Shown in pieces: positions 1 to 64,000 of a stretch of 64,000 bases of DNA. The notes below the pieces were generated by a model. The model was not told the origin of the DNA. It did no database searches and saw nothing but the letters and a program-made list of their open reading frames with translations. This DNA is from a plasmid. The stretch lies in the NCBI RefSeq assembly GCF_054482525.1, contig NZ_JBTHVG010000003.1. One strand, 5' to 3'. Numbering within the stretch: position 1 is the first letter of the stretch; each line of letters opens with the position of its first letter. Both the position numbers and the translations under genes were made by a program.

Positions 1-664
1 GGTAGGGTCCTTCAACGTTGAGTTTTTTCAGCGAGAACTTGCTAAAAAACCCGATCAGGACATTTTTCCTGTTGCTGGTACGATTTATCCCGTTGAAGAA
101 AAGAGCATCATTAAAGAACTGGAAGAACGCGCACAAAAATATGACTGGGAAGGTGCAAAAAAAAGGGCCGTTGCGGACACCTGGAAAAATCAATGGATGG
201 TCGATCTCCCTCCTGCCCAGGAACACAAAGAATTTTTAATTGACCCTACAGTGAGGGTCACTCAGGACGTAAAAGATAAGCAGGGCCGTGTAATAGCTTC
301 CGCCGGTGAGTTGATTAATCCACTTTCGAGATTTCCTCAAAACCTGACGATGATAATTTTCGATCCACTCAATCCGGGCCAGCTGGTATGGGCTGAGCAG
401 CAGTATCGACAACGTCTGGGTAGTGGAAAAGTAATGCCAATGTTTACCCGTATCCAAAAAGATAATGGATGGGATCACCTAAATGATTTACGTGAAAAAT
501 TTAACGGTAAGGTGTTTAAAGTAAACGAACAGATTATCTCACGCTTTCAGATTAAAAATACACCTGCGCTTATAACTACTGACCAAGATAAATTCCGGAT
601 CACCCTGTTTAGCGAGGCAGAAGTCCGTGGAATCGGAGCCCCAAATCTTTCAGAGGAAAAATAA
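1..664 (+). CDS. traW: Conjugative transfer protein TraW/TrhW-like, 5' partial (gene begins before window)
   Basis: Frame 2 is open from nt 2 to the TAA at 662-664 (ORF-track fragment 197..664); lies immediately upstream of traU as in F-type T4SS operons. Family assignment is by position and size, not by a motif I can name. Confidence 0.55.
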   Translation, partial: VGSFNVEFFQRELAKKPDQDIFPVAGTIYPVEEKSIIKELEERAQKYDWEGAKKRAVADTWKNQWMVDLPPAQEHKEFLIDPTVRVTQDVKDKQGRVIASAGELINPLSRFPQNLTMIIFDPLNPGQLVWAEQQYRQRLGSGKVMPMFTRIQKDNGWDHLNDLREKFNGKVFKVNEQIISRFQIKNTPALITTDQDKFRITLFSEAEVRGIGAPNLSEEK

Positions 665-665
665 T

Positions 666-800
666 ATGAAACTCGGATTTATTATAGGCGCTCTCTTTGC
701 AACATGGCTGACGCTAAATTATCCGGACCAGATGAGAAGTTATTTTACCAAAGCCGTCGACTATATCGAAAGTGTTGCAACATTTATTACATCCAAGTGA
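666..800 (+). CDS. Small hydrophobic ORF (44 aa) between traW and traU
   Basis: ATG at 666 overlaps the traW stop (TAATATG); translation MKLGFIIGALFATWLTLNYPDQ... has a predicted TM segment; its TGA at 798-800 sits 2 nt before the traU ATG. Below the ORF-track size cutoff. Confidence 0.25.
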   Translation: MKLGFIIGALFATWLTLNYPDQMRSYFTKAVDYIESVATFITSK

Positions 801-802
801 GC

Positions 803-1864
803 ATGATGGTGAAAAAATTCAAAAAGTTACTTTTAGAGTTCATTGTAGCAGTTATGCTTTCGCTTTCTATACCTGGTATGGCTATGGCAGCAGATGCTGG
901 AGTCCCTGGGGCTATGTGTCAGTCAGCTGGAGTGTGGCAGGGCTTGATTAAGAATATCTGTTGGAGCTGCATTTTTCCCATGAGGATAATGGGCATAGGG
1001 GCTGCTCCAGAAGGCGCTGCACCTTCACGTCCGGGTTGCTACTGCACAGATCAGAACGGCGTACCGGAAATAGGTTGGCAATTGAGCTTCTTTCAGCCGG
1101 TGAAGATTGTAGAAGTTGTAAAGAGCCCCTGGTGCAGCCCCTTTCTTGAAGGCACGATGCTTCAAAAATCGCAGTTTGATATTGGTAAAAGCAACACTAA
1201 TCAGCCAATGACAGCAACTGAAGCCGGATTTTACGATGTTCATCTTTGGGAGTTCCCAATCATGACAATGCTCAAATTACTGATTATTGGCGAGTGCACT
1301 GCTGAACCCTATATAGATGCCAGCCTGACCTATATAAGCGAAGTGGACCCTATGTGGGAAAGTGATCTGCTTACACTCGTCCTGAATCCCGAGGCAGTAG
1401 TTTTTGCAAACCCAATTGCCTCAATGGTGTGCGCTGCTGACTGTGTAGCAGTAACAGCAGGAAAGGATAATCTCGCTGCATACTTTTGTGCCGGATGCGA
1501 TGGCAACCTTTACCCATTAACCGGCCACATTTACGCAAATGATGACGCTGTAAGGACGAGTTCACTGATTACCCAGCGTCTTCTGACAAAACTACATCGC
1601 CAAGGCATGCTGATGCGAACGATGGGAGCAGACGCAATGTGTGAGAAAACGTGGGAATACTTTACACCACGTTCCCAGTATCGGCTTTCAATGCTTTTCC
1701 CTACTCCTGAGGCGAAGGGACCGGATTGCTGTCATCGTCTTGGTGATTCGGTACACGACTGGTCAACCCTTAAAGGTGGGCGCAAAAAAATAGGCAACGA
1801 TAATTATGTCTATATGTTGTGGCGTTACAATGACTGTTGTGTTCGCTACGTTCCAGGCGTTTGA
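803..1864 (+). CDS. traU: Conjugal transfer protein TraU/TrhU
   Basis: Signal peptide then conserved TraU blocks ICWSCIFP and LNPEAVVFANPIA...KLHRQGMLM; Cys-rich. Start moved to the internal ATG at 803 (ORF-track ORF 704..1864). Confidence 0.9.
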   Translation: MMVKKFKKLLLEFIVAVMLSLSIPGMAMAADAGVPGAMCQSAGVWQGLIKNICWSCIFPMRIMGIGAAPEGAAPSRPGCYCTDQNGVPEIGWQLSFFQPVKIVEVVKSPWCSPFLEGTMLQKSQFDIGKSNTNQPMTATEAGFYDVHLWEFPIMTMLKLLIIGECTAEPYIDASLTYISEVDPMWESDLLTLVLNPEAVVFANPIASMVCAADCVAVTAGKDNLAAYFCAGCDGNLYPLTGHIYANDDAVRTSSLITQRLLTKLHRQGMLMRTMGADAMCEKTWEYFTPRSQYRLSMLFPTPEAKGPDCCHRLGDSVHDWSTLKGGRKKIGNDNYVYMLWRYNDCCVRYVPGV

Positions 1865-1882
1865 TTTCTAAGGAGAAAATAA

Positions 1883-4800
1883 GTGAAACTTAGAAAAACA
1901 ATCACCTCAGCGATTATTGCATCAATGGTTGCCAATACTATGAGTTGGGCTTTTTATGTCACACTCATAAACATGGTAATGACACCACGTGTTTACGCTG
2001 CTGACGCTATATTTGACCAGCTCGAAAATAATTTTAACCTTGCAAATCCTAACGCAAATCGCAATGCAACCACCAGTGCTCAGGACATTGTGGAGAAATA
2101 CAAGAACGCGGATTCAGGCGAGAATGTCAGTGGGAAGATCACCGAGAAATACGTGGGTAAAGCCGAATCCGCTAATCTTAATCTCGGGAAGTATGGGGCA
2201 GGGAACTCTAATGAAAGTGTCATGAAAAATGCCGCATCCGATGGAAAGTCTATTGGTAGCGCCGTACAACTGCCGAGTATGTCTGGAGGGACAATCAATT
2301 CAAACTACACCAAGGAAGGGGCAAAGCTGCTCTCTCGTGATGCTAATGGCAACATTGGTATAAGCAGTAATCCCAATACTACTCCTGGAACCAAAACAAA
2401 TACGGGAGAGATTTTCAGCTCAGAGCAAAAGCACAGCGATATAAAGTTCAACGCCGCAGATCGTTATGGGGATGAGGATGGCTTTGTTAACGATATAAAG
2501 AATCGGAAAAGCCAGTTATTTGATGCTCAAAGTTATGATGGCGTTGCCTACCGCACCCTCGTAAATGCTAACAAGGACAACCCGGCATCGTCTGTAAAGC
2601 CTAACGATCCCATGTTTACTGCGGGGAGAAATGAGATAACCAATGCTGTTGCTGGTACTGGAAACTGGCTTCAGAACTGTAATGTTGAGACCTCCAAAAA
2701 AACAGTAACCACACACTATCCTGATTACAAAGAGTTCTACTGTAACTCGCCTAAGCAAGATAACTTCAGCAGCTGCACGATAACTCGTGACTTCTCTGTT
2801 CCTGTATACATTTCAGGCGGAAACGGAGACATGTCGATGTGCGGCGATAATTGTGTGCGTATATGGTTTGGTCGCCGTGATGACAACTACTGGAGTGACG
2901 GGGTATTTGATAACGAACTGACATTAAAATTCCATCCGGATGCAAAATTGGCCTCAGCAAAGATTGTTAACGCGGAGTGGGATGACCACATGCGGGTAAC
3001 ACTTGATGGCACGCAGATTTTTGCTCACATAGATGGTGCATATCGAGAAAGTGACTATCCGGCTCCAAAGGGATCTTGGGAGTTAAAAAAATCGTGGAAA
3101 CTCGACAAAGTATACGATGTAACTGAAAAGGTCAGAAAATCAGTTTATGAAGAACCTGATCGTGAAGTGACAATGGCATCCAGAGTCTGGGTTGGTGGGG
3201 GAGGTGAAGGGTACTTTGAGGTTGAGCTGACGTTTGAAAATATGAAGCTCGAAGATAAGCACGTCCAGGAACCAGCTGGTTGTTACGATGCTGTACAAAC
3301 ACCAAATACATTCTGCCGTTTCGATCGGTTTAAAGATATGGATGTTGGCACGAAGCGGCTTCCGGAAAGCGTGCTTTCTATGGCAAAGCCGCTGTATGAA
3401 GGCGATAAAGGCTTTCTTACCTGGAAGACTAACCTTGAAGGCTATTTTTGTGATCCATTGGCTAAAGACAAGATTTGCTCTTATGACGCCAGTGGGAAAA
3501 TTATGAAAGACGCTAATGGAAAGGACCTCTGTTACAACTACGAAGAAATTAAGAGTATGCCTGATGCATGTAGTTCTTATAAAAATGATGCAGCATGTGT
3601 ACTCGATAAACAAACATGTGCAGAGGGTTGGTTCGATGAGGGCACTAACAGCTGCTACATGTATGAACAGAAATACACCTGTGACAGAGGTAAGGATGTA
3701 GTTCGTGAGGTTGAATCTTCTACAAATGCCTGTGTTGGCATGATCCCATGTTCTGGAGGAACATGCGAAACTGGGCCAAAGGAAGAGAACAACGATTTTG
3801 GAAAAGTTGCGGCTTATTCAAACATGGTTCAGTACATGCAGGGCGAAGCCAAATGCGAAGACCCTAACGATGCCAATTCCTGTTCTGTCTTTGAAGGAAA
3901 ACCTGAATGGTGTGGTCGTTCAGTAGGCTTTGTAAATGGCCTGGCAAAGACGGACTGCTGCGAAGCACCGCAGGGAACCGCAGGAGCACTTGAAGGTATC
4001 ATGCTTGCCGGATCTATGATCAGAAACACTAACTGGACCAGAGTTAATGCTCAGCTAATAAAATGGACCGGCGGTGATACAGGTACATGGGCTTCTATGT
4101 CCAATGCGGTCGGTGAGTGGACTGCATCAGCTGGTAAAACAGTAGGGCAAATGTGGAACAATGTCACGAGCTCCTTAACGAGCGTATATGAAAACGTCGC
4201 TGGTAATCTAAGCAGGGCAGTTGGGTCTTCCGCAACTTCTGGAGGGGCAGGAGGTGCTGGCCAGTTGGCACAGGAAACAATGTCCAGCTTCGGTATAGGT
4301 CAGCTTAAGCAGATGGCAATGAAGAAAGCCTACGAATTGCTACCAGATACAGTTCGAGACTTTGTCTTTAAGAACGTTGCTACTACCGGAGGAGAGGTTG
4401 TCTTCTCGGCTGCGGTTCAAAACTTTATGCTTGCATTAAACGTGATCGGTTGGATTTATACAGCCTATCAGGTCACTAAAATGCTTTTAGAAATGTTGGT
4501 AGCATGCGACCAGAAAGAGATGGAAGCTTCTATTCATAAGAATCAAAAATCCTGTTTTACATTAGATACGGAACGATGCGTCAAATATCTGAATGTTGGT
4601 TTCACAAAGAAATGCGTTAAAAAAGCAACAGACATGTGCTGTTATAATTCCATGTTGTCACGCGTTATTATGCAACAAGCTTATCCGCAATTAGGAATAG
4701 ACCCTGTCGCCTCTAATTGCGTGGGGCTATCAATAAAGCAAATACAGCAACTGGATTTCGATAAAATTGATCTGACGGAGTGGATTAATGATGCAGTTCA

Positions 4801-5071
4801 GGTAGGAGAAGTTCCTGATCAATATTCAAAATTCTCCGAAGAATCAATTGTGGAAAACTTACCATTCCAGAATGAGAACTATCAACTTCCATCAGAACGT
4901 ACCAAGGAAGCAATGGGCGGTGAAGAAAATATGATAAAGGCCAGACAAGAAAATGCTCAGGCTATAAAAGAGGAAAATGTAGATTGTAGCTATTTACCTC
5001 GACCGGCCATATGTGAGGTAGGTTCAACTACGCTGGATCCGGTTACGGGCAAGCAGTTGCCGAAATATTGA
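1883..5071 (+). CDS. traN: Mating-pair stabilisation protein TraN/TrhN-like (1062 aa, Cys-rich)
   Basis: GTG start with AAGGAG RBS; N-terminal signal peptide; many conserved Cys pairs, C-terminal CC motif (KKATDMCCYNSMLSRV); directly follows traU; size matches the long TrhN-type proteins of IncHI/SXT-like elements. Confidence 0.8.
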   Translation: MKLRKTITSAIIASMVANTMSWAFYVTLINMVMTPRVYAADAIFDQLENNFNLANPNANRNATTSAQDIVEKYKNADSGENVSGKITEKYVGKAESANLNLGKYGAGNSNESVMKNAASDGKSIGSAVQLPSMSGGTINSNYTKEGAKLLSRDANGNIGISSNPNTTPGTKTNTGEIFSSEQKHSDIKFNAADRYGDEDGFVNDIKNRKSQLFDAQSYDGVAYRTLVNANKDNPASSVKPNDPMFTAGRNEITNAVAGTGNWLQNCNVETSKKTVTTHYPDYKEFYCNSPKQDNFSSCTITRDFSVPVYISGGNGDMSMCGDNCVRIWFGRRDDNYWSDGVFDNELTLKFHPDAKLASAKIVNAEWDDHMRVTLDGTQIFAHIDGAYRESDYPAPKGSWELKKSWKLDKVYDVTEKVRKSVYEEPDREVTMASRVWVGGGGEGYFEVELTFENMKLEDKHVQEPAGCYDAVQTPNTFCRFDRFKDMDVGTKRLPESVLSMAKPLYEGDKGFLTWKTNLEGYFCDPLAKDKICSYDASGKIMKDANGKDLCYNYEEIKSMPDACSSYKNDAACVLDKQTCAEGWFDEGTNSCYMYEQKYTCDRGKDVVREVESSTNACVGMIPCSGGTCETGPKEENNDFGKVAAYSNMVQYMQGEAKCEDPNDANSCSVFEGKPEWCGRSVGFVNGLAKTDCCEAPQGTAGALEGIMLAGSMIRNTNWTRVNAQLIKWTGGDTGTWASMSNAVGEWTASAGKTVGQMWNNVTSSLTSVYENVAGNLSRAVGSSATSGGAGGAGQLAQETMSSFGIGQLKQMAMKKAYELLPDTVRDFVFKNVATTGGEVVFSAAVQNFMLALNVIGWIYTAYQVTKMLLEMLVACDQKEMEASIHKNQKSCFTLDTERCVKYLNVGFTKKCVKKATDMCCYNSMLSRVIMQQAYPQLGIDPVASNCVGLSIKQIQQLDFDKIDLTEWINDAVQVGEVPDQYSKFSEESIVENLPFQNENYQLPSERTKEAMGGEENMIKARQENAQAIKEENVDCSYLPRPAICEVGSTTLDPVTGKQLPKY

Positions 5072-5075
5072 AGAA

Positions 5076-5097
5076 GGGGCCGTTAGGCCCCTTTTTT
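5076..5097. terminator. Bidirectional rho-independent terminator between convergent traN and lipoprotein gene
   Basis: GGGGCC-GTTA-GGCCCC stem-loop followed by T6, with an A-rich run on the other side. Confidence 0.7.
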
Positions 5098-5099
5098 AA

Positions 5100-5972
5100 T
5101 TACTTGGCTTTCAATGTTTTTTCTGGGAAGCCTTTTTTACCGTATTCACCGGTAAAGAGGTAATAATCTTTTCCGTTGATGGAGGCTGCAACACCCCCTG
5201 GAGTTGTTGTATTTGGGCTATCAGAACGGAAAATGATACCCGAAAAATCAGCGCTTGTTTCGTTTCCTTTAAATGGGATGAACACATAACGAATTACAGC
5301 GTAATCACCAGCGGGAAGGTTTAGCTGAGGAATTTCGGTTCCTGTTGCGGGGCGAATCGCCTGAAAGCTGTACATTGAATCTGTAGGGAAAACATCAGCA
5401 TCAGGCTTAGAGGGCAGATCACAGGTACTCCATTTATTGACGACTGCCATATCAATTTTACATGTGGCCAGAGCTGCTTTCTGTTTTTCAGGGTTGTATC
5501 CAAATGAGGCCTGAGTTGCTTTTGTATGCTCAAAAACATACTTAGCTCCTTCACGTACCAAACTTTCATCATTGTAAGGCAATTTTTTTGGATTGGGGAC
5601 GAACACTAGGTATTGATTGACCTGGATGTATTCGGCGTCAGAAGAACTGTACAAAGAGCCGAGGCTCATGATCCCAAAACCTTTTAGACCGCCTGTTACG
5701 TAGCCCATCGAACTATTGATGAGATACTTAGAAAGAAAGTTGTCGGCATCCCCTCCAGGAGTAACCTCTTGCTCCTTAAAATTAACGTCGAAACCAGCAA
5801 ACGAATAGGCATTCTTGGCGACAGAATCATTTGCTTTAGCATGCCAGTACTGGCCGTGACTGTACGCATTCAGAGCGGTGCCTGGCGTAGTGCCGGTGTC
5901 ACCGGCACAACCCGATAGGGAAAAACCAATGACGACAGAAGAGACCAGAGATACTAAACGTAAAAGTTTCAT
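5100..5972 (-). CDS. Lipoprotein, unknown function
   Basis: Signal peptide with lipobox LSGC (MKLLRLVSLVSSVVIGFSLSGCAG); convergent with traN. Confidence 0.6.
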   Translation of the reverse strand: MKLLRLVSLVSSVVIGFSLSGCAGDTGTTPGTALNAYSHGQYWHAKANDSVAKNAYSFAGFDVNFKEQEVTPGGDADNFLSKYLINSSMGYVTGGLKGFGIMSLGSLYSSSDAEYIQVNQYLVFVPNPKKLPYNDESLVREGAKYVFEHTKATQASFGYNPEKQKAALATCKIDMAVVNKWSTCDLPSKPDADVFPTDSMYSFQAIRPATGTEIPQLNLPAGDYAVIRYVFIPFKGNETSADFSGIIFRSDSPNTTTPGGVAASINGKDYYLFTGEYGKKGFPEKTLKAK

Positions 5973-6151
5973 TTAAAGCCCTTTTTGTAATGTCTTTTGG
6001 AGATGGAACCATTATTCCATAGTCACGCGTTTCACAAACAACCTGATTGCATAAAAAAGGAAAAAAAGTGATTTCCAGTAGAACCAGCAGTACACAAGAA
6101 AAGCGCTTTTATAAAAATGTATAATTATTAAAACGAAGTAATGAGGTTGAA

Positions 6152-7936
6152 ATGGGTAAGCCAACAGAAGAGCAAAGACCTGTTATCGAGAATGCTAGCG
6201 CAAACAATATGGTGATAGCAGCGCCTGGATCAGGCAAATCATTCACCATGATAGAAGCGGTTATATCGATTCTCAAAAAGTATCCATATGCAAGAATCGG
6301 GATGGTGACCTTTACTCGCGCTGCAACAAACGCACTTGCAGCAAAGTTACAAAAGCGATTGAGCAAGAAGGATCTTGACCGGGTGCTGGTGGATACTTTT
6401 CACGGACTCGTTAAGAAGCAACTGGACATGATTCGCTGGCCGGGAAAGATGTTGATAGGGCCAGCACAGAGATCTGTCATTCACCGGGCTTTGAAAGAAT
6501 CCGGTGTAACGATGAAGTTTGCTGAAGCTGAATTCGTTATTGATGCTATCGGCAGAGAAATGGATACGGATGTGATTTCAGTTCGGCATAACAGACAACA
6601 GATCCATTTATTTAATACCTATCAGGCGTTATGCCAGAAAGACCATGTGGCGGACCTCAATGCTCTTTCAAAATTTGTTGTCGGTCAAATGCATTCGGGA
6701 AAAATGCGCACGTTAGATTTGACACATTTGATAGTAGACGAAGTTCAGGATACTGACTCTATACAATTCTCATGGATAGCATTGCATACAAGAGCTGGAG
6801 TCTATACGAGTATAGTTGGAGACGATGATCAGGCCATCTACTCCTTCAGATCCTCAGGAGGAGTCAAAATATTTCAACAGTTTGAAAAACACTTCAGACC
6901 TAACATATTTTACTTAAACACATGCTTTAGGTGTGAACCTGAAATTTTAGAGGTGGCCGGAGCACTGATAGGAAAGAATGTTTACCGTTATGCCAAAGAG
7001 TTACGCTCGGCAAAAAAGGGAGGAGGAAAGGTCACTTTTCGTTCATATGTAGATATGGAGGAACAGATACAGGGTATTTTAAGCCTTATAAATCAGGATC
7101 CACATGGATGGGCAATTCTAAGCCGCAATAATGCTCACTTGGATGAGCTAGAAAGTTTGATCGAACAGCCAGTAATTCGTTACGGAGGTAAATCATTCTG
7201 GGATGAAAAAGAAACAAGCGATGTGTTAAGCCTTATGGCCTTTTTCCGACAATCAAATGATCCTCGCTTAATGAAGAGAGTATTGGCATTGTTTGGAGAA
7301 CAGGAATCAGTTTTGGATGATGTGGCATTGAGTATGAGAGGAAGAAAAGTTACTTTTGGCGACCTTGCCATCCCGGAGGACAGTTCTCTCGAAACAAAAA
7401 CATTACATTCAAACTTCGTGCGCTTTACCCAGGAAAGTACTGATAAAGTTGAGATAGCAAAACGTTTCGCCAACCTTACGAAATGGATGGAATCGTCGTC
7501 AATCAAGATGAGGAGTAATAAAGGTACAGCAACCTTAACAAAAATTGCTTTAGACACTTGTAAACAGTGGGCAGAAAAGACTGGTTGGATGAATATGATC
7601 AATCGTGCTGCTGCAATGTCATTAGGCCCTAGGAAGAAGGACGAGGAATACAGCCCAGAGAAAGTAGTCCTATCAACCTTGCATGGTTCAAAGGGTCTTG
7701 AGTGGAATAAAGTAATAATAATGAGTTGTAATGCGGATCAGATACCAAGTAAAAGATCAGTTGGGGAGGAGGCAATAGAAGAAGAAAGACGTTTGCTTTA
7801 TGTTGGATTTACGCGTGCAGAAAAGCAACTTTTTGTAATGTGGTATGGTGACCCTTCTTTCTTTTTAAGAGAATGCAGTGAAGAAAAGATAAAAGAAGCA
7901 GCTAATATTCGAATTTCTCCAGTTTATACAGAATAA
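6152..7936 (+). CDS. UvrD/Rep/PcrA-like SF1 DNA helicase (594 aa), solitary
   Basis: Walker A AAPGSGKS, motif II LIVDEVQDTDS, motif III GDDDQAIYSFR, motif V VLSTLHGSKGLEWNKVII, motif VI YVGFTRAEKQL; GAGG RBS 5 nt upstream of the ATG. Confidence 0.85.
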   Translation: MGKPTEEQRPVIENASANNMVIAAPGSGKSFTMIEAVISILKKYPYARIGMVTFTRAATNALAAKLQKRLSKKDLDRVLVDTFHGLVKKQLDMIRWPGKMLIGPAQRSVIHRALKESGVTMKFAEAEFVIDAIGREMDTDVISVRHNRQQIHLFNTYQALCQKDHVADLNALSKFVVGQMHSGKMRTLDLTHLIVDEVQDTDSIQFSWIALHTRAGVYTSIVGDDDQAIYSFRSSGGVKIFQQFEKHFRPNIFYLNTCFRCEPEILEVAGALIGKNVYRYAKELRSAKKGGGKVTFRSYVDMEEQIQGILSLINQDPHGWAILSRNNAHLDELESLIEQPVIRYGGKSFWDEKETSDVLSLMAFFRQSNDPRLMKRVLALFGEQESVLDDVALSMRGRKVTFGDLAIPEDSSLETKTLHSNFVRFTQESTDKVEIAKRFANLTKWMESSSIKMRSNKGTATLTKIALDTCKQWAEKTGWMNMINRAAAMSLGPRKKDEEYSPEKVVLSTLHGSKGLEWNKVIIMSCNADQIPSKRSVGEEAIEEERRLLYVGFTRAEKQLFVMWYGDPSFFLRECSEEKIKEAANIRISPVYTE

Positions 7937-8330
7937 TTCGATATGGGCATTTACTTATGCTTAAAGCTATAGTATAAAAACAATGAGCTTAAATATCAGC
8001 TCCCAAATTTGAGTAACTTTGCTTAAAGTTACTTTCGCGTTAAGCGTTGATTTAGCCGTGAAAAGCGGCCAGCTTAAACAAGCTGTAAGACACCACCGGC
8101 AAAATGTCACCTTTGTCGCTGGTGCACTTCCCATGCCTGAAAAAGGCAATCTGAATTTACCAAACCGTAACTAATTTAGCTCCTCCTGGAGCTATTTTTG
8201 TTGCGTACTTCTAATGCCAGATAGTATAAATCAGGCGGTTCATAGCTTACGGGAGATGAATGACAGGCTTTGCCTTCGTGTTGAAACAAAAAATTGTTTC
8301 TTCCTTCTTACTATATATAGGTGACCCCAA

Positions 8331-9203
8331 ATGTCTAAAAATAAAGCTCGCAGTAAAGCCCTTCATCAAACCTTTAGTGAAATTATTCCAGAGATGGATA
8401 AGGCGCTAAACAAACAGCTCTTAGAAGTTCTGATGAAATATACAGAACGTGATAATGAACTGATTGTTATTTTGAATGAGGACGGCCCAAATATCATTGA
8501 ACTTAAGTCTCTTAAGCCTGTGTCGTTGTTGGCCGAAAAGCTTTCTGCTTATTCAAGCTATTATCATGTGGATGTTGTGGAGCTCGTGGTCAAGAAAATT
8601 GATTTCGAAGGAGCTTATAAGCTTCTTAAAGCTTCCCCAGATGTACCACTTTTTAAAAGCTTAACTGAACTGGATAAATATCTTGTTGAGGAGTTTGAAA
8701 AATACGGATTAAATTCATTTCTTGACGTGGATAATCTGGATTACTCACTTGAAAAAGCCAGTGAACTCAAAAATGAGCAGTTAATAAATTGGGTTTCGGA
8801 CATCATTTGCAAACGTGAAAAATTAACTTTACGTAAGCGTTTTGATGTCGCAGTAAAGGCCCACTACGAAAATGTAGAAAAAATGTATGATACCATTCGT
8901 CCGTTAATGAAAAAACTGGGTTTCCCAGAAGATCTCATGACGCACACCTTTAGTGAGTTAAGCGTTTTTGAAACTAAAGGATGGGACCATGCAATAAAAT
9001 CGAAAATTGAGACTCTCGCTAAGCGTGAAACTCAATATTTAGATGATGCGGCTAAAGCAGAGAATCGACGTCTTGTAACAGAGAAGTTGGAGAACTCTTT
9101 AGCGATTGCACCAACTAAACCAACAAGAAATTGGTTACATATTGCCGGAATTGCCTGTTTGGTAGTCTGCACGTTCATGTATGTAACTAATAAATTTATT
9201 TAA
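8331..9203 (+). CDS. Hypothetical protein with C-terminal membrane anchor
   Basis: 290-aa ORF, AT-rich codon usage, C-terminal hydrophobic helix WLHIAGIACLVVCTFMYV; no recognised motif. Confidence 0.5.
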   Translation: MSKNKARSKALHQTFSEIIPEMDKALNKQLLEVLMKYTERDNELIVILNEDGPNIIELKSLKPVSLLAEKLSAYSSYYHVDVVELVVKKIDFEGAYKLLKASPDVPLFKSLTELDKYLVEEFEKYGLNSFLDVDNLDYSLEKASELKNEQLINWVSDIICKREKLTLRKRFDVAVKAHYENVEKMYDTIRPLMKKLGFPEDLMTHTFSELSVFETKGWDHAIKSKIETLAKRETQYLDDAAKAENRRLVTEKLENSLAIAPTKPTRNWLHIAGIACLVVCTFMYVTNKFI

Positions 9204-9260
9204 TCCTGTTAAGGGGGAACCCTAACGGGGCTTCTCTTTGAACAAATCGAGGAGCGGAAA

Positions 9261-9638
9261 ATGTCATATCTTGAATATATCAATGAAGTAAAAGTGTCCG
9301 GGATAGTTATCAGTGCTGTGGAGAAAAAAATGACTGACCAGAGTATAGGTTTGTTAATAAAGCTCAAAAATAGGATGAAGACAGAAGTTGATGGTGAAAT
9401 CACTGAGAGAGAATTTTCAGTTCAAATCAAGGTGTCGCCTGAAATGTATTCAACCTGTTTCACTGGTATAAATCAGGGTGATGAGTTGATGGTCTCCGGT
9501 TATATTGTTGTCGATACTATTATGATTGAAGGGAGAGAACATCCTCTTGACTACATGAGAGTGGTAGCAACAAGTAAGTTGGCTCACATACCTAAACCTC
9601 TAAAAGGTTTTGGACAAAGTAGCTTTAATCAGATCTGA
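9261..9638 (+). CDS. Hypothetical protein, possible OB-fold ssDNA-binding-like
   Basis: 125 aa with GAGGAG RBS; beta-rich pattern loosely resembling SSB/PriB. Weak assignment. Confidence 0.4.
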   Translation: MSYLEYINEVKVSGIVISAVEKKMTDQSIGLLIKLKNRMKTEVDGEITEREFSVQIKVSPEMYSTCFTGINQGDELMVSGYIVVDTIMIEGREHPLDYMRVVATSKLAHIPKPLKGFGQSSFNQI

Positions 9639-9658
9639 CATTAAACCCACCCTAAAGG

Positions 9659-9689
9659 GGAGAAATCCCTTCATGGGATTTCTCCTTTT
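9659..9689 (+). terminator. Intrinsic terminator-like hairpin
   Basis: GGAGAAATCCC-TTCAT-GGGATTTCTCC perfect 11-bp stem followed by TTTT; lies between ORFs 9261..9638 and 9699..10676. Confidence 0.6.
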
Positions 9690-9698
9690 GGAGTCCCC

Positions 9699-10676
9699 AT
9701 GAAACAAAAATTTAGGGCTACTGCAATAAGTAGTAATCAACTTAGTTTTTTTTCTATACTCGATATAGATGAAGATGAAATAACGCAAATAGTTGATTCA
9801 CCCAAAGAGCATTTAAATGATGCTTACACGTCCGGATTAAACTTTAAATCAGAAGAAAGTAACATTTCTGAGATAAATTATGATTCTGAAAGGCGTGAAA
9901 ATCACCTTTATGAAAAATCCAAATTACTTAAAAATCAGATTTTGCATACAATTAATTTTGCAGCAGAAACAGATTATCTATATACGGTTGAAGAATATAA
10001 CCCAGATTTGGGTGGTCTGGTAATAGAATGGACCCCTGAGGATGTGTATGTTGTTTTTCTATCCGCTATGGAAGAGTCTTTGGAAATCATTAAAGAACTA
10101 GTGTTGAGGAGAAAGTTATTCTTCAAAGATGACAATGGTAATATCACAGTGAATCCACTTTTAGAAGCTGAAACACGGTGGTATATGTCAAAATCATTTG
10201 AATACACTTGTTTATGTCATGGACTTGATGCATGTGAATTTAGAGCGGAATTAAAATCATGGCTCTATTATCATTCGCATCGTTCGATTAGTGAAAACAC
10301 GAAATTAGCTGAATGCAGGAATGATGATGAAATCATTTTGCATGATTGCAATGACGATATGGGCTGGGACATCTTCTTTGATCAGGATTATTTAATGTCA
10401 GAAAAAAAACTGGCTGTTAAATGGACTGACAGGGAAATTATGGATGTTTACATAAAAGCTTTTAAATCCACATTAGAGTTGTTTGACGAGCTTGTTTCAT
10501 GTGATCTGTTAACTAAACGAAACGCTTTTGGCAAGTTAGAAATCAATCCAATATTCGAAAATCATTTTGAATGGATCATGTCTGAAGCTTTTGAAATAGT
10601 GGGAAATCATCTTGGTTATAATGTGCCTCAAATCAGGAAACTGATGGCAACTATTTGCCAAATGAATCTCAAATAA
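9699..10676 (+). CDS. Hypothetical protein
   Basis: 325-aa ORF, GGAG RBS, no recognised motif. Confidence 0.5.
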   Translation: MKQKFRATAISSNQLSFFSILDIDEDEITQIVDSPKEHLNDAYTSGLNFKSEESNISEINYDSERRENHLYEKSKLLKNQILHTINFAAETDYLYTVEEYNPDLGGLVIEWTPEDVYVVFLSAMEESLEIIKELVLRRKLFFKDDNGNITVNPLLEAETRWYMSKSFEYTCLCHGLDACEFRAELKSWLYYHSHRSISENTKLAECRNDDEIILHDCNDDMGWDIFFDQDYLMSEKKLAVKWTDREIMDVYIKAFKSTLELFDELVSCDLLTKRNAFGKLEINPIFENHFEWIMSEAFEIVGNHLGYNVPQIRKLMATICQMNLK

Positions 10677-10733
10677 AATGCCACTGGCAAACATCTGCCA
10701 GAGGGCGGTGTTTGCATTTTACCGGAGTTAAAA

Positions 10734-11792
10734 ATGTCTAATGCCGCTATGAAGTTAAATGAAACATCTTCTGATGCTTATGAAAAATTAGAAGCTCTTC
10801 TTTCCCCGGATGTTATAAAGTTAAAACATTATGTGGATAAAGGTGAGTATCTTTTAGTTCTAGCAAAGGACCTTTTTGGTATTCCAGAAATGGATCCAAA
10901 GATGGCTGTGCCTGTTTTCAAAACTAAAACCTCGTATCGAGCTCCGCTGAACAAAGACTACATACCAAATCCCCGAATACTTGAACAAGTGGTTAAACTG
11001 CTTATCAGTCCGGATATAGATTTAAGTGTGTGTCTTAAAGGTGAGTCCGGTTCTGGCAAGACTGAAATGGTAATGTACATTAGCCACATGATGAATTGGC
11101 CGCTGACAATTAAGCAGATCAACAGCAATATTCGAGTTGATGAGCTTGAAGGTGAGCGCAGTCTTAATGGTGGTAATACAGGTTTTGTACACAGCGATTT
11201 GGTAACGGGATTTCGTAATGGTCACCTCATTCTTCTGGATGAAGTGGACAAAATCGATCCTGATACGGCAGCAAAACTTCACATGCCCATTGAACGTAAG
11301 CCCTGGTCACTCAGTGCTAATGGTGGTGAGGTTATAACTGCTAATGGCTACACGCGATTTATTGGTACTGCAAACACAAACATGAGTGGAGGCGCTCGCC
11401 GGTTCGTTTCTTCTCAACGTCAAGATGCAGCTTTTATAAAGCGGTTCTTGATAGTTGAAATGGAGAAGCCCGACAAAGTTGCTTTAACCAATGTGCTTAC
11501 TAAACGATATAGCTCTTTGCCTTTTCAGGTCATTGAGAAGTTCGTAAGAGTAGCGATTGCAGTAAATGACTCTGGTACAGAAGACAGTGTGATGGATATT
11601 CGTCAATTAGTAGCTTGGGTTGGCACGTCGATGACGTTAAAAACCTTTAGTCTTCTTGACACTTTCAAAATAGCTTTTGCTTCTGCTTTACCTTTACATG
11701 TGGTCGATCTTGTTCTTCAAGCTATAGATCTTTCTCTTGGCGAAGACAAGGATAAATCGCTGGAGTATTTCACAGCAAAAAAGTCGAGTTAG
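10734..11792 (+). CDS. AAA+ ATPase, CobS-like/MoxR-like
   Basis: Walker A GESGSGKTEM, Walker B LILLDEVDK, about 350 aa as in the CobS-like ATPases of conjugative elements and phages. Confidence 0.8.
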   Translation: MSNAAMKLNETSSDAYEKLEALLSPDVIKLKHYVDKGEYLLVLAKDLFGIPEMDPKMAVPVFKTKTSYRAPLNKDYIPNPRILEQVVKLLISPDIDLSVCLKGESGSGKTEMVMYISHMMNWPLTIKQINSNIRVDELEGERSLNGGNTGFVHSDLVTGFRNGHLILLDEVDKIDPDTAAKLHMPIERKPWSLSANGGEVITANGYTRFIGTANTNMSGGARRFVSSQRQDAAFIKRFLIVEMEKPDKVALTNVLTKRYSSLPFQVIEKFVRVAIAVNDSGTEDSVMDIRQLVAWVGTSMTLKTFSLLDTFKIAFASALPLHVVDLVLQAIDLSLGEDKDKSLEYFTAKKSS

Positions 11793-12109
11793 ATGGGATT
11801 TGTTATGAAACCTCTGATATTTGTATCTCAGAGTTATCCCATCTTGAATTTAGTGCGTTTTTAAGTACGGATGGTGCTGCTACCATTGCTATAGCAAAAA
11901 ACGGAACTAATTTTACTGGACTTATGCAACTGAATAACGACTATTCTTTATTGTTTTATCATGATGGTAAAATAAATATGGAAGGTCTGATTAAACAAAT
12001 GGAATTAAAAGGTTATATGTATCAGGGAGCAATGGGCAATGATGATGTTGTTGCTGAGTTTCCCGGTATTCTTTTAATTTCACCAGAGAAGCTTTAATAT
12101 CAACCCTAT

Positions 12110-12150
12110 CGGGAAATCTTTCCCGTTGGGGAGGGTTTCCCCTTTTTTTT
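12110..12150 (+). terminator. Tandem hairpins with T8 tract
   Basis: CGGGA-AATCTT-TCCCG then GGGG-AGGGTTT-CCCC followed by TTTTTTTT, immediately before the GGAG RBS of the next gene. Confidence 0.6.
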
Positions 12151-12160
12151 GGAGAAACCC

Positions 12161-13288
12161 ATGACTTTAAATACTTCAATGCTTAACAAAGTATCTGCAA
12201 AACAAATCTCTGAGAATTTTGCAAAATCATATCCAGATTTACTGGAAGGTGCAGTTATAACAAAAATTGAAATAAGTGGCTGTCAAGGATCGCGTCGAAC
12301 CGATAAAATCGATTTGTCTTATGATGGAGATGATATTACGGATCAAAAAAGCGTATCTAAAAGCGAAGTACGCTGGATTGACATAAAAGCCCTTAGCTTC
12401 AAAAGTACGATTACCAGCAGAATATCAACTCTTTGCTCACGCTTGTGCATCCGCTATAGCAATATGTGGATTTTACCAGTATCCAGTATGGAAGAGTTTC
12501 TGGAAGGGGCCCAAGAGATTGAACGAGAGTTTCAGGCAGGTATTCAAAACGTTGTAGACAATTATGAGATGCATATTGAGGCTGAAAAAAATAGAAGCCC
12601 AAGAATGTCTTCTTTGATTGATCAGTTGAAATTAACTAAAGATGATTTCATAAAATCCTTTAGATTTAATATTGCTCACTTTATTCCTTTTACGCCTATT
12701 AGCGTTGAAGGTGATGAAACCCAGGACTACTATCAGGAACAATTGATAACAGATCTGGCAGAAGAAGCAATGAAGGTTTATGAAAAAATTAGCAAAAATA
12801 ACAATTTGCGCTCAAGTACTATTGACCGACTGAAGCAAATGCAAAATAAGATCATTAGCTTCATGTTTATACATAAAGAGGCGGCAGTACTTGCAGAAGC
12901 TATAAAACACATAATGAATAATTTACCTAAAGGTGCCATTTCTGAACCTCGCGACGTTGCGGTGTTACAGCAGTGGTTTTATTTCATGAGTGATGCTTCA
13001 ATGTTAAAGCGTATTATTTCAGGAGAGCAAAAGGTTACTGACTGGTTGGAATCTATTACCAGATCATTTAATCAAAGCTCACAAACAGAACCGAACGCGC
13101 TACAGAACACAGGTATTGAAGCTATTTTAGATTCAACAAATGTGTTCCAGGTTGAACCTGTCGTAGAGAACGATATAAATAACAGCACGTTTTCAAACAC
13201 TGATCCTGTAGCTGAACCTGAGAAATCAGTTTCGCAACAGGAAGACAATGTTGAAAATGGTTTTGATATCGAGCTCAAAGGCTGGTAA
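12161..13288 (+). CDS. Hypothetical protein (between the AAA+ and vWA genes)
   Basis: Start moved to the ATG at 12161 with a GGAG RBS (the ORF-track TTG start at 12149 lies inside the terminator T-tract); no recognised motif. Confidence 0.5.
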   Translation: MTLNTSMLNKVSAKQISENFAKSYPDLLEGAVITKIEISGCQGSRRTDKIDLSYDGDDITDQKSVSKSEVRWIDIKALSFKSTITSRISTLCSRLCIRYSNMWILPVSSMEEFLEGAQEIEREFQAGIQNVVDNYEMHIEAEKNRSPRMSSLIDQLKLTKDDFIKSFRFNIAHFIPFTPISVEGDETQDYYQEQLITDLAEEAMKVYEKISKNNNLRSSTIDRLKQMQNKIISFMFIHKEAAVLAEAIKHIMNNLPKGAISEPRDVAVLQQWFYFMSDASMLKRIISGEQKVTDWLESITRSFNQSSQTEPNALQNTGIEAILDSTNVFQVEPVVENDINNSTFSNTDPVAEPEKSVSQQEDNVENGFDIELKGW

Positions 13289-13308
13289 CTGTTTGCTTTA
13301 TTAAAAAC

Positions 13309-13350
13309 CCCAGATGGGTACTTCACCATCTGGGTGAGTACCCCTTTTTT
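13309..13350 (+). terminator. Terminator-like element with two mutually exclusive stems
   Basis: CCCAGATGG / CCATCTGGG stem overlaps an alternative GGGTAC / GTACCC stem, followed by T6. Confidence 0.55.
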
Positions 13351-13365
13351 ATAAAGAGGTATTCT

Positions 13366-15378
13366 ATGAAATTAGATCTTAAATCATCACCGCGCCATAT
13401 TAAGCGTTTACAGAATATAGCAAAAGTCATTAGCGGCTTAGGCGATGTAAGAGTTGTAATAGACGACAATACCAAAGGACCGTATTTTGATCCTGTAAAT
13501 AAAGTTTGTGTTTTACCAAACGGCGATTATAGCGATGATGACTTTGTCAGTCTGATTGAAGGTTTTACCTGTCATGAAGCTGGTCATGGTCGCTATACCG
13601 ACAGCGAGGTTTACAGTGACGCCTTTAATAGTGTTCTCAAGTCATCTGAAGGGTTTACACGCTTCGATGACGGAATGAATGCAGAGTTTGAGAGCCTCGC
13701 TGAGAAACGTAAAGCTTATAGCAGGGCAAAACGTCTTACCGGGCTTATAAATCTGTTCGATGATGTACAGATGGAAGAGAAGGTTGGTAACGATTATCCG
13801 GATGCAAAGCGGCGGCTTGCAGCCACTTACGCACTGATGGTTAAAGCCGGAAGGATGACTCCTGATATATCTTCTCGTCCGGAAAATCCTGTCCTATTTA
13901 TTGAGTGGTATCTGCTTAACTCATTGCGAGTAAAAGTCCTTCAGCAGGCAGGTCACAAAGAAACACTCGATCCGTTTTTTGACTATGCCCAAAAGATACT
14001 TTCTCCAGTAATTTCTGATGTTGAGGAAATTTTTCATGATGCTCTTGGTTGTGAAAATACTCAGGGCTGTGAATCCCTTGCTCGTAAGACCCTGGCTCTT
14101 TTAGAGAGACTGCGGGATGAGGCAAGGGAACAACAGCAGCAGACAGAGCAGGAGGAGCAGGAGGCATATGATGAATCCGAGACCGATACCGATACCGATA
14201 CCGAATCAGAAGATAAATCGCTTGAGTCGACTGATAGTCGTGAGGATGATTCTGAGGACGATAGTGAAGGTCAGGCAGATACTTCCGATAACTCTGATCT
14301 TGCTCAAGAGGGATGTTCTGAGCCTTCAGAACTTGCTGAAGATAACGAGGGAAATAATGAACCCACCGGTGGCAATCCCACAGGTGATAACATTATTGAA
14401 GACGATACTGATGCGATTAACCCTTCCGAGAGTGAATCAGATGAAGCCAGTTCGACTAACGTTGAAGATGAAAGTAACTTTTCATCGGCTCAATGGGAGA
14501 TACTGGCAGATTTGTTGGATGCCTTTCTTGGCAGTGATGAGGATAGCGAAGATTATCACGATGCTTTGGCTAAAGAGATTGAAGGTATTGCATCAAAAGT
14601 ATCCGATGACGTGAAAGCCGAATTCGGTGCTTCTGAATGGGATATCCCTGATCTCCTTATCGATTTGAATGTTTACAATGAGGCTTTGTCTCTGAGTCAT
14701 TCAATCGGTAGCGACTTGTCTGTTTTACAGCAGGTTAAAATGCGTGGCCGAAACAAAACTCATGAGCGTGGAATTACCTTCGATGGAAATCGATTAATTC
14801 TGTCACCAATGGGAGTTCGTGATGTCTTCAGAGCTCAAAGCGAATCTAAAAATAGAGGGCATGTTGGCCTCGTATTAGTTCGTGATATTTCAGCGTCAAT
14901 GGCTAATGATGAAAGATATATTCATGCCATTAAGTCAGATCTTGCTTTATCGATGGCCGCTGAAAGTTTGTCAAAAATGCATGTCTCCAATATAGTCTTT
15001 CCCTTCAAGGAAAGTGAATTTGAGATTATCAAAACGTTTGATCAAAGCGTTGAGGAATCTCTATCGAAATTCACTCTTGGATGTAAGGGTTATTATACCC
15101 CTACGGGATCGGCTTTAATGGCAGCTGTTGATCTGTTACTTGACAGCCAATTCGATAGGAAAATAATTTTTCTTATAACTGATGGTTATCCGAATAAATC
15201 GGAATTTACTATCGGCGAAGTTATGGAAAAGGCTAAGTGTAATGGAATAGAAATCGTTGGTGTTGGTATTAAGACTGATGAAATAATTGGTTTTGAAACG
15301 GACACTTTCGTAACAGTTGATGATACTTCTTTATTGTCTATTGAAGTCAGTAAGCTAGTTCATCAAATACTTTCTTAA
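13366..15378 (+). CDS. von Willebrand factor A protein with acidic linker, CobT-like
   Basis: C-terminal vWA with MIDAS motif (LVLVRDISASM, later ITDG); long D/E/S/T-rich low-complexity middle region; AAGAGG RBS; downstream of the CobS-like ATPase. Confidence 0.75.
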   Translation: MKLDLKSSPRHIKRLQNIAKVISGLGDVRVVIDDNTKGPYFDPVNKVCVLPNGDYSDDDFVSLIEGFTCHEAGHGRYTDSEVYSDAFNSVLKSSEGFTRFDDGMNAEFESLAEKRKAYSRAKRLTGLINLFDDVQMEEKVGNDYPDAKRRLAATYALMVKAGRMTPDISSRPENPVLFIEWYLLNSLRVKVLQQAGHKETLDPFFDYAQKILSPVISDVEEIFHDALGCENTQGCESLARKTLALLERLRDEAREQQQQTEQEEQEAYDESETDTDTDTESEDKSLESTDSREDDSEDDSEGQADTSDNSDLAQEGCSEPSELAEDNEGNNEPTGGNPTGDNIIEDDTDAINPSESESDEASSTNVEDESNFSSAQWEILADLLDAFLGSDEDSEDYHDALAKEIEGIASKVSDDVKAEFGASEWDIPDLLIDLNVYNEALSLSHSIGSDLSVLQQVKMRGRNKTHERGITFDGNRLILSPMGVRDVFRAQSESKNRGHVGLVLVRDISASMANDERYIHAIKSDLALSMAAESLSKMHVSNIVFPFKESEFEIIKTFDQSVEESLSKFTLGCKGYYTPTGSALMAAVDLLLDSQFDRKIIFLITDGYPNKSEFTIGEVMEKAKCNGIEIVGVGIKTDEIIGFETDTFVTVDDTSLLSIEVSKLVHQILS

Positions 15379-15393
15379 TAAACTCTACCCAAT

Positions 15394-15422
15394 CGGGGCA
15401 AAAGGCCCCGGTGGGTCTTTTT
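15394..15422 (+). terminator. Terminator-like hairpin
   Basis: CGGGGC-AAAAG-GCCCCG stem, T5 tract a few nt downstream. Confidence 0.5.
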
Positions 15423-15449
15423 GCTCCATGAAGGAATAAGGAGCAAAAT

Positions 15450-15671
15450 ATGACTCAGATAAAAACTTACCGTGTAGAACATGAAAAAGTCGGTGCGATG
15501 CATAAAGTCCGTATTTTCGGACGTGTTGGTGAAGTTATAAGCAATGATAGCCCTCAGGAAAGAATCTTCCGCGAAGTCACTATAGCGGAGGGTAATAGCC
15601 AGCAGGCTGCGTTACTTGTAGATAACTACATACAGTGTCTTGAGAATAATGGCTTCACGACTGAAGCATAA
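15450..15671 (+). CDS. Small hypothetical protein (73 aa)
   Basis: TAAGGAG RBS 6 nt upstream of the ATG; bracketed by terminator hairpins. Confidence 0.45.
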   Translation: MTQIKTYRVEHEKVGAMHKVRIFGRVGEVISNDSPQERIFREVTIAEGNSQQAALLVDNYIQCLENNGFTTEA

Positions 15672-15676
15672 ATGTT

Positions 15677-15700
15677 GAGGGCCCCCGGGCCCTCTTTCTT
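15677..15700 (+). terminator. Terminator-like hairpin
   Basis: GAGGGCCC-CCG-GGCCCTC followed by a T-rich run. Confidence 0.55.
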
Positions 15701-15784
15701 AAATTCTGCGTTGTGGGTTTCTCCCTGTCTTCTGCACCGCAGAAGGCATTGAGAAACTCACAATGCCAGATAAGAGAGATCATC

Positions 15785-17017
15785 ATGACTTATGCATCCC
15801 CGGCTCTTCGTCGTAATCCACAGGAAGTATCTGAACACTTTATTAAACTCGTTCATGCTCGAATTGCTGAAGTGTCTGGCTGGAAGTATATATTCGAAAG
15901 AATACCTGCTTTCAAAGACGCTTGTGCAAAAGCCCCGAGCCAGGTTCCTTGCCCGTTTACTGGCGCAGGGAAATCGAAGTTTCGTTTCCGACAAAAAGAC
16001 CTTTATACCGGATGTGCGATCCATAATGACTTTCCGGTAAATGAGTTTTGCGACGGAATTGATGTTCTGGCGAAATATTATGAATTAAGTAAAACGCAGA
16101 CTTGCAAAAAGATTCTCTCAGATTTTTTCGGGATGGATCTGCATGCTCCGTTAACTGACGCCGACATTGAAAATGAACGACGCTATAAATCAGCAGTTCG
16201 TGCCACAGAAACTCTTGACCGAGAGGAAGTGGCAAAGCGAATGCGAAAACTTGATGTGATGTATCACTATACCGGTGAAATCAAGCCTAATACTCCTGTT
16301 GCTTTGTACCTCCGTAATCGTGGGATCTCCCGCTTACTGAGTCACTTACCAAAGGATTTAGGCTTTAATAACCGGATCTACTATTGGGATAAAGATAAGC
16401 AGAAATCGATTATCTATCCGGGAATGATTGCGATCTATCGTGACACCCGAGGTCGGCCTCTGACTATTCATAGAACATACGTAGACAAAAATGGTGATAA
16501 GGCACCTGTAGAAAATCCAAAGCTGATGATGAAGCCTCCTGCCGATATGACAGGTGGCTCAATTCAGTTGTTTGACCCTCACTATGATTCAGGTAGTTCG
16601 ACCTGGACACTGGGAGTGGCTGAAGGGATCGAGAACGCGCTTTCTGTTGTAGAAGCGACTTCAACACCATGCTGGGCAGCCAGCTCCGCATGGTGCCTTG
16701 AAAACGTTACTGTTCCTGATTTTTTACTGCCTCCGCCGGATGTAAAATCTATAAACTTTTATATCTGGGCGGATAAGGATATTGCTAACTCACAAGGCAC
16801 TCGTGCCGGTATTGAAGCTGCTCAGCGACTTCAAAGCCGCATGGTTGAGTTTTTGGCTAAACGATATCCCGCATCAAAGCTGACAATTGAAGTCTTCGAA
16901 CCAGCACAAGATATTCCTGATGGGAAAAAGGGTATCGACTGGAACGATGTTCTCCAGTTAACAGGGCAGGATGGATTCCCGATTCACTGGGCTCCTGAAT
17001 GTCTTAATCAGCTGTAA
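15785..17017 (+). CDS. DNA primase, CHC2 zinc finger + TOPRIM
   Basis: Zinc-finger-like CPFTGAGKSKFRF...C..H; TOPRIM-like GVAEGIENALS and YIWADKD; start moved to the ATG at 15785 (the ORF-track GTG at 15713 overlaps the upstream terminator). Confidence 0.7.
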   Translation: MTYASPALRRNPQEVSEHFIKLVHARIAEVSGWKYIFERIPAFKDACAKAPSQVPCPFTGAGKSKFRFRQKDLYTGCAIHNDFPVNEFCDGIDVLAKYYELSKTQTCKKILSDFFGMDLHAPLTDADIENERRYKSAVRATETLDREEVAKRMRKLDVMYHYTGEIKPNTPVALYLRNRGISRLLSHLPKDLGFNNRIYYWDKDKQKSIIYPGMIAIYRDTRGRPLTIHRTYVDKNGDKAPVENPKLMMKPPADMTGGSIQLFDPHYDSGSSTWTLGVAEGIENALSVVEATSTPCWAASSAWCLENVTVPDFLLPPPDVKSINFYIWADKDIANSQGTRAGIEAAQRLQSRMVEFLAKRYPASKLTIEVFEPAQDIPDGKKGIDWNDVLQLTGQDGFPIHWAPECLNQL

Positions 17018-17028
17018 CAACGATAACT

Positions 17029-17060
17029 CCCCCGCTTTTTGCGGGGGGGGTTATCTTATC
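17029..17060 (+). terminator. Rho-independent terminator after primase
   Basis: CCCCCGC-TTTTT-GCGGGGG stem (G8 run) followed by a T-rich stretch. Confidence 0.6.
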
Positions 17061-17287
17061 AATATTATATTTTAAAATTGTATTGATAAGATAACCGCTT
17101 TCCTTCGTGATAATTACCTGCCTTTAAGGTCTTTTCACGGCTGAGATGCTTGCTCAGTTAAATAAATGTGCGGTACTACTGGCTATGGTCGGTTGTATGA
17201 CATGGTTATTCCATAAACTATTAAAACCCATAACGGGAGTATTACCGTTATGGTGATGCTCGTCGTTTTACATCGGAGAGCATTTTA

Positions 17288-17809
17288 ATGAATTTTCAAA
17301 TTAACGAAGTTTTTAATAAATTTGCTGCTGTTATAAAATCGCGCATCGTCAATGAACCATCGTCATGCTATTTGCTGCATGATAATGAGATAGATATAAC
17401 GATTTTGAAACATAGCATATTAGAAAATGACAGAAACCTGTTGTACGTAGTTCGTCCTTCAGGAACGTGTTTGTTGCGTTGTGACAAATATTTCTATCCG
17501 AAATATTATCTTCGTTGCCGTGGAGATTATAAGTCATTCATATATGTCCATCTTGATCTACATAGTGGTGAAGCTAAAGAAATCACATGGGAGCAAGCAG
17601 ACGATATGCTGTCTAGTCCAGGAAAACCCCCATTAAAAGGGAATCTTGGACGATTTGAGTATATAAAAGTTGTGGTTGAGGACCTTCGTATTCGAGGTTA
17701 CGCTGATTATCTTCCTGCGTATAATCTTGATGACCTTCGCCGTTTTGCCTTACAGGACGACCGCCCATCCCTTGTCAGATACATTGACAATGTCATGGCA
17801 ACGGTCTGA
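17288..17809 (+). CDS. Hypothetical protein
   Basis: 173-aa ORF, AT-rich, no recognised motif. Confidence 0.45.
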   Translation: MNFQINEVFNKFAAVIKSRIVNEPSSCYLLHDNEIDITILKHSILENDRNLLYVVRPSGTCLLRCDKYFYPKYYLRCRGDYKSFIYVHLDLHSGEAKEITWEQADDMLSSPGKPPLKGNLGRFEYIKVVVEDLRIRGYADYLPAYNLDDLRRFALQDDRPSLVRYIDNVMATV

Positions 17810-17887
17810 TTGATTGCTAATTGATTTACATATTTTCCCTGATGGCCAACCTGCATCAGGGAGGCCTCAATAACGAATGGAGGCTGT

Positions 17888-18766
17888 ATGAAGTTAGCTA
17901 CGGACCTGGTAAAAGCTATTTTGATTAGAAATGGCGTTGAACCAGTAAATATAAGCGAATCATCTAAGTTATCTTTGAAACAACCACTGACAGAACTTAA
18001 ATTCAGTTTATATTTGCGAACTGAGCATTTATCTCACTTCCTACCCGGTTATGTTTATTCTATAAAAGAATGTCCACTGTCATATGACATCGGGATCGAA
18101 ATTCAGAAAATCTTCGAAAGTTTACATTTGTTAAACGAAGAATTTGAATCCCTCGGTTTTGTTTCTGTATGGATAGAAATGCATCAAAGCATTTTTGAAC
18201 AAAGTCGGTTTAAGAAAAGTAACTTTACTTTTCGGGAGGAAGAGGTCGAGCTTGCTAAAGGGCTTGTTTGTTCTCACAATTCACAAATAAGTAATGCGGC
18301 TTATTTCTGGCTTCAGCACTTTGAGGAGTTTATGATTTATGTTCGTAATAAGCTTATCGACCTCTTTCGAGAGGCCTATGACCTGATCCTTGGAATGCAG
18401 CAAGTATTTTTCATTCGGGAAAAGGAAGAGCTGTTGAAAACTATAAGTTATGGCGATGAGCTGTATGAGGTGAAATTCATGGCGGCTGAGCTTTACTCTA
18501 TCGAACAGAACTTAAAGTGTTCTGAATCGATAAGTACAAAATCTCAAGCTTCGGCATATATTAACCGCATCCGTGAGTTTGTGCGTTCGGGGTGGAGGCA
18601 GGGCTATATAGTCTGCCATCATAAGCGAAGTAATCAAATTTCATCATTGTCATTACCGATGTACTTGAAAGATACGTCAGGCCGAAGTGCTCGAAAGCGA
18701 GTAAAACGTCTTATATCTTCTACAGTTTGTGGTAGAAATAAAGATTTAGGTCTTACAGATTTTTAA
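17888..18766 (+). CDS. Hypothetical protein, first of a run of about 300-aa ORFs
   Basis: 292 aa, GGAGG RBS, preceded by the hairpin CCCTGATG...CATCAGGG at 17837-17861. Confidence 0.5.
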   Translation: MKLATDLVKAILIRNGVEPVNISESSKLSLKQPLTELKFSLYLRTEHLSHFLPGYVYSIKECPLSYDIGIEIQKIFESLHLLNEEFESLGFVSVWIEMHQSIFEQSRFKKSNFTFREEEVELAKGLVCSHNSQISNAAYFWLQHFEEFMIYVRNKLIDLFREAYDLILGMQQVFFIREKEELLKTISYGDELYEVKFMAAELYSIEQNLKCSESISTKSQASAYINRIREFVRSGWRQGYIVCHHKRSNQISSLSLPMYLKDTSGRSARKRVKRLISSTVCGRNKDLGLTDF

Positions 18767-18784
18767 TTAAATTATACCCATGTG

Positions 18785-18820
18785 GGGATCACACCCCATA
18801 TGGGAGTGATCCCTTTTTTT
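18785..18820 (+). terminator. Terminator hairpin with T7
   Basis: GGGATCAC...GTGATCCC stem (loop ACCCCATATGGGA) followed by TTTTTTT. Confidence 0.6.
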
Positions 18821-18836
18821 ATTGAGAGAGGATCAC

Positions 18837-19772
18837 ATGAAAATTATCGAAAAAATCATTAATGCCTTTTTGGTTGTTCAACATAAAAAAATACAGGTTA
18901 AAAACATTACATTTTTAGACAATGGGCAGGGCATGTTCTCTGGTATGTCTTTTGATGCTGATGTTTCACTGGAGTTTATGTATGAATCAGCAAAAGCATA
19001 TAGTTCTTGTTTCTGTGATATTCCCTTTCCAGGTTTTGAAGATGCAAATCTGGAGGAAATTACGAAATTTCAATTAGATGCTTTGAAGCAAAGAAAGAAT
19101 CATTCTTTCTTTGTTAACCATTTGAGGTTTCCTATAGTTTTAAGGGAAGGGTGCAAAATCGAAAGAGGAGAAGTCTATTCAATTTCGAATTGCACTTATA
19201 ATAAAGAAAGATTGCAGTATCTTTTTTCTCAGGATATTTACGGTAAGTTGTATAATTCCTTAGAGAAAGAATTAAGCTCGTTTTTCTCATTTATCAATGT
19301 TGAGGTGCACGAGTTGTTAAAAGATGCTGTATGCTTTGCATTAAAAATCCTGAATAAGATATCTTTGGATACACCTGAAAGACTTATTAAAGCTTTTAAT
19401 TATCGTGACTGGTATTGTAGTTACGATGTTGAGCTTTTTAGGAAAGGCTTACCTGGTCATATTCTGGAAGAGCTCATTGCTCCAGATATCTTACTTTCAG
19501 ACCTTAACGGTTGTAGAAAAATACTTAGAAATGCAAAACGATTTCTAAATGGACATACACAAACCAATTGTGTTTATATTAAATATGAATGGTGGTTGGG
19601 GCCTGTTGATACCTCACACTCAGCTAAGTTGATGTCTGACAAAGAAATTAATAACCGAAGTGACTTGAAGAATTTTTCAAAGGTCTTTTTCAAAGAGTGT
19701 TTAAGTTCTGGTAAGTCGGAATATGAAAACCATCTTAGTGAAAAAGAACATGCGCTTCGCTATAATTATTAA
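18837..19772 (+). CDS. Hypothetical protein
   Basis: Start moved to the ATG at 18837 with an AGAGAGG RBS; about 311 aa. Confidence 0.5.
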   Translation: MKIIEKIINAFLVVQHKKIQVKNITFLDNGQGMFSGMSFDADVSLEFMYESAKAYSSCFCDIPFPGFEDANLEEITKFQLDALKQRKNHSFFVNHLRFPIVLREGCKIERGEVYSISNCTYNKERLQYLFSQDIYGKLYNSLEKELSSFFSFINVEVHELLKDAVCFALKILNKISLDTPERLIKAFNYRDWYCSYDVELFRKGLPGHILEELIAPDILLSDLNGCRKILRNAKRFLNGHTQTNCVYIKYEWWLGPVDTSHSAKLMSDKEINNRSDLKNFSKVFFKECLSSGKSEYENHLSEKEHALRYNY

Positions 19773-19840
19773 TTAAAATTATTTTCTCCCATAGGGATTT
19801 CTCCCTATGGGAGAAATCCCTCTATTAAGAGGGTATTGAA

Positions 19841-20761
19841 ATGAATGCTATACAAAAGTTAGTTGAATCTATTCTTGTTAAAATGGGTTTTGTTGGCGCT
19901 GTAGTGGAAAATATATATTTGGATTCAAAACCATTTCGGCATATTCGATTTGTGGCTGATATTCCAGTAATATCTTTTCTACCTCATTTGGTGAAATATC
20001 TTAAGGGTGCAGACCATCTTTACAGTGGTAACGATGATTTGCATCCTCTTTTCATTTATTTTTCCGAAGCGGCTACATTAAAAGCAGGTCCTGTAAATCT
20101 CGCGAACTTTCGTTTTGAAGTTTCTATAGCTTCAACTCATTTACGACTGGTCTCAGAGCAGCCTGATTTGCTTTTCAAAGGATTTAACCGGGATAATCTA
20201 GAATACGTTTATTACCGCTCAGATTTGGCCTCTAAGGATCTTATACTAGGCCTTGTTGAACACGGTTCTCCTTTCATAAAACATCTACATGGACTTATAC
20301 AAAAGCGAATTTTAAACGAGTTCTCTCTGATTTTTTCTGTTCTTGAAAAGATTTTAGAAAGCGCGAAGCCACAAATTCTTGCTTGCTTCCATAGTGTTGA
20401 TTATGAAATGAACGTAAAAATAATAGCCGAAGCTATACCTGAAACTGTATCTAATCAGATAGTCACATCTGATTATATAGTTAATTCTATATCAGATGCG
20501 GACAAGTTTATAAATCATGTTCGTCGCTATTTAGCAGGCAGGGTAATGAAGAGGCGGATATACGCTGAATTAGATGTTTGTGAAGAAACATCAAGTATTT
20601 CACTAGTGAACTTAGGATGCTTTACGTCTCCTCTGCTCGTTACGGAATATCAAATGTTTAAGCCACACTCTTCAGGGTTATATCGAAAAGCTATAAACAA
20701 CTCCTTAAAACAGTTCAAACCAGAAATGCATGTACCTTCTGAAGAACTCTTTTATAATTAA
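19841..20761 (+). CDS. Hypothetical protein
   Basis: 306 aa; preceded by the composite palindrome at 19783-19820. Confidence 0.5.
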   Translation: MNAIQKLVESILVKMGFVGAVVENIYLDSKPFRHIRFVADIPVISFLPHLVKYLKGADHLYSGNDDLHPLFIYFSEAATLKAGPVNLANFRFEVSIASTHLRLVSEQPDLLFKGFNRDNLEYVYYRSDLASKDLILGLVEHGSPFIKHLHGLIQKRILNEFSLIFSVLEKILESAKPQILACFHSVDYEMNVKIIAEAIPETVSNQIVTSDYIVNSISDADKFINHVRRYLAGRVMKRRIYAELDVCEETSSISLVNLGCFTSPLLVTEYQMFKPHSSGLYRKAINNSLKQFKPEMHVPSEELFYN

Positions 20762-20827
20762 TCTAACCCATCCGGGAACCTGCTTCCCGGTGGGAAGCAC
20801 TTCCTTTTTAGTCATGAGGTAGTGTAA

Positions 20828-21766
20828 ATGTTTAAAGAATCTGACCACGTGGAATTTGTTAGTGCCTTTCTTTATCAAAATTTAGGCCTTAATGTTTCCG
20901 CTGACGATATAACCGTTCAATTATCTGATACTTCGTTCGACAAAGTAACCTTTGATTACGATGTAGATATCGATAATTTAAATTGTATGTTGGATCTCTA
21001 CATATCTGAGCTAATAAAGCACAACGCATCTTACTCCGATTCTATTCTTTTGAAACAAAAAATAATTTATTTTCTTGGAGTATTTAAGAATTTCGGATTT
21101 TTTACGTTTGATATTCGCGGATATAGTAATACTTTAAGCCCAGTTAAAGTTATTGATATTGTTTCAATGATTATTAATGACTGTGAAGAGTTATCTAAAG
21201 CTAATTCTTCTACTGATGCTATAAGAAATCTTTATCTCGATAAAATGAAGGTGGATGGGAAAGTGTTAGTTGCGAAATTTGCACTTAAACAGTTTTTTCA
21301 TTCCGACTTTGGTGACTTTATCTCATTTGTCGAGAAAAGAATTACAGATTGTCTTAATGAAACTTTAAGGATTATCAAAGCTGTTGAACATGGCTTTGTA
21401 CGTGTAGGGCAGCATAAGATTAATCGCCGTATTAATGATGACTTAAAGTTATGCATTGATTTCAATACTGATGATTATCCGGCAAATATGCCAGATATAT
21501 ATATTAAGTTTAACGATACATTTGATGGGAACGGGGCGTTATATTGTGACAATGATGCCCTCATATCCCTCTATACCGATGTTGCTTCAATTATCAATGT
21601 GCCGGTGATGATGGAAGTAAGATTGATCAATAAAAGAGGGCGTGTTGTCTGTGATTCTTCGCATTCAACTTACGTATCTCTCGAAAGTAATGACCGATAC
21701 AGAGTAACTGATCGCACATTACTAATAACTGAAGCTTTTGACGATTTTCGTAACGCGTCTCAATGA
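20828..21766 (+). CDS. Hypothetical protein, tandem paralog A
   Basis: 312 aa; shares blocks with the next ORF (VDGKVLVAKFALKQF vs VDGQVMIARFALQQF; C-terminal ...VCDSSHSTYVSLESNDRYRVTDR vs ...VTDLCHTVYVSELTGGRIKIHDR); its upstream leader is also duplicated. Confidence 0.55.
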   Translation: MFKESDHVEFVSAFLYQNLGLNVSADDITVQLSDTSFDKVTFDYDVDIDNLNCMLDLYISELIKHNASYSDSILLKQKIIYFLGVFKNFGFFTFDIRGYSNTLSPVKVIDIVSMIINDCEELSKANSSTDAIRNLYLDKMKVDGKVLVAKFALKQFFHSDFGDFISFVEKRITDCLNETLRIIKAVEHGFVRVGQHKINRRINDDLKLCIDFNTDDYPANMPDIYIKFNDTFDGNGALYCDNDALISLYTDVASIINVPVMMEVRLINKRGRVVCDSSHSTYVSLESNDRYRVTDRTLLITEAFDDFRNASQ

Positions 21767-21937
21767 TCCTTTTGCTTCAGTCCAAAAAAGTAACTTTGGT
21801 TGGCTGAAGACACTTGTCTATGACAATGTAAAATCTGTCGCTGGCATCTTCTTTTAGCTTAACCAAATTTTTATCTAACCCAGTGGGGAAGTCGCTTCCC
21901 TTCTGGGGCACTTCCTCTCAAATTCGAGGTAGTGTAT

Positions 21938-22894
21938 ATGACACATTCATCTGATGATAAAAACTATGTCCGAGCAGTTCTGAGTTATCTTGGCATAGAT
22001 TTTGATGAGGCGGATATAGTATTAAGTGTTTGCCATTGTCAAAGTGACGAGCTTTCTTTTACCTGTAATATCAAAGCTATTGAACTCAAGAATGTTGTTG
22101 ATTTATATGTCGATAGTATCTCTGAGAATGAAATAGAAGCTTTAAACAGAGAATCTTTAAAATCGCGACTCTGTTACTTTCTTGAGGTGTTTGACGCAGT
22201 CTCTGGTCAGTACCTTGAAATTTCAGGAAAACACTTTGCAACTAGTCGTTTTGAATATGATGATGTTTGTAGTGAAGTTCTTAGCATGTCTAATGATGTT
22301 TCTCAGTCGAAAGGTTATGACCGGGATGAATATAACAGACTGATGCAGGTTGATGGTCAGGTTATGATTGCCCGTTTTGCTTTGCAACAGTTCTGGGATA
22401 CTCATTTTATTGGACTAATAACATTTGTATCTGAGTCTATAACATCGAGCCTCTATAAAGCTTATGAAACTTTTAGTGATATTAGTTTGGCTTGCTATAA
22501 ACTGAGTGAATATTCTTATTCACGCTCTATCAACAGTGAATTGACCCTTAATATTTCACTTAAAGAAAATGACTTCTGTGAGGACCTATCTGATTGCTAT
22601 ATGGAAGATGAGGCTTTACCTTCTGGTAGGGTAATTTCTCGACGCAACAATGACTCCATAATAAGTATTTATGAGAGCTATGCTGCGGCTTCTTATATTC
22701 CGATGATTGCATCTTTGGAAGTCGTTGATGAATACGGCGAAGTGGTTACTGACCTCTGCCATACCGTTTATGTTTCAGAGTTAACCGGTGGGCGGATTAA
22801 AATCCACGACCGTAATGACTTAGTATCTGAAGTTTTCGATAACCTAAGAAATTTAAATCTTGCAGTTGGAGATTCAGTTTCACAAGCTGCTTGA
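21938..22894 (+). CDS. Hypothetical protein, tandem paralog B
   Basis: Start moved to the ATG at 21938 so that the leader GAGGTAGTGTATATG matches paralog A's GAGGTAGTGTAAATG; about 318 aa. Confidence 0.55.
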   Translation: MTHSSDDKNYVRAVLSYLGIDFDEADIVLSVCHCQSDELSFTCNIKAIELKNVVDLYVDSISENEIEALNRESLKSRLCYFLEVFDAVSGQYLEISGKHFATSRFEYDDVCSEVLSMSNDVSQSKGYDRDEYNRLMQVDGQVMIARFALQQFWDTHFIGLITFVSESITSSLYKAYETFSDISLACYKLSEYSYSRSINSELTLNISLKENDFCEDLSDCYMEDEALPSGRVISRRNNDSIISIYESYAAASYIPMIASLEVVDEYGEVVTDLCHTVYVSELTGGRIKIHDRNDLVSEVFDNLRNLNLAVGDSVSQAA

Positions 22895-22933
22895 TTCTTT
22901 CCCTGATTTTGATTTTTTCTCACATACTCTTAT

Positions 22934-22958
22934 GGCACGGTTTCCGTGCCTTTTTTTT
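22934..22958 (+). terminator. Rho-independent terminator closing the paralog block
   Basis: GGCACGG-TTT-CCGTGCC followed by T8. Confidence 0.7.
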
Positions 22959-23157
22959 GCCTCGCTTACAAGCGTCTACTCCTCTTCTACCTATCCCACC
23001 TTACATCACCACTTAAAATCTATCTTTCTAATTCCATTATCCTTTTCGTAGCCTCTAATGCTCTGGTATGAACATACTCTTTAAACTCAAAAAAGTGCTA
23101 TTAACGAAAAAAAATCCCTAAAGAGATTTGTATACTGTTCTCAACCAAGGAGAGCTC

Positions 23158-23433
23158 ATGAATGAACTAAAATCCAAAAACGAGAACAGTACCAAAAGCA
23201 ACTTTCCCCCGGTTGATAATCAGTTTTGCTTTTACCATGTTGATTTCAGCATAGAACGACTACTTTCTACGGCCGAGGATCTCCAGCTTGAGTACATCTT
23301 CCAGAAACCTGGAAGTGAAGTAAGAAAGGATTTGGTTGAGCGATTCGAACGTGGAGAGCGCTTTGTTACAGCTTCACACTGTGACAATTTCTGTGAAATC
23401 CTTGGTTGTCAAGGCCATCAGGAAAATGCATAA
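23158..23433 (+). CDS. Small hypothetical protein
   Basis: AAGGAG RBS upstream of the ATG at 23158 (the ORF track starts at 23128). Confidence 0.4.
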   Translation: MNELKSKNENSTKSNFPPVDNQFCFYHVDFSIERLLSTAEDLQLEYIFQKPGSEVRKDLVERFERGERFVTASHCDNFCEILGCQGHQENA

Positions 23434-23477
23434 ACCCATAAACCTACATTTCCACTTTTAAGGATGTTCACTAAAGA

Positions 23478-24068
23478 ATGATTGGAGAAAGTATTTTTGA
23501 CTGGGTAATTTACGGAATATCCATTTTGATATTTGCCTCAGCACTAATTGAAGGAAAGACAACTCGCTACCCAGCACTTTTTTTCTATGGGAGTTTAATT
23601 TTAATGTTAATCCTGATAGTTGCTGGAGGCCTTAACTGGTGGTTCTACAGGTCAAAATATGGCGCAGTAATCGTTATCTTCACAGTGGTTTCTTTACTGA
23701 TGACTCGATTCCGCCTGGTCATATATAAATTAAGATTAAGAAAGTTAGTTTCAGAGATCAGATTTCGTATAAAAACGGGTTTTCGTATAATTCTTGTTTT
23801 GTCGGATAATGAGGATGAGCGTAATGTTCTGCTGTCTATGCTTAGCAACGTATTGCCAGAGCAAACGCTTATTCACACGCGTGATGCTCTCGGACCTCAT
23901 TCAGGGCCTATCCTAAAAGCTCTTGAGCTACATCATCAACAGGGAACAGGTTACATACTCGTCTGTGAACAACAAATCTCAGCGCGTACGTGGTTGAGTA
24001 TCGTAGAAAATGGGAAACCTGATACATCTATAGCTGTTAATTTTCATTCGATCCCAGAAATGGAGTGA
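23478..24068 (+). CDS. Membrane protein, unknown function
   Basis: Three predicted TM helices in the N-terminal half followed by a soluble domain. Confidence 0.5.
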   Translation: MIGESIFDWVIYGISILIFASALIEGKTTRYPALFFYGSLILMLILIVAGGLNWWFYRSKYGAVIVIFTVVSLLMTRFRLVIYKLRLRKLVSEIRFRIKTGFRIILVLSDNEDERNVLLSMLSNVLPEQTLIHTRDALGPHSGPILKALELHHQQGTGYILVCEQQISARTWLSIVENGKPDTSIAVNFHSIPEME

Positions 24069-24075
24069 TTTTTCA

Positions 24076-24333
24076 ATGAGTAGAACCGTTTCACAAAGTG
24101 TCACAGAAGATTGTCTTTTTGATACCCGCACACAAGTCAGATTACAACTAAGTCGAAGCGTTCATAAAACGCTGGCATCTGCTAAAGAAATTTTACAGGG
24201 AAGGGGGGTTGATTCGGTCTCTATTGAAGATCTTGTGCGAGCCTGTCTTGAAGAGAACCAGCCAATTGATCTCGCCTCACTTTACCTTGAAAATCTCTTA
24301 AAACAGAAAGGTACCAGCATTTGCGATTTTTAG
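24076..24333 (+). CDS. Small hypothetical protein
   Basis: 85-aa ORF starting 8 nt after the previous stop. Confidence 0.35.
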   Translation: MSRTVSQSVTEDCLFDTRTQVRLQLSRSVHKTLASAKEILQGRGVDSVSIEDLVRACLEENQPIDLASLYLENLLKQKGTSICDF

Positions 24334-24406
24334 TGTTTTCAAACCTATTAGATAAAATGCCGGTTGTGTTTATATAACATCAATAATTTCATGCAACAGG
24401 TAAAAC

Positions 24407-24943
24407 ATGAGTACTCAAAAGCAACTTTCCAGAACAACCGGCACTGAACGTATGTTTAAGGAAGAGCTGGCGTTATCCTTAATTTGTTGGGTTTTCACCA
24501 GTCCATTTACCAACTGGACCGATAAAGTCTTCAGTGGTATTGAAGTTCCGTCTGAAGGACCGTCAACATTACTGGGTGAGGCTGAAAAATTCTTTCGTTT
24601 TGTCGTTAATGAAGAAGGCTACGACGCAGGAAGGGCTGCTCTTGGTCTTGACCTATGTTGTTTTTCACTTCCGTCGTGTTTGTTCCCGGACGCTGCCCTG
24701 TCTGAGGAAGAGGTTATGAGTAAGTTAACCGGAGAAGTTATCCATGGGATTCTTCTTTCCTTACCTGAATTTATTGATATGCCAGAAGTGCTCGCTTACC
24801 AGGTCAGGGATGAAATTCTTGCTTTTAACACTCGCTGTGGAGACGGGATCTTTCATGGTTGGAACACGGCTTCAGAATTGTGGAAGTTTGAAATCTTTCC
24901 CCGCACCACCATCATGATGCAGCATACTTCGGCAATACATTAA
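24407..24943 (+). CDS. Hypothetical protein
   Basis: 178-aa ORF, no recognised motif. Confidence 0.4.
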   Translation: MSTQKQLSRTTGTERMFKEELALSLICWVFTSPFTNWTDKVFSGIEVPSEGPSTLLGEAEKFFRFVVNEEGYDAGRAALGLDLCCFSLPSCLFPDAALSEEEVMSKLTGEVIHGILLSLPEFIDMPEVLAYQVRDEILAFNTRCGDGIFHGWNTASELWKFEIFPRTTIMMQHTSAIH

Positions 24944-24959
24944 AATTAGGCGGGGCAGA

Positions 24960-25406
24960 ATGCATAAAAAACTTTTTCTTCTCGAATGGAAACCCTGTCA
25001 GAGCCGCGTATGGGCCGGTTGGATGGCCCTGTGGTTGACTATCAGTTTTCTGATGTTATCTGCCTTGCTTATGACAGATCATCTCCTGAACAAAGTCATC
25101 CTGCCGCCAACATGGTTGTTGATCTGGTTTTCGCCAATGCTGGGGTTTTTGATAAAAGTTCGCGTCGTCGAAACTCAACATTTCCTGGAGCATGACCTCT
25201 GTGTTGCAGGTTTCTCTTTTTACCGCTGGAAGAGGTTAGTTTCTCCCGGGCTTTGGTCAGTTGACTGTATAAATGGTCGTTTTCGCCTCAATCGGATCAC
25301 CCAGGTGGGTAAGACTATCCACTATCCATGGCGTCTCCATTATCATCCTTTGTTCATGAGCCCTATCGAACATAAATCGCATGCTGTGAAAGCTGTTTCA
25401 AAATGA
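24960..25406 (+). CDS. Hypothetical membrane protein
   Basis: 148 aa with hydrophobic N-terminal segments; ATG 17 nt after the previous stop. Confidence 0.4.
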   Translation: MHKKLFLLEWKPCQSRVWAGWMALWLTISFLMLSALLMTDHLLNKVILPPTWLLIWFSPMLGFLIKVRVVETQHFLEHDLCVAGFSFYRWKRLVSPGLWSVDCINGRFRLNRITQVGKTIHYPWRLHYHPLFMSPIEHKSHAVKAVSK

Positions 25407-25478
25407 CTTCTTTAGAGGTTTACATGACATTTATGTTCTGCAAGGTCAGCCAGGGCAGCAAAATTGATTTGAAATAAC

Positions 25479-26459
25479 ATGAGCCTGGAGAAACGTATGA
25501 GTTATGACGATTTGCCCTATTTTCGTGACCAGATTCTGGAACGTATCGACTCGCTTAAGTGTTTTCTTTCGAACACCCCCCCGCTGATGGCAAACCTGAT
25601 GACTGTCTCCACCGTATCTCGAACAGAAGAGCGACTGAAGCAGGTTAAACCCATCAGGGTTAGTGTTAAAGACGATGCTTCGGTTGAGGAAATTATTCAG
25701 GCACTTACTGACATCTGTGTGGATGACATAGAGTCATTAAGTCATGATTCCACCAAAGTGACCACTAAATACCCGGGTCTTATCATTGTCCCAGAAAGAG
25801 CAGATCTTCTCGAAAGCTTGATCACATCTATAAATGAAGCAAAAAATGATTTTGCTGCGGCAATGAGGCGTATCGATAATAAAAAGAATGTCCGTTTTGA
25901 TAAAGTGCACAAGAAGCTCCCGGGCCTTGTCGCTATGCACTCAACAAGAAATGTCCTTTTCATCAAGTCCCAGCTTAAAAAAGTTACTTTTTCATGGCGG
26001 CTAAACCGAAACCAGGAAGTTAAAACAGCAGAGCAACTTGTGAGTTTGTTGGAGCGCAGGAGAGCCTCAGAAGTAAAAAATGTAGCAACTACCAATTTGA
26101 ATGTCGTGTCTAATATCGATAAGGCTTTACACCGTCTTGAATTTCACCCACTGAAGCAGGGCGAATCTTATCGCCTTTGTCGAACTAACTCTTTCCCTGT
26201 TCCGATTGCTCACATTTTTGCATTTAGGCCTGAAGGCCAGGAACGAAACGGGAATAAATATGCTGAGACTGATTATTCAGTAGTAAAAGCATCCTTGCCC
26301 ATTTTCGCAGCAGGCAACATACCTCAATTAAAAACGCTCTCTGACTGGGCTCCTGAAAACAGCCAGGGCCCGTCCAACCAACGGAAGCTGAGCCTGAAAT
26401 ATACAGAACTCGTGCCGGGGGCTGAGCTGGGCATTTTCATTGTCAGCCCCGAAAATTAA
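25479..26459 (+). CDS. Tus-like (replication terminus-binding protein-like)
   Basis: Block FDKVHKKLPGLVAMHSTRNVLFI...FSWRLNR resembles the Tus block [23 protein letters not shown]...FGWANKH as I recall it; size about 320 aa. The real start may be the ATG at 25497 (GGAG RBS). Confidence 0.4.
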   Translation: MSLEKRMSYDDLPYFRDQILERIDSLKCFLSNTPPLMANLMTVSTVSRTEERLKQVKPIRVSVKDDASVEEIIQALTDICVDDIESLSHDSTKVTTKYPGLIIVPERADLLESLITSINEAKNDFAAAMRRIDNKKNVRFDKVHKKLPGLVAMHSTRNVLFIKSQLKKVTFSWRLNRNQEVKTAEQLVSLLERRRASEVKNVATTNLNVVSNIDKALHRLEFHPLKQGESYRLCRTNSFPVPIAHIFAFRPEGQERNGNKYAETDYSVVKASLPIFAAGNIPQLKTLSDWAPENSQGPSNQRKLSLKYTELVPGAELGIFIVSPEN

Positions 26460-26468
26460 GGAACAACA

Positions 26469-27374
26469 ATGCAATGGATTTCCACAGCCAGCCAGAAAAT
26501 CGATGAGCGTCTCTATCGTGTCTGCGTCTGGGTAAAAAAATATCACGCTGATGCGATTAACCGCGTTGTGCTTACCGTTGATCTAAGTAAAGCCCGACAT
26601 GACCCTGACGAGGACCAGGTAAGAGCAGAGCTGCTGTGCGGCCATTATTTTTTGCTTCGTAAGGAAAACGCTTCGAACTCTGCGCCTGACGATCAAAAGT
26701 TTGCTTTCCTGCCTGACGGGCGCAATCTGTGTTGGCAGACCGCAACCCCGGTGCTTCAGCATCTCCTGCTCAATAAAAACGTTCCTGAGTCGCTGAGGTT
26801 GCTTACGGACTACATACATATGCGTCTGGCCAGGCTGACAATGGTACCAATGTCCGGAACCATCATGAACGAGGCTCTGCTGGACAGCATCAGCTGGGTT
26901 AAGGTGGATTTGACCTACTTCTGGCAGTACGAACAGCTCAGCTCTCATCTGGGACCCATCCAGATAACCCACAAGGCACTAGTACGCTTCGGGCATCTGG
27001 CAAAGAATGATGAAAACTCCAGTGCCATAAGAATCCTGCGTCAGCGTCTGTCTTCAGAATTCTTACAAGAATTTCAGATGGCTGAGGATGAGCTAAAGCG
27101 CAAACAGTCGTTGATGGGCACCATGGACGTGAAAATGCTGTTTCATGCTCATTACCCCAGCCAGAAGATGCTGGTGGCTCGATATAAAAATGGTTGGGTA
27201 ATGGTGGATTGTTTTCTGTTTCATCATACCAAACCTAAGAAAAAAGCAAAAAACAAAACTACTGTGGCTAAGCCTCAACTTAAAGAGACTAAAAGAGAAG
27301 GGAGTGAAAATGGAACTGGGCATTATGGTGTGCATCGTGTTGTTACTCTCCGTGGCGGCGGCGTGGATCAGTAA
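26469..27374 (+). CDS. Hypothetical protein
   Basis: 301-aa ORF with a basic, lysine-rich C-terminal tail. Confidence 0.4.
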   Translation: MQWISTASQKIDERLYRVCVWVKKYHADAINRVVLTVDLSKARHDPDEDQVRAELLCGHYFLLRKENASNSAPDDQKFAFLPDGRNLCWQTATPVLQHLLLNKNVPESLRLLTDYIHMRLARLTMVPMSGTIMNEALLDSISWVKVDLTYFWQYEQLSSHLGPIQITHKALVRFGHLAKNDENSSAIRILRQRLSSEFLQEFQMAEDELKRKQSLMGTMDVKMLFHAHYPSQKMLVARYKNGWVMVDCFLFHHTKPKKKAKNKTTVAKPQLKETKREGSENGTGHYGVHRVVTLRGGGVDQ

Positions 27375-27654
27375 TAAGACAGTTGATTTGCTCGAAAGAT
27401 TCTATTTCAAGCGTCCGCTGAGCATGGAGTACGCGGCATGGCTACGTGTAATGTGTGCAGGCTTGTTATTGGTTTTTATTCAGGTTGCTCCACAATTTAC
27501 ACTTCTGTATACCCTTAAACTTGTCACGCTTATTAATCTTGGAATCCAGACAATGAAATTAAATGGCGTGTACAAATATAAAAGAACGGGAATTTTGCCT
27601 CCGGGAGGGGCACTCTCTAATCTCACCAGACTTAACCCGTTCAAGAAAAAATAA
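27310..27654 (+). CDS. Small hypothetical membrane protein
   Basis: AAGGGAG RBS 5 nt before the ATG at 27310; two predicted TM helices; overlaps the 3' end of the previous ORF in another frame. Confidence 0.3.
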   Translation: MELGIMVCIVLLLSVAAAWISNKTVDLLERFYFKRPLSMEYAAWLRVMCAGLLLVFIQVAPQFTLLYTLKLVTLINLGIQTMKLNGVYKYKRTGILPPGGALSNLTRLNPFKKK

Positions 27655-27675
27655 AGTTATGCGCCCGTGAGGGCG

Positions 27676-28860
27676 CTATTCATCAAAGGCATTTCGCATA
27701 AGCTTGATCATTGCTTTTTTACCAGCTTCAATATTACGAATGTAGCGCATAACCATTTCTTCATTCGACCAGTTCCCCATTTCCATAATCTGTGGTAGCG
27801 AGTAACCTTCAATATTTAGCTGTATCGCTCCGCCTACACGAACGCTGTGCCCTGTCCAGTAACGAGTTTTAGTCTCATTTGGATAAAGCTCATTCCACAT
27901 CTCTTTAAATGCTCGTAAAAGGGAATTTTTGCTGAGCATACCGGCATCGTCCACAGTGTCTTCTTCATCTTCATCGTTCAGAAGACTTTGCTTAGCACGA
28001 TAGGGTAGGTTATGCCTTTTAAGAAGTTCAGATAGCTCATTCCCCTTACTCCGAAGCTTCCAGCCGGGTGGCATATAGCCTGTATCATGGAAATTTACGG
28101 CCTGGAAAAGGAATTCATCCGGATGACTGTGCTGATCCATTTTCACGAGGTTCATCAATCTCAAGAGGCAGTTAGTTAACTGACGTGTCAGCCGGTAGGT
28201 AAGAAGTGTACTAATGTTCGTTTTTGTACGGTATACCGTCAGGTTAAATTCACCGGTCATACTATCCAGAGACAGATCTTTCAGACGTATACGTCGAATT
28301 TCGGATGAACGGAGCAGTGTTTCAAAGCCTGTCCAGATCAGGCACAGGTCACGAAGTTTACGAACTGAGTTTGTAGTACTGCGTAACTTTATCAGAGCCT
28401 TGAGATCGCCAATAAGAAAGGGAGTTGCCTGTTTAGTCGTCTTTCGCTTCCGGGCTTCCGATTGTTTTAAGGCTTCCAGCATGTACCATGCTTCAGACGT
28501 AATAATCCCGGGCAGGTTAAGCCCTTTTTTATGGATACTATTTAAGGCCTGAAGACAGCTGTTTATGCTGCTTCGTGACAATTTGCCTTCAAGATGCCCC
28601 ATAAACGCAAGCAGAGCGTCCTCAGACACGGGGAGCGAACTTACTGGCCAGTCTGTATGCAACCGGGCATTCGCCAGATACCATTCGTTCCATACTCGTA
28701 GCCAGTGCAGATAGGTTTTAGCAGTGTTGTATCTCAGATGGGAAAAGTAACGGATCAAGCGTGAAAGCTGTTTATCATGGTTGCCGAACGTTTCCAGCTG
28801 CTGATGCAATTCGCTTTCCGAAAACTGTCTGATCACTGATTGATTCTTCATCCTGCTCAC
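27676..28860 (-). CDS. Tyrosine site-specific recombinase/integrase
   Basis: C-terminal catalytic region HSVRVGGA...MRYIRN (H-x-x-R and catalytic Tyr); start may be the ATG at 28851 rather than the GTG at 28860. Confidence 0.8.
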   Translation of the reverse strand: MSRMKNQSVIRQFSESELHQQLETFGNHDKQLSRLIRYFSHLRYNTAKTYLHWLRVWNEWYLANARLHTDWPVSSLPVSEDALLAFMGHLEGKLSRSSINSCLQALNSIHKKGLNLPGIITSEAWYMLEALKQSEARKRKTTKQATPFLIGDLKALIKLRSTTNSVRKLRDLCLIWTGFETLLRSSEIRRIRLKDLSLDSMTGEFNLTVYRTKTNISTLLTYRLTRQLTNCLLRLMNLVKMDQHSHPDEFLFQAVNFHDTGYMPPGWKLRSKGNELSELLKRHNLPYRAKQSLLNDEDEEDTVDDAGMLSKNSLLRAFKEMWNELYPNETKTRYWTGHSVRVGGAIQLNIEGYSLPQIMEMGNWSNEEMVMRYIRNIEAGKKAMIKLMRNAFDE

Positions 28861-29021
28861 CGGGATACACTGGTTTTAATTACAGGTCATTTTAGCACTC
28901 ATGTACCTGGTTATGAACAGGGTGGAAACAACGAAAAAGGTTGTGAAATCGTTAGGCTTAAGTGAAAAATGATATTAAGATTATCCTTGGCCAGTTGAGG
29001 CCTGTCTAAAGAAGGTTGATT

Positions 29022-29234
29022 ATGTCTGACACAAAGCAGTCTTATTTAATGAAATTCCGTAAGTGTAGTTCGTTCGAAACGCTCGAAAAAGTATTTGAAA
29101 GGTTATGTGAAAAAAACTCGGGTGTCGCCTCTCTTGAAATTTCTGGTGCTTATGATCATCGTAAAGCCGAACTGACAATGAAAAAGTTATATGACAAAGT
29201 TCCTGCGAGTGTGTGGACCTTTGTTCGCGAGTAA
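29022..29234 (+). CDS. Small hypothetical protein
   Basis: GAAGG RBS before the ATG at 29022; about 70 aa. Confidence 0.3.
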   Translation: MSDTKQSYLMKFRKCSSFETLEKVFERLCEKNSGVASLEISGAYDHRKAELTMKKLYDKVPASVWTFVRE

Positions 29235-29594
29235 TTATTAATATTGGCACAACAAAAAGACTGTGCCTAGATTTGAAAATAGTTTATGCCCCTTTCGGGG
29301 CTAAAGGCATTGTAATAGCCTGTCTTTTAAAGTTGTTTATTAAGTTCGGAGAAAAACTTTAATCATAAGCCAAGCCCACTGCTAAATACATCCGATATTC
29401 TCCTTCATTTTATTAGAAGTGATAAAAGTTACTTTACCTAAACTTCTCTCTCAATATTTGTAAGGCTCTCATTTGATTTTTGTCAAACATTAATCTGGAA
29501 GACGGAAAAATCATTTCTTTTAATACGTTTTACAGAAATCCTCCTCCGTTATTTCGGATATAGTTTGAATCATTATCAAAAACGGGGTGCAGCC

Positions 29595-30677
29595 ATGCGT
29601 AAGAGTTATACATTTGGTATTCCATTTGGACTCCAGCGAGAATCAGGACTCTTTTTAGATATTACAGAGGTCAGCCGGGGTATTGACTGTAACTGCATCT
29701 GCCCCGCTTGCAAAACTGATCTGTTAGCAAAGCAGGGGGAGGTCAAGCTTTGGCATTTCTCACACAGTACAGCTGTAGCCGGTGACTGTGATGGTCTGAT
29801 GGAAGCCATCCGGGGAAAGATTATTGAAGTCATCAACGAGCACCAGGTTCTTGGTTTCCCAAATCTTCTCGCTGGCGACGATGGTGGGCCGGTTTCACTG
29901 AATGAGGTTAGTGGAAGCGGCAGTATGTTCGGAGGCACAGCTGATCTGTTCGTAAAGGTTAATGATTTATGTGTGGCCGTCTTTCTGGACAGGGATCGCA
30001 GCATTTCAGAGAAGTTAACCTTTGACCATCTTCATCCTTCCGAAAGAGTTGCCGCATTGCGTATCGATCTTCCTGATATTGAATATGAAATCAGTCAGGT
30101 GCAGCTCGGGCGACGTAAAACAACATACAGTGAGTGCATTGAAAGCCTGATCATTGATGAGACCAGTTCCCGGGAATGGCTATATCATCCATTAATGCAT
30201 GAACTTGAATCTGAACCTCTTCAGGAGTATCGGGGACGGGAGCCTTCAGAGGAAGGGCCTCTTCTTCAGCGCCTTGCTGACTGTAAGATGAAATTGCCTG
30301 ATATCCTTCCGGGCAGTCATAACGCGCTAGTCAGGTTACAGCAGGATACGATTGTATGTCTGTGTCGGTTAACGGTTCGGGCTTATGACATCGCTCAGAC
30401 CGATGAATTTCCTTTGTTCCTTCGCTATTTCAGGTTGCACTGCCTGGAAAACAGCGAACATGTCAGTTACGAAAGACTGATCTGCTGGCAGGAAATGATT
30501 TCAAAAACCCAGGAAGGCCAGTCCTTGACACAAAACGAACTTGAATATCTTCATGAGATTGTCCGCATCGCCTTTTACAATCACCGGCTTAACAATGTCA
30601 GTATTTCAGATGTTAAAAACCATGACACTGGAAAGAAGAGCGGCAGGGTAGAGTCACAAAATTATTCACTTTTATAA
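29595..30677 (+). CDS. CoiA-like zinc-finger protein, solitary
   Basis: N-terminal motif CNCICPACKTDLLAKQGEVKLWHFSH matches the C-x-C-P-x-C-K...HF-x-H signature also seen in the protein at 60984..61970; start moved to the ATG at 29595. Confidence 0.5.
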   Translation: MRKSYTFGIPFGLQRESGLFLDITEVSRGIDCNCICPACKTDLLAKQGEVKLWHFSHSTAVAGDCDGLMEAIRGKIIEVINEHQVLGFPNLLAGDDGGPVSLNEVSGSGSMFGGTADLFVKVNDLCVAVFLDRDRSISEKLTFDHLHPSERVAALRIDLPDIEYEISQVQLGRRKTTYSECIESLIIDETSSREWLYHPLMHELESEPLQEYRGREPSEEGPLLQRLADCKMKLPDILPGSHNALVRLQQDTIVCLCRLTVRAYDIAQTDEFPLFLRYFRLHCLENSEHVSYERLICWQEMISKTQEGQSLTQNELEYLHEIVRIAFYNHRLNNVSISDVKNHDTGKKSGRVESQNYSLL

Positions 30678-30843
30678 ATAACTTGGGCTTTGCGCATTAA
30701 ACCCTTGCCGCAGGCGGTGTACCGCATATCCGGCACAGACAGTCAGTTTTTTCTGGCAGCTTAAATTTGACACTGCTTAATATAGTGATTCATTAAACAG
30801 GTTCAGTATGCTGCCAGAACGTTTTAGTCGTAATGGGCGTCCG

Positions 30844-32343
30844 TTAGTTTTCAACTAACTGAACGACGACCAGCCTGCCGCCTTCCTCCTTTGACAGAAC
30901 AAACTGAGCGTTATTCGTCAGTTCAATTTTTTCCCCAATGGCAATCTGTCGTTTATCCGGTAATGACATAAGCCCATTTATGCCTTCATTTACTAACCAC
31001 CACTGATCGTTATGGAAAACAAAATACCCAACTCGTTTCCTTTGTGCATCGGTTGTGCGCTCATTTGGCGCAATGAGGCGATTCACATGCCACGCATAGA
31101 TTGACTGCCCGCTCCACACCATCAACCGGTGGTCGTCAGGACGATAACTGCCTTCCTTTCGGGATGAATATAAATTTAGAACCGGTAATTTACCCTTGTA
31201 TGGCGTACCGCAGTAGGGACAAACCGGCTTTGTCTTACCTGAGAAAACGTACCATTTCTGTTCACACGCCTTGTTCTGGCAGGGCTGTATCAGATCGACT
31301 GTTTTAACCAGGGCACTTTCCCACTCATCGGCGGTCGGGCGTTTATTGGCATCGTGTAAGCCATCAATAAAGGCGCGTTCAAACAAAGGCGTCAAATAAG
31401 GGCCCATGATGGTGTAAGGAATTTTCTCCGGGTCAGCCCAGGGCAGTGAAAAGGAGGATAGCTGACTGACTTTGACTGCATTGCTTTTGTCTGTCGGATG
31501 TTCAATGAAGAGTGCCTTCTCACCCATAGATAAGGTCTCATCACGTACTTCATCCGACATGTCATGTATTTTTCCGCCACGTAGCGGATGACGGAAGAAC
31601 AGATACATGTAGATAAGCACCGACAGCGCATGACGGTCAGTAGAAATGCTTGGCAATACGCGGTTCGGATCCTCTTTGGAAAGATGGCTGGTTTTCACCA
31701 CTTCCGGAGCGATAAAATCCGGGGTGCCCACGACGTCGGGAGGATACTTTCCAGGGACAACCAGGCCGTCTACGTCAATGATGCAGGCATGTCCCATTTC
31801 TGGATCGATAAGCACGTTTTTATAGCTTAGATCGCTGTGACAGAGACCTGCCGCATGCATCCTTCTGACGGCTCTTGTTAGCAGCAGACAGACCTTGAGA
31901 TAGGTAAGCGTATTGCCTCGTTCACGTAGGTCGAGAAATTTATTCTGGTTGCTGGCGCTGGCAAACCATTTGCCTTCCTTTTCACGGCCTTTTATGCCAA
32001 GAAAATCATCGTTTTTAGAGCCGTATTTAAAGAAAAAGTAGCTTTTGTAGGTTGGAACCACGATGCCGATTTTATCCCCATGCTCAACAACGTGGGTCGG
32101 CCAGCAAAACAGGTCCTTCCAGTATTCACCTCCGGACTGGCCAAAAATGTTTTGCCTGTAGCGTCCGGTGATCATATCAATCCGATCCCGGGCCTGCTCG
32201 TTCTGCGGTTTATGATAAAAAGCGACGACGTATGATTTATCAGGCGAGAAGTAAACATCCTTCATCGAGCCCGAACCAATTACCTCGTCAACATACTGGA
32301 CTGTTTCGCCGTCCTTTGTTTTGCACGTAACAATATTTGCCAT
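30844..32343 (-). CDS. Ser/Thr protein kinase with C-terminal zinc ribbon and FHA-like domain
   Basis: Gly loop GSGSMKDVY, catalytic loop CHSDLSYKNVLI, DVDG, APEVV; Zn ribbon CQNKAC...CPYC; start set at the ATG at 32343 (GGTGA RBS). The ORF-track start at 32397 would overlap the phosphatase gene. Confidence 0.85.
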   Translation of the reverse strand: MANIVTCKTKDGETVQYVDEVIGSGSMKDVYFSPDKSYVVAFYHKPQNEQARDRIDMITGRYRQNIFGQSGGEYWKDLFCWPTHVVEHGDKIGIVVPTYKSYFFFKYGSKNDDFLGIKGREKEGKWFASASNQNKFLDLRERGNTLTYLKVCLLLTRAVRRMHAAGLCHSDLSYKNVLIDPEMGHACIIDVDGLVVPGKYPPDVVGTPDFIAPEVVKTSHLSKEDPNRVLPSISTDRHALSVLIYMYLFFRHPLRGGKIHDMSDEVRDETLSMGEKALFIEHPTDKSNAVKVSQLSSFSLPWADPEKIPYTIMGPYLTPLFERAFIDGLHDANKRPTADEWESALVKTVDLIQPCQNKACEQKWYVFSGKTKPVCPYCGTPYKGKLPVLNLYSSRKEGSYRPDDHRLMVWSGQSIYAWHVNRLIAPNERTTDAQRKRVGYFVFHNDQWWLVNEGINGLMSLPDKRQIAIGEKIELTNNAQFVLSKEEGGRLVVVQLVEN

Positions 32344-32368
32344 ATTGATCACCGAAGAAGCGTATCCC

Positions 32369-34009
32369 TTACCACAACACCGCAATAGTGCGGTCATCGT
32401 GGTTCCCTGTGGAGAAAAAGTTAAGCCAGTCGCCTAACCTCTCAGGCGCAATACTGGCGTCTGTAAGGACAGGGATGAGCTCATCAAGGAGACGGGTCCA
32501 TTTTTCGTCACTGCGAAGCCCGTTATCTGTCTCAAACAGAGGGTCTGATACGCCATCTGTCATGAGGATCAAGTGAGATACATCATTCCATTTACCCACG
32601 CTGATGCGGCCGCTAAACGAGGGGTCTGCGATAATGCTCTGGTCAAGAAAGCGGGTTTGTCCTGCGTATTCTCCGCTATCGGGATTTCCCAGTATCCTGA
32701 CTTTACCGGAAGGGCTGTATGCACCTATCGCACCATCACCAAGCCAGAATGCAGCCGCAAACAGCTCGTTATCAGTTCGTAGCGCTACAGTTGCCAGTAG
32801 GGTTGTTGAATAGGATTTCACAGGTTGTTCTGCACAAATGGCTTCGTTCTGGATACTGTTGACCGCGAGCGTAGCTGCCTGTTTAAAATGATGAAGCATG
32901 GCGTTTATGGTTGCCTGCTGATCGCTCCCTTCCCACGCCGTGATGTGCTGCTTTAGATGGACGCCTTTCAAACCACTGAGCTGATTGAAAAGGTAATCGC
33001 CAGCCGTTTGGACTGCAATCCGGGAGCCTTCCCGGGAATTTACCGCACTACCGGCCCCGTCTGCGACCAGCATGACAGACCATCCTGTTTCCTGGCAGTG
33101 GTTGATATAGAAGTCGTCATCTCTGAAGCTCCCGGCATGCTCATGAGATCGTCCCCGGCGACTGGCGGCAGCAATACGTATGTCACCCCTGACCAGGCCA
33201 GCAGCGTCCAGATGGGACTTAGGGTAGGAAGCGTCTGCTGGTGGCTCTACCACCTTCCACAGGCTTCTCGGATCGGGATTGACTATAAAAAGCTGTTTTG
33301 TTTCGCATTCGTCGTGCGAAGCGCATGACCAGAGTACTGAAAGCTCTATATCGCCGCTTTCGGTGGGTGTACCTGTCAGCAACTTATGCTCTTTGTCAAA
33401 GGTCAGGCCAATGTTCCTGGGAAAGACAACGTCCCTGACAGTAGCCTGCTGGCCCTCATCCAGAACTATAGCAACCGGCGAAGAGAAACGTTCGCCTGCG
33501 CGGGCGTTGGGAATAACTATTTTAGCTCTCGGGGGAACGGCAGGTGGCACAGCTAATCCGGCCCGCTGCTGGCCTGTCGGTATCTGCCCGGGTTTTAATA
33601 CCAGGGAAGACAGGTTTTCGTCTTCCCTCTGTGCTGGTTTATCAAATTCGTAATAAGGCATCAGCTTCCAGAACGGAGGATGAGGTTCATTTTCTGGCAG
33701 GGGTTGCAGTAATGGTGTATCGGTAGCGTCAATGCCCGGGTTATCAGCATCACTTACGACCGTTTGTTGCTGATCGGAAAGGCTGGATGCTGACGAGGGG
33801 GCGATCTCTGCGTCGTTATAACCTTCGCTAACCCGCGCAGATAAACCCTGTGCAAGGCTCTCAATCCGCTCTTTAAGCCGCATAATCTCTTCAGTAAGGG
33901 AAGGGTCGTGCGATAGAAGAAAAAGCCGCTCACCTTCTACAGGGTGGCCCAGCTCAGACAGCACTAAGCGGATAATCTTCTCTTCAAGTAAAACATTTTG
34001 CGACATCAA
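32369..34009 (-). CDS. PP2C-family Ser/Thr phosphatase with long N-terminal extension
   Basis: PP2C motifs VMLVADGAGS and LILMTDGVSDPL; its ATG overlaps the stop of the upstream vWA gene (ATGA). Confidence 0.85.
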   Translation of the reverse strand: MMSQNVLLEEKIIRLVLSELGHPVEGERLFLLSHDPSLTEEIMRLKERIESLAQGLSARVSEGYNDAEIAPSSASSLSDQQQTVVSDADNPGIDATDTPLLQPLPENEPHPPFWKLMPYYEFDKPAQREDENLSSLVLKPGQIPTGQQRAGLAVPPAVPPRAKIVIPNARAGERFSSPVAIVLDEGQQATVRDVVFPRNIGLTFDKEHKLLTGTPTESGDIELSVLWSCASHDECETKQLFIVNPDPRSLWKVVEPPADASYPKSHLDAAGLVRGDIRIAAASRRGRSHEHAGSFRDDDFYINHCQETGWSVMLVADGAGSAVNSREGSRIAVQTAGDYLFNQLSGLKGVHLKQHITAWEGSDQQATINAMLHHFKQAATLAVNSIQNEAICAEQPVKSYSTTLLATVALRTDNELFAAAFWLGDGAIGAYSPSGKVRILGNPDSGEYAGQTRFLDQSIIADPSFSGRISVGKWNDVSHLILMTDGVSDPLFETDNGLRSDEKWTRLLDELIPVLTDASIAPERLGDWLNFFSTGNHDDRTIAVLW

Positions 34010-35046
34010 CCTCTCCCTCTGTTTACGTCGAAGTTAGTGTTTCCGCCATCATTGCTGAATGACAGACCTGTTTCACACCACGGGCAGATCACGTCATCCG
34101 GGCCGTCAATGCACAGCAATTTTCCGCATGAGCACAGGGCAAACGCACTGGCATTACCGCAGTGAGGGCAACCCGGTACGCCATGCAGTTCGCTGGTGTT
34201 TACCTGCAAACCGGTAGCGGTGGCATCTGACCATGCAAAATAGTCTTCATCGATGGGATAGCATCCGGCAATATTAAAGCTGTTCAGGTTCAGGCTGAAA
34301 TCGAGCCCGGAAATCCTTGCTGGTGGCCGTTCATACTTCATCAGATACGGACGACGGGTCTTGCTGCAACGGCCGGTAAGCGTAACGCAGTTTTCGTCGT
34401 ACGCTTTTACTGGCTCGTCCTTGGCCAGCCGGACTATGTATTCAGTCTGGCTGAGCTCAGGTTGTTTGTCGTCTCCGACGCTGCGGCTGTGCGCCGTAAC
34501 CGAGGCTGTGATCCATTTGATGAAGCGGGTAAAGTCCCCTTCCTGAGACTCGGTGAACAGCATGACATTCTCTGTCAGTTGCCGCAGGGTATTCAGGTCC
34601 GCTGACGGCCCCAGGCCAACGGCAATGAGATTCACTTTACTCGCGTAGTGATCCTTCCAGCGCTTCACTTCTGCGGTTGTGTCGTCAGTCGGACGTCCGT
34701 CGGTAAGGAGATACACGACGGGTTTCCAGTCGCCTTTAGCCTCATGAGTGGTTTTTCTGACCTGGGTATCAATTTGTACGGTCAGCTCACGCAATGCGGC
34801 CCCAAGGCTCGTACCGCCGCCAACGGGAAGGCGGGGAGGGTAGAACGAGGCAATTTCGTGAAGAGGTACAATCGTACGGGCTACACCGGCAAATGCGATT
34901 ACCGAAACCCAGGCTGTTTCAAGTGCGTGTGGATCCTTTCTTAAATCTCCGATGATCATTTGCAGACCATCAGTCATTTTTTTCAGGTTTTCACCAATCA
35001 TGGACTCTGAACAGTCCAGGACAAAAAACACGGGAAGGCGTCTCAT
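34006..35046 (-). CDS. TerY-like vWA protein with C-terminal zinc ribbon
   Basis: MRRLPVFFVLDCSESM MIDAS motif; C-terminal CPHC...CSC...CPWC; start moved to the ATG at 35046 with a GAGG RBS. Confidence 0.8.
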   Translation of the reverse strand: MRRLPVFFVLDCSESMIGENLKKMTDGLQMIIGDLRKDPHALETAWVSVIAFAGVARTIVPLHEIASFYPPRLPVGGGTSLGAALRELTVQIDTQVRKTTHEAKGDWKPVVYLLTDGRPTDDTTAEVKRWKDHYASKVNLIAVGLGPSADLNTLRQLTENVMLFTESQEGDFTRFIKWITASVTAHSRSVGDDKQPELSQTEYIVRLAKDEPVKAYDENCVTLTGRCSKTRRPYLMKYERPPARISGLDFSLNLNSFNIAGCYPIDEDYFAWSDATATGLQVNTSELHGVPGCPHCGNASAFALCSCGKLLCIDGPDDVICPWCETGLSFSNDGGNTNFDVNRGRG

Positions 35047-35131
35047 AATTTTCCTCGTACGGCTGGTACGGCCAGCAGAAAACGTTGCTGTACAGAAAGG
35101 TGCTGCCCGGAAAGCAGCACCTTTCTGTCTG

Positions 35132-35770
35132 TCAGAGCACCAGCTGGATTTCTGGTGGAGGAGGGGGAAGGGTATCAGTTCCGTTATTGATCCCCGCGCT
35201 TGTGCTGCCGGAAGACACGCTGGCCGATACCCATTTAAAGAAACCTGCAAACGCGGTTGAATCTAGCGTCTCCAGAGACACAACCTTATCGGTAAGCTGT
35301 TTTAAGTGCTCATGGCCTGCTTTAGGACCAACGGCGCAGGCAATGATGGATCCGAATCCCCGGCCGCGAATCGCTTTTACCGCTTCACCGTACGCCAGGG
35401 CATCAGAAGGGGTTCCATCAGTCATCAGGAATACCAGAGGACGCCAGTCTCCTTTTGTATCACCATCTGAGCGACGTACATCCCGTTCAACACACTGCAT
35501 CAGACATTCAAGGGCAGCACCGGTGAACGTCCCGCCTGCGCTTGGCACAACGATGTCAGAAAACTGGAAGTCTTCCAGCGGCGTGAGAGGAATGAACTCA
35601 CGCGCCTCATTGTCATAGGTGATAATGGAGATATGAACGCTTTCGAGGGCGTAGGGATCCTGGCGAAGAGCGCTAAGCATCGCCTGAATTCCAACGTTAA
35701 CGGAATGGATGGACTCACCGCGCATCGAGCCGGATGTGTCGATAACAAGGTAAACAGGCAGGCGGCGCAT
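35132..35770 (-). CDS. terY: TerY-family vWA protein
   Basis: MRRLPVYLVIDTSGSM MIDAS motif, about 212 aa; its ATG at 35770 overlaps the terX stop (ATGA). Confidence 0.8.
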   Translation of the reverse strand: MRRLPVYLVIDTSGSMRGESIHSVNVGIQAMLSALRQDPYALESVHISIITYDNEAREFIPLTPLEDFQFSDIVVPSAGGTFTGAALECLMQCVERDVRRSDGDTKGDWRPLVFLMTDGTPSDALAYGEAVKAIRGRGFGSIIACAVGPKAGHEHLKQLTDKVVSLETLDSTAFAGFFKWVSASVSSGSTSAGINNGTDTLPPPPPEIQLVL

Positions 35771-36411
35771 CACATGTAATTCCTCAGGTGCGAGACAAAC
35801 GAATCTGATTCTGAAGGCTCACCAATTGCCCTGAGTTTCCAGCCTGTAGCCTCGCGTATCAGCTCGGCAAAAACCATGGAGCGCTGGCTGGCGAAGGCGG
35901 GTCCGCCAGAAAGATCGAATCGTGCCATTTCAATATTACGGGCATCTACTGCCCGGATGAAGGCATTCTGAACTTTACCAAAGTGCTGCTGGAGCTTTTC
36001 ACCATTGTAGATCTGAACGATGAACACAATTTTCTCGTACTGAGCGTCAAGGGAATTCAGGCGCACAATAATTTGCTCATCGTCACCATCACCGGCTCCG
36101 GTTCGGTTATCGCCCGTCAGCCAGATATTTCCTGACTTATGGCGAAGGCTGTTGAAAAAGATGATATCGCCATTCACAAGCGTTGGTTTACCATTTTCCA
36201 CATTGCCGAGATCGGTCACCTTTCCGGCTGAATTACACAGGAAAGCGATCACATCAAGGTCGTATTCTTCTTCTTTTTTACCAAAGATCCCGCCGAGGAA
36301 ACCTTTCTTTTCCTCATTAATATCCCAACCCAGGCCGATAGTAACGGACGAGAGATCGTATTCATTTTTTTTCAGGCTTACGCCCTGGCCTTTGCTCAGA
36401 CTGACAGACAT
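35770..36411 (-). CDS. terX: TerD-family protein TerX
   Basis: TerD-domain hallmarks [13 protein letters not shown] and GDNRTGAGDGDDE; 213 aa; sits between two terY genes. Confidence 0.85.
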   Translation of the reverse strand: MSVSLSKGQGVSLKKNEYDLSSVTIGLGWDINEEKKGFLGGIFGKKEEEYDLDVIAFLCNSAGKVTDLGNVENGKPTLVNGDIIFFNSLRHKSGNIWLTGDNRTGAGDGDDEQIIVRLNSLDAQYEKIVFIVQIYNGEKLQQHFGKVQNAFIRAVDARNIEMARFDLSGGPAFASQRSMVFAELIREATGWKLRAIGEPSESDSFVSHLRNYM

Positions 36412-36433
36412 GACATCCCCTTAATTAATAAAA

Positions 36434-37072
36434 TTATAAGACCACGTTTACTTCTGGCGGCGGCGGTGGCAGGTCTTCAAGACCGATCACTTCTTTTTTG
36501 CTGGACTCCACTTTCTGACTGCCTACCGAAATGCTCGCACTGACCCATTTAAAGAAAGCTTTAATCGTCGAACTGTCAGCTGTATCGAGCTGAACCACGA
36601 TTTCAGTGATTTCTTTGAGGACGCTGGTATCGGCATCATGCCCGGCTGCACATGCCACAACAACGCCGGTTCTGGCCGCTTTAAAGTCATTCAGGCCTTT
36701 ACGCCAGTCATCATTCGGACTTCCATCCGTCATCAGGAATACAAGGGGACGCCAGTCACCTTTAGTGTCAGCCGTCGTTTTCTGTACTTCTTTGGCAATG
36801 GAGCTGGCCGTCAGGGTAAGCGCTTCGCCAAGAGAGGTGGTGCCGCTGGCTGTTAGTGCTGGCATCTGGAAACTCAGGAGGTCTGTCAGGGGGACTGCCT
36901 GTCGGGCTGAAGAATCAAAGGTGATCACTGACACGTAAGCCGTTTCGAGTGCATACGGATCCTGTTTCAGCGTGGTAAGCAGCGTCTGAACGCCATTCTT
37001 AACCGCTTCGATAGGCTCTCCGTGCATAGAGCCGGACGTGTCGAGTAGCAGATATACGGGTAAGCGTCTCAA
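36434..37072 (-). CDS. terY: TerY-family vWA protein
   Basis: (M)RRLPVYLLLDTSGSM; start moved to the TTG at 37072 with an AAGGAA RBS 7 nt upstream. The ORF-track start at 37153 adds an unsupported N-terminal extension. Confidence 0.75.
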   Translation of the reverse strand: MRRLPVYLLLDTSGSMHGEPIEAVKNGVQTLLTTLKQDPYALETAYVSVITFDSSARQAVPLTDLLSFQMPALTASGTTSLGEALTLTASSIAKEVQKTTADTKGDWRPLVFLMTDGSPNDDWRKGLNDFKAARTGVVVACAAGHDADTSVLKEITEIVVQLDTADSSTIKAFFKWVSASISVGSQKVESSKKEVIGLEDLPPPPPEVNVVL

Positions 37073-37496
37073 ATGTAATTCCTTCTTAAGAGATCGGAAG
37101 AGGAGAGTAGTTTCAGGAAGAGGCCAGAGTTTGTAGATTTGATAAAACGGCACGACATCTGTCGGGTGGAGATTAAATACTCAGAAGCGGCATTAAAGAA
37201 ATAAGTTAACCACCATTGAATTACCGACATGTGAATGGCCTCTTATCAGAGAAAAAAATTCAGACCGTACTGGAATATAAATTTCTGAAAAAAACTCCGG
37301 CAAAAATAAACTTTCTTATGTATGAAAATCATCATACATCACAGATCTGCATGAATGGAGTGTAAATCGCCCAAAGATTGATGTGTAGCACAAGAGGATG
37401 TCAAGACACCAGGTTTTGTAGGCAGAAAGGCGCTGCTGACATTGCGGGAGGAGAATAGATCAAAACTCCGTCACGCAGATACAGAGGTGAAATATG

Positions 37497-37520
37497 ACAA
37501 AACCGGGGTTTTCACCCCGG
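37497..37520 (-). terminator. Rho-independent terminator after terW
   Basis: CCGGGG-TTTTCA-CCCCGG (plus-strand reading) with a T-run on the minus strand just downstream of the terW stop. Confidence 0.6.
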
Positions 37521-37534
37521 TCTGAGATTTAGCG

Positions 37535-38002
37535 TCAGGACTTTTTAGCGCTGTATTCTTTTATCAGTTCATCAACGGAGTGCAGAGCCAGCTTCTCTAC
37601 CGCTTCACTTCGGGTCGAGCCACTCAGCGCAGCCAGACGGTCAATTTTTCTTAAAATCCGCATGCGTAGCGATAATGACACGGCTGTTTTTTTATCCTTA
37701 TCGAGTACGACCTTCCCTGTGGACTCACCGGTTTTCAGTTCAGCATTCTGTGCGAGCGCTTCATTCATCCGGCGAAGGGTCTTTTTATCCAGCTGGCCCG
37801 GATTAACGAGATGGTAGGAATGACCTGCCTTGCTGTATTTGATCTCCGCAGAATATGACTCGCGTAGCTCTTTGAGTGCCCGGGTTAATGTCGGCTCTGA
37901 GCATTCCAGACTGGTTATAATGTCGGCAGCGGAAACGGGCTTGCCGGTGCCCAGTAAGTTGGCAAGCTTAAAAATCCGGGCCTGTCTGGTATTTAATTGC
38001 AT
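37535..38002 (-). CDS. terW: TerW, DNA-binding protein of the ter locus
   Basis: 155 aa, HTH-like segment SAADIITSLECSEPTLTRALKELRES; size and position match terW of plasmid and island ter loci. Confidence 0.75.
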   Translation of the reverse strand: MQLNTRQARIFKLANLLGTGKPVSAADIITSLECSEPTLTRALKELRESYSAEIKYSKAGHSYHLVNPGQLDKKTLRRMNEALAQNAELKTGESTGKVVLDKDKKTAVSLSLRMRILRKIDRLAALSGSTRSEAVEKLALHSVDELIKEYSAKKS

Positions 38003-38019
38003 CGTAAGATTTAGCCTGC

Positions 38020-39228
38020 TTAAAGGGTTAGTGGTTCAATAGGCTGAAAAATGAAGGTACTGCTCATCTTTCGAATAACCGGGTGATCGCCTAACGCTTC
38101 AACCGGATCAATGTGTTCTAAGCCTGCAAAATTTACTGACGACATCTGGCTGCGACTGCATTTGCAGGACAGGATATACTCATCCTCCAGATAGCCGGTC
38201 CGCTTACTGACCCGTTGCGTAAAGCCTGACACAATCACGTTGTCGAACGGTAGCGTATGTAAAACGATACCGACCAGGCGGAACAAGCAGCCATGGACGT
38301 GGCGGGCATAGTTTTCGCGTACGGCTTTTTGCGTCATGGCTTTTTCCGTCAGCTCCGTGCCCCGGGCATTAACGCCGTAAATCTTATCAGGGAAATCTTC
38401 AATCTCAGCTAAATCAACATCCAGCAGGACTGCTGATAGCTCCGGCTTTACTTCAAATGCAACAAGCGTTTCACGCGGCCATTCAGTTTCTGCCAGCACA
38501 CCCGCCAGGTATGATTCGAAAAACGCGGCGTCTGTCCGGAACTGCTGCCGGGCATCTGCCTGAGCCGTGGCGAGCCGTTTTTCATGTTCTTCAGCCTCAA
38601 ACTTCCAGTTTGCATACTGTTCGGCCCAGGCCGTCCGTTGTTGCTGGTACCGGTGCTGTCGAAGGGTATTCTCACGCTCCACATCAATCAGCTCCTGCTG
38701 CCACCGGCGAAGATTTTCGGCGTGGCGCTCAGCTTTAGCTGATTCCGATTCAAACCATTTACCCAGAAAACTAATGCCTTCGCTCTCGGCAGGCTTTTCC
38801 GGCAATGCAAGATAGTCTGGCTTTTCTGGACGCACCGGTGCCGGAACCTGAAAAGGCGACGTTCTGTTATGCAGGTATACTGCTTCCAGCTCTGCCCAGC
38901 TGATGCCTGTTTTAGGATCCGGCGTCAGCTCGTGAATATTACGGATTGCGGTCACCGCTGACATGAGATCAGCGGCTTCCTCCTCAAGCGCCTGTCTGAG
39001 CCCCGGGTCGGTAGCCGTCCGGTTCCCACCTCCGGAACGCGCGGCCCGATCAAGCCGGGTACGGTAACTCAGCCCGGTACCGGGCAAGCCCAGATTGGCA
39101 TAGGTCCCCCGGCTTCCAAAAGAAACGGAAGCACCTCTCGGCCCGACACTCAGGCTCGGTGCACCGTTACTCAGGTTGAGGCGAACACCAGGAATAATGT
39201 TGATCGACTTTCTGAATCTGAACCCCAT
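38020..39228 (-). CDS. ter-associated protein of unknown function
   Basis: Starts MGFRFRKSINIIPGVRLNLS (DUF4236-like as I recall it); AAGGA RBS; last gene of the biosynthetic operon. Confidence 0.5.
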   Translation of the reverse strand: MGFRFRKSINIIPGVRLNLSNGAPSLSVGPRGASVSFGSRGTYANLGLPGTGLSYRTRLDRAARSGGGNRTATDPGLRQALEEEAADLMSAVTAIRNIHELTPDPKTGISWAELEAVYLHNRTSPFQVPAPVRPEKPDYLALPEKPAESEGISFLGKWFESESAKAERHAENLRRWQQELIDVERENTLRQHRYQQQRTAWAEQYANWKFEAEEHEKRLATAQADARQQFRTDAAFFESYLAGVLAETEWPRETLVAFEVKPELSAVLLDVDLAEIEDFPDKIYGVNARGTELTEKAMTQKAVRENYARHVHGCLFRLVGIVLHTLPFDNVIVSGFTQRVSKRTGYLEDEYILSCKCSRSQMSSVNFAGLEHIDPVEALGDHPVIRKMSSTFIFQPIEPLTL

Positions 39229-39238
39229 TATGATTTCC

Positions 39239-40195
39239 TTAATGATGCTGGGTCACGGTAAGTAATCTGATTCCATCAGCGCTTTGCTCGTTCTGTAACC
39301 CATAAAAACGAGCTCTGTCCAGAATGCCAGCCGCCCAGCGGCGATGTGTGGCGGGTTCACACATTGCTCCCTGCGACTTAAACACGGCCTGGGTAGAGTT
39401 CAGGATCCGCAGAGCGTCAGAATGCTCACCCTGAGTGACCATCAGCGCGTTTTGAATGACCTCTATCTGACCCGGGTGAATGGCCGTTTTCCCAACAAGC
39501 CCATGTGCCATATCAAGAGCCAGCTCTCTGGCCATTACGGCATGATCGTCAATATGCTCACATACGGGCGCGGTCAGGGCAAAATCACGCGGGCCGAAGA
39601 CCGAAACGAGCATTTTGATGACGTAGCCCATCGGGCTGTCATACAGCGTCAGGTCCCGGGGACGGCGAAGCGACACAACGTTCATAAGATCGTTGCCGCC
39701 GATTCGAAGCGCAATAATGCGGTCGTGGCAGGGATGTTCCACCAGACGGGTGGCCAGCTCCCGCATCTGAACCACGTCAAAGACGTCTTCTGTTTCCAGC
39801 GTTGGCATCATGCACAGGTGAGTCCCGCCCATGATATCCCACCATTCAGCTAACGAACTGAGGGTAAATTTCGGCAACACAAACCCGTCGACAGCGGAAA
39901 GATCATAATGCGCTTTTAACCATCTGCCCATTTCGGCATGCCGGGGGCGAATGAACACCAGAGGCCAGTCATTTTTACCCAGGCTATGCATGCTGTTACT
40001 GAGCTCGTGCAGCAGGTGCTCCAGATTTTTGAGGGCGACGGGGATGTCTGCTTCACTGACAGCATCCTCCAGGCAAATCACCAGAGAGCGCAAACCCGGG
40101 ATTTTCCCGTGCAGGACGGCATCAGCAATATCTTCCCGTGTTGCAGGCATGTATAGCGTGGCTCCCAGATTCCAGGGAGAAAGACGATTTTTCAT
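39239..40195 (-). CDS. HpcH/HpaI aldolase / citrate lyase beta-like TIM-barrel enzyme
   Basis: Citrate-lyase-beta-like sequence (…LVICLEDAV…) ; its ATG at 40195 overlaps the stop of the upstream PRTase-like gene (ATGA). Confidence 0.65.
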   Translation of the reverse strand: MKNRLSPWNLGATLYMPATREDIADAVLHGKIPGLRSLVICLEDAVSEADIPVALKNLEHLLHELSNSMHSLGKNDWPLVFIRPRHAEMGRWLKAHYDLSAVDGFVLPKFTLSSLAEWWDIMGGTHLCMMPTLETEDVFDVVQMRELATRLVEHPCHDRIIALRIGGNDLMNVVSLRRPRDLTLYDSPMGYVIKMLVSVFGPRDFALTAPVCEHIDDHAVMARELALDMAHGLVGKTAIHPGQIEVIQNALMVTQGEHSDALRILNSTQAVFKSQGAMCEPATHRRWAAGILDRARFYGLQNEQSADGIRLLTVTQHH

Positions 40196-41274
40196 CAAAG
40201 TACCTTCTTGATAATGGTTACAGCCCGATACTGGCCGAGGGTTCCCCCCATTTCTGTAACAACTATTCCCTTTTCACGAGCAAGCCCTACAAGCAAGGCA
40301 ACGTCCGAGTCGTCAATAGAACGCACAAATACATGGTCCGGTACCCGACGTAATACAGCCCGGGTTGCTTCAGCAATACCGGGTTTTATACGATTGACGC
40401 TGTCCACTTTAAATTCATCGGCCAGGAACGCGATAACGTCGCGACTTGTCTGCCATAAGACCCGGGCTGACTCCGTATTCCAGCTCAGGGGAGCGAGGGA
40501 TGACGGGGTTAACTTCTTACGGAAATGAGCGACGGTATCGACAAGCATCCGGCTGCATTCGAATTCACTGAGATGCTCGCAAACCATGCACCCGTGTAAT
40601 CCTTCAGAGGACCACACTGACCGGGAGATCAGGCCTGACACCGGCGCACCCATGATGCCAAAAGGAATGAGCCAGTCATCATCACTGGCTGCAAGCCAGG
40701 AGCAGCCACAGGGATCGGCCAGGACAACCAGTCGCGGCTGCTCAGGATAGCCCGGGCGATCTTTCAGTGCGCGTACAAGCTCTCCGGTAATTGCGCCTTT
40801 ACCTGTCCATCCGTCAACAAAGACAATACCGCTGGTACCATGCCGCTCTTCAATGACGTCGAGGGCTGCACCGTCAATTCCACGATCCCGGATAATGCTG
40901 ATACCGTAATGCCATGAGGTTTTCCCCATGTCACGCAGGGCCTGGTGCAGCATAACGCCGAGCGGCACGCCAGCCCTGACAAGACTGGCCAGTACAATGG
41001 GCTCATCACCAAAGCGTTTGGCCAGAGCAATAGCGAGCTGTGTGACTTCTTTTGCAAGTCTCTCTGCGCCCCGATCCAGCGCCCGGTGAAACAAATCAAG
41101 ATGCCATTGTGTTGGCGCTGGCTCCTGACTGAGCATGTCCGAATAATGTTTCTTCCCTGACTGAATCAGCTCTTCTTTTTGCTCAACCGGCGTCATCTCA
41201 ATGACAACCGGCTTTAGCAGAAATTCCACGTCACCGGGCTGGTATGAGCCGGTAAATGTGTCATGTGGCTGCAT
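40195..41274 (-). CDS. Phosphoribosyltransferase-like protein (ter-associated)
   Basis: PRPP-binding-like segment GIVFVDGWTGKGAITGEL; ATG at 41274 lies 1 nt after the HAD stop. Confidence 0.55.
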   Translation of the reverse strand: MQPHDTFTGSYQPGDVEFLLKPVVIEMTPVEQKEELIQSGKKHYSDMLSQEPAPTQWHLDLFHRALDRGAERLAKEVTQLAIALAKRFGDEPIVLASLVRAGVPLGVMLHQALRDMGKTSWHYGISIIRDRGIDGAALDVIEERHGTSGIVFVDGWTGKGAITGELVRALKDRPGYPEQPRLVVLADPCGCSWLAASDDDWLIPFGIMGAPVSGLISRSVWSSEGLHGCMVCEHLSEFECSRMLVDTVAHFRKKLTPSSLAPLSWNTESARVLWQTSRDVIAFLADEFKVDSVNRIKPGIAEATRAVLRRVPDHVFVRSIDDSDVALLVGLAREKGIVVTEMGGTLGQYRAVTIIKKVL

Positions 41275-41275
41275 T

Positions 41276-42049
41276 TTAATTTTCTCCAAAAATTCGCTGT
41301 GAAATGGCATCTGCAAACTGACTCTGACGCGGGATGCCAAACCAGCTGCACAGTTTCATAAAACGATGATCGCTCAGGCTGTCGCCCAGGCCAATTACGG
41401 GGAAGACTCCGCGTTCAGCCCGAAGTTTTTCAAGCAGCCATCTGACTGCCAGCCCTTTCTCAACCGGGGTGGGAAGCCAGGCCACGTTATTACTGTTGCG
41501 GTGGATGTAGAAGCCCTCGGTCGGAAACACCGTTTCTATCTCATCTGCAATGGCATTAAGCTCGTCAAGGCGGGTGCTGTCGCGGTGCTTCATCACCATA
41601 TAAACCGCCGTTTCACCGTATTCGAAGTTCAGCCTTGCCCAGGCATTGATCCCTTTTGCGTCCATCATTTCAGTGATCAGACGCTGCATCGATGTCAGCT
41701 TTTCCTGGTAGGGAGCCAGCTGGCCAAGCATATGGGCCTTCCACTCCTCGTCGGGTTTGCCTTCAGGCGTGAGAATGACGGCCCCGTGCGTGGTGATTGC
41801 CCAGGAGTGGAAAGGGATCCGGACGCGGCTGATTTCTTCAGTTCCCCGGGCGGTAACAGGTATGAGTTCAGCCTGCTCCAGGAGCCAGTCCACCAACATG
41901 GACTGTTCTTCCGTCATAAAGCTTCGTGGATTCAGGGTGCGATCAACGGCACCGGTACGGAATGGCTCCAGGGCCAGCTCGTCCACCATTTTACGACGGG
42001 TCTGAAAGAGCGTGTCGTCAAGGTCGCTCAGAACAACGGGTTTATTCAT
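41276..42049 (-). CDS. HAD-superfamily hydrolase
   Basis: Motif I VVLSDLDDTLF; start moved to the ATG at 42049 (MNKPVV...), which overlaps the 3' end of the upstream PRTase gene. Confidence 0.8.
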   Translation of the reverse strand: MNKPVVLSDLDDTLFQTRRKMVDELALEPFRTGAVDRTLNPRSFMTEEQSMLVDWLLEQAELIPVTARGTEEISRVRIPFHSWAITTHGAVILTPEGKPDEEWKAHMLGQLAPYQEKLTSMQRLITEMMDAKGINAWARLNFEYGETAVYMVMKHRDSTRLDELNAIADEIETVFPTEGFYIHRNSNNVAWLPTPVEKGLAVRWLLEKLRAERGVFPVIGLGDSLSDHRFMKLCSWFGIPRQSQFADAISQRIFGEN

Positions 42050-43184
42050 AGGTAACAATCTCCACGACGGGCGCAACCTCAGCCAGGGCTTTAAGAAGCT
42101 GCGTGTCAATACTTTCTGCGGGTGTCTCAGTACACACAAGAATACGGTCAAACTGCTGGTGGGCGACGTTATAGACAAAATTGGGGATGCCCAGCCCGTA
42201 GTTATCCGTAAAGGAAATGGCGGACTCAATGGCATAACCAACGGCGATAGGGGAGCGGGTGGTCGAACCATAAAGTGCCTGTGCTCCGGCAGCTTCGAGC
42301 CGTTCAGCAAGCAGGAACGGCTCCCAGACGAATTCCCCGGTCCCGAGAACCAGAATACGTTCCCCCTTGCGGACGGAGACCTCATGGCCGAGATCGGCCG
42401 CAGGTGCGAGCATCCCCAGTCGACCCCAGGACTGTTTTCCCAGGATGTCCCATTCTCCGCGTGAAGTTACGTTGACTTTCGGCATGTCCGGGACAGGTGC
42501 ATCAGGTAATGGGGTCCATCCCCACTGACCGCTTACAAGCGAAACCGAAGTGACGGGCAAGGATGTGCGCTCCGACAGGGCGTTGCTACTCCAGTCGGTA
42601 AGCGTAACGGCGATAACCTGTTCAATATGTTGAAGCTTGCCGGTATTACGCAGGGCAGAAAGCAGGTTAATAAAGGTATTACCGGTGGTTGCCTCGTCAT
42701 CAATCAAAACCAGCGTTCGTGCGTTGGTAACACGACGTCTTTTCTCTTCATCATCTGGCAGATAGATCAGATGATCGGTGGCGTGGCTGTGTTCTTCCTT
42801 GAACTCGCAAAGTAACGTGCCATCAACCGGGTGACGGGTAGAGGTCAGATAGACAGATTCACGATGCTGGTGGCGCACTTCATCAAACACACCGGCCCCT
42901 AGCCCAACGGCGGTTTCAGCCATACCGATAAAAAGTACGGGCCCTGTCAGCGTTGCGGGGAACTGGCTGGCAAGCTGTCTGTAGGCCTGCCGCATGACTG
43001 AGGGTGGCACGGGAATGTGCCTGCCGAGTACTTTGCTGACAAACAGAAAGGCGCGTTTCGGGTTACGTCTTTCAGCGATATCAAACAGGTCATCGAGCGA
43101 AACATCACCCTGGTCGCGGGTTACCTGTATCGTACCGCATGAGAGGGTACGGCGATAAATCATATCTTCGAGGGTATCAGACAT
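42042..43184 (-). CDS. Phosphoribosyltransferase (PRTase)
   Basis: Canonical PRPP-binding motif TLVLIDDEATTGNT; ATG at 43184 lies 9 nt after the ATP-grasp stop. Confidence 0.8.
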   Translation of the reverse strand: MSDTLEDMIYRRTLSCGTIQVTRDQGDVSLDDLFDIAERRNPKRAFLFVSKVLGRHIPVPPSVMRQAYRQLASQFPATLTGPVLFIGMAETAVGLGAGVFDEVRHQHRESVYLTSTRHPVDGTLLCEFKEEHSHATDHLIYLPDDEEKRRRVTNARTLVLIDDEATTGNTFINLLSALRNTGKLQHIEQVIAVTLTDWSSNALSERTSLPVTSVSLVSGQWGWTPLPDAPVPDMPKVNVTSRGEWDILGKQSWGRLGMLAPAADLGHEVSVRKGERILVLGTGEFVWEPFLLAERLEAAGAQALYGSTTRSPIAVGYAIESAISFTDNYGLGIPNFVYNVAHQQFDRILVCTETPAESIDTQLLKALAEVAPVVEIVTYE

Positions 43185-43193
43185 AAACACGCC

Positions 43194-44252
43194 TTAATTC
43201 AGATGGTTAGAGAGTGATTCCGGGTAAACGATGACATCTGTGATGGATCTCACTGCAACCGGAGAAAAGGTATTTCTGGCGCTCTGGATCACCGCATCTT
43301 CAGACATCAGACCGAGCTTAAAGGCAGCAAACAACCCGGGAAGGTTCACCCCGCTGTGAAGGGTATAACCCACCCCGCCTGACGGACGCATGTTGGTTTC
43401 AAGCAGCACCGGGTTGCCATTCACATCGTTTCGCGTCTGAACATTCACCAGCCCGTCGGCCTTCATAACCCGGGCGCAGTCACAAGCCAGTTCCCAGGCG
43501 CTTCCTTCGTTTACCAGATACTGGATAGCCCCTTCCTTACGGCGTCCCACGGCTGCGAGTATTTCGCCCTTATCCGCGAGGATATCGACGGAAAATTCCG
43601 GGCCTGGCAGGTACGGCATCAAAACAAGGGGTTTAAACGACTCAGAAGCCGATGCTGCTGCAATATACTGTTGCGGACTGACCAGACGATGTTCGGGATG
43701 ATTAAAGACGGCCATGGGCGAAGCACTGTCATCAAAGCGCCAGAATCCCATGCCATAGATACCCGTCACCGGCTTCACGCATACCGGGCTGTCCGAGAAC
43801 GGCGGGGCCGCGAGGTGCGTCTTTAATTCTGCCAGCGTATTCACCCGCCAGGACGGTACGACCGGGAGCCCGTTTTGCTCCATAAACTGAGCAAAAGTAA
43901 CTTTTTCGTCAGCCAGAGTTAACCAGTCGACGCCTGTTGCACCGGTAGTAAGGGTGGCTCCGGTCGATTCAATGGCTGAACGGTGTTCTTCAAACCACTG
44001 GCTGTTACGGCCAGTATGAATATGGTGGATGCCGTAGGTCTGAATGGTTTCCTGAATAAACTGAAGACGTTTTTGAGGATCTTCAGGTTCAGTCAAAGAA
44101 TAATCGGCAACGGAAAGAATTTCATGTCTTTCGTTACGGTGGGAGGCAAATACGGTAATAGCAAAATTATTTTTTTGTGCAAATGATTTTACCCCCTGAA
44201 TAATATCTCGCTGGGAGGACAAACCTTCCATAAACCAAATTTTCTTGTTCAT
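43194..44252 (-). CDS. ATP-grasp enzyme
   Basis: ATP-grasp-like core with Gly-rich and acidic segments (…VLLETNMRPSGG…); first gene of the operon, divergent from terZ. Confidence 0.7.
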   Translation of the reverse strand: MNKKIWFMEGLSSQRDIIQGVKSFAQKNNFAITVFASHRNERHEILSVADYSLTEPEDPQKRLQFIQETIQTYGIHHIHTGRNSQWFEEHRSAIESTGATLTTGATGVDWLTLADEKVTFAQFMEQNGLPVVPSWRVNTLAELKTHLAAPPFSDSPVCVKPVTGIYGMGFWRFDDSASPMAVFNHPEHRLVSPQQYIAAASASESFKPLVLMPYLPGPEFSVDILADKGEILAAVGRRKEGAIQYLVNEGSAWELACDCARVMKADGLVNVQTRNDVNGNPVLLETNMRPSGGVGYTLHSGVNLPGLFAAFKLGLMSEDAVIQSARNTFSPVAVRSITDVIVYPESLSNHLN

Positions 44253-44575
44253 TTTTTTTAATTATCCGGAACGCCATGCAAATTTATGATTGAGAAGTGA
44301 GTCTATGAGTGTCTACGCTACATGTCAATCATAATATGATTAATAACTTCAGTGGTTATGGAGTGCGTCAGTGTTTTTTTTAGTGCCTTATAACGTATTG
44401 ATATTTAAATTAAAAATAGAAAAATGAACACCATGAAAAGGATTTATTTTTGTGTTTTTGAAGAAAACTACCAAAATTTCCCTTGTCAGAGAACTTCATC
44501 ATGATATGATTTTCTTCGTCAGTTACTAAATATACCTTTGATTGTCTCGGTCATTACCATTTTAAGGAATAAAAC

Positions 44576-45157
44576 ATGGTTTCATTAAGTAAGAACCAGA
44601 CGGTATCACTCAGCAAAGAATCTTCAGCATTAAGCCAGCTTCAATTCGGTCTCGGTTGGGATCCGGTTAAGAAAAAAGGTCTTCTTGGAGGATTGTTTGG
44701 AGGCAACGACTCAATCGATCTCGATGCTGGCTGCGTATTAATGGACAGCACCGGTAAAACAATTGACACCATCTGGTTCCGCAAACTGGAATCCACCTGC
44801 GGCGCTGTTGTGCACAGTGGCGATAACCTGACCGGTGAGGGTGACGGTGACGATGAGGTGATTAAGGTCAACCTCTCCCGACTGCCTGCAAACGTTGAAT
44901 ACCTGGCGTTTACGGTAAACAGCTTCCGTGGTCAGTCGTTCAATGACGTCGAAAACGCGTTCTGCCGCGTTGTCGATCAAACCGGCAAAGAGCTGGCTCG
45001 CTACAAGCTGACTGAGCAGGGCTCACATACCGGGATCGTTATTTCTTCGCTGCGCCGTAATAACGGCAACTGGGACTTTACCGCCCTTGGCCATGCCTGT
45101 CGCGGCCGCACAATTGACGATATGCACTCCGATATCGTTTCAGCGGTTATTCGCTAA
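44576..45157 (+). CDS. terZ: Tellurium resistance protein TerZ
   Basis: TerD domain ([13 protein letters not shown]), 193 aa, first gene of the Z-A-B-C-D-E order. Confidence 0.9.
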   Translation: MVSLSKNQTVSLSKESSALSQLQFGLGWDPVKKKGLLGGLFGGNDSIDLDAGCVLMDSTGKTIDTIWFRKLESTCGAVVHSGDNLTGEGDGDDEVIKVNLSRLPANVEYLAFTVNSFRGQSFNDVENAFCRVVDQTGKELARYKLTEQGSHTGIVISSLRRNNGNWDFTALGHACRGRTIDDMHSDIVSAVIR

Positions 45158-46314
45158 TGAACCTGACGCCGGGGGGCAATGCCCCCGTTCCAGCCCAGGA
45201 GTTGCGGGTCCGGATCACCTCGGGCGGCCAGGTGGATGCTTCGGCGTTTCGCCTGTATGCCGACGGGAAGGTGCAGGGTGATGCGGACATGGTGTTTTAT
45301 GGTCAGCCACGTAACGATGATGGTACCGTCAGCCTGGTCAGTGAAGGCCAGTACTCAACCTTTACTGTCGCGCTCAACCGGCTGAAACCTGATGTCCAGA
45401 AAATTGCGTTCACCGTGACCTGTGACGGTGGGCAGACGGTGTCCGGTCTTCGTAATCTTTCCATCGACGTGGAGCAAGGGGCTACCGGCCTGGTTAGCGG
45501 CAGTGTCGAACTGAGCGGCCGTCAGGAAGCAGCCTTAATTCTGGGTGAATTTTACCGTCGTAATAATGACTGGAAATTCCGCTTCGTTGCGCAGGGGTTC
45601 AACGGTGGACTTAAACCGCTGGCAGAGCATTTCGGCGTAAATATTGCCGACGAACCGGCTCCCGCAGCCCCGACTCCTCCGGTTGTAACCCCTCCGCCAG
45701 TTGAGACAAAAATCAGCCTGAGCAAGGTATCGCTGACAAAAGAGAAGCCTGCAATCAGCCTGACCAAACGGGATAACTTCGGTGAAATCCGGATCAACCT
45801 GAACTGGCACCGGGGCAGCGGCAAATCAGGCTTTGCAGGCATGTTCGGCTCCAAAGGAATCGACCTGGATCTGGGGGCCTTTGTTGAGCTTCAGGACGGG
45901 TATAAATCGGTCATTCAGGCGCTCGGTAATGCATTCGGTAATTATCGCGATGAACCGTATGTTCAGCTCAAGGGCGATGACCGGACGGGTGATGTATCAG
46001 ACGGCGAGTGGCTGCATATCAATGGACGTGAATGGAAGCATATCCGCGAAGTGCTGATTTACGCCTTTATTTATGAAGGTGTTCCCAGCTGGGACAAGAC
46101 TGATGGTGTGGTCACCATTCATGTGCCGGATCAACCGCCCATTGAGACCCGCCTGACCGAAGGTGAAAACCGTCGCACATTGTGCGCCATTGCCAGACTC
46201 GTAAACGAAAACGGCGCAATTAAAGTCGAGCGAATTAACCAGTACTTCAAAGGCCAGGACGAAATGGACCGGGCATTTGGCTGGGGATTTCGCTGGAGCG
46301 CCGGTTCTAAATAA
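45157..46314 (+). CDS. terA: Tellurium resistance protein TerA
   Basis: 385 aa with two TerD-like domains; its start overlaps the terZ stop (TAATG). Confidence 0.9.
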   Translation: MNLTPGGNAPVPAQELRVRITSGGQVDASAFRLYADGKVQGDADMVFYGQPRNDDGTVSLVSEGQYSTFTVALNRLKPDVQKIAFTVTCDGGQTVSGLRNLSIDVEQGATGLVSGSVELSGRQEAALILGEFYRRNNDWKFRFVAQGFNGGLKPLAEHFGVNIADEPAPAAPTPPVVTPPPVETKISLSKVSLTKEKPAISLTKRDNFGEIRINLNWHRGSGKSGFAGMFGSKGIDLDLGAFVELQDGYKSVIQALGNAFGNYRDEPYVQLKGDDRTGDVSDGEWLHINGREWKHIREVLIYAFIYEGVPSWDKTDGVVTIHVPDQPPIETRLTEGENRRTLCAIARLVNENGAIKVERINQYFKGQDEMDRAFGWGFRWSAGSK

Positions 46315-46336
46315 CACAGCAACAAAGGAAACAGGT

Positions 46337-46792
46337 ATGAGCTTTTTCGACAAGGTAAAAGGTGCCATTAACTCTGGCCGGGACGAACTGACCCGCCAGG
46401 TTGGTCGTTTCAAAAACAAAAAATTTATGCACGGCACCGTTGCTGTATGTGCCCGTATTGCCGTATCGAGTGACGGCGTGAGTTCGGAAGAAAAGCAGAA
46501 AATGATGGGCTTTCTTCGCTCTTCAGAAGAGCTGAAGGTCTTCGATACCAATGAGGTGATCGAGTTCTTCAATAAACTGGTTTCAAGCTTCGATTTCGAT
46601 GTTGAAATCGGCAAGGGCGAAACCATGAAATACATCCTGGCGCTGAAAGATCAGCCTGAGGCCGCTCAGCTGGCCTTACGTGTTGGTATTGCCGTTGCGA
46701 AAAGTGACGGTAACTTCGATCAGGACGAGAAACTGGCCTCCCGCGAGATCGCTATCGCGTTGGGCTTCGACCCGGCTGAATTTGGCCTCTGA
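46337..46792 (+). CDS. terB: Tellurium resistance protein TerB
   Basis: 151 aa beginning MSFFDKVKGAINSGRDELTRQ; start moved to the internal ATG with an AGGAAACAGG RBS. Confidence 0.9.
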   Translation: MSFFDKVKGAINSGRDELTRQVGRFKNKKFMHGTVAVCARIAVSSDGVSSEEKQKMMGFLRSSEELKVFDTNEVIEFFNKLVSSFDFDVEIGKGETMKYILALKDQPEAAQLALRVGIAVAKSDGNFDQDEKLASREIAIALGFDPAEFGL

Positions 46793-46814
46793 TCCACATC
46801 CCTAAGGGTAAAAT

Positions 46815-47855
46815 ATGGTTTCCACACACATCGGCTTCCCGACTGAAACGGTCATTGTTTTCATTGCGCTTTCAGTCGGTGCCATCTTTATTGACCTGTT
46901 TATGCACCGTGATGACAAGCCCATTTCCCTGAAGAGTGCGGCGCTCTGGTCCGTATTCTGGGTTGTGGTTGCGATGGCATTTGCCGGTTTCCTCTACATC
47001 CACCACGGTGCTGAGGTTGCCAGCCTGTTTGTAACGGGTTATGCGCTGGAGAAAGTGCTGTCGGTCGACAACCTGTTTGTCATGATGGCCATCTTCTCCT
47101 GGTTCGCCGTTCCTGATCGTTACCGCCACCGTGTTCTCTACTGGGGGATCATTGGTGCCATCGTCTTCAGGGGCATCTTTGTCGCCATCGGTACGAGCCT
47201 GCTGAGTCTGGGGCCGTATGTTGAAGTTGTCTTCGCTATCATCGTCGCCTGGACGGCGGTCATGATGCTTAAAAGCGGTGATGACGATGATGAAATTGAG
47301 GATTATTCCCAGCATCTGGCTTACCGCATGGTTAAACGCTTCTTCCCTATCTGGCCGAAGCTCAGAGGTCATGCTTTCCTGCTTAACCAGAAGGAAGTGG
47401 ATGCCGAACTGGCGAAACCAGAAAACAGCGATGTCACCATTGGCCGTGGTAAAAAGGCGGCGCTGTATGCGACCCCTCTGTTCCTGTGTGTGGCCGTGGT
47501 TGAACTCTCGGATGTTATGTTTGCGTTTGACTCGGTACCGGCAATCATTGCCGTCAGTCGTGAACCGCTTATCGTCTATAGTGCCATGATGTTTGCTATC
47601 CTGGGCCTGCGTACTCTGTACTTTGTCCTTGAAGCACTGAAACAGTACCTGGTTCATCTGGAGAAGGCCGTTATCGTGCTGCTGTTCTTCATCGCGGCAA
47701 AACTGGGCCTGAATGCGACCGATCACATTTGGCATCATGGTTACAGCATCGCGGCGACAACCAGCCTGTATGTTGTACTGGGTGTTTTGGCGCTGGGCAT
47801 TCTCGCAAGCGTCATGTTCCCGGGCAAACCTGAATCTGAGGAAAAGGGGAGCTGA
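46815..47855 (+). CDS. terC: Tellurium resistance membrane protein TerC
   Basis: 346 aa, multiple TM helices, acidic loop DDDDEIED. Confidence 0.9.
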   Translation: MVSTHIGFPTETVIVFIALSVGAIFIDLFMHRDDKPISLKSAALWSVFWVVVAMAFAGFLYIHHGAEVASLFVTGYALEKVLSVDNLFVMMAIFSWFAVPDRYRHRVLYWGIIGAIVFRGIFVAIGTSLLSLGPYVEVVFAIIVAWTAVMMLKSGDDDDEIEDYSQHLAYRMVKRFFPIWPKLRGHAFLLNQKEVDAELAKPENSDVTIGRGKKAALYATPLFLCVAVVELSDVMFAFDSVPAIIAVSREPLIVYSAMMFAILGLRTLYFVLEALKQYLVHLEKAVIVLLFFIAAKLGLNATDHIWHHGYSIAATTSLYVVLGVLALGILASVMFPGKPESEEKGS

Positions 47856-47903
47856 TCCCCTGAAGTGTTAACCTGAACAATTACTAATCGAAGAGGTTAT
47901 TTT

Positions 47904-48482
47904 ATGAGTGTTTCTCTTTCCAAAGGCGGGAACGTCTCCCTGAGTAAAGCAGCTCCGTCAATGAAAAACGTCCTGGTGGGCCTTGGCTGGGATGCGCGTT
48001 CAACAGACGGTCAGGACTTTGACCTGGATGCTTCAGCATTCCTGCTGGCCGCAAATGGCAAAGTGCGCGGCGATTCAGATTTCATCTTCTATAACAACCT
48101 GACGTCATCTGACGGTTCCGTAACCCATACCGGTGATAACCGTACCGGTGAAGGTGATGGTGATGATGAATCGCTGAAAATTAAACTGGACGCCGTCCCG
48201 TCTGATGTTGACAAGATCATCTTCGTTGTCACTATCCATGATGCTCAGGCTCGTCGCCAGAGCTTTGGTCAGGTATCCGGTGCGTTTATTCGCCTGGTCA
48301 ATGACGATAACCAGACTGAAGTCGCTCGCTACGATCTGACCGAAGATGCGTCCACTGAGACTGCCATGCTGTTCGGCGAGCTGTATCGCCACAATGGTGA
48401 GTGGAAATTCCGCGCAGTGGGCCAGGGTTATGCTGGTGGTCTGGCATCTGTATGTGCTCAGTACGGCATTAACGCGTCCTGA
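47904..48482 (+). CDS. terD: Tellurium resistance protein TerD
   Basis: 192 aa, [15 protein letters not shown]...[13 protein letters not shown]. Confidence 0.9.
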
Positions 48483-48549
48483 TCGAAAAGTAACTTTTCA
48501 CCCGGGGCTGTTAATGCAGCCCTCATTCAACTGTTTGCAGGAGCTAAAA

Positions 48550-49125
48550 ATGGCAGTTTCTCTCGTAAAAGGCGGCAACGTATCTCTGACCAAAGAAGCA
48601 CCAACCATGAATATCGCTATGGTTGGCCTCGGCTGGGATGCCCGTGTAACTGACGGTCAGGCTTTTGACCTGGACGCTTCCGTGTTCGCAGTAGGCGAAG
48701 ACGGTAAAGTGCTGTCAGATGCGCATTTCATTTTCTTCAATAACAAAACCAGCCCTGATGGCGCGGTAGAGCACCAGGGCGACAACCGTACCGGTGAAGG
48801 CGACGGTGACGATGAGCAGGTCAAAATCGATCTGACCAAAGTCTCAGCAGATATCAAAAAACTGGTGTTTGCCGTTACCATCTATGATGCAGAAGCGCGT
48901 AAACAAAACTTCGGCATGGTGAGCAACAGCTTCATGCGCGTTTACAACAACGACAACGGCACGGAAATTGCCCGTTTCGATCTGTCTGAAGATGCCTCAA
49001 CCGAAACCGCTATGGTCTTCGGTGAACTGTATCGTCATGGCGCTGAGTGGAAGTTTAAAGCTGTCGGTCAGGGCTTTGCCGGTGGCCTGGCGGCTCTTGC
49101 CTCCCAGCACGGCGTTAACATCTAA
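48550..49125 (+). CDS. terE: Tellurium resistance protein TerE
   Basis: 191 aa, [15 protein letters not shown]...[13 protein letters not shown]; start moved to the internal ATG at 48550. Confidence 0.9.
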
Positions 49126-49142
49126 AACAACGCTGAATCATA

Positions 49143-49167
49143 CCCCGGCAATGCCGGGGTTTTTTTT
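49143..49167 (+). terminator. Rho-independent terminator after terE
   Basis: CCCCGGC-AAT-GCCGGGG followed by T8. Confidence 0.8.
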
Positions 49168-49553
49168 GGTTGCGATCCGCTTTCAGGAGGGAGTAGTAGA
49201 AAGGGGACTGGAAATTTCAGAAAGCAGGTCATGTTAATTCAGACCTGAGCCTTTTAAAGGCAGGAAACGGATTTATCTCTGGTTGCTGGTTAAAGCCGGT
49301 ATTCCGTGCCTTTTATCAACAGAATGCCCCTCTGATATATGTTACTTTTGCGGTTTATGAAGGAACGGGATCTGGAACATAAGATACCCGGTCAATCAAA
49401 ATTCCAGTTCAACAGGTATAGAAACTTCAGCGTGATGAAATATGGTGTCACACCATATATACGCCTCACCAGAAATCCAGCGTCCTGAACTAAGCCTGGG
49501 GAACATATATAAGCGCTGCGCTTTAAAAATAATCAAAAATCAGGAGAGTTAAT

Positions 49554-50795
49554 GTGAATCTACAATCCGGACAAAACATACCGCTTCAGCAATCTGCGAT
49601 CAGGCTGAATCTTCAGTACCCTGCCAAATCCGGCTTTAAAGGCGAACCCGATACCTGCCTCTTCCTGCTTAATGCTCAGGGAAAGGTAACCGGCGATTCT
49701 GACTTTATCTTTTATAATAATCTGTCTTCTCCTGAAGGGGCAGTAAAGCTCGTTACCGGTTCTCAGCAGTCCAGCATTGAGATAGCACTGGATCGTGTTC
49801 CGGCGAACGTCAGTAAGATTGCGATCACCGTTGTCATTGATGGTGAAGATACTATCAGTGGGCTCAGTTTATTGAGCATTCAGGCTCCTGGTATCGCTGA
49901 TTTTCAGGCTGAGACTCAGGGCCGCAGTGAGAAAGCAATCATCCTGGGTGAAGTATATCGGCACAATGGCGCCTGGAAGCTTCGTGCGCTCGGGCAGGGT
50001 TTCAACGGTGGTCTTGAGCCTCTGGCCATTAGCTTTGGCGTTGATGTCGCACAGCCAGCTCCGCAGCCAGCAAAGCCCGCTCGTATCAGTCTGGAAAAGA
50101 AACTTGAAACCAGATCTCCGCGCCTCGTAAGCCTCGCTAAAAAAGCCTCGGTCAGTCTCACTAAAAATAAACTGGACACCCTTGAGGCAGCGGTTGCATT
50201 TGTACTTGACGCATCCGGCTCAATGAGTGGCCAGTTCAGTAAGGGCAACGTTCAGTCTGTGCTGGACCGCATCGCCGTTCTTGCCGCCCAGTTCGACGAC
50301 GACGGTGAAATGGATGTCTGGGGATTTGGAGAGAAGCACAAGAAGTATCCAAACGTCACACTGGACAACCTGGACACATATATTCAGTCCATTCGCGGGT
50401 CTGGAAAGCGTTCAGCCTGGGAGAACCTGCCGGGACTTGGTGGGACAAACAATGAGCCCCCTGTGATGGAAGAAATTGTCGACTACTTTAAGGACTCGAA
50501 AATCCCGGTATATGTTGTATTTATTACCGATGGCGGGATCAGCAAGACCCGGGCGATTAAAGATGCAATCCGGCGTTCTGCCAACTACCCCATCTTCTGG
50601 AAGTTTGTCGGCCTGGGTGGTTCAAGCTACGGTATCCTCAAAAATCTGGATGACTTTACTGACCGCCGGGTTGATAACACCCACTTCTTTGCCATGGATG
50701 ATTTCGGTTCGATCAGCGATGAAAAGTTATATGATAATTTACTGGAAGAATTCAGACCGTGGATCGATGAAACAAAAAGGTTAGGCATCCTGTAA
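49554..50795 (+). CDS. terF: TerF (TerD domain fused to vWA domain)
   Basis: N-terminal TerD-like domain plus C-terminal vWA ([17 protein letters not shown]); GTG start with a GGAGAG RBS; 413 aa. Confidence 0.8.
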
Positions 50796-50885
50796 TACGC
50801 ACAGTTTTCGCATGGTTAAAGGAGCTCTACAGCAGCTTAATACTGTAGAGCCTTTGTTCACTGGAAATCGTACAGGGAGGAGCAT

Positions 50886-51017
50886 ATGGACCGCATCAAG
50901 TACCTGAAATGGATAGCTGAAGAATCACCAACTGATGATGAAATCGACAACTACGATAGTATCATTAGTCGGGGCGCAGAAAGGGCCGAGAAGGTTCAGT
51001 TGTCTTTAAGACGTTAA
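50886..51017 (+). CDS. Small ORF (43 aa)
   Basis: Strong GGGAGGAG RBS 5 nt upstream of the ATG; not in the ORF track because of its size. Confidence 0.3.
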   Translation: MDRIKYLKWIAEESPTDDEIDNYDSIISRGAERAEKVQLSLRR

Positions 51018-51357
51018 TATACGGGAGTTTAAATGTTCGCAGAAATCAAAGATAATTATTCGTTAGGTGGATAAAGAAAGGTTGCCATTACCAGCTTTCG
51101 ACGAGTCGAAAATAAAAACCTTATTTATAGTGACAGGGAGTATGAGCTGACGCTTGCCAATGGAACAATAATTAAAAATGTACTTAGAAAAGAAGAGTGG
51201 GAACTGTTAGAAAGCAATTCAATTAAGGTTATATTATAACGAAAATATATTTACAGTTTTGGATAGGTTTCAAACGAGTCCGGACATTTGTACCTGAAGT
51301 ATCTGACATTACAGTTAAGTGACGATTATGTCAGCACGTCTGTTGCTGGCAGCTTAG

Positions 51358-51639
51358 CTATCGGTCTAAAAGCTGATCCATTAATAATTCTTCGTAAAGC
51401 CCAGAGGTATCGGGCTTTATTACAATATCCGTTATTTCGAAGCGTTCAAGTACAAATTGCAGATATTCCGGAGTAACGTAGTAGGGATCAGGTTCAGCCA
51501 GATTAGTATAGAGTGGGTCTTCTGCTGCATTAATGTCATAATCAATGCACATATGAAACCACTGCAAAGGTGGATCCCAGCCTAACATCACCTGAACAAT
51601 TCCCTGATTGCTTTTCACCTCATACCAGTGCTGGCTCAT
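51358..51639 (-). CDS. Hypothetical protein
   Basis: 93-aa ORF in a run of three small minus-strand ORFs. Confidence 0.3.
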   Translation of the reverse strand: MSQHWYEVKSNQGIVQVMLGWDPPLQWFHMCIDYDINAAEDPLYTNLAEPDPYYVTPEYLQFVLERFEITDIVIKPDTSGLYEELLMDQLLDR

Positions 51640-51688
51640 ACTTAGTCCTTAAGAAAATTTGTCATCGGAAAATAACACGAAGCCTGCA

Positions 51689-51880
51689 TCATCGAGGCGC
51701 ATAACCTTCTTCCCTTAACGCCTGTTGTAATTTATCAACTGCGCTTTTCATTACCCAGGCTTCTTCGTCACTCACAGCACAACCACGTAGATCGCTCCAG
51801 CTCAGACGTTTAACAAATTGAGCAAGGGCCATAGTTTCGTTCTCATCAAGCCGCAAACTCAGTGTCTCAATACCTTCCAC
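51689..51880 (-). CDS. Small hypothetical protein
   Basis: 63-aa ORF. Confidence 0.3.
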   Translation of the reverse strand: MEGIETLSLRLDENETMALAQFVKRLSWSDLRGCAVSDEEAWVMKSAVDKLQQALREEGYAPR

Positions 51881-51971
51881 TATCTAACCTCCCTTATAAT
51901 GAAAAATGGCGCTTTACTTCTGACCAGATGCCGAAGCCTTGAATGCAGCCGGAACTGTCGTTGTTTCTACT

Positions 51972-52343
51972 TTACAGAAATGGAATTAAAAAGTGGTGAT
52001 GCTGGGCACGTTTCTTTTCCAGCCGGGGTTTAAGCCAGAGCTGAAACTCATTCAACTTCTCAGCAGCCAAAACCGCTTCAACGGGGAAAACTTTATATTT
52101 ACCCTGTTGCTGAGGTTCACCCAGCCATCGCCTGATGGCTCCGTCAGTCCATAAACGAGTCTCTTTTAGCCTAGTTACAGTGACCCATTTTCTGGACCAT
52201 TCATCAAATTGTCGCTGGCGATCCCGATAACGTTGTTCTTCCTGCTGCCGAAGCCACTCGCGATCAACAGCAAATTTTCGGTATCCAACAAAGAGCCCTT
52301 GTACTTTGGCCATGTCATATTCCGGTTGCTTAGAGTTACTCAT
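51972..52343 (-). CDS. Hypothetical protein
   Basis: 123-aa ORF with a basic, R/Q/E-rich segment. Confidence 0.35.
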   Translation of the reverse strand: MSNSKQPEYDMAKVQGLFVGYRKFAVDREWLRQQEEQRYRDRQRQFDEWSRKWVTVTRLKETRLWTDGAIRRWLGEPQQQGKYKVFPVEAVLAAEKLNEFQLWLKPRLEKKRAQHHHFLIPFL

Positions 52344-52646
52344 TCAACCAAAACCTAAACGTCGATACAAACTCTGTTTCATAACCAGGGTTTTATCCTT
52401 ACCGCGACAGTAAGTAACAGGGGCTGCATAAACCGGTCATTTAGTCCGTTATGCAAAAATTATTGAGGATCCGGGCTGTTAAACTGTTCTTCCTCTTTCG
52501 CTTCCGGTGAAAAGGGGAGGTGTCACCCTGCGAGCCCGTGTAGTGAAAGGGATTCGTCGTAATACAGGCCAAAGGCTAACATGACCGCAAAGGACGCCCG
52601 GGCGACCGGATACCTGCCGGGTTGTGCGATGTAAAATCCGGAAGCA

Positions 52647-53078
52647 GTGATAACACAAACAGGCCCCTACAGCGTAAGGATTGTGATGGACGATAAAGAG
52701 CAGTTTACGAATCTTGTGGCAAAGCATGCCTCCGGACTCACCGAAGAGCAGCTGGCCGGGTACGATGCCTGTTCCCTGGATGGTGAATGCGTCACGCCTT
52801 CATACGAGGTTTTCCGGGGGTATCGTACCCGCCACACACTGGATGAATTTCTGGAGATGGCCATATCGCTGAATGCCATCCACCCGGATGAATATTTAAC
52901 GGATATGCTGCTGAAGCCTCATGAGGTGATCGGCGCTCTGGCCGATGAAGGCGACCAGCTGAACAACGCCACCCCGGTTTATTTCTTTCCGGATACCGGC
53001 GTCTATGCAGCGGCCGTTAGTGAAACCCGGGTGCTCGATGCCTGGCTTTGCTGGCCATGCTACCCGGCGAACTGGTAA
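52647..53078 (+). CDS. Hypothetical protein
   Basis: 143-aa ORF; no recognised motif. Confidence 0.4.
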   Translation: MITQTGPYSVRIVMDDKEQFTNLVAKHASGLTEEQLAGYDACSLDGECVTPSYEVFRGYRTRHTLDEFLEMAISLNAIHPDEYLTDMLLKPHEVIGALADEGDQLNNATPVYFFPDTGVYAAAVSETRVLDAWLCWPCYPANW

Positions 53079-53552
53079 CGCGGCCGTTGGAATTGCACCG
53101 GCCGGATACGAATTTAACCGACCCCGTGGCGGGAAGGCTATCAGAGTTGCATGTCCTCATCCCTCAAGCCCCCTGCCAGGCCCCAACGTGCTGTCAGGCT
53201 TCGCCTGATTCCCGATCTGCGCCGATACTTCAGCCGATAACTTTTTGTTTTCTTTTTATTTTCTTCCCATTTCCTCAAAAATCGCGGGCGGCGTGGACAG
53301 GGCACCATTGCCGCATGTGGGGTCTTAATAAGGGCAGGGTGGTCAGTTTTGCTCGATGCCAGGGTTAGGCCCTCCCCTTCATGGGATGAGGACATGCAAG
53401 TAAGCTAACTATCTGAAATGACGAAGGTTCATTTGGTGAATGTCGCTTCATATTAATGTTGTGTCACTTATGATCGTATGTAGCTGGTTGCAAAGAGGAG
53501 CGATGAGACAATAAAGTTGTATCGCTAACAAGATTTATGCTGCCACATAGTA

Positions 53553-53620
53553 ACAGCCTAAAAGTTGTACGCCCTATTTAACAGCTTTTAGGCTGTTAAT
53601 TTGATATTACAGCTTTTAGG
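53553..53620. promoter_or_regulatory. Operator-like repeat array upstream of hipB
   Basis: 12-bp motif ACAGCTTTTAGG occurs at 53581 and 53609 as direct repeats, with an inverted near-copy ACAGCCTAAAAG at 53553; 60-120 bp upstream of hipB. Confidence 0.35.
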
Positions 53621-53678
53621 GTGTATGTTTAGGAAACAGCCTGCAAGGTGTATCAGAGGAAACTACTGAGGCCAGCTT

Positions 53679-53975
53679 ATGATCAATAATGATTACCCGT
53701 TAAACACGCTCAACCAGCTGCGTCCCTTGCTCATTGGTTTTCGCAAGGCGAATGGCCTGACGCAAAAAGACCTGTCCGAAAGGTTAGGCGTCACTCAACA
53801 GACATACTCACGTCTGGAAGCCAACCCTGCCAGTGCGAGCATTGAACGGCTATTCAAGGTGTTTTCCATCCTGGGCGTAAAAATCAGCTTCTCCTCGGCA
53901 ACCACCTCTTCAGAGAGGAAGCAGACGGAAGAAATGCTTAAATCAAACTCACCTGCACGACAGGAGGATTGGTAA
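53679..53975 (+). CDS. hipB: HipB-like XRE-family antitoxin
   Basis: HTH segment GLTQKDLSERLGVTQQTYSRLE; stop 4 nt before the hipA start. Confidence 0.75.
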   Translation: MINNDYPLNTLNQLRPLLIGFRKANGLTQKDLSERLGVTQQTYSRLEANPASASIERLFKVFSILGVKISFSSATTSSERKQTEEMLKSNSPARQEDW

Positions 53976-53979
53976 CGAT

Positions 53980-55305
53980 ATGAGCCGGAAACAGCAACGT
54001 CTGGTAATTTGGATGAACGGCATCAAAGTCGGGTACTGGGAAAAAAGCAAAGGGGTAGACAGCTTAGAATACCTTCCTGAATGGGTTGCTGACGAACAGG
54101 GAAGGCCGCTGTCATTGTCCCTTCCTTTTACTCCCGGGAACCAGGTCTGGCGTGGAAATGTGGTACGTGACTATTTTGATAATTTACTGCCGGACAGCGA
54201 AGGCATACGCAGACGTCTGGCAATGCGTTACAAGGCCGATAGCCTGGAGCCTTTTGATCTGCTGACGGAGCTGGGAAAAGACTGCGTGGGCGCGATACAG
54301 CTGCTTCATGACGGAGATGAACCCACTGATTTATATTCCGTGAAGTATCACCCGCTTACTGAATCAGAAATTGCGGCAACTTTGCGTAATACCACGGAGA
54401 CATTGCTACCGGGCAGGCCAGAAGATAACGACGACTTACGTTTATCTATTGCCGGTGCTCAGGAGAAAACAGCCCTACTGTGGCATGAAGAACGGTGGTG
54501 TATGCCGGAGGGTAATACACCAACGACGCATATATTCAAGCTACCGCTCGGACTTGTGGGGAACATGAAAGCCGACATGAGCTCGTCGGTTGAAAATGAA
54601 TGGCTCTGCTCGGTACTTCTCGGCCAGTACGGGCTCCCCGTGGCAAGAACGCAGATTGCTCACTTTGAAGATCAGAAAGCGCTGGTGGTAGAACGTTTTG
54701 ACCGAAAATGGTCAGGAGACGGACAATGGATCATTCGTTTACCCCAGGAGGATATGTGTCAGGCCCTGGGCGTTTCGCCATTACGAAAATATCAGGCGGA
54801 CGGCGGGCCAGGTATATCGGAAATTATGGAGGTTCTGAGTAATTCAGACCGTGCTGAGCGTGACAAAGCGCAGTTTTTTATGACGCAGATAATTTTCTGG
54901 ATGATGGCCGCAACAGATGGCCACGCTAAAAATTTCAGTATTTCTATTGGGCCACAGGGACGTTATCACCTTACACCAAACTATGATGTGTTGTCGGCAT
55001 GGCCGGTGATCGGTCATGGGAACAATCAGATATCCTGGCAGAAGTGCAAACTGGCGATGGCCGTACGTGGCAGTAGCAACTATTACCAGATATATCGAAT
55101 ACAACGACGCCACTGGATCAGGCATGGTGAGATAACCGGCCTGAGTAAACAGCAGACAGAGGCGATGATAGAGGAAATCATCGCCAGAACCCCGGGTGTC
55201 ATTGAACGTGTTAGCGGGCTTCTTCCGGACCAGTTCCCCCAGCAGCTTGCGGAAAGTATTTTTGATGGAATGAGGCAGCAATGCAGGCGCCTGGCTGAGA
55301 AATGA
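53980..55305 (+). CDS. hipA: HipA-family Ser/Thr kinase toxin
   Basis: 441 aa with HipA-like blocks SIAGAQEKTALLWHEERWCMP and GHAKNFSI. Confidence 0.85.
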   Translation: MSRKQQRLVIWMNGIKVGYWEKSKGVDSLEYLPEWVADEQGRPLSLSLPFTPGNQVWRGNVVRDYFDNLLPDSEGIRRRLAMRYKADSLEPFDLLTELGKDCVGAIQLLHDGDEPTDLYSVKYHPLTESEIAATLRNTTETLLPGRPEDNDDLRLSIAGAQEKTALLWHEERWCMPEGNTPTTHIFKLPLGLVGNMKADMSSSVENEWLCSVLLGQYGLPVARTQIAHFEDQKALVVERFDRKWSGDGQWIIRLPQEDMCQALGVSPLRKYQADGGPGISEIMEVLSNSDRAERDKAQFFMTQIIFWMMAATDGHAKNFSISIGPQGRYHLTPNYDVLSAWPVIGHGNNQISWQKCKLAMAVRGSSNYYQIYRIQRRHWIRHGEITGLSKQQTEAMIEEIIARTPGVIERVSGLLPDQFPQQLAESIFDGMRQQCRRLAEK

Positions 55306-55365
55306 CAGCCGCAATTTATAGTGTGCATGTTTTCAGAATAGCTGATGTAAGCGTGAGGATTCAGT

Positions 55366-55572
55366 ATGACTGAAGAACAAAAAAGAATAGAGCGGGCTAT
55401 TGAGTTGGCTTGTCGTTACGGCGGAACCGATGAAATGCATCATCTGCAATGGGTCGTGGATCAGATGGTAAGAGAACTTGCTGGAGAACGTTATGCACAG
55501 ATTGTAGCTGATGCCACCAGCGGAGAAGATGGGCCTGATACTTACAAATGGAGTGTTGGGATCGCGCCTTAA
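55366..55572 (+). CDS. Small hypothetical protein
   Basis: 68-aa ORF. Confidence 0.3.
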   Translation: MTEEQKRIERAIELACRYGGTDEMHHLQWVVDQMVRELAGERYAQIVADATSGEDGPDTYKWSVGIAP

Positions 55573-55673
55573 CAGCTGTCGGTCTGGGGGTGAAAACGTA
55601 TTCTTCATTCAGCGAATTCCCAGGCTTCACATTAAGACTAAAGCGGCGGCCGCAGTAACGTAAGAGAAAATAA

Positions 55674-56084
55674 ATGGCTATTTTAGCAATCATTGCAGTT
55701 ATCGCCCTGGGTGGGTACGCCTACGGATTTATTAAAACCCGTGAGCTGAGCGCTTTGCGTAAAGAAATGAAACTATACGTGGATCGCATGGAAGCGGCGG
55801 AGCTGGACTTACACGCAATCAGAAGTGTAGCGGAGCACCGGTTGCACGGTGCAGGTAAACAGTTTGCCGACCTTTACAGCCGTATCGACGGTGCAACTGT
55901 GACGCTGACACCCGAAGATCAGCTGTTACTGGCAACGATGCCATTTAATATTCAGGATGTAGAAGACATCGTAAACGAGCGCGGTCCAAAGACAATTAGC
56001 GGCCGTCCATTCTGGGAAGTTGAGCCAGGCCCGCATGATTATGAATATGGCCCGCAATATCCGTATTTCCCAGACCAGCGCTAG
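55674..56084 (+). CDS. Hypothetical protein with N-terminal TM helix
   Basis: MAILAIIAVIALGGYAYGFI; ends 12 nt before the HNH gene. Confidence 0.4.
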   Translation: MAILAIIAVIALGGYAYGFIKTRELSALRKEMKLYVDRMEAAELDLHAIRSVAEHRLHGAGKQFADLYSRIDGATVTLTPEDQLLLATMPFNIQDVEDIVNERGPKTISGRPFWEVEPGPHDYEYGPQYPYFPDQR

Positions 56085-56096
56085 GAAGAGATCAAG

Positions 56097-56912
56097 ATGA
56101 GAGAGCCAAGACCACGCCATACCTTGCAGGTCATTCGTGTACCTTCTCTGGAGGTTCAGGACCTGGGGCTGACCAGCTTTGATAGCTGGCTTGACGAGCA
56201 CGGGTATGACAAAACGAATGCCAGAAATAACCGTACCATCTGGGCGAGAGAAGGCGGATGGCATCTGAAACGTTGCAGAAATCTTGAAACTGGCACGGAC
56301 GATTTCTGGTTTATCGCTTTCGATGGTAAAGGCGGGAAGATTTACCCGCTGAAAACCCAAAGAGACTACCGGGCTGCATATCGTAAGCTGGAAGCAGAAG
56401 GTTATGCGCCTGCGGTCATCGAGCAAATGACCACAGGCGCAGCATATAACCTGGCCTATCCACGTTCCACCCTAAAACAAGCTGAGACGGCCACCAGCGA
56501 GCCAATTCGGAAACCTGACGTAGATATCCAGGGTGAGCACTGCGAGCGCGTAGTGACGCAACGTAGTGGCGTGGCACAGGGTAAATTCAAAGCTCTGCTC
56601 ATCGAGAATTTCGCAGGCCGTTGTGCGGTAACCGGTTGGGTTAATGGAGGTGTCCTGGATGCGGCACACATTGAACATGGAACCCGGTACAATCCGTCTA
56701 ATGGCATCCTGATGACTCCAACAATGCATGCGCTGTTTGATGCCGATCTTATGGGCATAGATCCGGCCACCCTGACCGTTCATTTTAAGCCAGGCATTGA
56801 GGTGGGCGAGCTGTTTGAAGGCCGTAAAATCACACCGCTGGTGTACGATCTGGACTTAGAGCGGCTGGCCGTACGCTGGGCAGAATACCAGGGCCTTGCT
56901 CAGGACCAATGA
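56097..56912 (+). CDS. HNH endonuclease with N-terminal extension
   Basis: HNH core CAVTGWVNGGVLDAAHIEHGTRYNPSNGILMTPTMHALFD; AGGAAGAG RBS. Confidence 0.75.
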   Translation: MREPRPRHTLQVIRVPSLEVQDLGLTSFDSWLDEHGYDKTNARNNRTIWAREGGWHLKRCRNLETGTDDFWFIAFDGKGGKIYPLKTQRDYRAAYRKLEAEGYAPAVIEQMTTGAAYNLAYPRSTLKQAETATSEPIRKPDVDIQGEHCERVVTQRSGVAQGKFKALLIENFAGRCAVTGWVNGGVLDAAHIEHGTRYNPSNGILMTPTMHALFDADLMGIDPATLTVHFKPGIEVGELFEGRKITPLVYDLDLERLAVRWAEYQGLAQDQ

Positions 56913-57165
56913 AGGGTGACAGCCAGGTTGTGCCTAAACCTGGCAGTAAAACCTGCATGCCACAAACCTTTAAATTCTGACTCAAGAGCCTGGCACAAGA
57001 TAAAAGCGAAATGAAAAGGTTAAAACCGGTGCACCAGACCTCTTAGGTTTAATACCTGAGCCAGTATACTGGCAGTCTCAGGTAAGTGGGTATCATACAC
57101 TTCAGAAATATCCACACCGAGATAACCGCAACAGTTAAAGAGCTAAAAAGGACGGTTTTAATTTT

Positions 57166-57591
57166 ATGAATAAAACAGCTTTAATTATGATTCTGGGAAT
57201 CCTCGGATGTGGTAAAGCATTTGCAGCCACTGAATTACAGCTCCAGCAAAAACGCGTTATGCATTTCTGTGCCAATGCCAGCCTTCCGTTGTTGATTGCC
57301 GGTACAACTTATGCGAATACGTCTGACAATGGACGACCAGAAAAAGAAAGAGTGGCAATCCTGAAAAATTCAGTTGCAAGCTCGACAGCTTATAAAATGG
57401 CATCTCCCGGAGTTCAGATGGCCATGATGAGCGTGGTGGAAGATATTGCCGATCCGAAAGAATTAGCTCTACATCAAAAAGAAGTTAGACGTCTTGGGGC
57501 TAGTTATCTTTCCGACAGCGGTGTTTCATGGGCTTCAAAAACTGTTTCACCATTTACAGCCTGGTGTAACTTTAACCGTTTAGAAAGTTAA
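57166..57591 (+). CDS. Secreted/periplasmic hypothetical protein
   Basis: Signal peptide MNKTALIMILGILGCGKAFAA. Confidence 0.45.
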   Translation: MNKTALIMILGILGCGKAFAATELQLQQKRVMHFCANASLPLLIAGTTYANTSDNGRPEKERVAILKNSVASSTAYKMASPGVQMAMMSVVEDIADPKELALHQKEVRRLGASYLSDSGVSWASKTVSPFTAWCNFNRLES

Positions 57592-58044
57592 GGCTGGCAA
57601 GGCGGTTCCTGTTCAGGAAAGTTACTTTCCGTGCGGGGACCGTAAGATACAGATAAAGCTTAAGGCCTTTGAATTTTTGGAAAGCATTTGAAAATTTCAT
57701 TGCGCTTGTCTGATATGAAACAGCCCTGCATTTCTGCAAAGGCTGAAAGAGTGTGTACGGACTTTGGAAGGAGTGATGATATACGCCTGAGCCATCCCAT
57801 CACCGCAGACAGGGTAATTAACCCTGACTAAAGCTTTCACCTATTCCGTCGCTCGCAAGCGGCTTTCGCACACTAACGAAGGTATGGCCTTTCGTCGGTG
57901 TTAAATTTTTCGGCTATTTGCAATCTGAGGTTGGATTGTAGATTTTAGTTAGAAATGGATCAAAGTCCGTTTTGTGCAAAACTTGGTTGACAACCCTCTT
58001 TTGGATGATGTGCCGTTTCGTGCAAAAGTTGGTTGGAGGCCAAG

Positions 58045-58287
58045 ATGGCAGAGTTCGTAGGTTCGGCTGCTTCGCAAGCTGATTTCATTTGGAAGAACGC
58101 GGAAGACCTGTGGGGGGGGGATTTCAAGCATACCGACTTCGGCAAGATCATTTTGCCGTTTACCCTGCTGCGTCGATTGGAGTGCGCACTGGAGTCTACA
58201 CGGGAAGCATCGCTCGATAGCCAACCAGCCACGATTGAGTTCTTAGAAGCAGAGTTCAGTGTTGATTTCGATGCGCTGCTATCTTGA
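58045..58287 (+). pseudogene. N-terminal fragment of an HsdM-like N6-adenine methyltransferase
   Basis: [36 protein letters not shown] matches the HsdM N-terminal domain pattern; the reading frame ends at a TGA after about 80 aa with no methyltransferase catalytic domain; GGAGG RBS; contains a G9 tract at 58112-58120. Confidence 0.45.
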
Positions 58288-58947
58288 CCGCCAATCAGAC
58301 CCGCATGGTTCAGGTTTGTGTATGAGAGTCCCCAAATGGCTGTAGTTCTAACCAAAGCCTTGATTGAAGCCGGCCGCACCGGAAATAGTGGGTACAGAAA
58401 AAAGCAGTTGCTTGCGCTGGGCGTAAGTAACCCGCCGAAAAGCGGCTGGATCGAACGACTGATCGGCACTGAGGTATCTGACGAGCAGTACGAACGCTTT
58501 CTGGGGCACAGCACGAGCAAGCTGCATATTCCGGTCGAAAATGAACACCTATTCCGGTTTAAAATGAACGCTGATTCCGGCTTGCGTGTACACCGATTCC
58601 GGACACCTCAGTGCACGTACTCTGATGTCAGATGAACCGTCCTGTTCCAACGTCTTGGATCCACAACTGCCGCGCTGCGCTTGGCTGCTGGCTTGTTCAG
58701 TGAGTCGAAAAGATGCCTCCCCTCAAAGCTCAGCTTCTGCTCGAAGAATCCCTGTCCGCATACTTTCCGGAATCACTGTTCAACTTCACCGGAATACGCA
58801 CAAGCAGGCTGAACAGATCCTACGCGGAGAGCAGCCAGCCAAGGGGCTTCAGTATGCAAAGCGAGCGAAGAAGCTCGCTTCTGAAAGAAAAGCCACAATT
58901 GATCTGGATAACGAGCACCTGTCTGAAATCGAAAAGTATCGGTAGCC

Positions 58948-60987
58948 CTAGACTTTTAGCCGCTGAAGATCTCTTAGATACCATTGGTGAAACTTGCTGA
59001 AGTCAGCCTTCTGTTTCTCTACCGTGCTTTTATAGATCGCATCACTGGTAACCGCACAAGCAGTCCAGCCAGCCTCATAGACGAAGCGAGTAGCTATCGG
59101 TGACTTCTTCGGGGTGCTATCCCAGCGGTTTTTGAGCCACCGCGCAAGCCCTTCATCAAGAGGGACAACCAGATTTAGCTGCTGTTTTGTGCGAGTGATA
59201 CCGACATAAAACAGCCGACGTTCCTCCTCGATTACCTCTTCGGTCGGAGGGGTGTTCATCGATGTGCGAACGCTGTAAACATCATCGGGTTTGCCGCCAG
59301 GAAATTCCTGCTCATTCAGCCCGACCAGTATTACGTTATCCCACTCCAGCCCCTTGGAACCATGCAGTGTGGAAAGGATGAAGGGATCGCAGTCAGTTGC
59401 AGCCTCGCCTGGATTCAAGATAAGGTTTAAAAACGTGCGGGAATCGATCTTACTGGAGACAAGTAGCTCCTCGATCCTCTTGACCCCTCGTTGCTGGTCG
59501 TTCGATCCAGTGCGAGTTACACCCTCAGAGCCAACACTATCAATGAAACCCTCCATACGCAGGCGTAGTAACACATCGATAGCAGGCGTTTCCTCTCCGT
59601 CTTTCTGGCAGATAGTGGCGAGCCTGCCCAGCCGATCTTTTTGGTTTTGTGCGCCCTCGAATAACTGGCCTAGAGCAGACCATAGGTCGGCGTGCGGAGC
59701 CATCAATCCACTGAGCGCCGCTTTGAATTGCCCTTTCTGCCAGCTAAAACCAGCCTCCTTCAGAAAGCCGTAAACAATCGCTTGTTTGTTGGGATGGTTT
59801 TCCAGTAGCCGCAGATCGCCGTACACAGACAGCAAGACGCCAACTACCAGTATCCCGATTTCAGTGCGGGTGTGTAATGCGCTTGAACCATTGAGGTAGC
59901 GATAAGGTAGCCCACACAGGCGTAAAGTAATTTCCGCCTCAGCAAGGTTCGCCTTAGTGCGGGACAATATGGCTTGTGTTCCACTGCTCACCGAGAGGTT
60001 TGATAGCACCTTGGATAGGCAGTTATCAAAGTGCAATCTGACCTCTGTTTTGGGGGTGCTAGGATGACTGACACAAAGCTTGGTCAGCTTTGTAGAGTTG
60101 CGCCGAATTACCGAGTTAGCCATCAAGGAAAGCTCATGGCCAAATCTGAACGTGCATGACAGTTGAAACACCTTCGTATTCGGGTAGTGCTTTTCAAACA
60201 GTCCGCCGATAAAGTCTGGTCGAGCACCACGCCACTCATAAATACACTGGTTAACATCACCAACAGCCATAACTGACGTATCCGACTTAGATAGCAAGCG
60301 GGTCATGTCATGCTGTATCAGGTTAACGTCCTGATATTCATCAACAATGATGTGCTTGAAGTGGGCACCAAGGCTGCTGTCATTACGCAACAGTGCGACA
60401 GCCTCAACCAAACAGTCATCAAAGGTTCGCAGACTGTTTTCCTCCAGCAGCTCACAATAGCGGCCATAGGCGCGAATAAACTCCCGTTTGATGTTGCTGA
60501 ACGTTGGATCATTGGCAGCATCAACAGGAGTTACGGCCGCCGCCCGGCAGCGAGCAATAAACAGCTCGAAGTTTTCAATTTCATTGGGGTCAATAAAATT
60601 CGCCTCATGGTCAAAGCCATAGCAGTAGGCTTGCTTTACCAGTTGCTCATAGCGGTAGTCGCTTGGAGTAATGAGGTCTTTCTTCTTGATTATCTGTTGG
60701 CGTTCTCCGTAACCAACAATCTTTAAGGCCAAGCTGTGGAACGTGCGGATTTCTGGAATCACGCTCGACATCAGTGCCGTCTTCAACTTCTCCGTGAAGC
60801 TCACCTGCGCCGACTTGTTGTACATCAGGATCAGAATGGAGCGAGGATCAGTTCCCGTCTTGACCAGCCGCTCAACGCGCTTTACAAGTATGGTTGTTTT
60901 CCCGCTACCAGGTACGGCTTTTACCAACGCATGTCCGGTGTCATGGCTGACAATACTTTTCTGCTCCCAAGTCAGTCTTTTTGTCAT
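58948..60987 (-). CDS. UvrD/PcrA-like SF1 DNA helicase (679 aa)
   Basis: Walker A AVPGSGKTT, motif II IIVDEYQDVN, motif III VGDVNQCIYEWRGARPDF, motif V ILSTLHGSKGLEWDNVIL, motif VI FYVGITRTKQQL; its ATG overlaps the stop of the upstream gene (ATGA). Confidence 0.85.
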   Translation of the reverse strand: MTKRLTWEQKSIVSHDTGHALVKAVPGSGKTTILVKRVERLVKTGTDPRSILILMYNKSAQVSFTEKLKTALMSSVIPEIRTFHSLALKIVGYGERQQIIKKKDLITPSDYRYEQLVKQAYCYGFDHEANFIDPNEIENFELFIARCRAAAVTPVDAANDPTFSNIKREFIRAYGRYCELLEENSLRTFDDCLVEAVALLRNDSSLGAHFKHIIVDEYQDVNLIQHDMTRLLSKSDTSVMAVGDVNQCIYEWRGARPDFIGGLFEKHYPNTKVFQLSCTFRFGHELSLMANSVIRRNSTKLTKLCVSHPSTPKTEVRLHFDNCLSKVLSNLSVSSGTQAILSRTKANLAEAEITLRLCGLPYRYLNGSSALHTRTEIGILVVGVLLSVYGDLRLLENHPNKQAIVYGFLKEAGFSWQKGQFKAALSGLMAPHADLWSALGQLFEGAQNQKDRLGRLATICQKDGEETPAIDVLLRLRMEGFIDSVGSEGVTRTGSNDQQRGVKRIEELLVSSKIDSRTFLNLILNPGEAATDCDPFILSTLHGSKGLEWDNVILVGLNEQEFPGGKPDDVYSVRTSMNTPPTEEVIEEERRLFYVGITRTKQQLNLVVPLDEGLARWLKNRWDSTPKKSPIATRFVYEAGWTACAVTSDAIYKSTVEKQKADFSKFHQWYLRDLQRLKV

Positions 60988-61970
60988 GCCTTAACCTTGT
61001 AATTGGCGCACTGACGGGCCTCGGTGTAGGGAACGATCTTTGCTTTACTGTGACATTGCAGATAGCCATCCTCCCATCGGCCTGCTTGCTCGCACATAAT
61101 GCAGTTGGGAAATAGTGAATGAGGATCGGCGTGACGGATAAAAGCTCGTAAGTTATCTGCCAGCTCAGCGGCCCCTAACGATCTAGGCCATGTGTTCACG
61201 TCAGAATTGATTGTTAAATCCACTTCAGCGAGCGGCATCGTTTGTTCGTTGAGTCGGCCGGAACCACTTAAACTCCAGACAGACATATCCACGTTACCTA
61301 CTGAGCAGACGCCGCTACAGGTGTCCACAGATTGAAACGGGGGAAGCCAGTTGAATACTCTCAGGATCTTCTCCTTGATCGAGTAGGCCCCGGTAAGCAA
61401 CATCTGAATATCAGAGGCAGATTGGACCTTAAACTCAAGAATCGGGATACCGGCTTCGATCTTGTCTTGAGAGCAGGGGTGTGTGACACAAATCTCTACG
61501 TAGCAACGCCTTTCGCCAGTCGTATCATACAACATCACGTCTGGTCGCAGCCCTGTGACCTTATCGTGTTTTTCCAGCTCTGCCTGATCGAAAAATTGAG
61601 TCAAGTTGTAGCGTGCAGGCACGGATTTTACGCACTGACGTGCTTCGTCTCTAACTAAGGCTAAATGAGGACCATTACAGGCAACCCGGCGCTCCAGCTC
61701 AAGGCTAATAGGCATTTCACGGCTGAGAGCTTGTTGGTAGCGATAGAAGAATGCTTCTTTGCCGCACTTGTGAAGATAGGTTTCAAGGGCACAGCATTCT
61801 TCCGAATGGCGAAAGTGCTTAGCGTTGAACTCGCCCATTACCGGGGTCAGGGGGCTCTTACAACCTGGGCAGGTGTAAGTATGTGAGCGCAGGGCAGCGC
61901 CAATGTGCGTGAGGGTGCCCTCGTCGTCTAGCGCGTAAGCGTATTGTATTGAGCTGGATTGAGTTGTCAT
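60984..61970 (-). CDS. CoiA-like zinc-finger/nuclease-family protein, helicase partner
   Basis: N-terminal YTCPGCKSPLTPVMGEFNAKHFRH signature; further Cys/His clusters; RPDVML...E-x-C patch suggestive of a nuclease core; start set at the ATG at 61970 (ORF-track TTG at 61988). Confidence 0.55.
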   Translation of the reverse strand: MTTQSSSIQYAYALDDEGTLTHIGAALRSHTYTCPGCKSPLTPVMGEFNAKHFRHSEECCALETYLHKCGKEAFFYRYQQALSREMPISLELERRVACNGPHLALVRDEARQCVKSVPARYNLTQFFDQAELEKHDKVTGLRPDVMLYDTTGERRCYVEICVTHPCSQDKIEAGIPILEFKVQSASDIQMLLTGAYSIKEKILRVFNWLPPFQSVDTCSGVCSVGNVDMSVWSLSGSGRLNEQTMPLAEVDLTINSDVNTWPRSLGAAELADNLRAFIRHADPHSLFPNCIMCEQAGRWEDGYLQCHSKAKIVPYTEARQCANYKVKA

Positions 61971-62600
61971 GACTGCGTAGCCTCCCAAAAAAATCCAGCT
62001 AAGAACAGACCTTACGACAGGGAAATGGTAAGTAGTGCTTCTTGAAGCAGTCGAGTGTACAGCGGCTCAGTGAAAAAGCTAATCGCCCGCTCAACAACCT
62101 AGTGATACTGGTGCAGATTCGACAATGAGTTAATGCCCGGAGAGCATCTGCAAGACTTCTAGCTGGAAGGCATTCCAACCAGCCCTCGCTTCTGAAAAGC
62201 CGTCAGGAAACGGTAAAATCCAACCAAGTGAGCAACTTCACTTGATCAAAGATCTAAGGCTAGAATGATGGAATTACAACCTTAGTTTGCAAATAGCCAA
62301 TTTTTCAAACTTTGCTTACTTTGTCAAGGAAGGTGACCGCAGTAGCAGGCACAACTACTTTAATCTGTATGAATAATAAGGTAGAACCGGCCAGTGAATG
62401 AATGCTTACCCTGAAATCAGGCGGACAACCTTCAGGAATATTGATAGCAAGACTGAATCTCTCGCTGCGGCGATAAACATTTCGCCATAACCCTGAACGA
62501 GAGTGGTTCATCCATCATATACAGGAGCGTTACATGCGCAAATTTAAGTACATAATCTGTCACCAGTCCTGACCAAGGTCCTTTCGCCCGGGATGTTAGG

Positions 62601-62939
62601 TTGAATTGCTACGGGCGATGTGTTGTCACCGGCGTAAGGTCCCCCTGGCGTACTGAGGCCGCGCACTTAACGCCACGTCATGAAGAAGGCATTCCCGACG
62701 TAACGAACGGAATTTTACTTCGCCGTGATATCCATACACTGTTCGACAATGACCATTGCGCCATAAACCCTGACACTATGAAAATTTACTTCAGCCGGGA
62801 GGCCCGGGAGTTGGATGATGATCTCCTGAAATGGCATGGGAATGAGATAGAGACGACACGCATGCAGGTTCCGGTTAACATCGAAAACCTTCGGATACGA
62901 TGGCAAAAATTTAAGGCTAAGGATCGTCAGCGTAAATAA
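62601..62939 (+). CDS. Short HNH-domain protein, possibly truncated
   Basis: CVVTGVRSPWRTEAAHLTPRHEEGIPDVTNGILLRRDIHTLFDND aligns to the HNH core of the 56097..56912 protein; TTG start, only 112 aa. Confidence 0.45.
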   Translation: MNCYGRCVVTGVRSPWRTEAAHLTPRHEEGIPDVTNGILLRRDIHTLFDNDHCAINPDTMKIYFSREARELDDDLLKWHGNEIETTRMQVPVNIENLRIRWQKFKAKDRQRK

Positions 62940-63000
62940 AGCCATAAGCTGAACCACGGCGAGGATTAGTCTTGTTCACTAAATGACAGCGAGAGATTAA

Positions 63001-63204
63001 ATGCAAACCCAAAAAGAAATTACAGTTGGCCAGATCTGGGAAGAAGTGGATCCAAGACTGATCCGGAAAGTGCGGGTTGTTGAGGTGGCCTCGTTAGAAG
63101 GGCCCAAAGGCATCCTTATCGAAAACGTGGAGTCTGGTCGTAAGAACTGGGCGTCGTCATCCCGCTTTAATGGAAAGCGTGGAGGGTATCGTCTTATTTC
63201 CTGA
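63001..63204 (+). CDS. Small hypothetical protein
   Basis: 67-aa ORF. Confidence 0.3.
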   Translation: MQTQKEITVGQIWEEVDPRLIRKVRVVEVASLEGPKGILIENVESGRKNWASSSRFNGKRGGYRLIS

Positions 63205-63545
63205 CGGTTTTGCCAATATGGGAAACTGAAGAGGTTGAAACCATCCCGGTGAGGGAGCATATCTGGTAAAGAAGAGTCTTTAAAAAGGTTTTACGCGACC
63301 TGGGATAATAAACGGGAAAACGATACCCAAAAAAAGAATACAGCGATGATAACGATAAGGAATGGTAAGGGCTTCAATATTTTGAGAAATGCCCTGGCTT
63401 CCTTTGCATCTGCATTTCTAATCAAACTGTCCACATAGGGATCACAGCTCTTAGGTTCTGAATTTTTCATATGTTCTGTACCTGAAATTGATTCCGTATG
63501 AGAAAAGGCCACCGAAGTGGCCTCTATCAAAACTGGTGGCAAAAG

Positions 63546-63950
63546 TTAGATCAGGAAATCATCAAGACTTTTACCGGCTGCAATTTGTTCTGCCAGAGCT
63601 TTGGGGGTACGGCCCTGTCCAGTCCACGTTTTTGTTTCGCCATTTTCATCAGTAAATGAGTATTTGGCCGGGCGTGGTCCACGGCTTTTCTTGGTAGCCG
63701 TAGATTTGGCCTGGAATGAGCCAAGCAGCTCTTCCGGGTTGATACCATCTTCTTCCATTAACTTACGCAGGGCGTCAAGTTTCTCCTGACGAGCTTGCAG
63801 TTCGGCAGCTTTGGATGATTCTTCCTGACGACGCTCATCAACAATGACATTAAGCTTTTCGAGGATTTCCTCAAGTACTTCTAAAGGCAGCTCGCGGCCC
63901 TGGGCGCGAAGAGTACGAATATTGTTTAACGATTTGAGTGCTTCAGACAT
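63546..63950 (-). CDS. hns: H-NS family nucleoid-associated protein
   Basis: [20 protein letters not shown] at the N-terminus and the DNA-binding block [10 protein letters not shown] near the C-terminus; 134 aa. Confidence 0.9.
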
Positions 63951-64000
63951 ACGACCCCACTTTCTAATTCTTTGATAAGGATTTACTTAATCATAATACA

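What the first reader, a model, noticed from the sequence alone, without database searches (positions are those of the whole stretch)
9200..22960. GC-rich palindromic hairpins punctuate almost every gene of an AT-rich block, some with mutually exclusive stems and shared arms
From about 9.2 to 23 kb nearly every intergenic gap carries a GC-rich stem-loop 25-45 nt upstream of the next RBS (9659-9689, 12110-12150, 13309-13350, 15394-15422, 15677-15700, 17029-17060, 17837-17861, 18785-18820, 19783-19820, 20772-20809, 21886-21900, 22934-22958). The arms GGGAGAAATCCC / GGGATTTCTCC occur at both 9.66 kb and 19.8 kb. At 19783-19820 and 13309-13343 two overlapping stems compete, for example a 14-bp stem TTTCTCCCATAGGG/CCCTATGGGAGAAA against a 12-bp stem GGGATTTCTCCC/GGGAGAAATCCC. 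This looks like a dispersed family of structured elements, which could be per-gene terminators, attenuators, RNA-processing sites or hairpin promoters active on transferred single-stranded DNA.
Basis: seen in the sequence. Interest (0 to 1): 0.55.

Follow-up and report, generated by a model that had tools for sequence, protein, structure and literature searches.

The report
Two-state RNA gates before each gene
Twelve consecutive genes of a widespread IncHI resistance plasmid are each preceded by a conserved, apparently undescribed mRNA element that is predicted to hide the ribosome-binding site and can refold to expose it, so the hairpins look like translation gates rather than simple terminators.

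Summary
The window is IncHI2 plasmid backbone. In two co-directional operons (8.3-17.0 kb and 17.3-22.9 kb), 11 genes plus a primase-gene variant are each preceded by a 55-65 nt two-hairpin element.

- **H1** is a GC-rich hairpin clamped by (A)CCC(A)...(T)GGG.
- **H2** is a hairpin whose 3' arm is the Shine-Dalgarno sequence (SD) and ends 0-7 nt before the ATG.

The signature occurs 8 times in the block and nowhere else in the window. The other 175 kb of a reference plasmid gives only 3 unrelated matches. Ten lineages keep the architecture while the sequence turns over, down to 36% protein identity.

G.U pairs outnumber A.C mismatches 76 to 8, which points to sense-strand RNA. Opening the SD is predicted to cost 9.2 kcal/mol, against 4.2 for neighbouring genes.

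The anti-SD strand also pairs with an SD-like decoy inside H1. This gives two registers, one with the SD hidden and one with it free. Masking 5 nt at the 5' base of H1 lowers the SD-opening cost by about 4 kcal/mol.

Best reading: a cis-acting two-state translational gate. The trigger is unknown; a ribosome terminating on the upstream gene is my leading guess. U-tracts are inconsistent, so these are not primarily terminators. They are not ssDNA promoters. I found no Rfam match and no description in the literature searched.

The parts
9205..9263 (+). Element before the 125-aa SSB/PriB-like gene. H1 is 9205-9229, a degenerate clamp (CCTGTTAAGGG/CCCTAACGGG). H2 is 9230-9255 (GCTTCTC/GAGGAGC, sequestering the SD). 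ATG at 9261.
   Evidence: (z -3.6)
9645..9701 (+). Element before the 325-aa gene. Here the alternative hairpin GGAGAAATCCC/GGGATTTCTCC (9659-9686) is the MFE. The H2 register is GGGA..CTCC with GGAG.TCCC. ATG at 9699.
   Evidence: (z -2.8)
10681..10736 (+). Variant before the CobS-like AAA ATPase gene. Two competing stems (CTGGCA/TGCCAG versus GCAAACA/TGTTTGC), but the SD is not sequestered. Sequence conserved across lineages.
   Evidence: opening cost 1.8; z -1.8
12104..12163 (+). Element before the DUF3150 gene. H1 12104-12131, H2 12133-12160, T8 tract, ATG at 12161.
   Evidence: (z -3.9)
13309..13368 (+). Element before the CobT-like VWA gene. H1 13309-13334, H2 13336-13364, alternative stem GGGTACT/AGTACCC, ATG at 13366.
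   Evidence: (z -5.5)
15387..15452 (+). Element before the 73-aa gene. H1 15387-15416, H2 15419-15448 (TTTTGCTCC/GGAGCAAAA), decoy GGGGCAAAA in H1, ATG at 15450.
   Evidence: (z -5.0)
15677..15787 (+). Variant before the primase (toprim) gene. H1 is 15677-15694. The anti-SD CTCTTTCTTA pairs with TAAGAGAG. An 83-nt hairpin, nearly invariant in sequence across lineages (15696-15779), is inserted in the H2 loop. ATG at 15785.
   Evidence: (z -9.2)
17027..17055 (+). Canonical intrinsic terminator ending operon 1 (CTCCCCCGC/GCGGGGGGG). It is not a member of the family.
17228..17290 (+). Element in the 5' leader of the 173-aa gene, the first gene of operon 2. H1 17228-17253, H2 17255-17284, ATG at 17288.
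   Evidence: (z -5.2)
17836..17890 (+). Element before paralogue 1. H1 17836-17862, H2 17863-17885, ATG at 17888.
   Evidence: z -3.6
18777..18839 (+). Element before paralogue 2. H1 18777-18804, H2 18806-18836. Triple GGGATCAC / GTGATCCC / GGATCAC. T7 tract. ATG at 18837.
   Evidence: z -6.9
19783..19843 (+). Element before paralogue 3. H1 19783-19816 (15 bp), alternative 12-bp stem GGGATTTCTCCC/GGGAGAAATCCC, H2 19818-19833, ATG at 19841.
   Evidence: (z -6.3)
20767..20830 (+). Element before paralogue 4. H1 20767-20794, H2 20797-20825, ATG at 20828.
   Evidence: z -3.9
21879..21940 (+). Element before paralogue 5. H1 21879-21907, H2 21908-21935, ATG at 21938. The upstream stop codon is more than 100 nt away.
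   Evidence: z -6.2
22934..22958 (+). Canonical intrinsic terminator ending operon 2 (GGCACGG/CCGTGCC followed by T8). It is not a member of the family.

Best explanation
Each element is a cis-acting, two-state switch in the polycistronic mRNA that gates translation initiation of the cistron it precedes.

It reads as six alternating tracts: C1-G1-C2-G2-C3-G3.
- G3 is the real SD plus spacer.
- C3 is the anti-SD strand.
- G1 is a near-copy (decoy) of the SD region.

**OFF register.** C1:G2 and G1:C2 form the clamped hairpin H1. C3:G3 forms H2, so the SD is buried 0-7 nt from the ATG.

**ON register.** G1 captures C3, and C2:G2 forms a small apical hairpin. This gives one long, terminator-shaped hairpin and leaves C1 and the SD single-stranded.

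The chain is contiguous, so anything that occupies C1, about 50 nt upstream, is transmitted to the SD.

**Shown**
- The architecture, and its conservation with compensatory change.
- Selection on the sense strand.
- Gene-specific predicted SD sequestration.
- Specific complementarity between decoy and anti-SD.
- The predicted energetic coupling between C1 and the SD.

**Inferred**
- That the switch actually controls translation in vivo.
- The trigger. My leading guess is the ribosome terminating on the upstream cistron, whose footprint reaches C1 when the stop codon is no more than about 6-7 nt away, and only marginally at 8-10 nt. That would be a translational-coupling relay across a 57-80 nt gap. 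About 0.3 of the total belief rests on this.
- An alternative is a kinetic window, because the two registers are isoenergetic in nascent RNA before the SD arm is made.
- A bound protein or sRNA is a further alternative.
For: **H2 is universal and anchored to the start codon**
- All 11 window copies, and their orthologues in L002, L003, L005-L008 and L014-L017, fold as H1+H2 with the 3' arm of H2 on the SD.

**SD sequestration is specific to these genes**
- Opening cost is 9.2 kcal/mol for element genes against 4.2 for 23 other genes of the same plasmid region (Mann-Whitney p=5e-5).

**Structure is conserved while sequence changes**
- 14% of paired columns vary against 40% of unpaired columns. 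There are 14 compensatory and 21 one-sided pair-keeping changes.
- On the VWA-class alignment, H1 is 92.6% paired with 3 compensatory pairs. H1+H2 is 84% paired against 34-50% when partners are slid. The covariation score is 0.222 against 0.136 in shuffles (0 of 500 reach it).
- B':B'' (anti-SD with SD arm) is much better within a lineage than across lineages.

**Sense-strand RNA**
- 76 G.U pairs against 8 A.C mismatches. The plus strand is more stable in 71% of copies.

**Decoy**
- The anti-SD arm pairs with its own H1 5' half at about -9 to -11 kcal/mol, against about -5 to -6.7 for non-cognate copies.
- The permutation p-value is 0.0018 or lower in eight of nine lineages tested and 0.0097 in the ninth, L008.
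- In paralogue 2 the decoy, anti-SD and SD change together: GGGATCAC/GTGATCCC/GGATCAC in IncHI2 becomes GGGATTAC/GTAATCCC/GGATTAC in IncHI1.

**Bistability**
- Without the SD arm, the two registers differ by about 0-3 kcal/mol in most copies, though by 8-13 in the g325 class and a few others.

**Relay**
- Masking the first 5 nt of H1 lowers the cost of opening the SD arm from 8.6 to 4.5 kcal/mol (n=75 copies).
- Masking 8 nt just upstream changes it by -0.2.
- With the first 8 nt masked, the drop is 3.6 in native copies against 1.8 in chimeras with a non-cognate H1.
Against: - No experimental data exist. All energies are nearest-neighbour predictions.
- The alternative helix showed no covariation signal on the one MAFFT alignment tested. 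Within a gene class it co-evolves only weakly between lineages: -10.2 against -8.8 kcal/mol.
- After masking, the freed SD is sometimes predicted to re-pair with the U-tract.
- Against the ribosome trigger, the distance from the upstream stop codon to H1 is not conserved. In the window it is 1, 5, 6, 8, 10, 10, 20 and 26 nt, and more than 100 nt for two copies. It reaches 32-35 nt in the pNDM-MAR-type lineage.
- One copy sits in a 5' leader whose uORFs are not conserved.
- About 40-50% of copies carry a U-tract after the alternative hairpin, which fits a terminator as well.
Confidence: 0.6

Rival explanations
1. Transcription attenuators or partial intrinsic terminators. The alternative long hairpin followed by a U-tract terminates transcription, and H1 acts as an antiterminator. 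The result would be a graded or conditional fall in mRNA along the operons. SD pairing would be secondary.
For: - The consensus scan flags terminator-like sites at 12111, 15392, 15677 and 20781.
- T5-T8 tracts follow the alternative hairpin in 4 of 10 window copies and in some orthologues.
- H1 and the alternative hairpin are isoenergetic exactly at the stage when RNA polymerase would sit on the U-tract.
Against: - The U-tract is absent or interrupted in more than half of the copies, and is not conserved between orthologues. VWA, for example, reads CCCCTTTTTT in IncHI2 but CCCTTTATCAAAT in IncHI1.
- Position is anchored to the downstream ATG, not to the upstream stop codon.
- The strongest co-evolving pairing is anti-SD with SD.
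- The two operons end in separate, canonical terminators.
- This model does not explain why read-through transcripts would then have a buried SD.
Confidence: 0.15
2. A regulon controlled in trans or by temperature. A plasmid or host factor recognises the conserved clamp or H1 shape in all copies and flips or locks the switch. Candidates are the SSB/PriB-like protein encoded in the block, another RNA-binding protein, or an sRNA. Alternatively H2 acts as an RNA thermometer linked to the thermosensitive biology of IncHI plasmids. This differs from the best explanation only in the trigger.
For: - The only sequence features common to all copies are (A)CCC(A)/(T)GGG and the SD/anti-SD cores.
- Two copies lie far from any upstream ORF.
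- The block encodes an OB-fold SSB/PriB-like protein (Foldseek E 4e-6, TM 0.63-0.78). Phage ssDNA-binding proteins such as T4 gp32 and M13 gene V protein are known translational repressors (own knowledge).
- IncHI transfer is temperature-sensitive (PMC6764697).
Against: - No RNA-binding domain was found by Pfam, NCBIfam or PHROGs in the block proteins.
- The 73-aa protein has no significant structural match. Its best PDB hits are at E>0.1, and a faint resemblance to the PP7 coat protein is not significant.
- H1 loops differ in every copy, so they offer no common recognition loop.
- SD-opening cost is 7-11 kcal/mol at 37 C in most copies and changes by only 2-3 kcal/mol between 20 and 42 C. That is unlike known weak-helix thermometers.
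Confidence: 0.15
3. mRNA processing and stability punctuation. RNase E or RNase III cuts in or next to the AU-rich H2 loop. The upstream fragment then ends in a terminator-shaped protective hairpin, and the downstream fragment starts with a free SD.
For: - H2 loops are 4-15 nt, AU-rich and single-stranded.
- After such a cut, the decoy:anti-SD hairpin plus U-tail would mimic a natural 3' end.
- A homologous block in Aeromonas plasmid pAeme5 carries a different strand-specific intergenic repeat of C(UUCG)G hairpins, 20 copies on one strand and none on the other. That fits a general need for structured punctuation.
Against: - No cleavage data exist.
- The stems are shorter than the roughly 20 bp typical of RNase III substrates.
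- AU-richness of the loops is not distinguishable from the composition of the intergenic regions.
- This model does not by itself need the C1 clamp.
Confidence: 0.07
4. DNA-level elements. These would be hairpin promoters or primase/ssi sites on transferred single-stranded DNA, or selfish or neutral palindromic repeats of the REP/MITE type.
For: - The block encodes a primase, an SSB/PriB-like protein and a helicase.
- The clamp ACCCA...TGGGT is itself palindromic.
Against: - If oriT lies next to mobI, as in related MOBH elements, the block is about 115 kb from it.
- The elements occur only in this 13-kb block and not elsewhere on the 238-kb plasmid.
- G.U to A.C asymmetry is 76 to 8.
- Every copy ends on an SD a fixed distance from an ATG.
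- Sequences differ between copies while the structure is kept, which is not the pattern of recent transposition.
- There is no promoter enrichment.
Confidence: 0.03

Closest known systems
Translational coupling by unfolding of an inhibitory mRNA structure (for example MS2 coat-to-replicase/lysis, E. coli atp and ribosomal-protein operons; reviewed in PMC12548453 and modelled in PMC4538824)
   Same: The downstream ribosome-binding site is buried in a hairpin within a polycistronic mRNA. The proposed activation is by the ribosome translating the upstream cistron.
   Different: - In the known cases the terminating ribosome melts the inhibitory helix directly, at short distance.
- Here the SD hairpin lies 35-55 nt beyond the stop codon, and the signal would pass through a decoy-containing second hairpin.
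- The device is repeated at 11-12 consecutive cistrons and is conserved as a family.
- Coupling itself is untested.
ermC/cat-type translational attenuators (four-segment leaders; own knowledge)
   Same: - The ground state has two hairpins, and the second buries the SD.
- An alternative pairing involving the shared middle strands frees the SD.
- The trigger is a ribosome at the 5' segment.
   Different: - There is no conserved leader peptide.
- The alternative pairing is segment 1 with segment 3 (decoy with anti-SD), not 2 with 3.
- There is no antibiotic-stalling logic.
- The elements are intercistronic rather than in a single 5' leader.
Delayed-folding and metastable mRNA control: the MS2 maturation-protein gene and hok mRNA of plasmid R1 (own knowledge)
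   Same: The SD is closed at equilibrium. A competing local hairpin can hold the anti-SD strand transiently. Nascent and mature RNA differ in which structure is favoured.
   Different: - Those are single-copy leaders that rely on long-range pairing.
- Here the module is compact, about 60 nt, and is reiterated before each cistron.
- Folding kinetics were not simulated.
Intrinsic (Rho-independent) terminators and classical attenuators
   Same: A GC-rich hairpin is followed by a U-tract in some copies. An antiterminator-like competing stem is present.
   Different: The U-tract is inconsistent and not conserved. The elements lie inside operons, are anchored to the next start codon, and have the SD as a pairing partner.
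REP/BIME intercistronic palindromes and phage T7 RNase III sites or T4-type PeSL cassettes (own knowledge)
   Same: Reiterated structured elements lie between genes of one transcription unit.
   Different: - There is no sequence similarity and no genome-wide spread.
- There is no associated promoter.
- The stems are too short for canonical RNase III sites.
- Pairing with the SD is not a feature of those families.

Membership tests
Intrinsic terminator | Stable GC-rich hairpin | tested here: met
   H1 is -13 to -25 kcal/mol in the window (weaker, -5 to -8, in a few g125/g325/g73 copies of other lineages). The alternative hairpin is -13 to -23 kcal/mol in most copies.
Intrinsic terminator | U-tract immediately 3' of the hairpin, conserved in orthologues | tested here: not met
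   At least 5 T in 8 follows the alternative hairpin in 4 of 10 window copies, and in 2/11, 5/9, 3/6, 2/4 and 1/5 copies in other lineages. The tract differs between orthologues.
Intrinsic terminator | Generates transcript 3' ends in vivo | not testable with these tools
   No Term-seq or RNA-seq data are accessible.
SD-sequestering translational attenuator or riboregulator (generic class) | SD and/or start codon base-paired in the most stable structure | tested here: met
   All 11 copies, and the orthologues in ten lineages, meet this. Opening cost is 9.2 against 4.2 kcal/mol for control genes.
SD-sequestering translational attenuator or riboregulator (generic class) | Pairing maintained by compensatory evolution | tested here: met
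   B':B'' is -11.5 to -13.5 kcal/mol within a lineage against -6.6 to -10.5 across lineages.
SD-sequestering translational attenuator or riboregulator (generic class) | Alternative conformation that frees the SD | tested here: met
   Decoy:anti-SD complementarity is specific to cognate copies. Masking C1 lowers the SD-opening cost by about 4 kcal/mol. This is a prediction only.
SD-sequestering translational attenuator or riboregulator (generic class) | Measured effect on translation | not testable with these tools
   Needs reporter fusions or toeprinting.
ermC-type leader-peptide attenuator | Conserved short leader ORF overlapping segment 1 | tested here: not met
   A mini-ORF starting in the 3' arm of H1 was read by eye. 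It is not conserved in start codon, frame or stop. uORFs in the g173 leader are also not conserved.
RNA thermometer (ROSE / fourU type) | Weak, imperfect SD helix that melts between about 30 and 42 C | tested here: not met
   Opening cost is 7-11 kcal/mol at 37 C in most copies and falls by only 2-3 kcal/mol from 20 to 42 C.
ssDNA promoter (Frpo) / ssi site of plasmid leading regions | Located in the leading region next to oriT | tested here: not met
   mobI and the MobH relaxase lie at 171-176 kb of NZ_CP036178, and the block at 40-55 kb. oriT itself was not located. Its position next to mobI is taken from related MOBH elements (own knowledge).
ssDNA promoter (Frpo) / ssi site of plasmid leading regions | Long hairpin carrying -35 and -10 boxes in the stem | tested here: not met
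   The stems are 9-15 bp. Promoter-like sites are not enriched.
REP/BIME or MITE-like repeats | Conserved repeat sequence dispersed over the replicon | tested here: not met
   Copies share only CCC/GGG tracts. They are confined to one 13-kb block.
Any Rfam family | Covariance-model match | tested here: not met
   cmscan of the whole window at E<=1 found nothing in 9-23 kb.

The most novel reading that the evidence does not exclude
The elements are a purpose-built long-range translational-coupling relay. A six-tract RNA 'shift register' (C1-G1-C2-G2-C3-G3) transmits occupancy of its 5' end, by the ribosome terminating on the upstream gene, over about 50 nt to the SD of the next gene. It is reiterated at twelve cistrons, so two plasmid operons encoding ssDNA-handling and unknown proteins would be translated as a chain. 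Expression of each gene would be licensed by the one before it. This would be a new class of modular cis-regulatory RNA in clinically important IncHI plasmids.
Probability: 0.25. Interest if true: 0.75.

Novelty: new variant of a known kind. Interest (0 to 1): 0.58.

Why it matters
IncHI1 and IncHI2 plasmids carry multidrug, typhoid-associated and mcr-1 colistin resistance. This backbone block is present in about 2,000 sequenced plasmids, and the function and regulation of most of its genes are unknown.

If the elements gate translation, they define a post-transcriptional regulon. That regulon covers a putative ssDNA-processing set (SSB/PriB-like protein, CobS/CobT-like pair, DUF3150, primase) and a five-member paralogue family.

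For RNA biology the family offers 75 or more natural variants of one compact bistable design. An SD decoy and a GC clamp couple a site about 50 nt upstream to the ribosome-binding site. That makes the design directly testable, and it could be reused as a coupling or insulation part in synthetic operons.

It also warns annotators that GC hairpins with T-runs inside operons are not necessarily terminators.

Tried and rejected
- **Rfam.** cmscan of the whole window at E<=1 found nothing in the block.
- **ops/RfaH antitermination signal.** No match above chance.
- **H-type pseudoknot (H1 loop with the anti-SD strand).** Rejected on geometry. Only 0-2 nt would have to span a 9-15 bp stem, so the pairings are mutually exclusive. 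This is reasoning.
- **Mini-ORF starting at the NTG in the 3' arm of H1.** ATG, GTG, TTG and CTG, and also non-start codons, occur at that position. Frame and stop are not conserved. The T is explained by the CCCA:TGGG clamp (read by eye).
- **Conserved uORF in the g173 leader.** Not conserved across nine lineages.
- **RNA thermometer.** The helices are too stable and depend only weakly on temperature.
- **CsrA-type GGA-in-loop sites.** The GGA motifs lie in stems, not loops (inspection).
- **All-copy MAFFT alignment plus RNAalifold.** It recovered only the CCC:GGG clamp because the registers differ. I therefore built no covariance model and used alignment-free cognate versus non-cognate tests and per-class alignments instead.
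- **The search for related loci on genome contigs.** Only two loci were returned. More lineages came from the search for homologous proteins and the look-up of encoding contigs.
- **L004 (pKAM622_2, 94% identity).** Discarded as an error-rich assembly with frameshifted genes.
- **Literature.** Searches on IncHI stem-loops, R27 transcriptomes, Frpo/leading regions, anti-SD intercistronic hairpins and RNA thermometers in conjugative plasmids found no description of these elements.
- **Block proteins.** Pfam, NCBIfam and PHROGs found no RNA-binding domain. The fold search of the 73-aa protein was not significant.

Full report
**What the window is**

The region 9200-22960 is 100% identical to IncHI2 (R478-type) plasmids of Salmonella, E. 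coli and Enterobacter. About 1,100 records carry it at 99% identity or more.

In the annotated plasmid NZ_CP036178 the block lies directly after the Tra2 genes trhN and trhI. All its genes are on one strand:
- a 290-aa protein and a 125-aa protein;
- a 325-aa protein;
- a CobS-like AAA ATPase;
- a 57-aa ORF;
- DUF3150;
- a CobT-like VWA protein;
- a 73-aa protein;
- a toprim primase;
- a 173-aa protein;
- five tandem paralogues of about 300 aa.

Canonical terminators at 17027 and 22934 split this into two operons. mobI and the MobH relaxase lie at 171-176 kb of that record, about 115 kb from the block. oriT itself was not located. If it lies next to mobI, as in related MOBH elements (own knowledge), this is not the leading region.

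**The observation**

The GC-rich hairpin is only the first half of a two-hairpin element.

- H1 is a 9-15 bp hairpin. Its base is almost always (A)CCC(A) paired with (T)GGG, and it holds a second GGG:CCC step inside.
- After 0-4 nt comes H2. Its 5' arm is C/T-rich, and its 3' arm is the SD and spacer of the next gene.
- H2 ends 0-7 nt before the ATG.

Eleven genes have this layout, with start codons at 9261, 9699, 12161, 13366, 15450, 17288, 17888, 18837, 19841, 20828 and 21938.

The primase gene has the same layout, with an 83-nt conserved hairpin inserted in the H2 loop. The AAA-ATPase gene has a different pair of competing stems and a free SD.

The signature CCC-N3-5-GGG-N3-12-CC-N3-6-GGG occurs 8 times on the plus strand, all in the block. 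Shuffles give 0.65. The other 175 kb of the plasmid gives three unrelated hits. Folding z-scores run from -2.8 to -6.9. The shared arms at 9.66 and 19.8 kb are exact.

**Conservation**

Syntenic blocks were recovered from several lineages:
- IncHI1A pMAK1 (L002);
- an IncHI1B-type Citrobacter plasmid (L003, with L007);
- the pNDM-MAR-type Klebsiella lineage (L005, L006, L008; DUF3150 36-38% identical);
- four further lineages from public assemblies (L014 68%, L015 66%, L016 55%, L017 45%).

In every lineage the orthologous intergenic regions fold as H1+H2 on the SD, although the sequences differ.

Within the two best-sampled groups, 14% of paired columns vary against 40% of unpaired columns. 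There are 14 compensatory and 21 one-sided pair-keeping changes. Most of the 40 'broken' pairs come from MAFFT register shifts.

On the nine-lineage VWA-class alignment:
- H1 is 92.6% paired, with three compensatory pairs;
- H1+H2 is 84% paired against 34-50% when partners are slid;
- the covariation score is 0.222 against 0.136 in shuffles, and none of 500 shuffles reaches it.

G.U pairs (76) far outnumber A.C mismatches (8). The plus strand is the more stable in 71% of copies. Selection therefore acts on the sense strand, that is, on the mRNA.

**What the structure does to the ribosome-binding site**

The predicted cost of making the -14..-5 region single-stranded is 9.2 kcal/mol for the eleven element genes. 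It is 4.2 kcal/mol for 23 other genes in the same 38 kb (p=5e-5). It falls by only 2-3 kcal/mol between 20 and 42 C.

**The second register**

The anti-SD arm of H2 (B') is also complementary to the inner 5' arm and loop of its own H1 (B). B is therefore a near-copy of the real SD region (B'').

- Cognate B:B' duplexes average about -9 to -11 kcal/mol, against about -5 to -6.7 for non-cognate pairs within the same plasmid.
- The permutation p-value is 0.0018 or lower in eight of nine lineages tested and 0.0097 in the ninth (L008).
- In paralogue 2 all three change together: GGGATCAC/GTGATCCC/GGATCAC in IncHI2 becomes GGGATTAC/GTAATCCC/GGATTAC in IncHI1.

In this register C2 and G2 form a small apical hairpin. 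This explains why each half of H1 is itself CCC-N4-GGG.

In a transcript that ends just before B'', H1 and the long B:B' hairpin lie within about 0-3 kcal/mol in most copies, and the long hairpin is the MFE in several. In the g325 class and a few other copies the gap is 8-13 kcal/mol. Once B'' exists, H1+H2 wins by about 8-12 kcal/mol.

The element is thus a chain C1-G1-C2-G2-C3-G3(SD) with an OFF register and an ON register. In the ON register C1 and the SD are both free.

Masking only the first 5 nt of H1 lowers the cost of opening the SD arm from 8.6 to 4.5 kcal/mol over 75 distinct copies. Masking 8 nt just upstream has no effect (-0.2). With the first 8 nt masked, the drop is 3.6 in native copies and 1.8 in chimeras with a non-cognate H1.

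The evidence for selection on the ON register is weaker than for H1 and H2. The single alignment-based test was inconclusive. Co-evolution between lineages within a gene class is modest.

**How it most likely works**

The supported part is that these are cis-acting mRNA elements that sequester each cistron's SD and contain a built-in competitor that can release it.

The trigger is inferred. A ribosome stopped at the upstream stop codon protects roughly 9-10 nt beyond that codon (established toeprint geometry, own knowledge).
- In 3 of 8 window copies with a nearby upstream ORF, the stop lies 1-6 nt from H1.
- In 3 more it lies 8-10 nt away.
- In the other two it lies 20 and 26 nt away.
- Two further copies are more than 100 nt from any upstream ORF.
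- uORFs in the one 5'-leader copy are not conserved.

I therefore put about 0.3 on a ribosome-actuated coupling relay. The rest of the 0.6 goes to the same switch driven kinetically, through the isoenergetic nascent state, or by a factor.

The terminator reading keeps 0.15. Four to five copies do have good T-tracts behind the alternative hairpin. However, the tract is not conserved, and the elements are anchored to the downstream ATG.

Processing sites, trans-factor or temperature control and DNA-level roles are discussed under the rival explanations.

**Comparison with known systems**

The logic resembles three known kinds of control: structure-mediated translational coupling, ermC-type attenuators, and the delayed-folding or metastable control of the MS2 maturation gene and hok mRNA.

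It differs in four ways:
- the pairing topology is decoy with anti-SD, that is, segment 1 with segment 3;
- there is no leader peptide;
- the module is compact;
- it is reiterated before twelve consecutive cistrons.

There is no Rfam family. No description turned up in the searched literature. I class it as a new variant of a known kind. The claim rests entirely on sequence analysis and thermodynamic prediction.

**Context noted along the way**

The 125-aa protein is an SSB/PriB-like OB fold. Together with the TrhI helicase and the primase, this makes the first operon look like an ssDNA-handling set.

The homologous block of Aeromonas plasmid pAeme5 has a different strand-specific intergenic repeat, CCTTCGGG, in 20 copies. 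Structured punctuation of this gene set may therefore be a recurrent solution.

Noticed in passing
window 15696-15779: An 83-nt hairpin just upstream of the primase (toprim) start is almost invariant in sequence on both arms across eight lineages whose proteins are only 36-80% identical. This piece alone matches about 570 Klebsiella IncHI3/HI5-type plasmids at 83%, with no annotation there. The conservation is at sequence level with no covariation, which suggests a protein-recognised RNA or DNA site. Possibilities are a primase ssi site or a translational operator.
   Followed up: partly
window 7934-8333: The 394-nt gap between trhI and the first gene of the block folds at -121.6 kcal/mol and is conserved in IncHI1. 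It probably holds the promoter and leader of operon 1, and possibly another regulatory RNA.
   Followed up: no
window 17049-17096: A perfect 17-bp inverted repeat (GGTTATCTTATCAATA...TATTGATAAGATAACC) abuts the operon-1 terminator. An equivalent palindrome sits at the same place in IncHI1. It looks like an operator for the operon-2 promoter.
   Followed up: no
window 9261-9638: The unannotated 125-aa protein is predicted (pLDDT 83.5) to be an SSB/PriB-like OB fold. Foldseek against PDB gives E 4e-6 and TM 0.63-0.78. Pfam finds nothing.
   Followed up: yes
window 15450-15671: The conserved 73-aa protein is predicted as a three-stranded sheet plus one helix (pLDDT 83.4) with no significant structural match. 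A faint, non-significant resemblance to the RNA-hairpin-binding PP7 coat protein (E 0.5) is only a lead.
   Followed up: partly
window 17888-22894: Five tandem paralogous genes of about 300 aa have no family match. Copy number varies between lineages: 5 in IncHI1/HI2 and L016, 4 in L014/L015, 2 in L017, and none in the pNDM-MAR type.
   Followed up: partly
window 10681-10736: The intergenic region before the AAA ATPase gene has its own pair of mutually exclusive stems (CTGGCA/TGCCAG versus GCAAACA/TGTTTGC). It is conserved at sequence level in all lineages but leaves the SD free.
   Followed up: partly
window 11790-11850: A further long hairpin (GATGGGAT...ATCCCATC enclosing CTCTGA...TCAGAG) follows the AAA ATPase stop codon. 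The small ORF after it (57 aa) is replaced by different small ORFs in other lineages.
   Followed up: no
L009 (Aeromonas media pAeme5) 6000-20000: The distantly homologous block (helicase, primase, AAA, DUF3150, VWA and more) carries a different intergenic repeat. Its units are of the form AATCCTTCGGGATATGACGCCTTCGGGCA, that is C(UUCG)G mini-hairpins. CCTTCGGG occurs 20 times on the coding strand and 0 times on the other, mostly just upstream of ribosome-binding sites.
   Followed up: partly
L005 11870-11890 / L006: A homopolymeric C tract lies just 5' of the DUF3150 element in the pNDM-MAR-type lineage. It is C11 in L005 and C9 in L006, and it is replaced in L008. This is a possible slippage-prone site.
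   Followed up: no
L004 (pKAM622_2, NZ_AP026394): The 94% identity of this IncHI2 record comes with many truncated or fused genes. It looks like an error-rich assembly rather than a true intermediate lineage.
   Followed up: partly

Follow-up and report, generated by a model that had tools for sequence, protein, structure and literature searches.

The backbone of IncHI2 plasmids carries a conserved set of genes whose core encodes an AAA_5 ATPase, a DUF3150 protein and a protein that joins an M48-like domain to a vWA domain, and we infer that in IncHI2 this module most likely serves plasmid establishment and the evasion of host defenses, possibly by proteolysis. That the whole block is a version of an entry/establishment gene set conserved among MOBH elements, its core being a three-part AAA+ machine that is both anti-restriction and proteolytic, is a reading to which we give about even credence.

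Gene content of the block

The window (the whole stretch of plasmid DNA that was analyzed, 64,000 nucleotides) is IncHI2 plasmid backbone and has identical counterparts in over 1,100 sequenced plasmids; IncHI2 is a widespread multidrug-resistance plasmid. All ORFs of the block are on the + strand, and the ORF list and the RefSeq annotation of identical plasmids bear out the genes as real, at the positions where the original prediction had put them.

1883..5071, + strand, TrhN/TraN mating-pair stabilization adhesin, end of the Tra2 region (annotation)
6152..7936, + strand, UvrD/Rep-like helicase, annotated TrhI (annotation)
9261..9638, + strand, conserved 125-aa protein (ORF, RefSeq annotation)
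9699..10676, + strand, acidic 325-aa protein (ORF, RefSeq annotation)
10734..11792, + strand, AAA_5 ATPase, 352 aa (ORF, RefSeq, Pfam AAA_5)
11924..12097, + strand, small ORF, 57 aa, between the ATPase and DUF3150 genes (RefSeq CDS in identical plasmids)
12111..12150, + strand, G+C-rich hairpin then T-run, intrinsic-terminator-like (sequence)
12149/12161-13288, + strand, DUF3150 protein, 379/375 aa, annotated ATG at 12161 (Pfam PF11348)
13366..15378, + strand, M48-like/acidic linker/vWA protein, 670 aa (ORF, RefSeq, domain searches)
15450..15671, + strand, small conserved ORF, 73 aa, between the vWA and primase-like genes (RefSeq CDS)
15713 (GTG)/15785 (annotated ATG)-17017, + strand, Toprim primase-like protein, 434/410 aa (Pfam DUF7146 and Toprim_3)

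What the original prediction observed was partly confirmed by our analysis, and what it proposed was partly supported. It had placed the block directly downstream of traN, but 4.2 kb and three genes (for a lipoprotein, the TrhI helicase and a 290-aa ORF) separate it from trhN. This neighborhood is conserved: TrhN is 25% identical to IncC TraN (E 4e-51), TrhI matches the NCBIfam rep and uvrD models at about 1e-52, a UvrD-like gene lies 5′ of the trio at loci L003, L006 and L009, and a helicase is kept upstream in several elements.

The three core proteins

The 352-aa protein is the AAA+ ATPase that had been predicted, with a Pfam AAA_5 match (E 9e-28) and the motifs GESGSGKT (Walker A, residue 103), LILLDE (Walker B, 165) and GTAN (211). 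Its closest sequence matches in the PDB are midasin, NorQ, CobS and CbbQ, each of which works with a vWA/MIDAS partner. By its sequence it is a member of the AAA_5 (MoxR-CobS-NorQ-CbbQ) class and a distant homolog of Vcrx089 of IncC plasmids.

The 670-aa protein is CobT-like in architecture. Its N-terminal part (residues 1-255) is an M48-like gluzincin domain with H70-E71-x-x-H74, D133 and E137; this is followed by a disordered acidic linker (about 256-400; 37% Asp+Glu, 1% Lys+Arg) and by a C-terminal vWA domain, found by domain search, whose MIDAS is complete (D507-x-S509-x-S511, T578, D606) and invariant in seven distant homologs. The very acidic linker and the MIDAS-containing vWA domain were thus correctly foreseen. 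Homologs of this protein match Pfam CobT and its vWA domain is similar in sequence to NorD. New here is its invariant HExxH…E zinc-peptidase signature: H70, E71, H74, D133 and E137 are unchanged across 18 sequences, the most divergent of which share 18% identity, and the site is found also in the partial or distant copies at L010, L016 and L017 and in phage ICP2, whereas the zinc-site residues are absent from the genuine CobT that we compared. The adaptor therefore appears, as predicted from these residues, to be an intact zinc protease.

The gene between these two had been described as unknown, yet its product belongs to Pfam DUF3150 (PF11348, E 4e-23), and its homologs (E ≤ 0.001) make up 280 representative clusters. 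Of the HMM and fold searches that had been suggested for it, the former thus gave a family, but fold and sequence searches of the PDB returned no informative match. The AlphaFold2 model (pLDDT 81.8, pTM 0.74) predicts a small β-sheet and helical bundles, to which is attached an acidic tail (305-375) that is disordered and ends in KGW-COOH. A second new feature is that the C-terminus of DUF3150 proteins is almost always aromatic (75/86 homologs).

Conservation and dispensability of the trio

Synteny of the three genes in related elements, on which the original prediction had hung, is kept, with the same order, at 10 of the 11 loci that were informative, and these belong to very distant elements. 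The order ATPase, (spacer gene), DUF3150, vWA is found in IncHI1B, IncHI-like Klebsiella, IncC and IncT plasmids, in Pseudomonas-type MOBH, Stutzerimonas and Providencia plasmids, and at four metagenome or genome loci; at one locus, L007, the ATPase, DUF3150 and primase-like genes are present and the vWA gene is absent. The core genes are under purifying selection (dN/dS 0.035-0.10; about 0.035 for DUF3150 and, against IncHI1B, about 0.09 for the ATPase). Natural IS insertions occur in the vWA and ATPase genes, which shows that a plasmid can survive the loss of this module.

Could the trio serve mating, by helping to assemble the pilus or type IV secretion system whose genes (trhU, trhN) lie just upstream? 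It is close to where the Tra2 region ends and shares the strand of trhN, and in Rts1 it sits between traU and traH/traG/traN. However, no signal peptide or membrane segment is evident in the three proteins when their sequences are read by eye, and the trio genes are dispensable for conjugation itself, because Rts1 still conjugates although IS2 interrupts its vWA gene, and the trio is not among the genes that the Rts1 deletion study lists in its text as required for transfer between E. coli strains (PMC10838148). With the normal transfer of an IncC deletion mutant into non-restricting recipients (below), this makes a role in the mating apparatus very improbable.

The homologous locus of IncC plasmids

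In IncC the locus, called hde, comprises vcrx089, vcrx090, ssb, bet, exo, vcrx094 and vcrx095 (Roy et al., 2020, PMC7498323), and we find that vcrx089 encodes an AAA_5/CbbQ_C ATPase, vcrx094 a DUF3150 protein and vcrx095 a vWA protein. All three are reciprocally homologous between IncHI2 and IncC (27, 18 and 22% identity for the ATPase, DUF3150 and vWA proteins; E 4e-26, 3e-4 and 2e-22, respectively), their order is the same, both loci are downstream of traN, and both plasmids are of the MOBH/MPF_F type. The loci differ in that four genes separate the ATPase and DUF3150 genes in IncC whereas the IncHI2 core genes are contiguous, that bet and exo are absent from IncHI2 and a vcrx090 homolog was not detected there, and that IncHI2 has in addition the TrhI helicase, the 125-aa and 325-aa ORFs and the Toprim primase-like gene.

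The phenotype, which is known for IncC only and only for the vcrx089-090 double deletion, is one of restriction. Transfer of the deletion mutant was 25-fold lower when the recipient had a type I restriction system, was rescued by expressing vcrx089-090 in the recipient or by deleting hsdR, and was normal into non-restricting recipients (PMC7498323); restriction by EcoKI and EcoBI rose 400-900-fold upon the same deletion (PMC11602122). The original prediction of a role in establishment or anti-defense agrees with these genetics, in which vcrx089-090 act against restriction and in the recipient. The genes vcrx094/095 were not flagged in the IncC TnSeq screen, but it compared two recipients that both carried the restriction system, so that such an effect was undetectable there.

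A second explanation is that the trio acts as chaperone to the proteins with which the plasmid handles its DNA (helicase, SSB-like proteins and primase; Bet and Exo in other elements), assembling or recycling a replication/recombination complex on the incoming single strand, in which case anti-restriction would be indirect, via faster conversion to protected double-stranded DNA or via repair. DNA-processing genes do surround the trio in every element examined, with a UvrD-like helicase 5′, SSB/RecT/exonuclease genes beside or inside it and a Toprim primase 3′, and the CobT/CobS-like pair of phage ICP2 adjoins a primase and a helicase. Moreover, the IncC genes for the ATPase and DUF3150 share a transcript with ssb-bet-exo (RT-PCR with a primer in vcrx094 linked it to vcrx087, vcrx089 and bet; PMC7498323), and deletion of recT or exo in Rts1 lowers transfer 20-100-fold (PMC10838148). 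Against this, the transfer defect of the vcrx089-090 mutant disappears in an hsdR-less recipient, which makes a general fault in replication or establishment less likely, the Rts1 study text does not name the ATPase or DUF3150 genes as needed, and a pure assembly role requires no conserved zinc-peptidase signature. We regard the chaperone as possible, though rather unlikely.

Alternatively, is the module a MoxR-vWA sensor-effector directed at phages or competing mobile elements in the host cell, with no part in plasmid entry? Many predicted conflict systems are reported to contain MoxR-vWA modules (PMC7159879), the upstream UvrD-like helicase resembles GajB, and further conflict genes are found in the plasmid backbone, among them one for a HipA-like toxin at 53980-55305. 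Yet PADLOC models match neither the DUF3150 nor the vWA protein and the ATPase only marginally (E 2e-4 or weaker), the module resides in a conserved transfer backbone, its synteny fixed with traN and DNA-processing genes, and not in a variable defense island, and the IncC homolog serves the plasmid in the recipient. A defense system is accordingly an explanation that we think improbable.

Relationship to other ATPase/vWA machines

The labels CobS-like and CobT-like hold insofar as the proteins are distant relatives outside a cobalamin context, but they are not CobS or CobT proper. With the aerobic cobaltochelatase CobS-CobT-CobN, for which cryo-EM and crystal structures exist, they share the AAA_5 motor, an adaptor in which an M48-like N-domain is joined through a disordered acidic linker (about 90-150 residues) to a vWA domain with MIDAS, and, as we propose for the IncHI2 trio, a third protein engaged by the adaptor; from its crystal structure, CobT_N is reported to be peptidase-M48C-like and to bind the CobS lid (bioRxiv 10.64898/2026.07.21.739949). 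Weak CobS and cobaltochelatase model matches and the PHROG labels “porphyrin biosynthesis” and “CobT subunit” would be compatible with a true motor for chelating cobalt (or another metal) in cofactor synthesis. However, the scores are far under the curated CobS and CobT family cut-offs (34 bits against 559 for the ATPase and CobS model; 33 against 779), the HExxH motif is retained where CobT has lost it, and the constant partners are DUF3150, a fold without known relative in the PDB, and DNA-processing genes, in a context of conjugation. As predicted, there is no cobalamin context: trhN is the sole ORF of more than 700 aa in the window, which hence has no CobN-sized gene. We consider a chelatase next to impossible.

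NorQ-NorD, CbbQ-CbbO (a Rubisco activase), RavA-ViaA and midasin are client-remodeling pairs of a MoxR-class ATPase and a vWA adaptor, and they resemble the IncHI2 proteins in that the gene for an AAA_5 ATPase has one for a vWA-MIDAS protein next to it. The IncHI2 unit differs in the predicted active metallopeptidase domain of its adaptor and in its conserved third gene. Pairs of a MoxR ATPase and a metallopeptidase-vWA fusion, usually annotated “CobS/CobT”, have been described before in jumbo phages (Iyer et al., 2021, PMC7824862) and occur in Vibrio phage ICP2; these have the same two-protein architecture, in which the vWA protein bears HExxH in its N-domain, and the IncHI2 pair matches PHROG 249 and 17276. 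The recurrence in phages that had been suggested holds for the pair and not for the trio with DUF3150: DUF3150 was not found in 50,697 phage records or PHROGs. ICP2 has the gene order T-S, and the role proposed for the phage pairs, virion assembly and processing, is one that a plasmid cannot have.

ArdC-type anti-restriction proteins consist of an ssDNA-binding domain and a zincin metalloprotease, and are not known to have an AAA+ partner or a vWA domain. They too are encoded on plasmids, carry an HExxH protease domain and are implicated in overcoming restriction in the recipient, although there is no sequence or domain kinship beyond the zincin motif. ArdC-like metallopeptidases are also mentioned by Iyer et al. 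(PMC7824862).

A possible mechanism

If the core is an entry/establishment machine, the ATPase would form a ring-shaped motor and the M48-like domain of the adaptor would dock on its lid, as CobT_N does on CobS, with the flexible acidic linker tethering a vWA domain whose MIDAS site would grip the target protein. DUF3150, whose gene is always found between those two or next to them, would be a third subunit (a client, co-adaptor or effector), filling the place that CobN, Rubisco or NorB has in the related machines. The complex would remodel its target with ATP and, because the HExxH…E zinc site is intact, unlike that of true CobT, we propose that it might also cut it. Given the homology to Vcrx089, the most likely job would be to shield a plasmid that has just arrived in the recipient against restriction, especially by type I enzymes; to this end the complex would put a protein or nucleoprotein complex of the host out of action, alongside the neighboring helicase, small DNA-associated proteins and primase. 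The apparent zinc protease in the adaptor thereby suggests how an anti-restriction machine might work. Observations that weigh against this reading are the identity of only 27% to Vcrx089, the failure to detect vcrx090, co-deleted in IncC, in IncHI2, the locus L007 without a vWA gene and the IS insertions; also, as the locus does not adjoin a known oriT, it need not be among the first DNA to reach the recipient.

Flanking genes and the intergenic hairpin

The 125-aa ORF had been taken for an SSB-like, OB-fold protein, a label that our results do not support: Pfam, NCBIfam and PHROG searches gave no match and hhalign against an SSB profile a probability of 5.7%. Its homologs are in IncHI1B (85% identity) and an IncHI-like Klebsiella plasmid (34%, alignment A5), and at L006 a true SSB occupies its place. 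The 325-aa protein, which had no match in family and PDB searches, contains a tandem duplication (residues 81-168 and 213-299, repeat E 7e-11) and has a homolog at L003.

The supposed CHC2/TOPRIM primase retains the second half of that name only. It matches DUF7146 (4e-19), Toprim_3 (8e-12) and PHROG 510 DNA primase (2e-27), but zf-CHC2 was not matched in the Pfam search; it has a degenerate P4-type zinc ribbon, and its relative at L017 carries a P4/T7-type Zn_Ribbon_Prim. The same gene lies downstream also at L003, L007, L009, L014 and L017.

The hairpin at 12111..12150 lies directly 5′ of the ribosome-binding site and ATG of the DUF3150 gene and, from its sequence, may attenuate read-through into it; the IncHI1B locus (L014) has an equivalent at 8378-8415. 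The 57-aa ORF before it sits where other elements have a gene for 117-302 aa (vcrx090 in IncC), and the 73-aa ORF is kept in IncHI1B and the IncHI-like Klebsiella plasmid, with a dN/dS of 0.28.

Position and distribution of the block

The Tra2 transfer region has the 7.8-kb block at its distal end, and an ORF check of the window found every ORF of the original prediction present as described. The block had, however, been placed directly downstream of traN, and the distance from trhN is in fact 4.2 kb and takes in three genes. The features concerned are as follows.

Tra2 end: trhU, upstream of trhN
1883-5071: trhN
5100-5972, minus strand: lipoprotein gene (290 aa)
6152-7936: TrhI, a UvrD-like helicase
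8331-9203: 290-aa ORF directly upstream of the block
10734-11792, plus strand: AAA_5 ATPase
12161-13288, plus strand: DUF3150 protein
13366-15378, plus strand: 670-aa protein with a vWA domain

The lipoprotein encoded just after trhN has a predicted signal peptide with an LSGC lipobox. In IncC plasmids the equivalent position, the traN-acaB interval, holds the surface-exclusion lipoprotein Sfx; because BLAST detected no sequence similarity between the two, we regard the window lipoprotein as a positional analogue only. The hydrophobic C-terminus (…WLHIAGIACLVVCTFMYVTNKFI) of the 290-aa ORF next to the block has the appearance of a membrane anchor, and a homologue of the ORF is present in a Klebsiella IncHI-like plasmid.

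More than 1,100 PLSDB plasmids share the block at 100% identity; they come chiefly from Escherichia, Salmonella and Enterobacter and are typed as IncHI2/IncHI2A, MOBH and MPF_F, and a further 281 records match it at 60-80% identity. An IncHI1B plasmid (L014), whose source was the related protein search, was taken as an example.

CobS- and CobT-like features of the ATPase and the vWA protein

The ATPase has a strong AAA_5 domain in which both the Walker A motif (GESGSGKT at residue 103) and the Walker B motif (LILLDE at residue 165) are intact, and a vWA gene with a complete MIDAS site lies one gene away on the same strand; together these place the two genes in the MoxR class of ATPase/vWA pairs. 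In the 670-aa protein the MIDAS site consists of D507, S509, S511, T578 and D606 (DxSxS…T…D), residues that are invariant in seven homologues of 18-34% identity, and the linker is indeed very acidic (37% acidic and 1% basic residues), so that both the acidic linker and the C-terminal MIDAS-containing vWA domain of the original prediction were borne out.

Could the pair be a true chelatase? This explanation finds little support. Against the CobS model (TIGR01650) the ATPase scores 34.4 bits, relative to an equivalog cut-off of 558.55. The gene context does not suit CobS either, because conjugation and DNA-processing genes surround the pair and an ORF of the size of CobN is absent from the window, trhN being the sole ORF of more than 700 aa in its 64 kb. 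The 670-aa protein has the architecture of CobT, namely an N-domain, an acidic disordered linker and a MIDAS-bearing vWA domain. The CobT family models (PF06213 and PF11775) do not match the protein, VWA-type models alone doing so, and more distant homologues in three contigs (L009, L012 and L017) match PF06213, which leads to the conclusion that the protein belongs to the wider CobT superfamily but outside the family itself.

A peptidase-like N-domain in the adaptor

The N-domain of the 670-aa protein carries a gluzincin signature, H70-E71-x-x-H74 with D133 and E137, that does not vary across 18 sequences, the most distant of 18% identity, a set that takes in Firmicutes proteins and other distant sources. 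The spacing between the second histidine and the glutamate is 63 residues, which we take to resemble that of M48 peptidases such as BepA. The HExxH…E residues are found too in partial or distant copies (L010, L016 and L017) and in the "CobT" of Vibrio phage ICP2. In one genuine CobT, HExxH is absent at the equivalent place.

A 2026 preprint describes CobT as a peptidase M48C-like N-domain, a disordered linker of ~90 residues and a vWA domain, with the small (lid) subdomain of CobS as the reported binding site of the N-domain (bioRxiv 10.64898/2026.07.21.739949). The plasmid adaptor shares this layout but has kept the HExxH…E residues that the cobalt chelatase has lost. When a profile of the vWA family was compared with CobT in the PDB, the vWA part alone aligned significantly and the N-domain remained unaligned; a homologue search with the N-domain by itself returned fragments only. 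The retained zinc site, as read from the sequence, suggests that a bound target would also be cut. A MoxR ATPase together with a metallopeptidase-vWA fusion has been noted in jumbo phages, where a role in virion assembly was proposed (PMC7824862), and we found no report of such a combination for conjugative plasmids.

DUF3150 and the slot that precedes it

The middle gene had been described as unknown, and whilst it is a real gene of 375 aa, its family is a recognised one, Pfam DUF3150 (PF11348; E 3.8e-23, model positions 1-241 of 257). In the predicted structure (pLDDT 81.8) helical bundles accompany a small sheet, and residues 305-375 form an acidic tail that is disordered; neither structure nor sequence identified an informative relative in the PDB. 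About 280 cluster representatives make up the family at E up to 0.001, with zero matches in 50,697 phage genomes and none in PHROGs; CobS/CobT-like pairs are present in phages without DUF3150.

In 75 of 86 diverse homologues in an alignment of the family, the disordered acidic tail is followed by a terminal Phe, Trp or Tyr. The usual ending is ...[FW]-G-x-G-[FW]-COOH, and the window protein (tail at 13200-13288) ends in ...KGW. This conserved aromatic ending looks like a docking motif, for which the ATPase pore, the MIDAS site or the peptidase pocket would be receptors on a purely speculative basis.

Between the ATPase and DUF3150 genes lies a slot occupied by unrelated-looking proteins of 57-302 aa that differ by element and have no detectable similarity to one another.

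6861-7769: vcrx090 in IncC (L002)
6166-6810: slot gene in contig L017
4779-5522: slot gene in contig L012
708-1478: slot gene in L015
11924-12097: slot gene in the window

Proteins in the vcrx090 position tend to have aromatic endings of their own (...DHFF, ...SWVF, ...TFWF and ...SAAF). Some slot proteins appear WGR-domain-like by eye, and the precomputed Pfam records show no match for them.

Directly 5' of the ribosome-binding site and start codon of DUF3150 lies a strong hairpin that, with its T-run, resembles a terminator (12111-12150); it is kept in IncHI1B (L014, 8378-8415) and may hold synthesis of DUF3150 and the adaptor below that of the hexameric motor. Further hairpins follow the vWA gene (15392-15412), a 73-aa ORF (15677-15694) and the primase-like gene (17027-17049), and the region contains 23 terminator-like sites relative to 9.7 expected.

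Conservation of the three-gene unit

Gene order was sampled through contigs encoding homologues and through plasmid annotations, four of the contigs (L006, L009, L012 and L017, from genomes or metagenomes) having been reached through distant DUF3150 representatives. The order ATPase, optional spacer gene, DUF3150, vWA recurs in plasmids of IncHI1B (L014), IncHI-like Klebsiella (L003), IncC (L002) and IncT (Rts1, L013), in a MOBH plasmid of Stutzerimonas (L004) and a plasmid of Providencia (L005), and in the same four contigs. The original prediction, which a lack of synteny in related elements would have refuted, withstood this check. Rough dN/dS values between IncHI2 and IncHI1B, for which dS is saturated, are about 0.09 for the ATPase, 0.035 for DUF3150, 0.07 for the vWA gene and 0.10 for the Toprim gene, indicating strong purifying selection on the module genes within the IncHI group. 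The shared order and the low dN/dS together lead us to conclude that the unit is real, old and under selection.

The adaptor is not an invariable member. Contig L007 has the ATPase, DUF3150 and a primase-like gene without a vWA gene, which indicates, with the related L008, that DUF3150 and the ATPase can exist without the adaptor; this metagenomic lineage has an ATPase, a 181-aa gene, DUF3150 and a Toprim gene.

The neighbourhood is likewise recurrent. A Toprim gene lies 3' of the trio in L003, L009, L014 and L017, and 3' of the ATPase and DUF3150 genes in L007, and a UvrD-like helicase, SSB, or RecT with an exonuclease adjoins the trio in many of the sampled elements. In phage ICP2 (L021, 3969-6842) a 'CobT'-'CobS' pair adjoins primase and replicative helicase genes, and its CobT-like protein likewise bears HExxH, here HECYH at residue 64.

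The window's own primase-like gene had been called a CHC2/TOPRIM primase. The Toprim part stands (Toprim_3, E 7.5e-12; PHROG 510 DNA primase, E 2e-27), the protein comprising DUF7146 and Toprim_3, but zf-CHC2 gave no match; only a degenerate C56…C77-x2-H80 pattern is present, and a relative carries the P4/T7-type Zn_Ribbon_Prim. The 125-aa ORF proposed to be SSB-like with an OB-fold matched nothing in Pfam, even at E up to 10, or in NCBIfam or PHROG, and when hhalign compared it with a profile built from four plasmid SSBs the probability was 5.7%; its identification as an SSB was rejected as unproven.

A probable accessory function related to restriction

Is the module part of the transfer machinery? 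In Rts1 the vWA gene is split by IS2 (L013, 29030-32192) and the plasmid still conjugates. Where the text of a study that deleted Rts1 genes systematically names those on which transfer from E. coli to E. coli depends, the trio is not included (PMC10838148). Natural IncHI2 plasmids with an interrupted module occur in small numbers, the insertion being IS1B or IS3 where the vWA gene is hit and ISApl1 or IS1B where it is the ATPase gene. These insertions and the Rts1 data argue against a core role in transfer and fit a function in host range or anti-defence, and a mating-apparatus factor, the explanation to which the location in Tra2 might point, has little to support it. The interruptions of the module in L013, L018, L019, L020 and H26 are independent of one another.

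The IncC counterpart provides the only phenotype. The ATPase, DUF3150 and vWA homologues are vcrx089, vcrx094 and vcrx095, respectively, with Vcrx089 being the best match to the window ATPase in the syntenic locus (27% identity over 275 residues, E 4e-26). In IncC four genes, vcrx090-ssb-bet-exo, lie between the ATPase and DUF3150 genes, whereas bet, exo and a vcrx090 homologue were not found in IncHI2; no block ORF had a significant BLASTP match to Vcrx090, and the 57-aa ORF alone fills its slot. Deletion of vcrx089-090 reduced transfer into V. cholerae O395 25-fold; an hsdR mutant and an E. coli recipient all but isogenic with the donor received the plasmid normally (Roy et al., 2020, PMC7498323). 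The deletion also made restriction more severe, 400-900-fold for EcoKI and EcoBI and about 10-fold for EcoRV and EcoVIII (Dimitriu et al., 2024, PMC11602122). The mechanism, which shields strongly from type I restriction, was termed novel by the authors. Since cDNA primed within vcrx094 holds vcrx087, vcrx089 and bet (PMC7498323), DUF3150 belongs to that operon. The IncC TnSeq screen compared Cas+ and Cas- recipients with a restriction system in both (PMC7498323), and from this design we infer that it was blind to any anti-restriction role of vcrx094 or vcrx095. The suggestion of a role in establishment or anti-defence was a good guess that gains from homology to a characterised IncC locus; the IncC phenotype is known solely for the vcrx089-090 deletion. 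A paper on the R27 transcriptome and a preprint on IncHI comparative genomics are silent on the block genes.

Two other explanations bear on this evidence. A chaperone for plasmid replication and recombination proteins is still plausible because the DNA-processing neighbourhood is so constant, phage ICP2 included, although the hsdR dependence of the IncC phenotype speaks against it. That the trio is itself a defence or conflict module finds little support; in PADLOC no defence-system model matches DUF3150 or the vWA protein.

A proposed mechanism and its significance

Taking these lines together, the role of the trio is most likely post-entry protection, chiefly from type I restriction. By analogy with the closest solved relatives (CobS-CobT-CobN, NorQ-NorD, CbbQ-CbbO and midasin), the ATPase ring would be the motor and the 670-aa protein the adaptor, whose MIDAS would grip a target that its zinc site would cut, with DUF3150 as a conserved third partner; the trio would shield the plasmid right after entry, alongside the neighbouring DNA-processing genes. 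A more specific version, which we consider rather unlikely, makes of the trio a zinc protease, driven by ATP and targeted by MIDAS, with which plasmids destroy or dismantle host restriction complexes, such as the HsdR subunit of type I enzymes stalled on incoming DNA; DUF3150 would be a tail-anchored adaptor or decoy whose acidic tail and aromatic end plug into the ATPase pore, the MIDAS or the peptidase pocket. If the zinc-protease reading were true, it would represent a new enzymatic class of anti-restriction system. The IncHI, IncC/A and IncT plasmids examined would have it in common, SXT/R391 and IncP-7 are reported to carry it as well, and the 'CobS/CobT' genes of many phages would be its relatives; the model is a possible explanation for these puzzling phage genes.

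As an observation the original prediction was largely right. MoxR-class ATPase/vWA systems and the anti-restriction phenotype of one homologue are already known; what appear to be new are the union of such a pair with DUF3150 in a three-gene unit, a plasmid adaptor whose peptidase site is intact, and the C-terminal aromatic motif, and these three features make the mechanism directly testable. All examined plasmids of IncHI2, IncHI1, IncC and related groups carry the module, and these groups are major carriers of multidrug resistance, so that, if the model is right, the module would be a targetable determinant of the host range of resistance plasmids.

Other features of the window

Rfam gave zero matches across the whole window. 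Within the block, the 325-aa ORF at 9699-10676 contains an internal tandem duplication (residues 81-168 relative to 213-299, 30% identity, E 7e-11). Beyond it, 17888-22894 holds five consecutive ORFs on one strand, each of 292-320 aa and without family matches, of which those at 20828-21766 and 21932-22894 are clear paralogues (27% identity, E 3e-37) and the remainder share a similar-looking N-terminus only. Elsewhere are a Tus-like terminus-binding protein (25479-26459), a HipA-family toxin-like protein (53980-55305) and a second UvrD/PcrA-like helicase (58948-60987, minus strand). The stretch 30000-44000 has a G+C content of 51-54%, relative to about 38-42%, and includes kinase-like and ATP-grasp-like ORFs.

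What the first reader, a model, noticed from the sequence alone, without database searches (positions are those of the whole stretch)
14183..14206. Hexanucleotide tandem repeat inside the acidic linker of the vWA protein
(ACCGAT)3-ACCGAA encodes TDTDTDTE within a long D/E/S/T-rich low-complexity region; this is a plausible site for length variation by slippage that keeps the reading frame.
Basis: seen in the sequence. Interest (0 to 1): 0.2.

Follow-up and report, generated by a model that had tools for sequence, protein, structure and literature searches.

The report
Variable in-frame hexanucleotide repeat, IncHI2 plasmid
A short 6-base repeat in the floppy acidic linker of a conserved IncHI2 plasmid protein does differ in copy number between plasmids, always in frame, and is an ordinary and probably harmless length polymorphism.

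Summary
The repeat is real but lies one base earlier than reported: (ACCGAT)3-ACCGAA is at 14182-14205. It is in frame in the 670-aa ORF 13366-15378 and encodes TDTDTDTE. It is the only tandem repeat of at least 3 perfect copies with period 4-12 in the window. Only 1 of 20,000 codon shuffles of the acidic linker reproduces it.

The window is IncHI2 plasmid backbone. Among 1,118 matching plasmids, 482 carry an identical 82-bp segment around the array. Another 126 differ by a few bases, and 509 differ by exactly one 6-bp unit. Sequenced examples show a compound array, (GAGACC)a(GATACC)b-GAA, with (a,b) = (1,1), (1,2), (1,3), (2,3), (3,1) and (4,1). Every length change is a multiple of 6 and lies inside the array. 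Both flanking haplotypes carry several copy numbers, so change has recurred.

The host protein resembles CobT and NorD: an M48-like N-domain with HExxH, a predicted disordered acidic linker, and a C-terminal VWA domain with a MIDAS motif. It sits beside an AAA_5 ATPase. Distant homologs carry other, larger in-frame tandem arrays at the same linker position.

The phenomenon is ordinary and of low interest.

The parts
14182..14205 (+). Hexanucleotide array (ACCGAT)3-ACCGAA encoding TDTDTDTE (aa 273-280). Read with the preceding GAG (14179-14181), it is the compound array (GAGACC)1(GATACC)3-GAA.
13366..15378 (+). 670-aa CobT/NorD-like VWA protein gene, annotated in RefSeq as 'VWA domain-containing protein' (WP_046788423.1).
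13366..14181 (+). N-terminal domain, aa 1-272. Predicted with high confidence as an M48-like zincin fold. HEAGH lies at aa 70-74 (13573-13587) and the invariant E137 at 13774-13776.
14185..14469 (+). Predicted disordered acidic linker, aa 274-368 (pLDDT about 32). The wider acidic low-complexity zone covers aa 251-400 (14116-14565).
14857..15375 (+). C-terminal VWA domain, aa 498-670. It carries the MIDAS residues D507-x-S509-x-S511 (14884-14898), T578 and D606.
   Evidence: Pfam. Residues invariant. Foldseek best hits are the NorD VWA domain in NorQ-NorD complexes, E about 1e-6.
14146..14164 (+). Second small in-frame tandem, GAGCAGGAG x2.1, encoding EQEEQE, just upstream of the array. It did not vary in the eight aligned sequences (window plus seven plasmids).
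10734..11792 (+). MoxR/CobS-like AAA+ ATPase (AAA_5), the presumed motor partner of the VWA protein.
   Evidence: Pfam PF07728, E = 5e-28. Weak match to TIGR01650 CobS, 34 bits.
12149..13288 (+). DUF3150 protein gene lying between the ATPase and VWA genes.
   Evidence: The same gene order is found in the Yersinia and Shewanella loci.
15713..17017 (+). DUF7146 + Toprim_3 (primase-like) gene downstream. It belongs to the same conserved gene order.

Best explanation
The feature is a short compound coding microsatellite, (GAGACC)a(GATACC)b-GAA. It sits at the very start of the disordered acidic linker of a CobT/NorD-like VWA adaptor protein, which is encoded on the IncHI2 conjugative-plasmid backbone.

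Inferred mechanism: copy number changes occasionally by strand slippage during replication, or by unequal exchange between units. The unit is 6 bases, so each change adds or removes one Thr-Asp or Thr-Glu dipeptide and never shifts the reading frame.

Inferred consequence: the linker is a tether of about 95 residues with no predicted structure, joining an M48-like N-domain to the VWA/MIDAS domain. Adding or removing 2-4 residues is therefore expected to be nearly neutral. The alleles behave mostly as lineage markers, with rare recurrent changes inside lineages.

Shown here: the repeat, its frame, the unit-sized polymorphism, its recurrence on two haplotypes, and the predicted disorder. Inferred only: slippage as the mechanism, and neutrality.
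For: The repeat and its frame are confirmed and are unlikely by chance.

Alleles seen as DNA, written (a,b):
- (1,3): window, pSTM6-275, and Enterobacter cloacae isolate 96 plasmid P1
- (2,3): pF18S019-1, pEGY1-MCR-1
- (1,2): p2018-18.25CC, pME-1a, pSW37, pSTN0717-73-1
- (1,1): pOZ181
- (3,1): pAPEC-O1-R

Alleles seen as protein:
- (4,1): P0005, ETETETETDTE, 672 aa
- ETDTE in a 91%-identical 666-aa homolog, P0016

All indels are multiples of 6 and lie inside the array.

Population counts with the 82-bp query on 1,118 plasmids: 482 identical, 126 with a few mismatches, 509 with one unit more or fewer. In the evenly spaced sample of 60 rows, 4 were +6 and 23 were -6.

Flanking SNP haplotype A carries b = 2 and b = 3. 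Haplotype B carries b = 1, 2 and 3. The nearest lineage-specific SNPs are at 14126 and 14224-5, so any recombination tract would have to be under about 100 bp.

The linker has pLDDT of about 32 over aa 274-368, between confidently folded domains. In true CobT the equivalent linker of about 90 residues is disordered and was never seen in cryo-EM (bioRxiv 10.64898/2026.07.21.739949).

Across the family, linker length ranges from 92 to 209 aa between conserved anchors. Other lineages carry different in-frame tandem arrays at the same place. Examples are a 15/45-bp array of 10.5 copies in Yersinia and a 48/144-bp array of 6.8 copies in Shewanella.
Against: No mutation rate was measured. Three or four hexamer units is a short array, and most of the variation tracks plasmid lineage and host genus: the 2-unit allele is mostly in Enterobacter, and the 3-unit allele in E. 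coli and Salmonella. Slippage is therefore evidently rare. Very short recombination tracts cannot be formally excluded for the within-haplotype exceptions. Neutrality is assumed, not tested. Allele counts come from identity bands and an evenly spaced sample, not from a full extraction of every record.
Confidence: 0.85

Rival explanations
1. The copy-number differences are fixed lineage differences moved between backbones by homologous recombination or gene conversion, and slippage at this array is not recurring.
For: Alleles correlate strongly with flanking haplotype and host genus. IncHI2 plasmids form a few dominant sequence types with distinct host ranges (PMC11058233).
Against: Exceptions keep their own lineage SNPs on both sides, within about 56 bp upstream and about 20 bp downstream of the array. 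These exceptions are H96 (haplotype A, b=2), H92 (haplotype B, b=3) and pOZ181 (haplotype B, b=1). Alleles (2,3), (3,1) and (4,1) form a series that differs by single GAGACC units. Unit duplication explains that series more simply than exchange does.
Confidence: 0.08
2. Linker length or charge at this site is functionally tuned. For example, selection adapts the AAA+/VWA machine to different hosts, so the alleles are not neutral.
For: The 2-unit allele dominates in Enterobacter-group plasmids and the 3-unit allele in E. coli and Salmonella plasmids. An acidic linker is conserved across the whole family.
Against: The host association is confounded with plasmid lineage (PMC11058233). A change of 2 residues in a disordered linker of about 95 residues is small. 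Family members tolerate linkers of 92-209 aa with unrelated repeat sequences. The gene is interrupted by IS elements in several otherwise complete plasmids, which suggests weak constraint.
Confidence: 0.05
3. The array is a phase-variation (contingency) switch, or the length differences are sequencing or assembly artefacts.
For: Simple-sequence repeats inside bacterial genes can act as on/off switches (established knowledge). Short repeats are sometimes miscalled.
Against: The unit is 6 bases, and every variant seen is a multiple of 6, so no allele shifts the frame. The variants occur in hundreds of independently sequenced complete plasmids and segregate with flanking SNPs. Random error would not produce that pattern.
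Confidence: 0.02

Closest known systems
In-frame coding microsatellites / VNTRs in intrinsically disordered protein linkers
   Same: Head-to-tail units whose length is a multiple of three. Copy number is polymorphic among near-identical relatives. Indels are confined to the array. The array lies in a low-complexity, predicted disordered segment.
   Different: The array is very short, 2-5 units in total, so it is expected to be far less mutable than classical VNTR markers. No mutation rate was measured here.
CobT, the adaptor subunit of the aerobic cobaltochelatase CobNST, and NorD (with NorQ)
   Same: Three-part architecture: an M48-like N-domain, a long disordered linker, and a C-terminal VWA domain with MIDAS. 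The gene sits next to a MoxR-class AAA+ ATPase. Foldseek's best hits are NorD VWA domains bound to NorQ. The CobT linker is likewise disordered.
   Different: Scores fall far below the CobT and CobS equivalog cut-offs (33 vs 779 bits and 34 vs 559 bits). There is no Pfam CobT N-domain hit. No cobN or nor genes appear among the 29 annotated features of the 30-kb reference stretch, most of which are hypothetical proteins. The gene is encoded on a conjugative plasmid with a DUF3150 protein and a Toprim primase-like protein. The client of the machine is unknown.
MoxR-like AAA+/VWA cluster of MOBH-type conjugative elements (pCAR1 ORF100-103, R478, Rts1, SXT, R391)
   Same: This window is IncHI2 backbone, the plasmid group of R478. 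The same ATPase/VWA pairing was already noted as conserved among these elements (PMC2642839).
   Different: That paper reports conservation and transcription only. I found no published function and no mention of the repeat polymorphism.
Phase-variable simple-sequence contingency loci
   Same: A simple-sequence repeat inside a bacterial gene, prone to slippage.
   Different: The unit length is a multiple of three and all alleles stay in frame, so the repeat cannot switch expression on and off.

Membership tests
In-frame coding microsatellite (VNTR-type polymorphism) | At least three head-to-tail copies, more than composition alone would give | tested here: met
   TRF reports 4.7 copies. It is the only such run in 64 kb. 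Codon shuffles reached it in 1 of 20,000 trials.
In-frame coding microsatellite (VNTR-type polymorphism) | Unit length is a multiple of 3 and the array lies in the reading frame | tested here: met
   The unit is 6 bases. The array starts at codon 273 of ORF 13366-15378.
In-frame coding microsatellite (VNTR-type polymorphism) | Copy number differs among close relatives, by whole units, and only inside the array | tested here: met
   Of 1,118 plasmids, 509 differ by one unit.
In-frame coding microsatellite (VNTR-type polymorphism) | Recurrent, independent changes (homoplasy) | tested here: met
   Haplotypes A and B each carry several copy numbers and keep their own flanking SNPs. This rests on eleven sequenced examples, not a full phylogeny.
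In-frame coding microsatellite (VNTR-type polymorphism) | Raised mutation rate measurable within a clonal population | not testable with these tools
   This needs long-read or amplicon population data.
Phase-variable contingency locus | Repeat changes shift the frame or alter a promoter, so that expression switches | tested here: not met
   All alleles are multiples of 6 and all proteins read through.
CobT/NorD-type VWA adaptor of a MoxR-class AAA+ motor | C-terminal VWA domain with an intact MIDAS motif (DxSxS...T...D) | tested here: met
   Pfam VWA. D507, S509, S511, T578 and D606 are invariant. The fold matches NorD VWA.
CobT/NorD-type VWA adaptor of a MoxR-class AAA+ motor | Adjacent MoxR/CobS-class AAA+ ATPase gene | tested here: met
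   The AAA_5 gene at 10734-11792. The pairing is kept in the Yersinia and Shewanella loci.
CobT/NorD-type VWA adaptor of a MoxR-class AAA+ motor | M48-like N-domain joined to the VWA domain by a long disordered linker, as in CobT | tested here: met
   [not shown]
Cobaltochelatase CobT proper (B12 synthesis) | Passes the curated CobT/cobaltochelatase models and is accompanied by CobN | tested here: not met
   TIGR02442 scores 33 bits against a cut-off of 779. There is no PF06213 hit. No cobN is annotated in the 30-kb reference stretch, where most features are hypothetical proteins.

The most novel reading that the evidence does not exclude
The (GAGACC)a(GATACC)b array could be a selected tuning knob. 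By changing the length and charge of the tether between the M48-like and VWA domains, it would adjust how the plasmid's AAA+/VWA machine engages its unknown client in different hosts. That would explain why the 2-unit allele predominates in Enterobacter plasmids and the 3-unit allele in E. coli and Salmonella plasmids.
Probability: 0.04. Interest if true: 0.35.

Novelty: new member of a known kind. Interest (0 to 1): 0.15.

Why it matters
Mostly it does not matter much. In-frame repeat polymorphism in a disordered linker is a textbook phenomenon, and this example is short and probably neutral.

It has two modest uses. First, the array gives at least six alleles in a backbone gene present in about 1,100 sequenced IncHI2 plasmids, which are major carriers of mcr-1, mcr-9 and ESBL genes. 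It could serve as a cheap extra typing marker that largely follows the known plasmid lineages. Second, the comparison shows that the linker of this plasmid CobT/NorD-like protein tolerates almost any acidic repeat of 92-209 residues. That is useful for anyone dissecting the still uncharacterised AAA_5-DUF3150-VWA-Toprim module of MOBH conjugative elements.

Tried and rejected
- Pfam on the isolated N-domain (aa 1-259), up to E = 10, gave no family.
- PADLOC gave no hit for the VWA, DUF3150 or small proteins, and only weak P-loop-type hits for the ATPase. A known defence system is therefore not supported.
- NCBIfam gave only sub-threshold CobS and cobaltochelatase hits.
- Literature searches found nothing on function. 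'DUF3150' gave one unrelated preprint. 'IncHI2' with 'von Willebrand' gave only EFSA reports. CobS/CobT with conjugative plasmid gave nothing. An IncHI2/backbone/primase/R478 search gave one unrelated review. The IncHI2 genotyping paper does not mention the gene or the repeat.
- Phase variation was considered and rejected because all alleles are in frame.
- The overlapping mechanical ORFs 14117-14614 (+, reading PIPIPIP through the array) and 13916-14167 (-) were treated as by-products of the repeat and composition. I did not test them separately. The region is annotated as the VWA gene in RefSeq, and its translation aligns with homologs down to 26% identity.
- The truncated cluster members P0007 and P0013 were checked as possible frameshift products at the array. 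P0007 is the C-terminal part of the protein, starting near aa 385. P0013 is annotated as a partial protein. Separately, the gene in pSTN0717-73-1 diverges into foreign sequence about 20 bp after the array, with a transposase gene annotated just downstream, so an insertion truncates it there.

Full report
**Observation**

The sequence ACCGATACCGATACCGATACCGAA lies at window 14182-14205, one base earlier than the 14183-14206 given in the finding. It is in frame in the + strand ORF 13366-15378 (670 aa). It encodes T273 to E280, TDTDTDTE, within ...EAYDESETDTDTDTESEDKSLE.... Tandem Repeats Finder reports period 6 and 4.7 copies at 14177-14204.

The repeat is unlikely to be a chance feature.
- It is the only perfect repeat of at least 3 copies, for any period from 4 to 12, in the whole 64-kb window.
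- Base composition predicts about 3e-6 lag-6 self-match runs of the observed length (17).
- Shuffling the codons of the acidic segment (codons 251-400) reached the observed run in 1 of 20,000 trials. Shuffling the whole ORF reached it in 0 of 5,000.

So the acidic, Ser/Thr-rich composition alone does not explain the repeat. That segment holds 29 E, 27 D, 21 S and 11 T in 150 residues.

**Where the window comes from**

The gene matches 1,121 PLSDB plasmid records at 90-100% identity. These are mostly conjugative plasmids of about 150-420 kb from Escherichia, Salmonella, Enterobacter, Klebsiella and Citrobacter. It also matches 273 of 5,426 complete E. coli genomes, almost always on plasmids. 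All eleven records fetched are typed IncHI2A, and the ten predicted conjugative ones also carry MOBH and MPF_F.

In the RefSeq annotation of pSTM6-275 the gene is a 'VWA domain-containing protein'. It lies downstream of trhU, trhN and trhI. The local gene order is AAA family ATPase, DUF3150 protein, VWA protein, a small hypothetical protein, and a toprim-domain protein.

**Does the repeat number vary?**

Yes.
- The 90%-identity protein cluster has 1,482 members, with full-length forms of 668, 670 and 672 aa.
- In an alignment of twelve members, the only internal indels are at the array: ETDTDTE, ETDTDTDTE, ETETETDTE and ETETETETDTE.
- A 223-bp query around the array matched plasmid spans of 217, 223 or 229 bp.
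- DNA alignment shows every length difference is an exact 6-bp unit inside the array.

Read from the preceding GAG codon, the array is compound: (GAGACC)a(GATACC)b-GAA. The alleles seen, written (a,b), are:

| Allele (a,b) | Where seen |
|---|---|
| (1,3) | window, pSTM6-275, Enterobacter cloacae isolate 96 plasmid P1 |
| (2,3) | pF18S019-1, pEGY1-MCR-1 |
| (1,2) | p2018-18.25CC, pME-1a, pSW37-267109, pSTN0717-73-1 |
| (1,1) | pOZ181 |
| (3,1) | pAPEC-O1-R |
| (4,1) | protein P0005 only |

One plasmid, pS7627-1, has a synonymous ACC-to-ACA interruption in the array. A 91%-identical homolog of 666 aa (P0016) has ETDTE at this position.

**Population counts**

An 82-bp query (14142-14223) was chosen to exclude the nearest lineage SNPs. 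It matched 1,118 plasmids:
- 482 at 99% identity or more (identical array);
- 126 at 95-99% (one to four mismatches, mostly the ACCGAG forms);
- 509 at 90-95% (one unit more or fewer);
- 1 at 80-90%.

In the evenly spaced sample of 60 rows, 4 were +6 bp and 23 were -6 bp. That corresponds to roughly 75 and 430 records, which agrees with the band total of 509.

One caveat applies. pOZ181, which has the (1,1) allele, was reported as two overlapping pieces at 100% identity. The top band may therefore hide a few such cases.

**Lineage marker or recurrent change?**

Both. Flanking SNPs define two haplotypes over about 800 bp.
- Haplotype A is window-like and is found in E. coli and Salmonella. It carries (1,3), (1,2), (2,3) and (3,1).
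- Haplotype B is found mainly in Enterobacter and has AC instead of GA at 14224-5. It carries (1,2), (1,3) and (1,1).

The exceptions keep their own lineage SNPs at 14126 and 14224-5. A recombination tract would therefore have to be under about 100 bp, and slippage is the simpler explanation.

Most of the variation still follows lineage. This matches the published split of IncHI2 into ST3 (Salmonella, Escherichia, Klebsiella), ST1 (Enterobacter and others), ST2 and ST4 (PMC11058233). I did not type the records myself. The array is therefore a slowly changing, not hypermutable, microsatellite. That is what established knowledge predicts for only 2-5 hexamer units.

**What the protein is**

- *C-terminus.* It is a VWA domain (Pfam PF00092, E = 2.2e-7). 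The MIDAS residues D507-x-S509-x-S511, T578 and D606 are invariant in homologs down to 26% identity.
- *Full-length AlphaFold2 model (13-sequence alignment).* The N-domain (aa 6-272) is confident, with pLDDT about 90. The segment aa 274-368 has pLDDT about 32. A helical segment (369-423) and the VWA domain (498-670) follow. The repeat (aa 273-280) sits exactly where the long helix 232-272 ends and the disordered stretch begins.
- *VWA fold.* Foldseek against the PDB gives NorD VWA domains in NorQ-NorD complexes as best matches (E about 1e-6). Rea1/MDN1 MIDAS domains and integrin I domains come next.
- *Comparison with CobT.* A 2026 preprint describes cobaltochelatase CobT as an M48C-like N-domain, a linker of about 90 residues never seen in density, and a C-terminal VWA domain with MIDAS, docked on the CobS AAA+ ring (bioRxiv 10.64898/2026.07.21.739949). 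The upstream gene here is an AAA_5 ATPase with a weak CobS match.

The protein therefore works like a CobT/NorD-type adaptor of a MoxR-class motor. It is not a cobaltochelatase. Scores are far below the curated cut-offs (33 vs 779 bits for the VWA protein and 34 vs 559 bits for the ATPase). No cobN is annotated in the 30-kb stretch.

The AAA+/VWA pairing was already noted as conserved among pCAR1, R478 (IncHI2), Rts1, SXT and R391 (PMC2642839). I found no published function.

**The linker across the family**

Two anchors are conserved: LERLRDEAKEQQQ and ESNFSxEQW...LLDDFLNSDEESxDYH. Between them the linker is acidic in every homolog. Its length varies from 92 to 209 residues, and its sequence is unrelated between clades.

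Several clades carry their own in-frame tandem arrays at the same position.
- A Yersinia/Buttiauxella clade has QQQDG/QQQDS pentapeptide repeats, with protein lengths of 601-722 aa. The DNA array has period 15/45 and 10.5 copies.
- P0055 and P0056 differ by one 16-residue unit.
- A Shewanella homolog has a 48/144-bp array of 6.8 copies.
- P0044 and P0045 differ by a 43-residue insertion.

The gene order AAA_5, DUF3150, VWA, Toprim is kept in the Yersinia and Shewanella loci. The IncHI2 hexamer array is thus a small instance of a general habit of this linker: it grows and shrinks by tandem duplication while staying acidic.

**Mechanism and verdict**

- *Shown:* a genuine, non-chance, in-frame hexanucleotide array; whole-unit copy-number polymorphism confined to the array; several copy numbers on each of two backbones; and a location in a predicted disordered tether.
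- *Inferred:* changes arise by replication slippage or unequal exchange between units, and they are nearly neutral. The reasoning is that 2-4 residues in a tether of about 95 residues should not affect how the two folded domains reach the AAA+ ring.
- *Supporting weak constraint:* IS elements interrupt the gene in several complete plasmids.
- *Rejected:* phase variation, because no allele shifts the frame. Sequencing artefact, because the alleles segregate with flanking SNPs in hundreds of independent assemblies.

The feature is an ordinary coding microsatellite. Its possible value is as a minor typing marker, and as evidence that the linker sequence is unconstrained.

Noticed in passing
[not shown]
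   Followed up: partly
window 10734-17017; L012 3348-9516; L013 3258-9397: The gene order AAA_5 ATPase, DUF3150, VWA protein, (small ORF), DUF7146+Toprim_3 is conserved between IncHI2, a Yersinia enterocolitica contig (43% identity) and a Shewanella contig (27% identity). The ATPase/VWA pair was reported as shared by pCAR1, R478, Rts1, SXT and R391 (PMC2642839). The function is unknown, and there is no PADLOC defence-system match.
   Followed up: partly
plasmid hits H1-H7; L007 about 440-735 (AP022520.1): The VWA gene is interrupted by insertion sequences (IS903B, IS1203/IS3 family, IS1B) in several otherwise complete IncHI2 plasmids. In pSTN0717-73-1 the gene diverges about 20 bp downstream of the array, next to a transposase gene. 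The gene seems dispensable for plasmid maintenance.
   Followed up: partly
L012 6770-6926; L013 6724-7047: Distant homologs carry much larger in-frame tandem arrays at the same linker position: period 15/45 bp with 10.5 copies in Yersinia (QQQDG/QQQDS) and period 48/144 bp with 6.8 copies in Shewanella. Copy number varies strongly within the Yersinia/Buttiauxella clade, with proteins of 601-722 aa.
   Followed up: yes
window 14146-14164: A second small in-frame tandem, GAGCAGGAG x2.1 (EQEEQE), lies 18 bases upstream of the hexamer array. It did not vary in the eight aligned sequences (window plus seven plasmids).
   Followed up: partly
window 14117-14614 (+) and 13916-14167 (-): Mechanical ORFs of 165 aa and 83 aa overlap the linker in other frames. 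The first reads PIPIPIP through the array. I treated them as by-products of the repeat and composition, not as genes, but did not test them separately.
   Followed up: no
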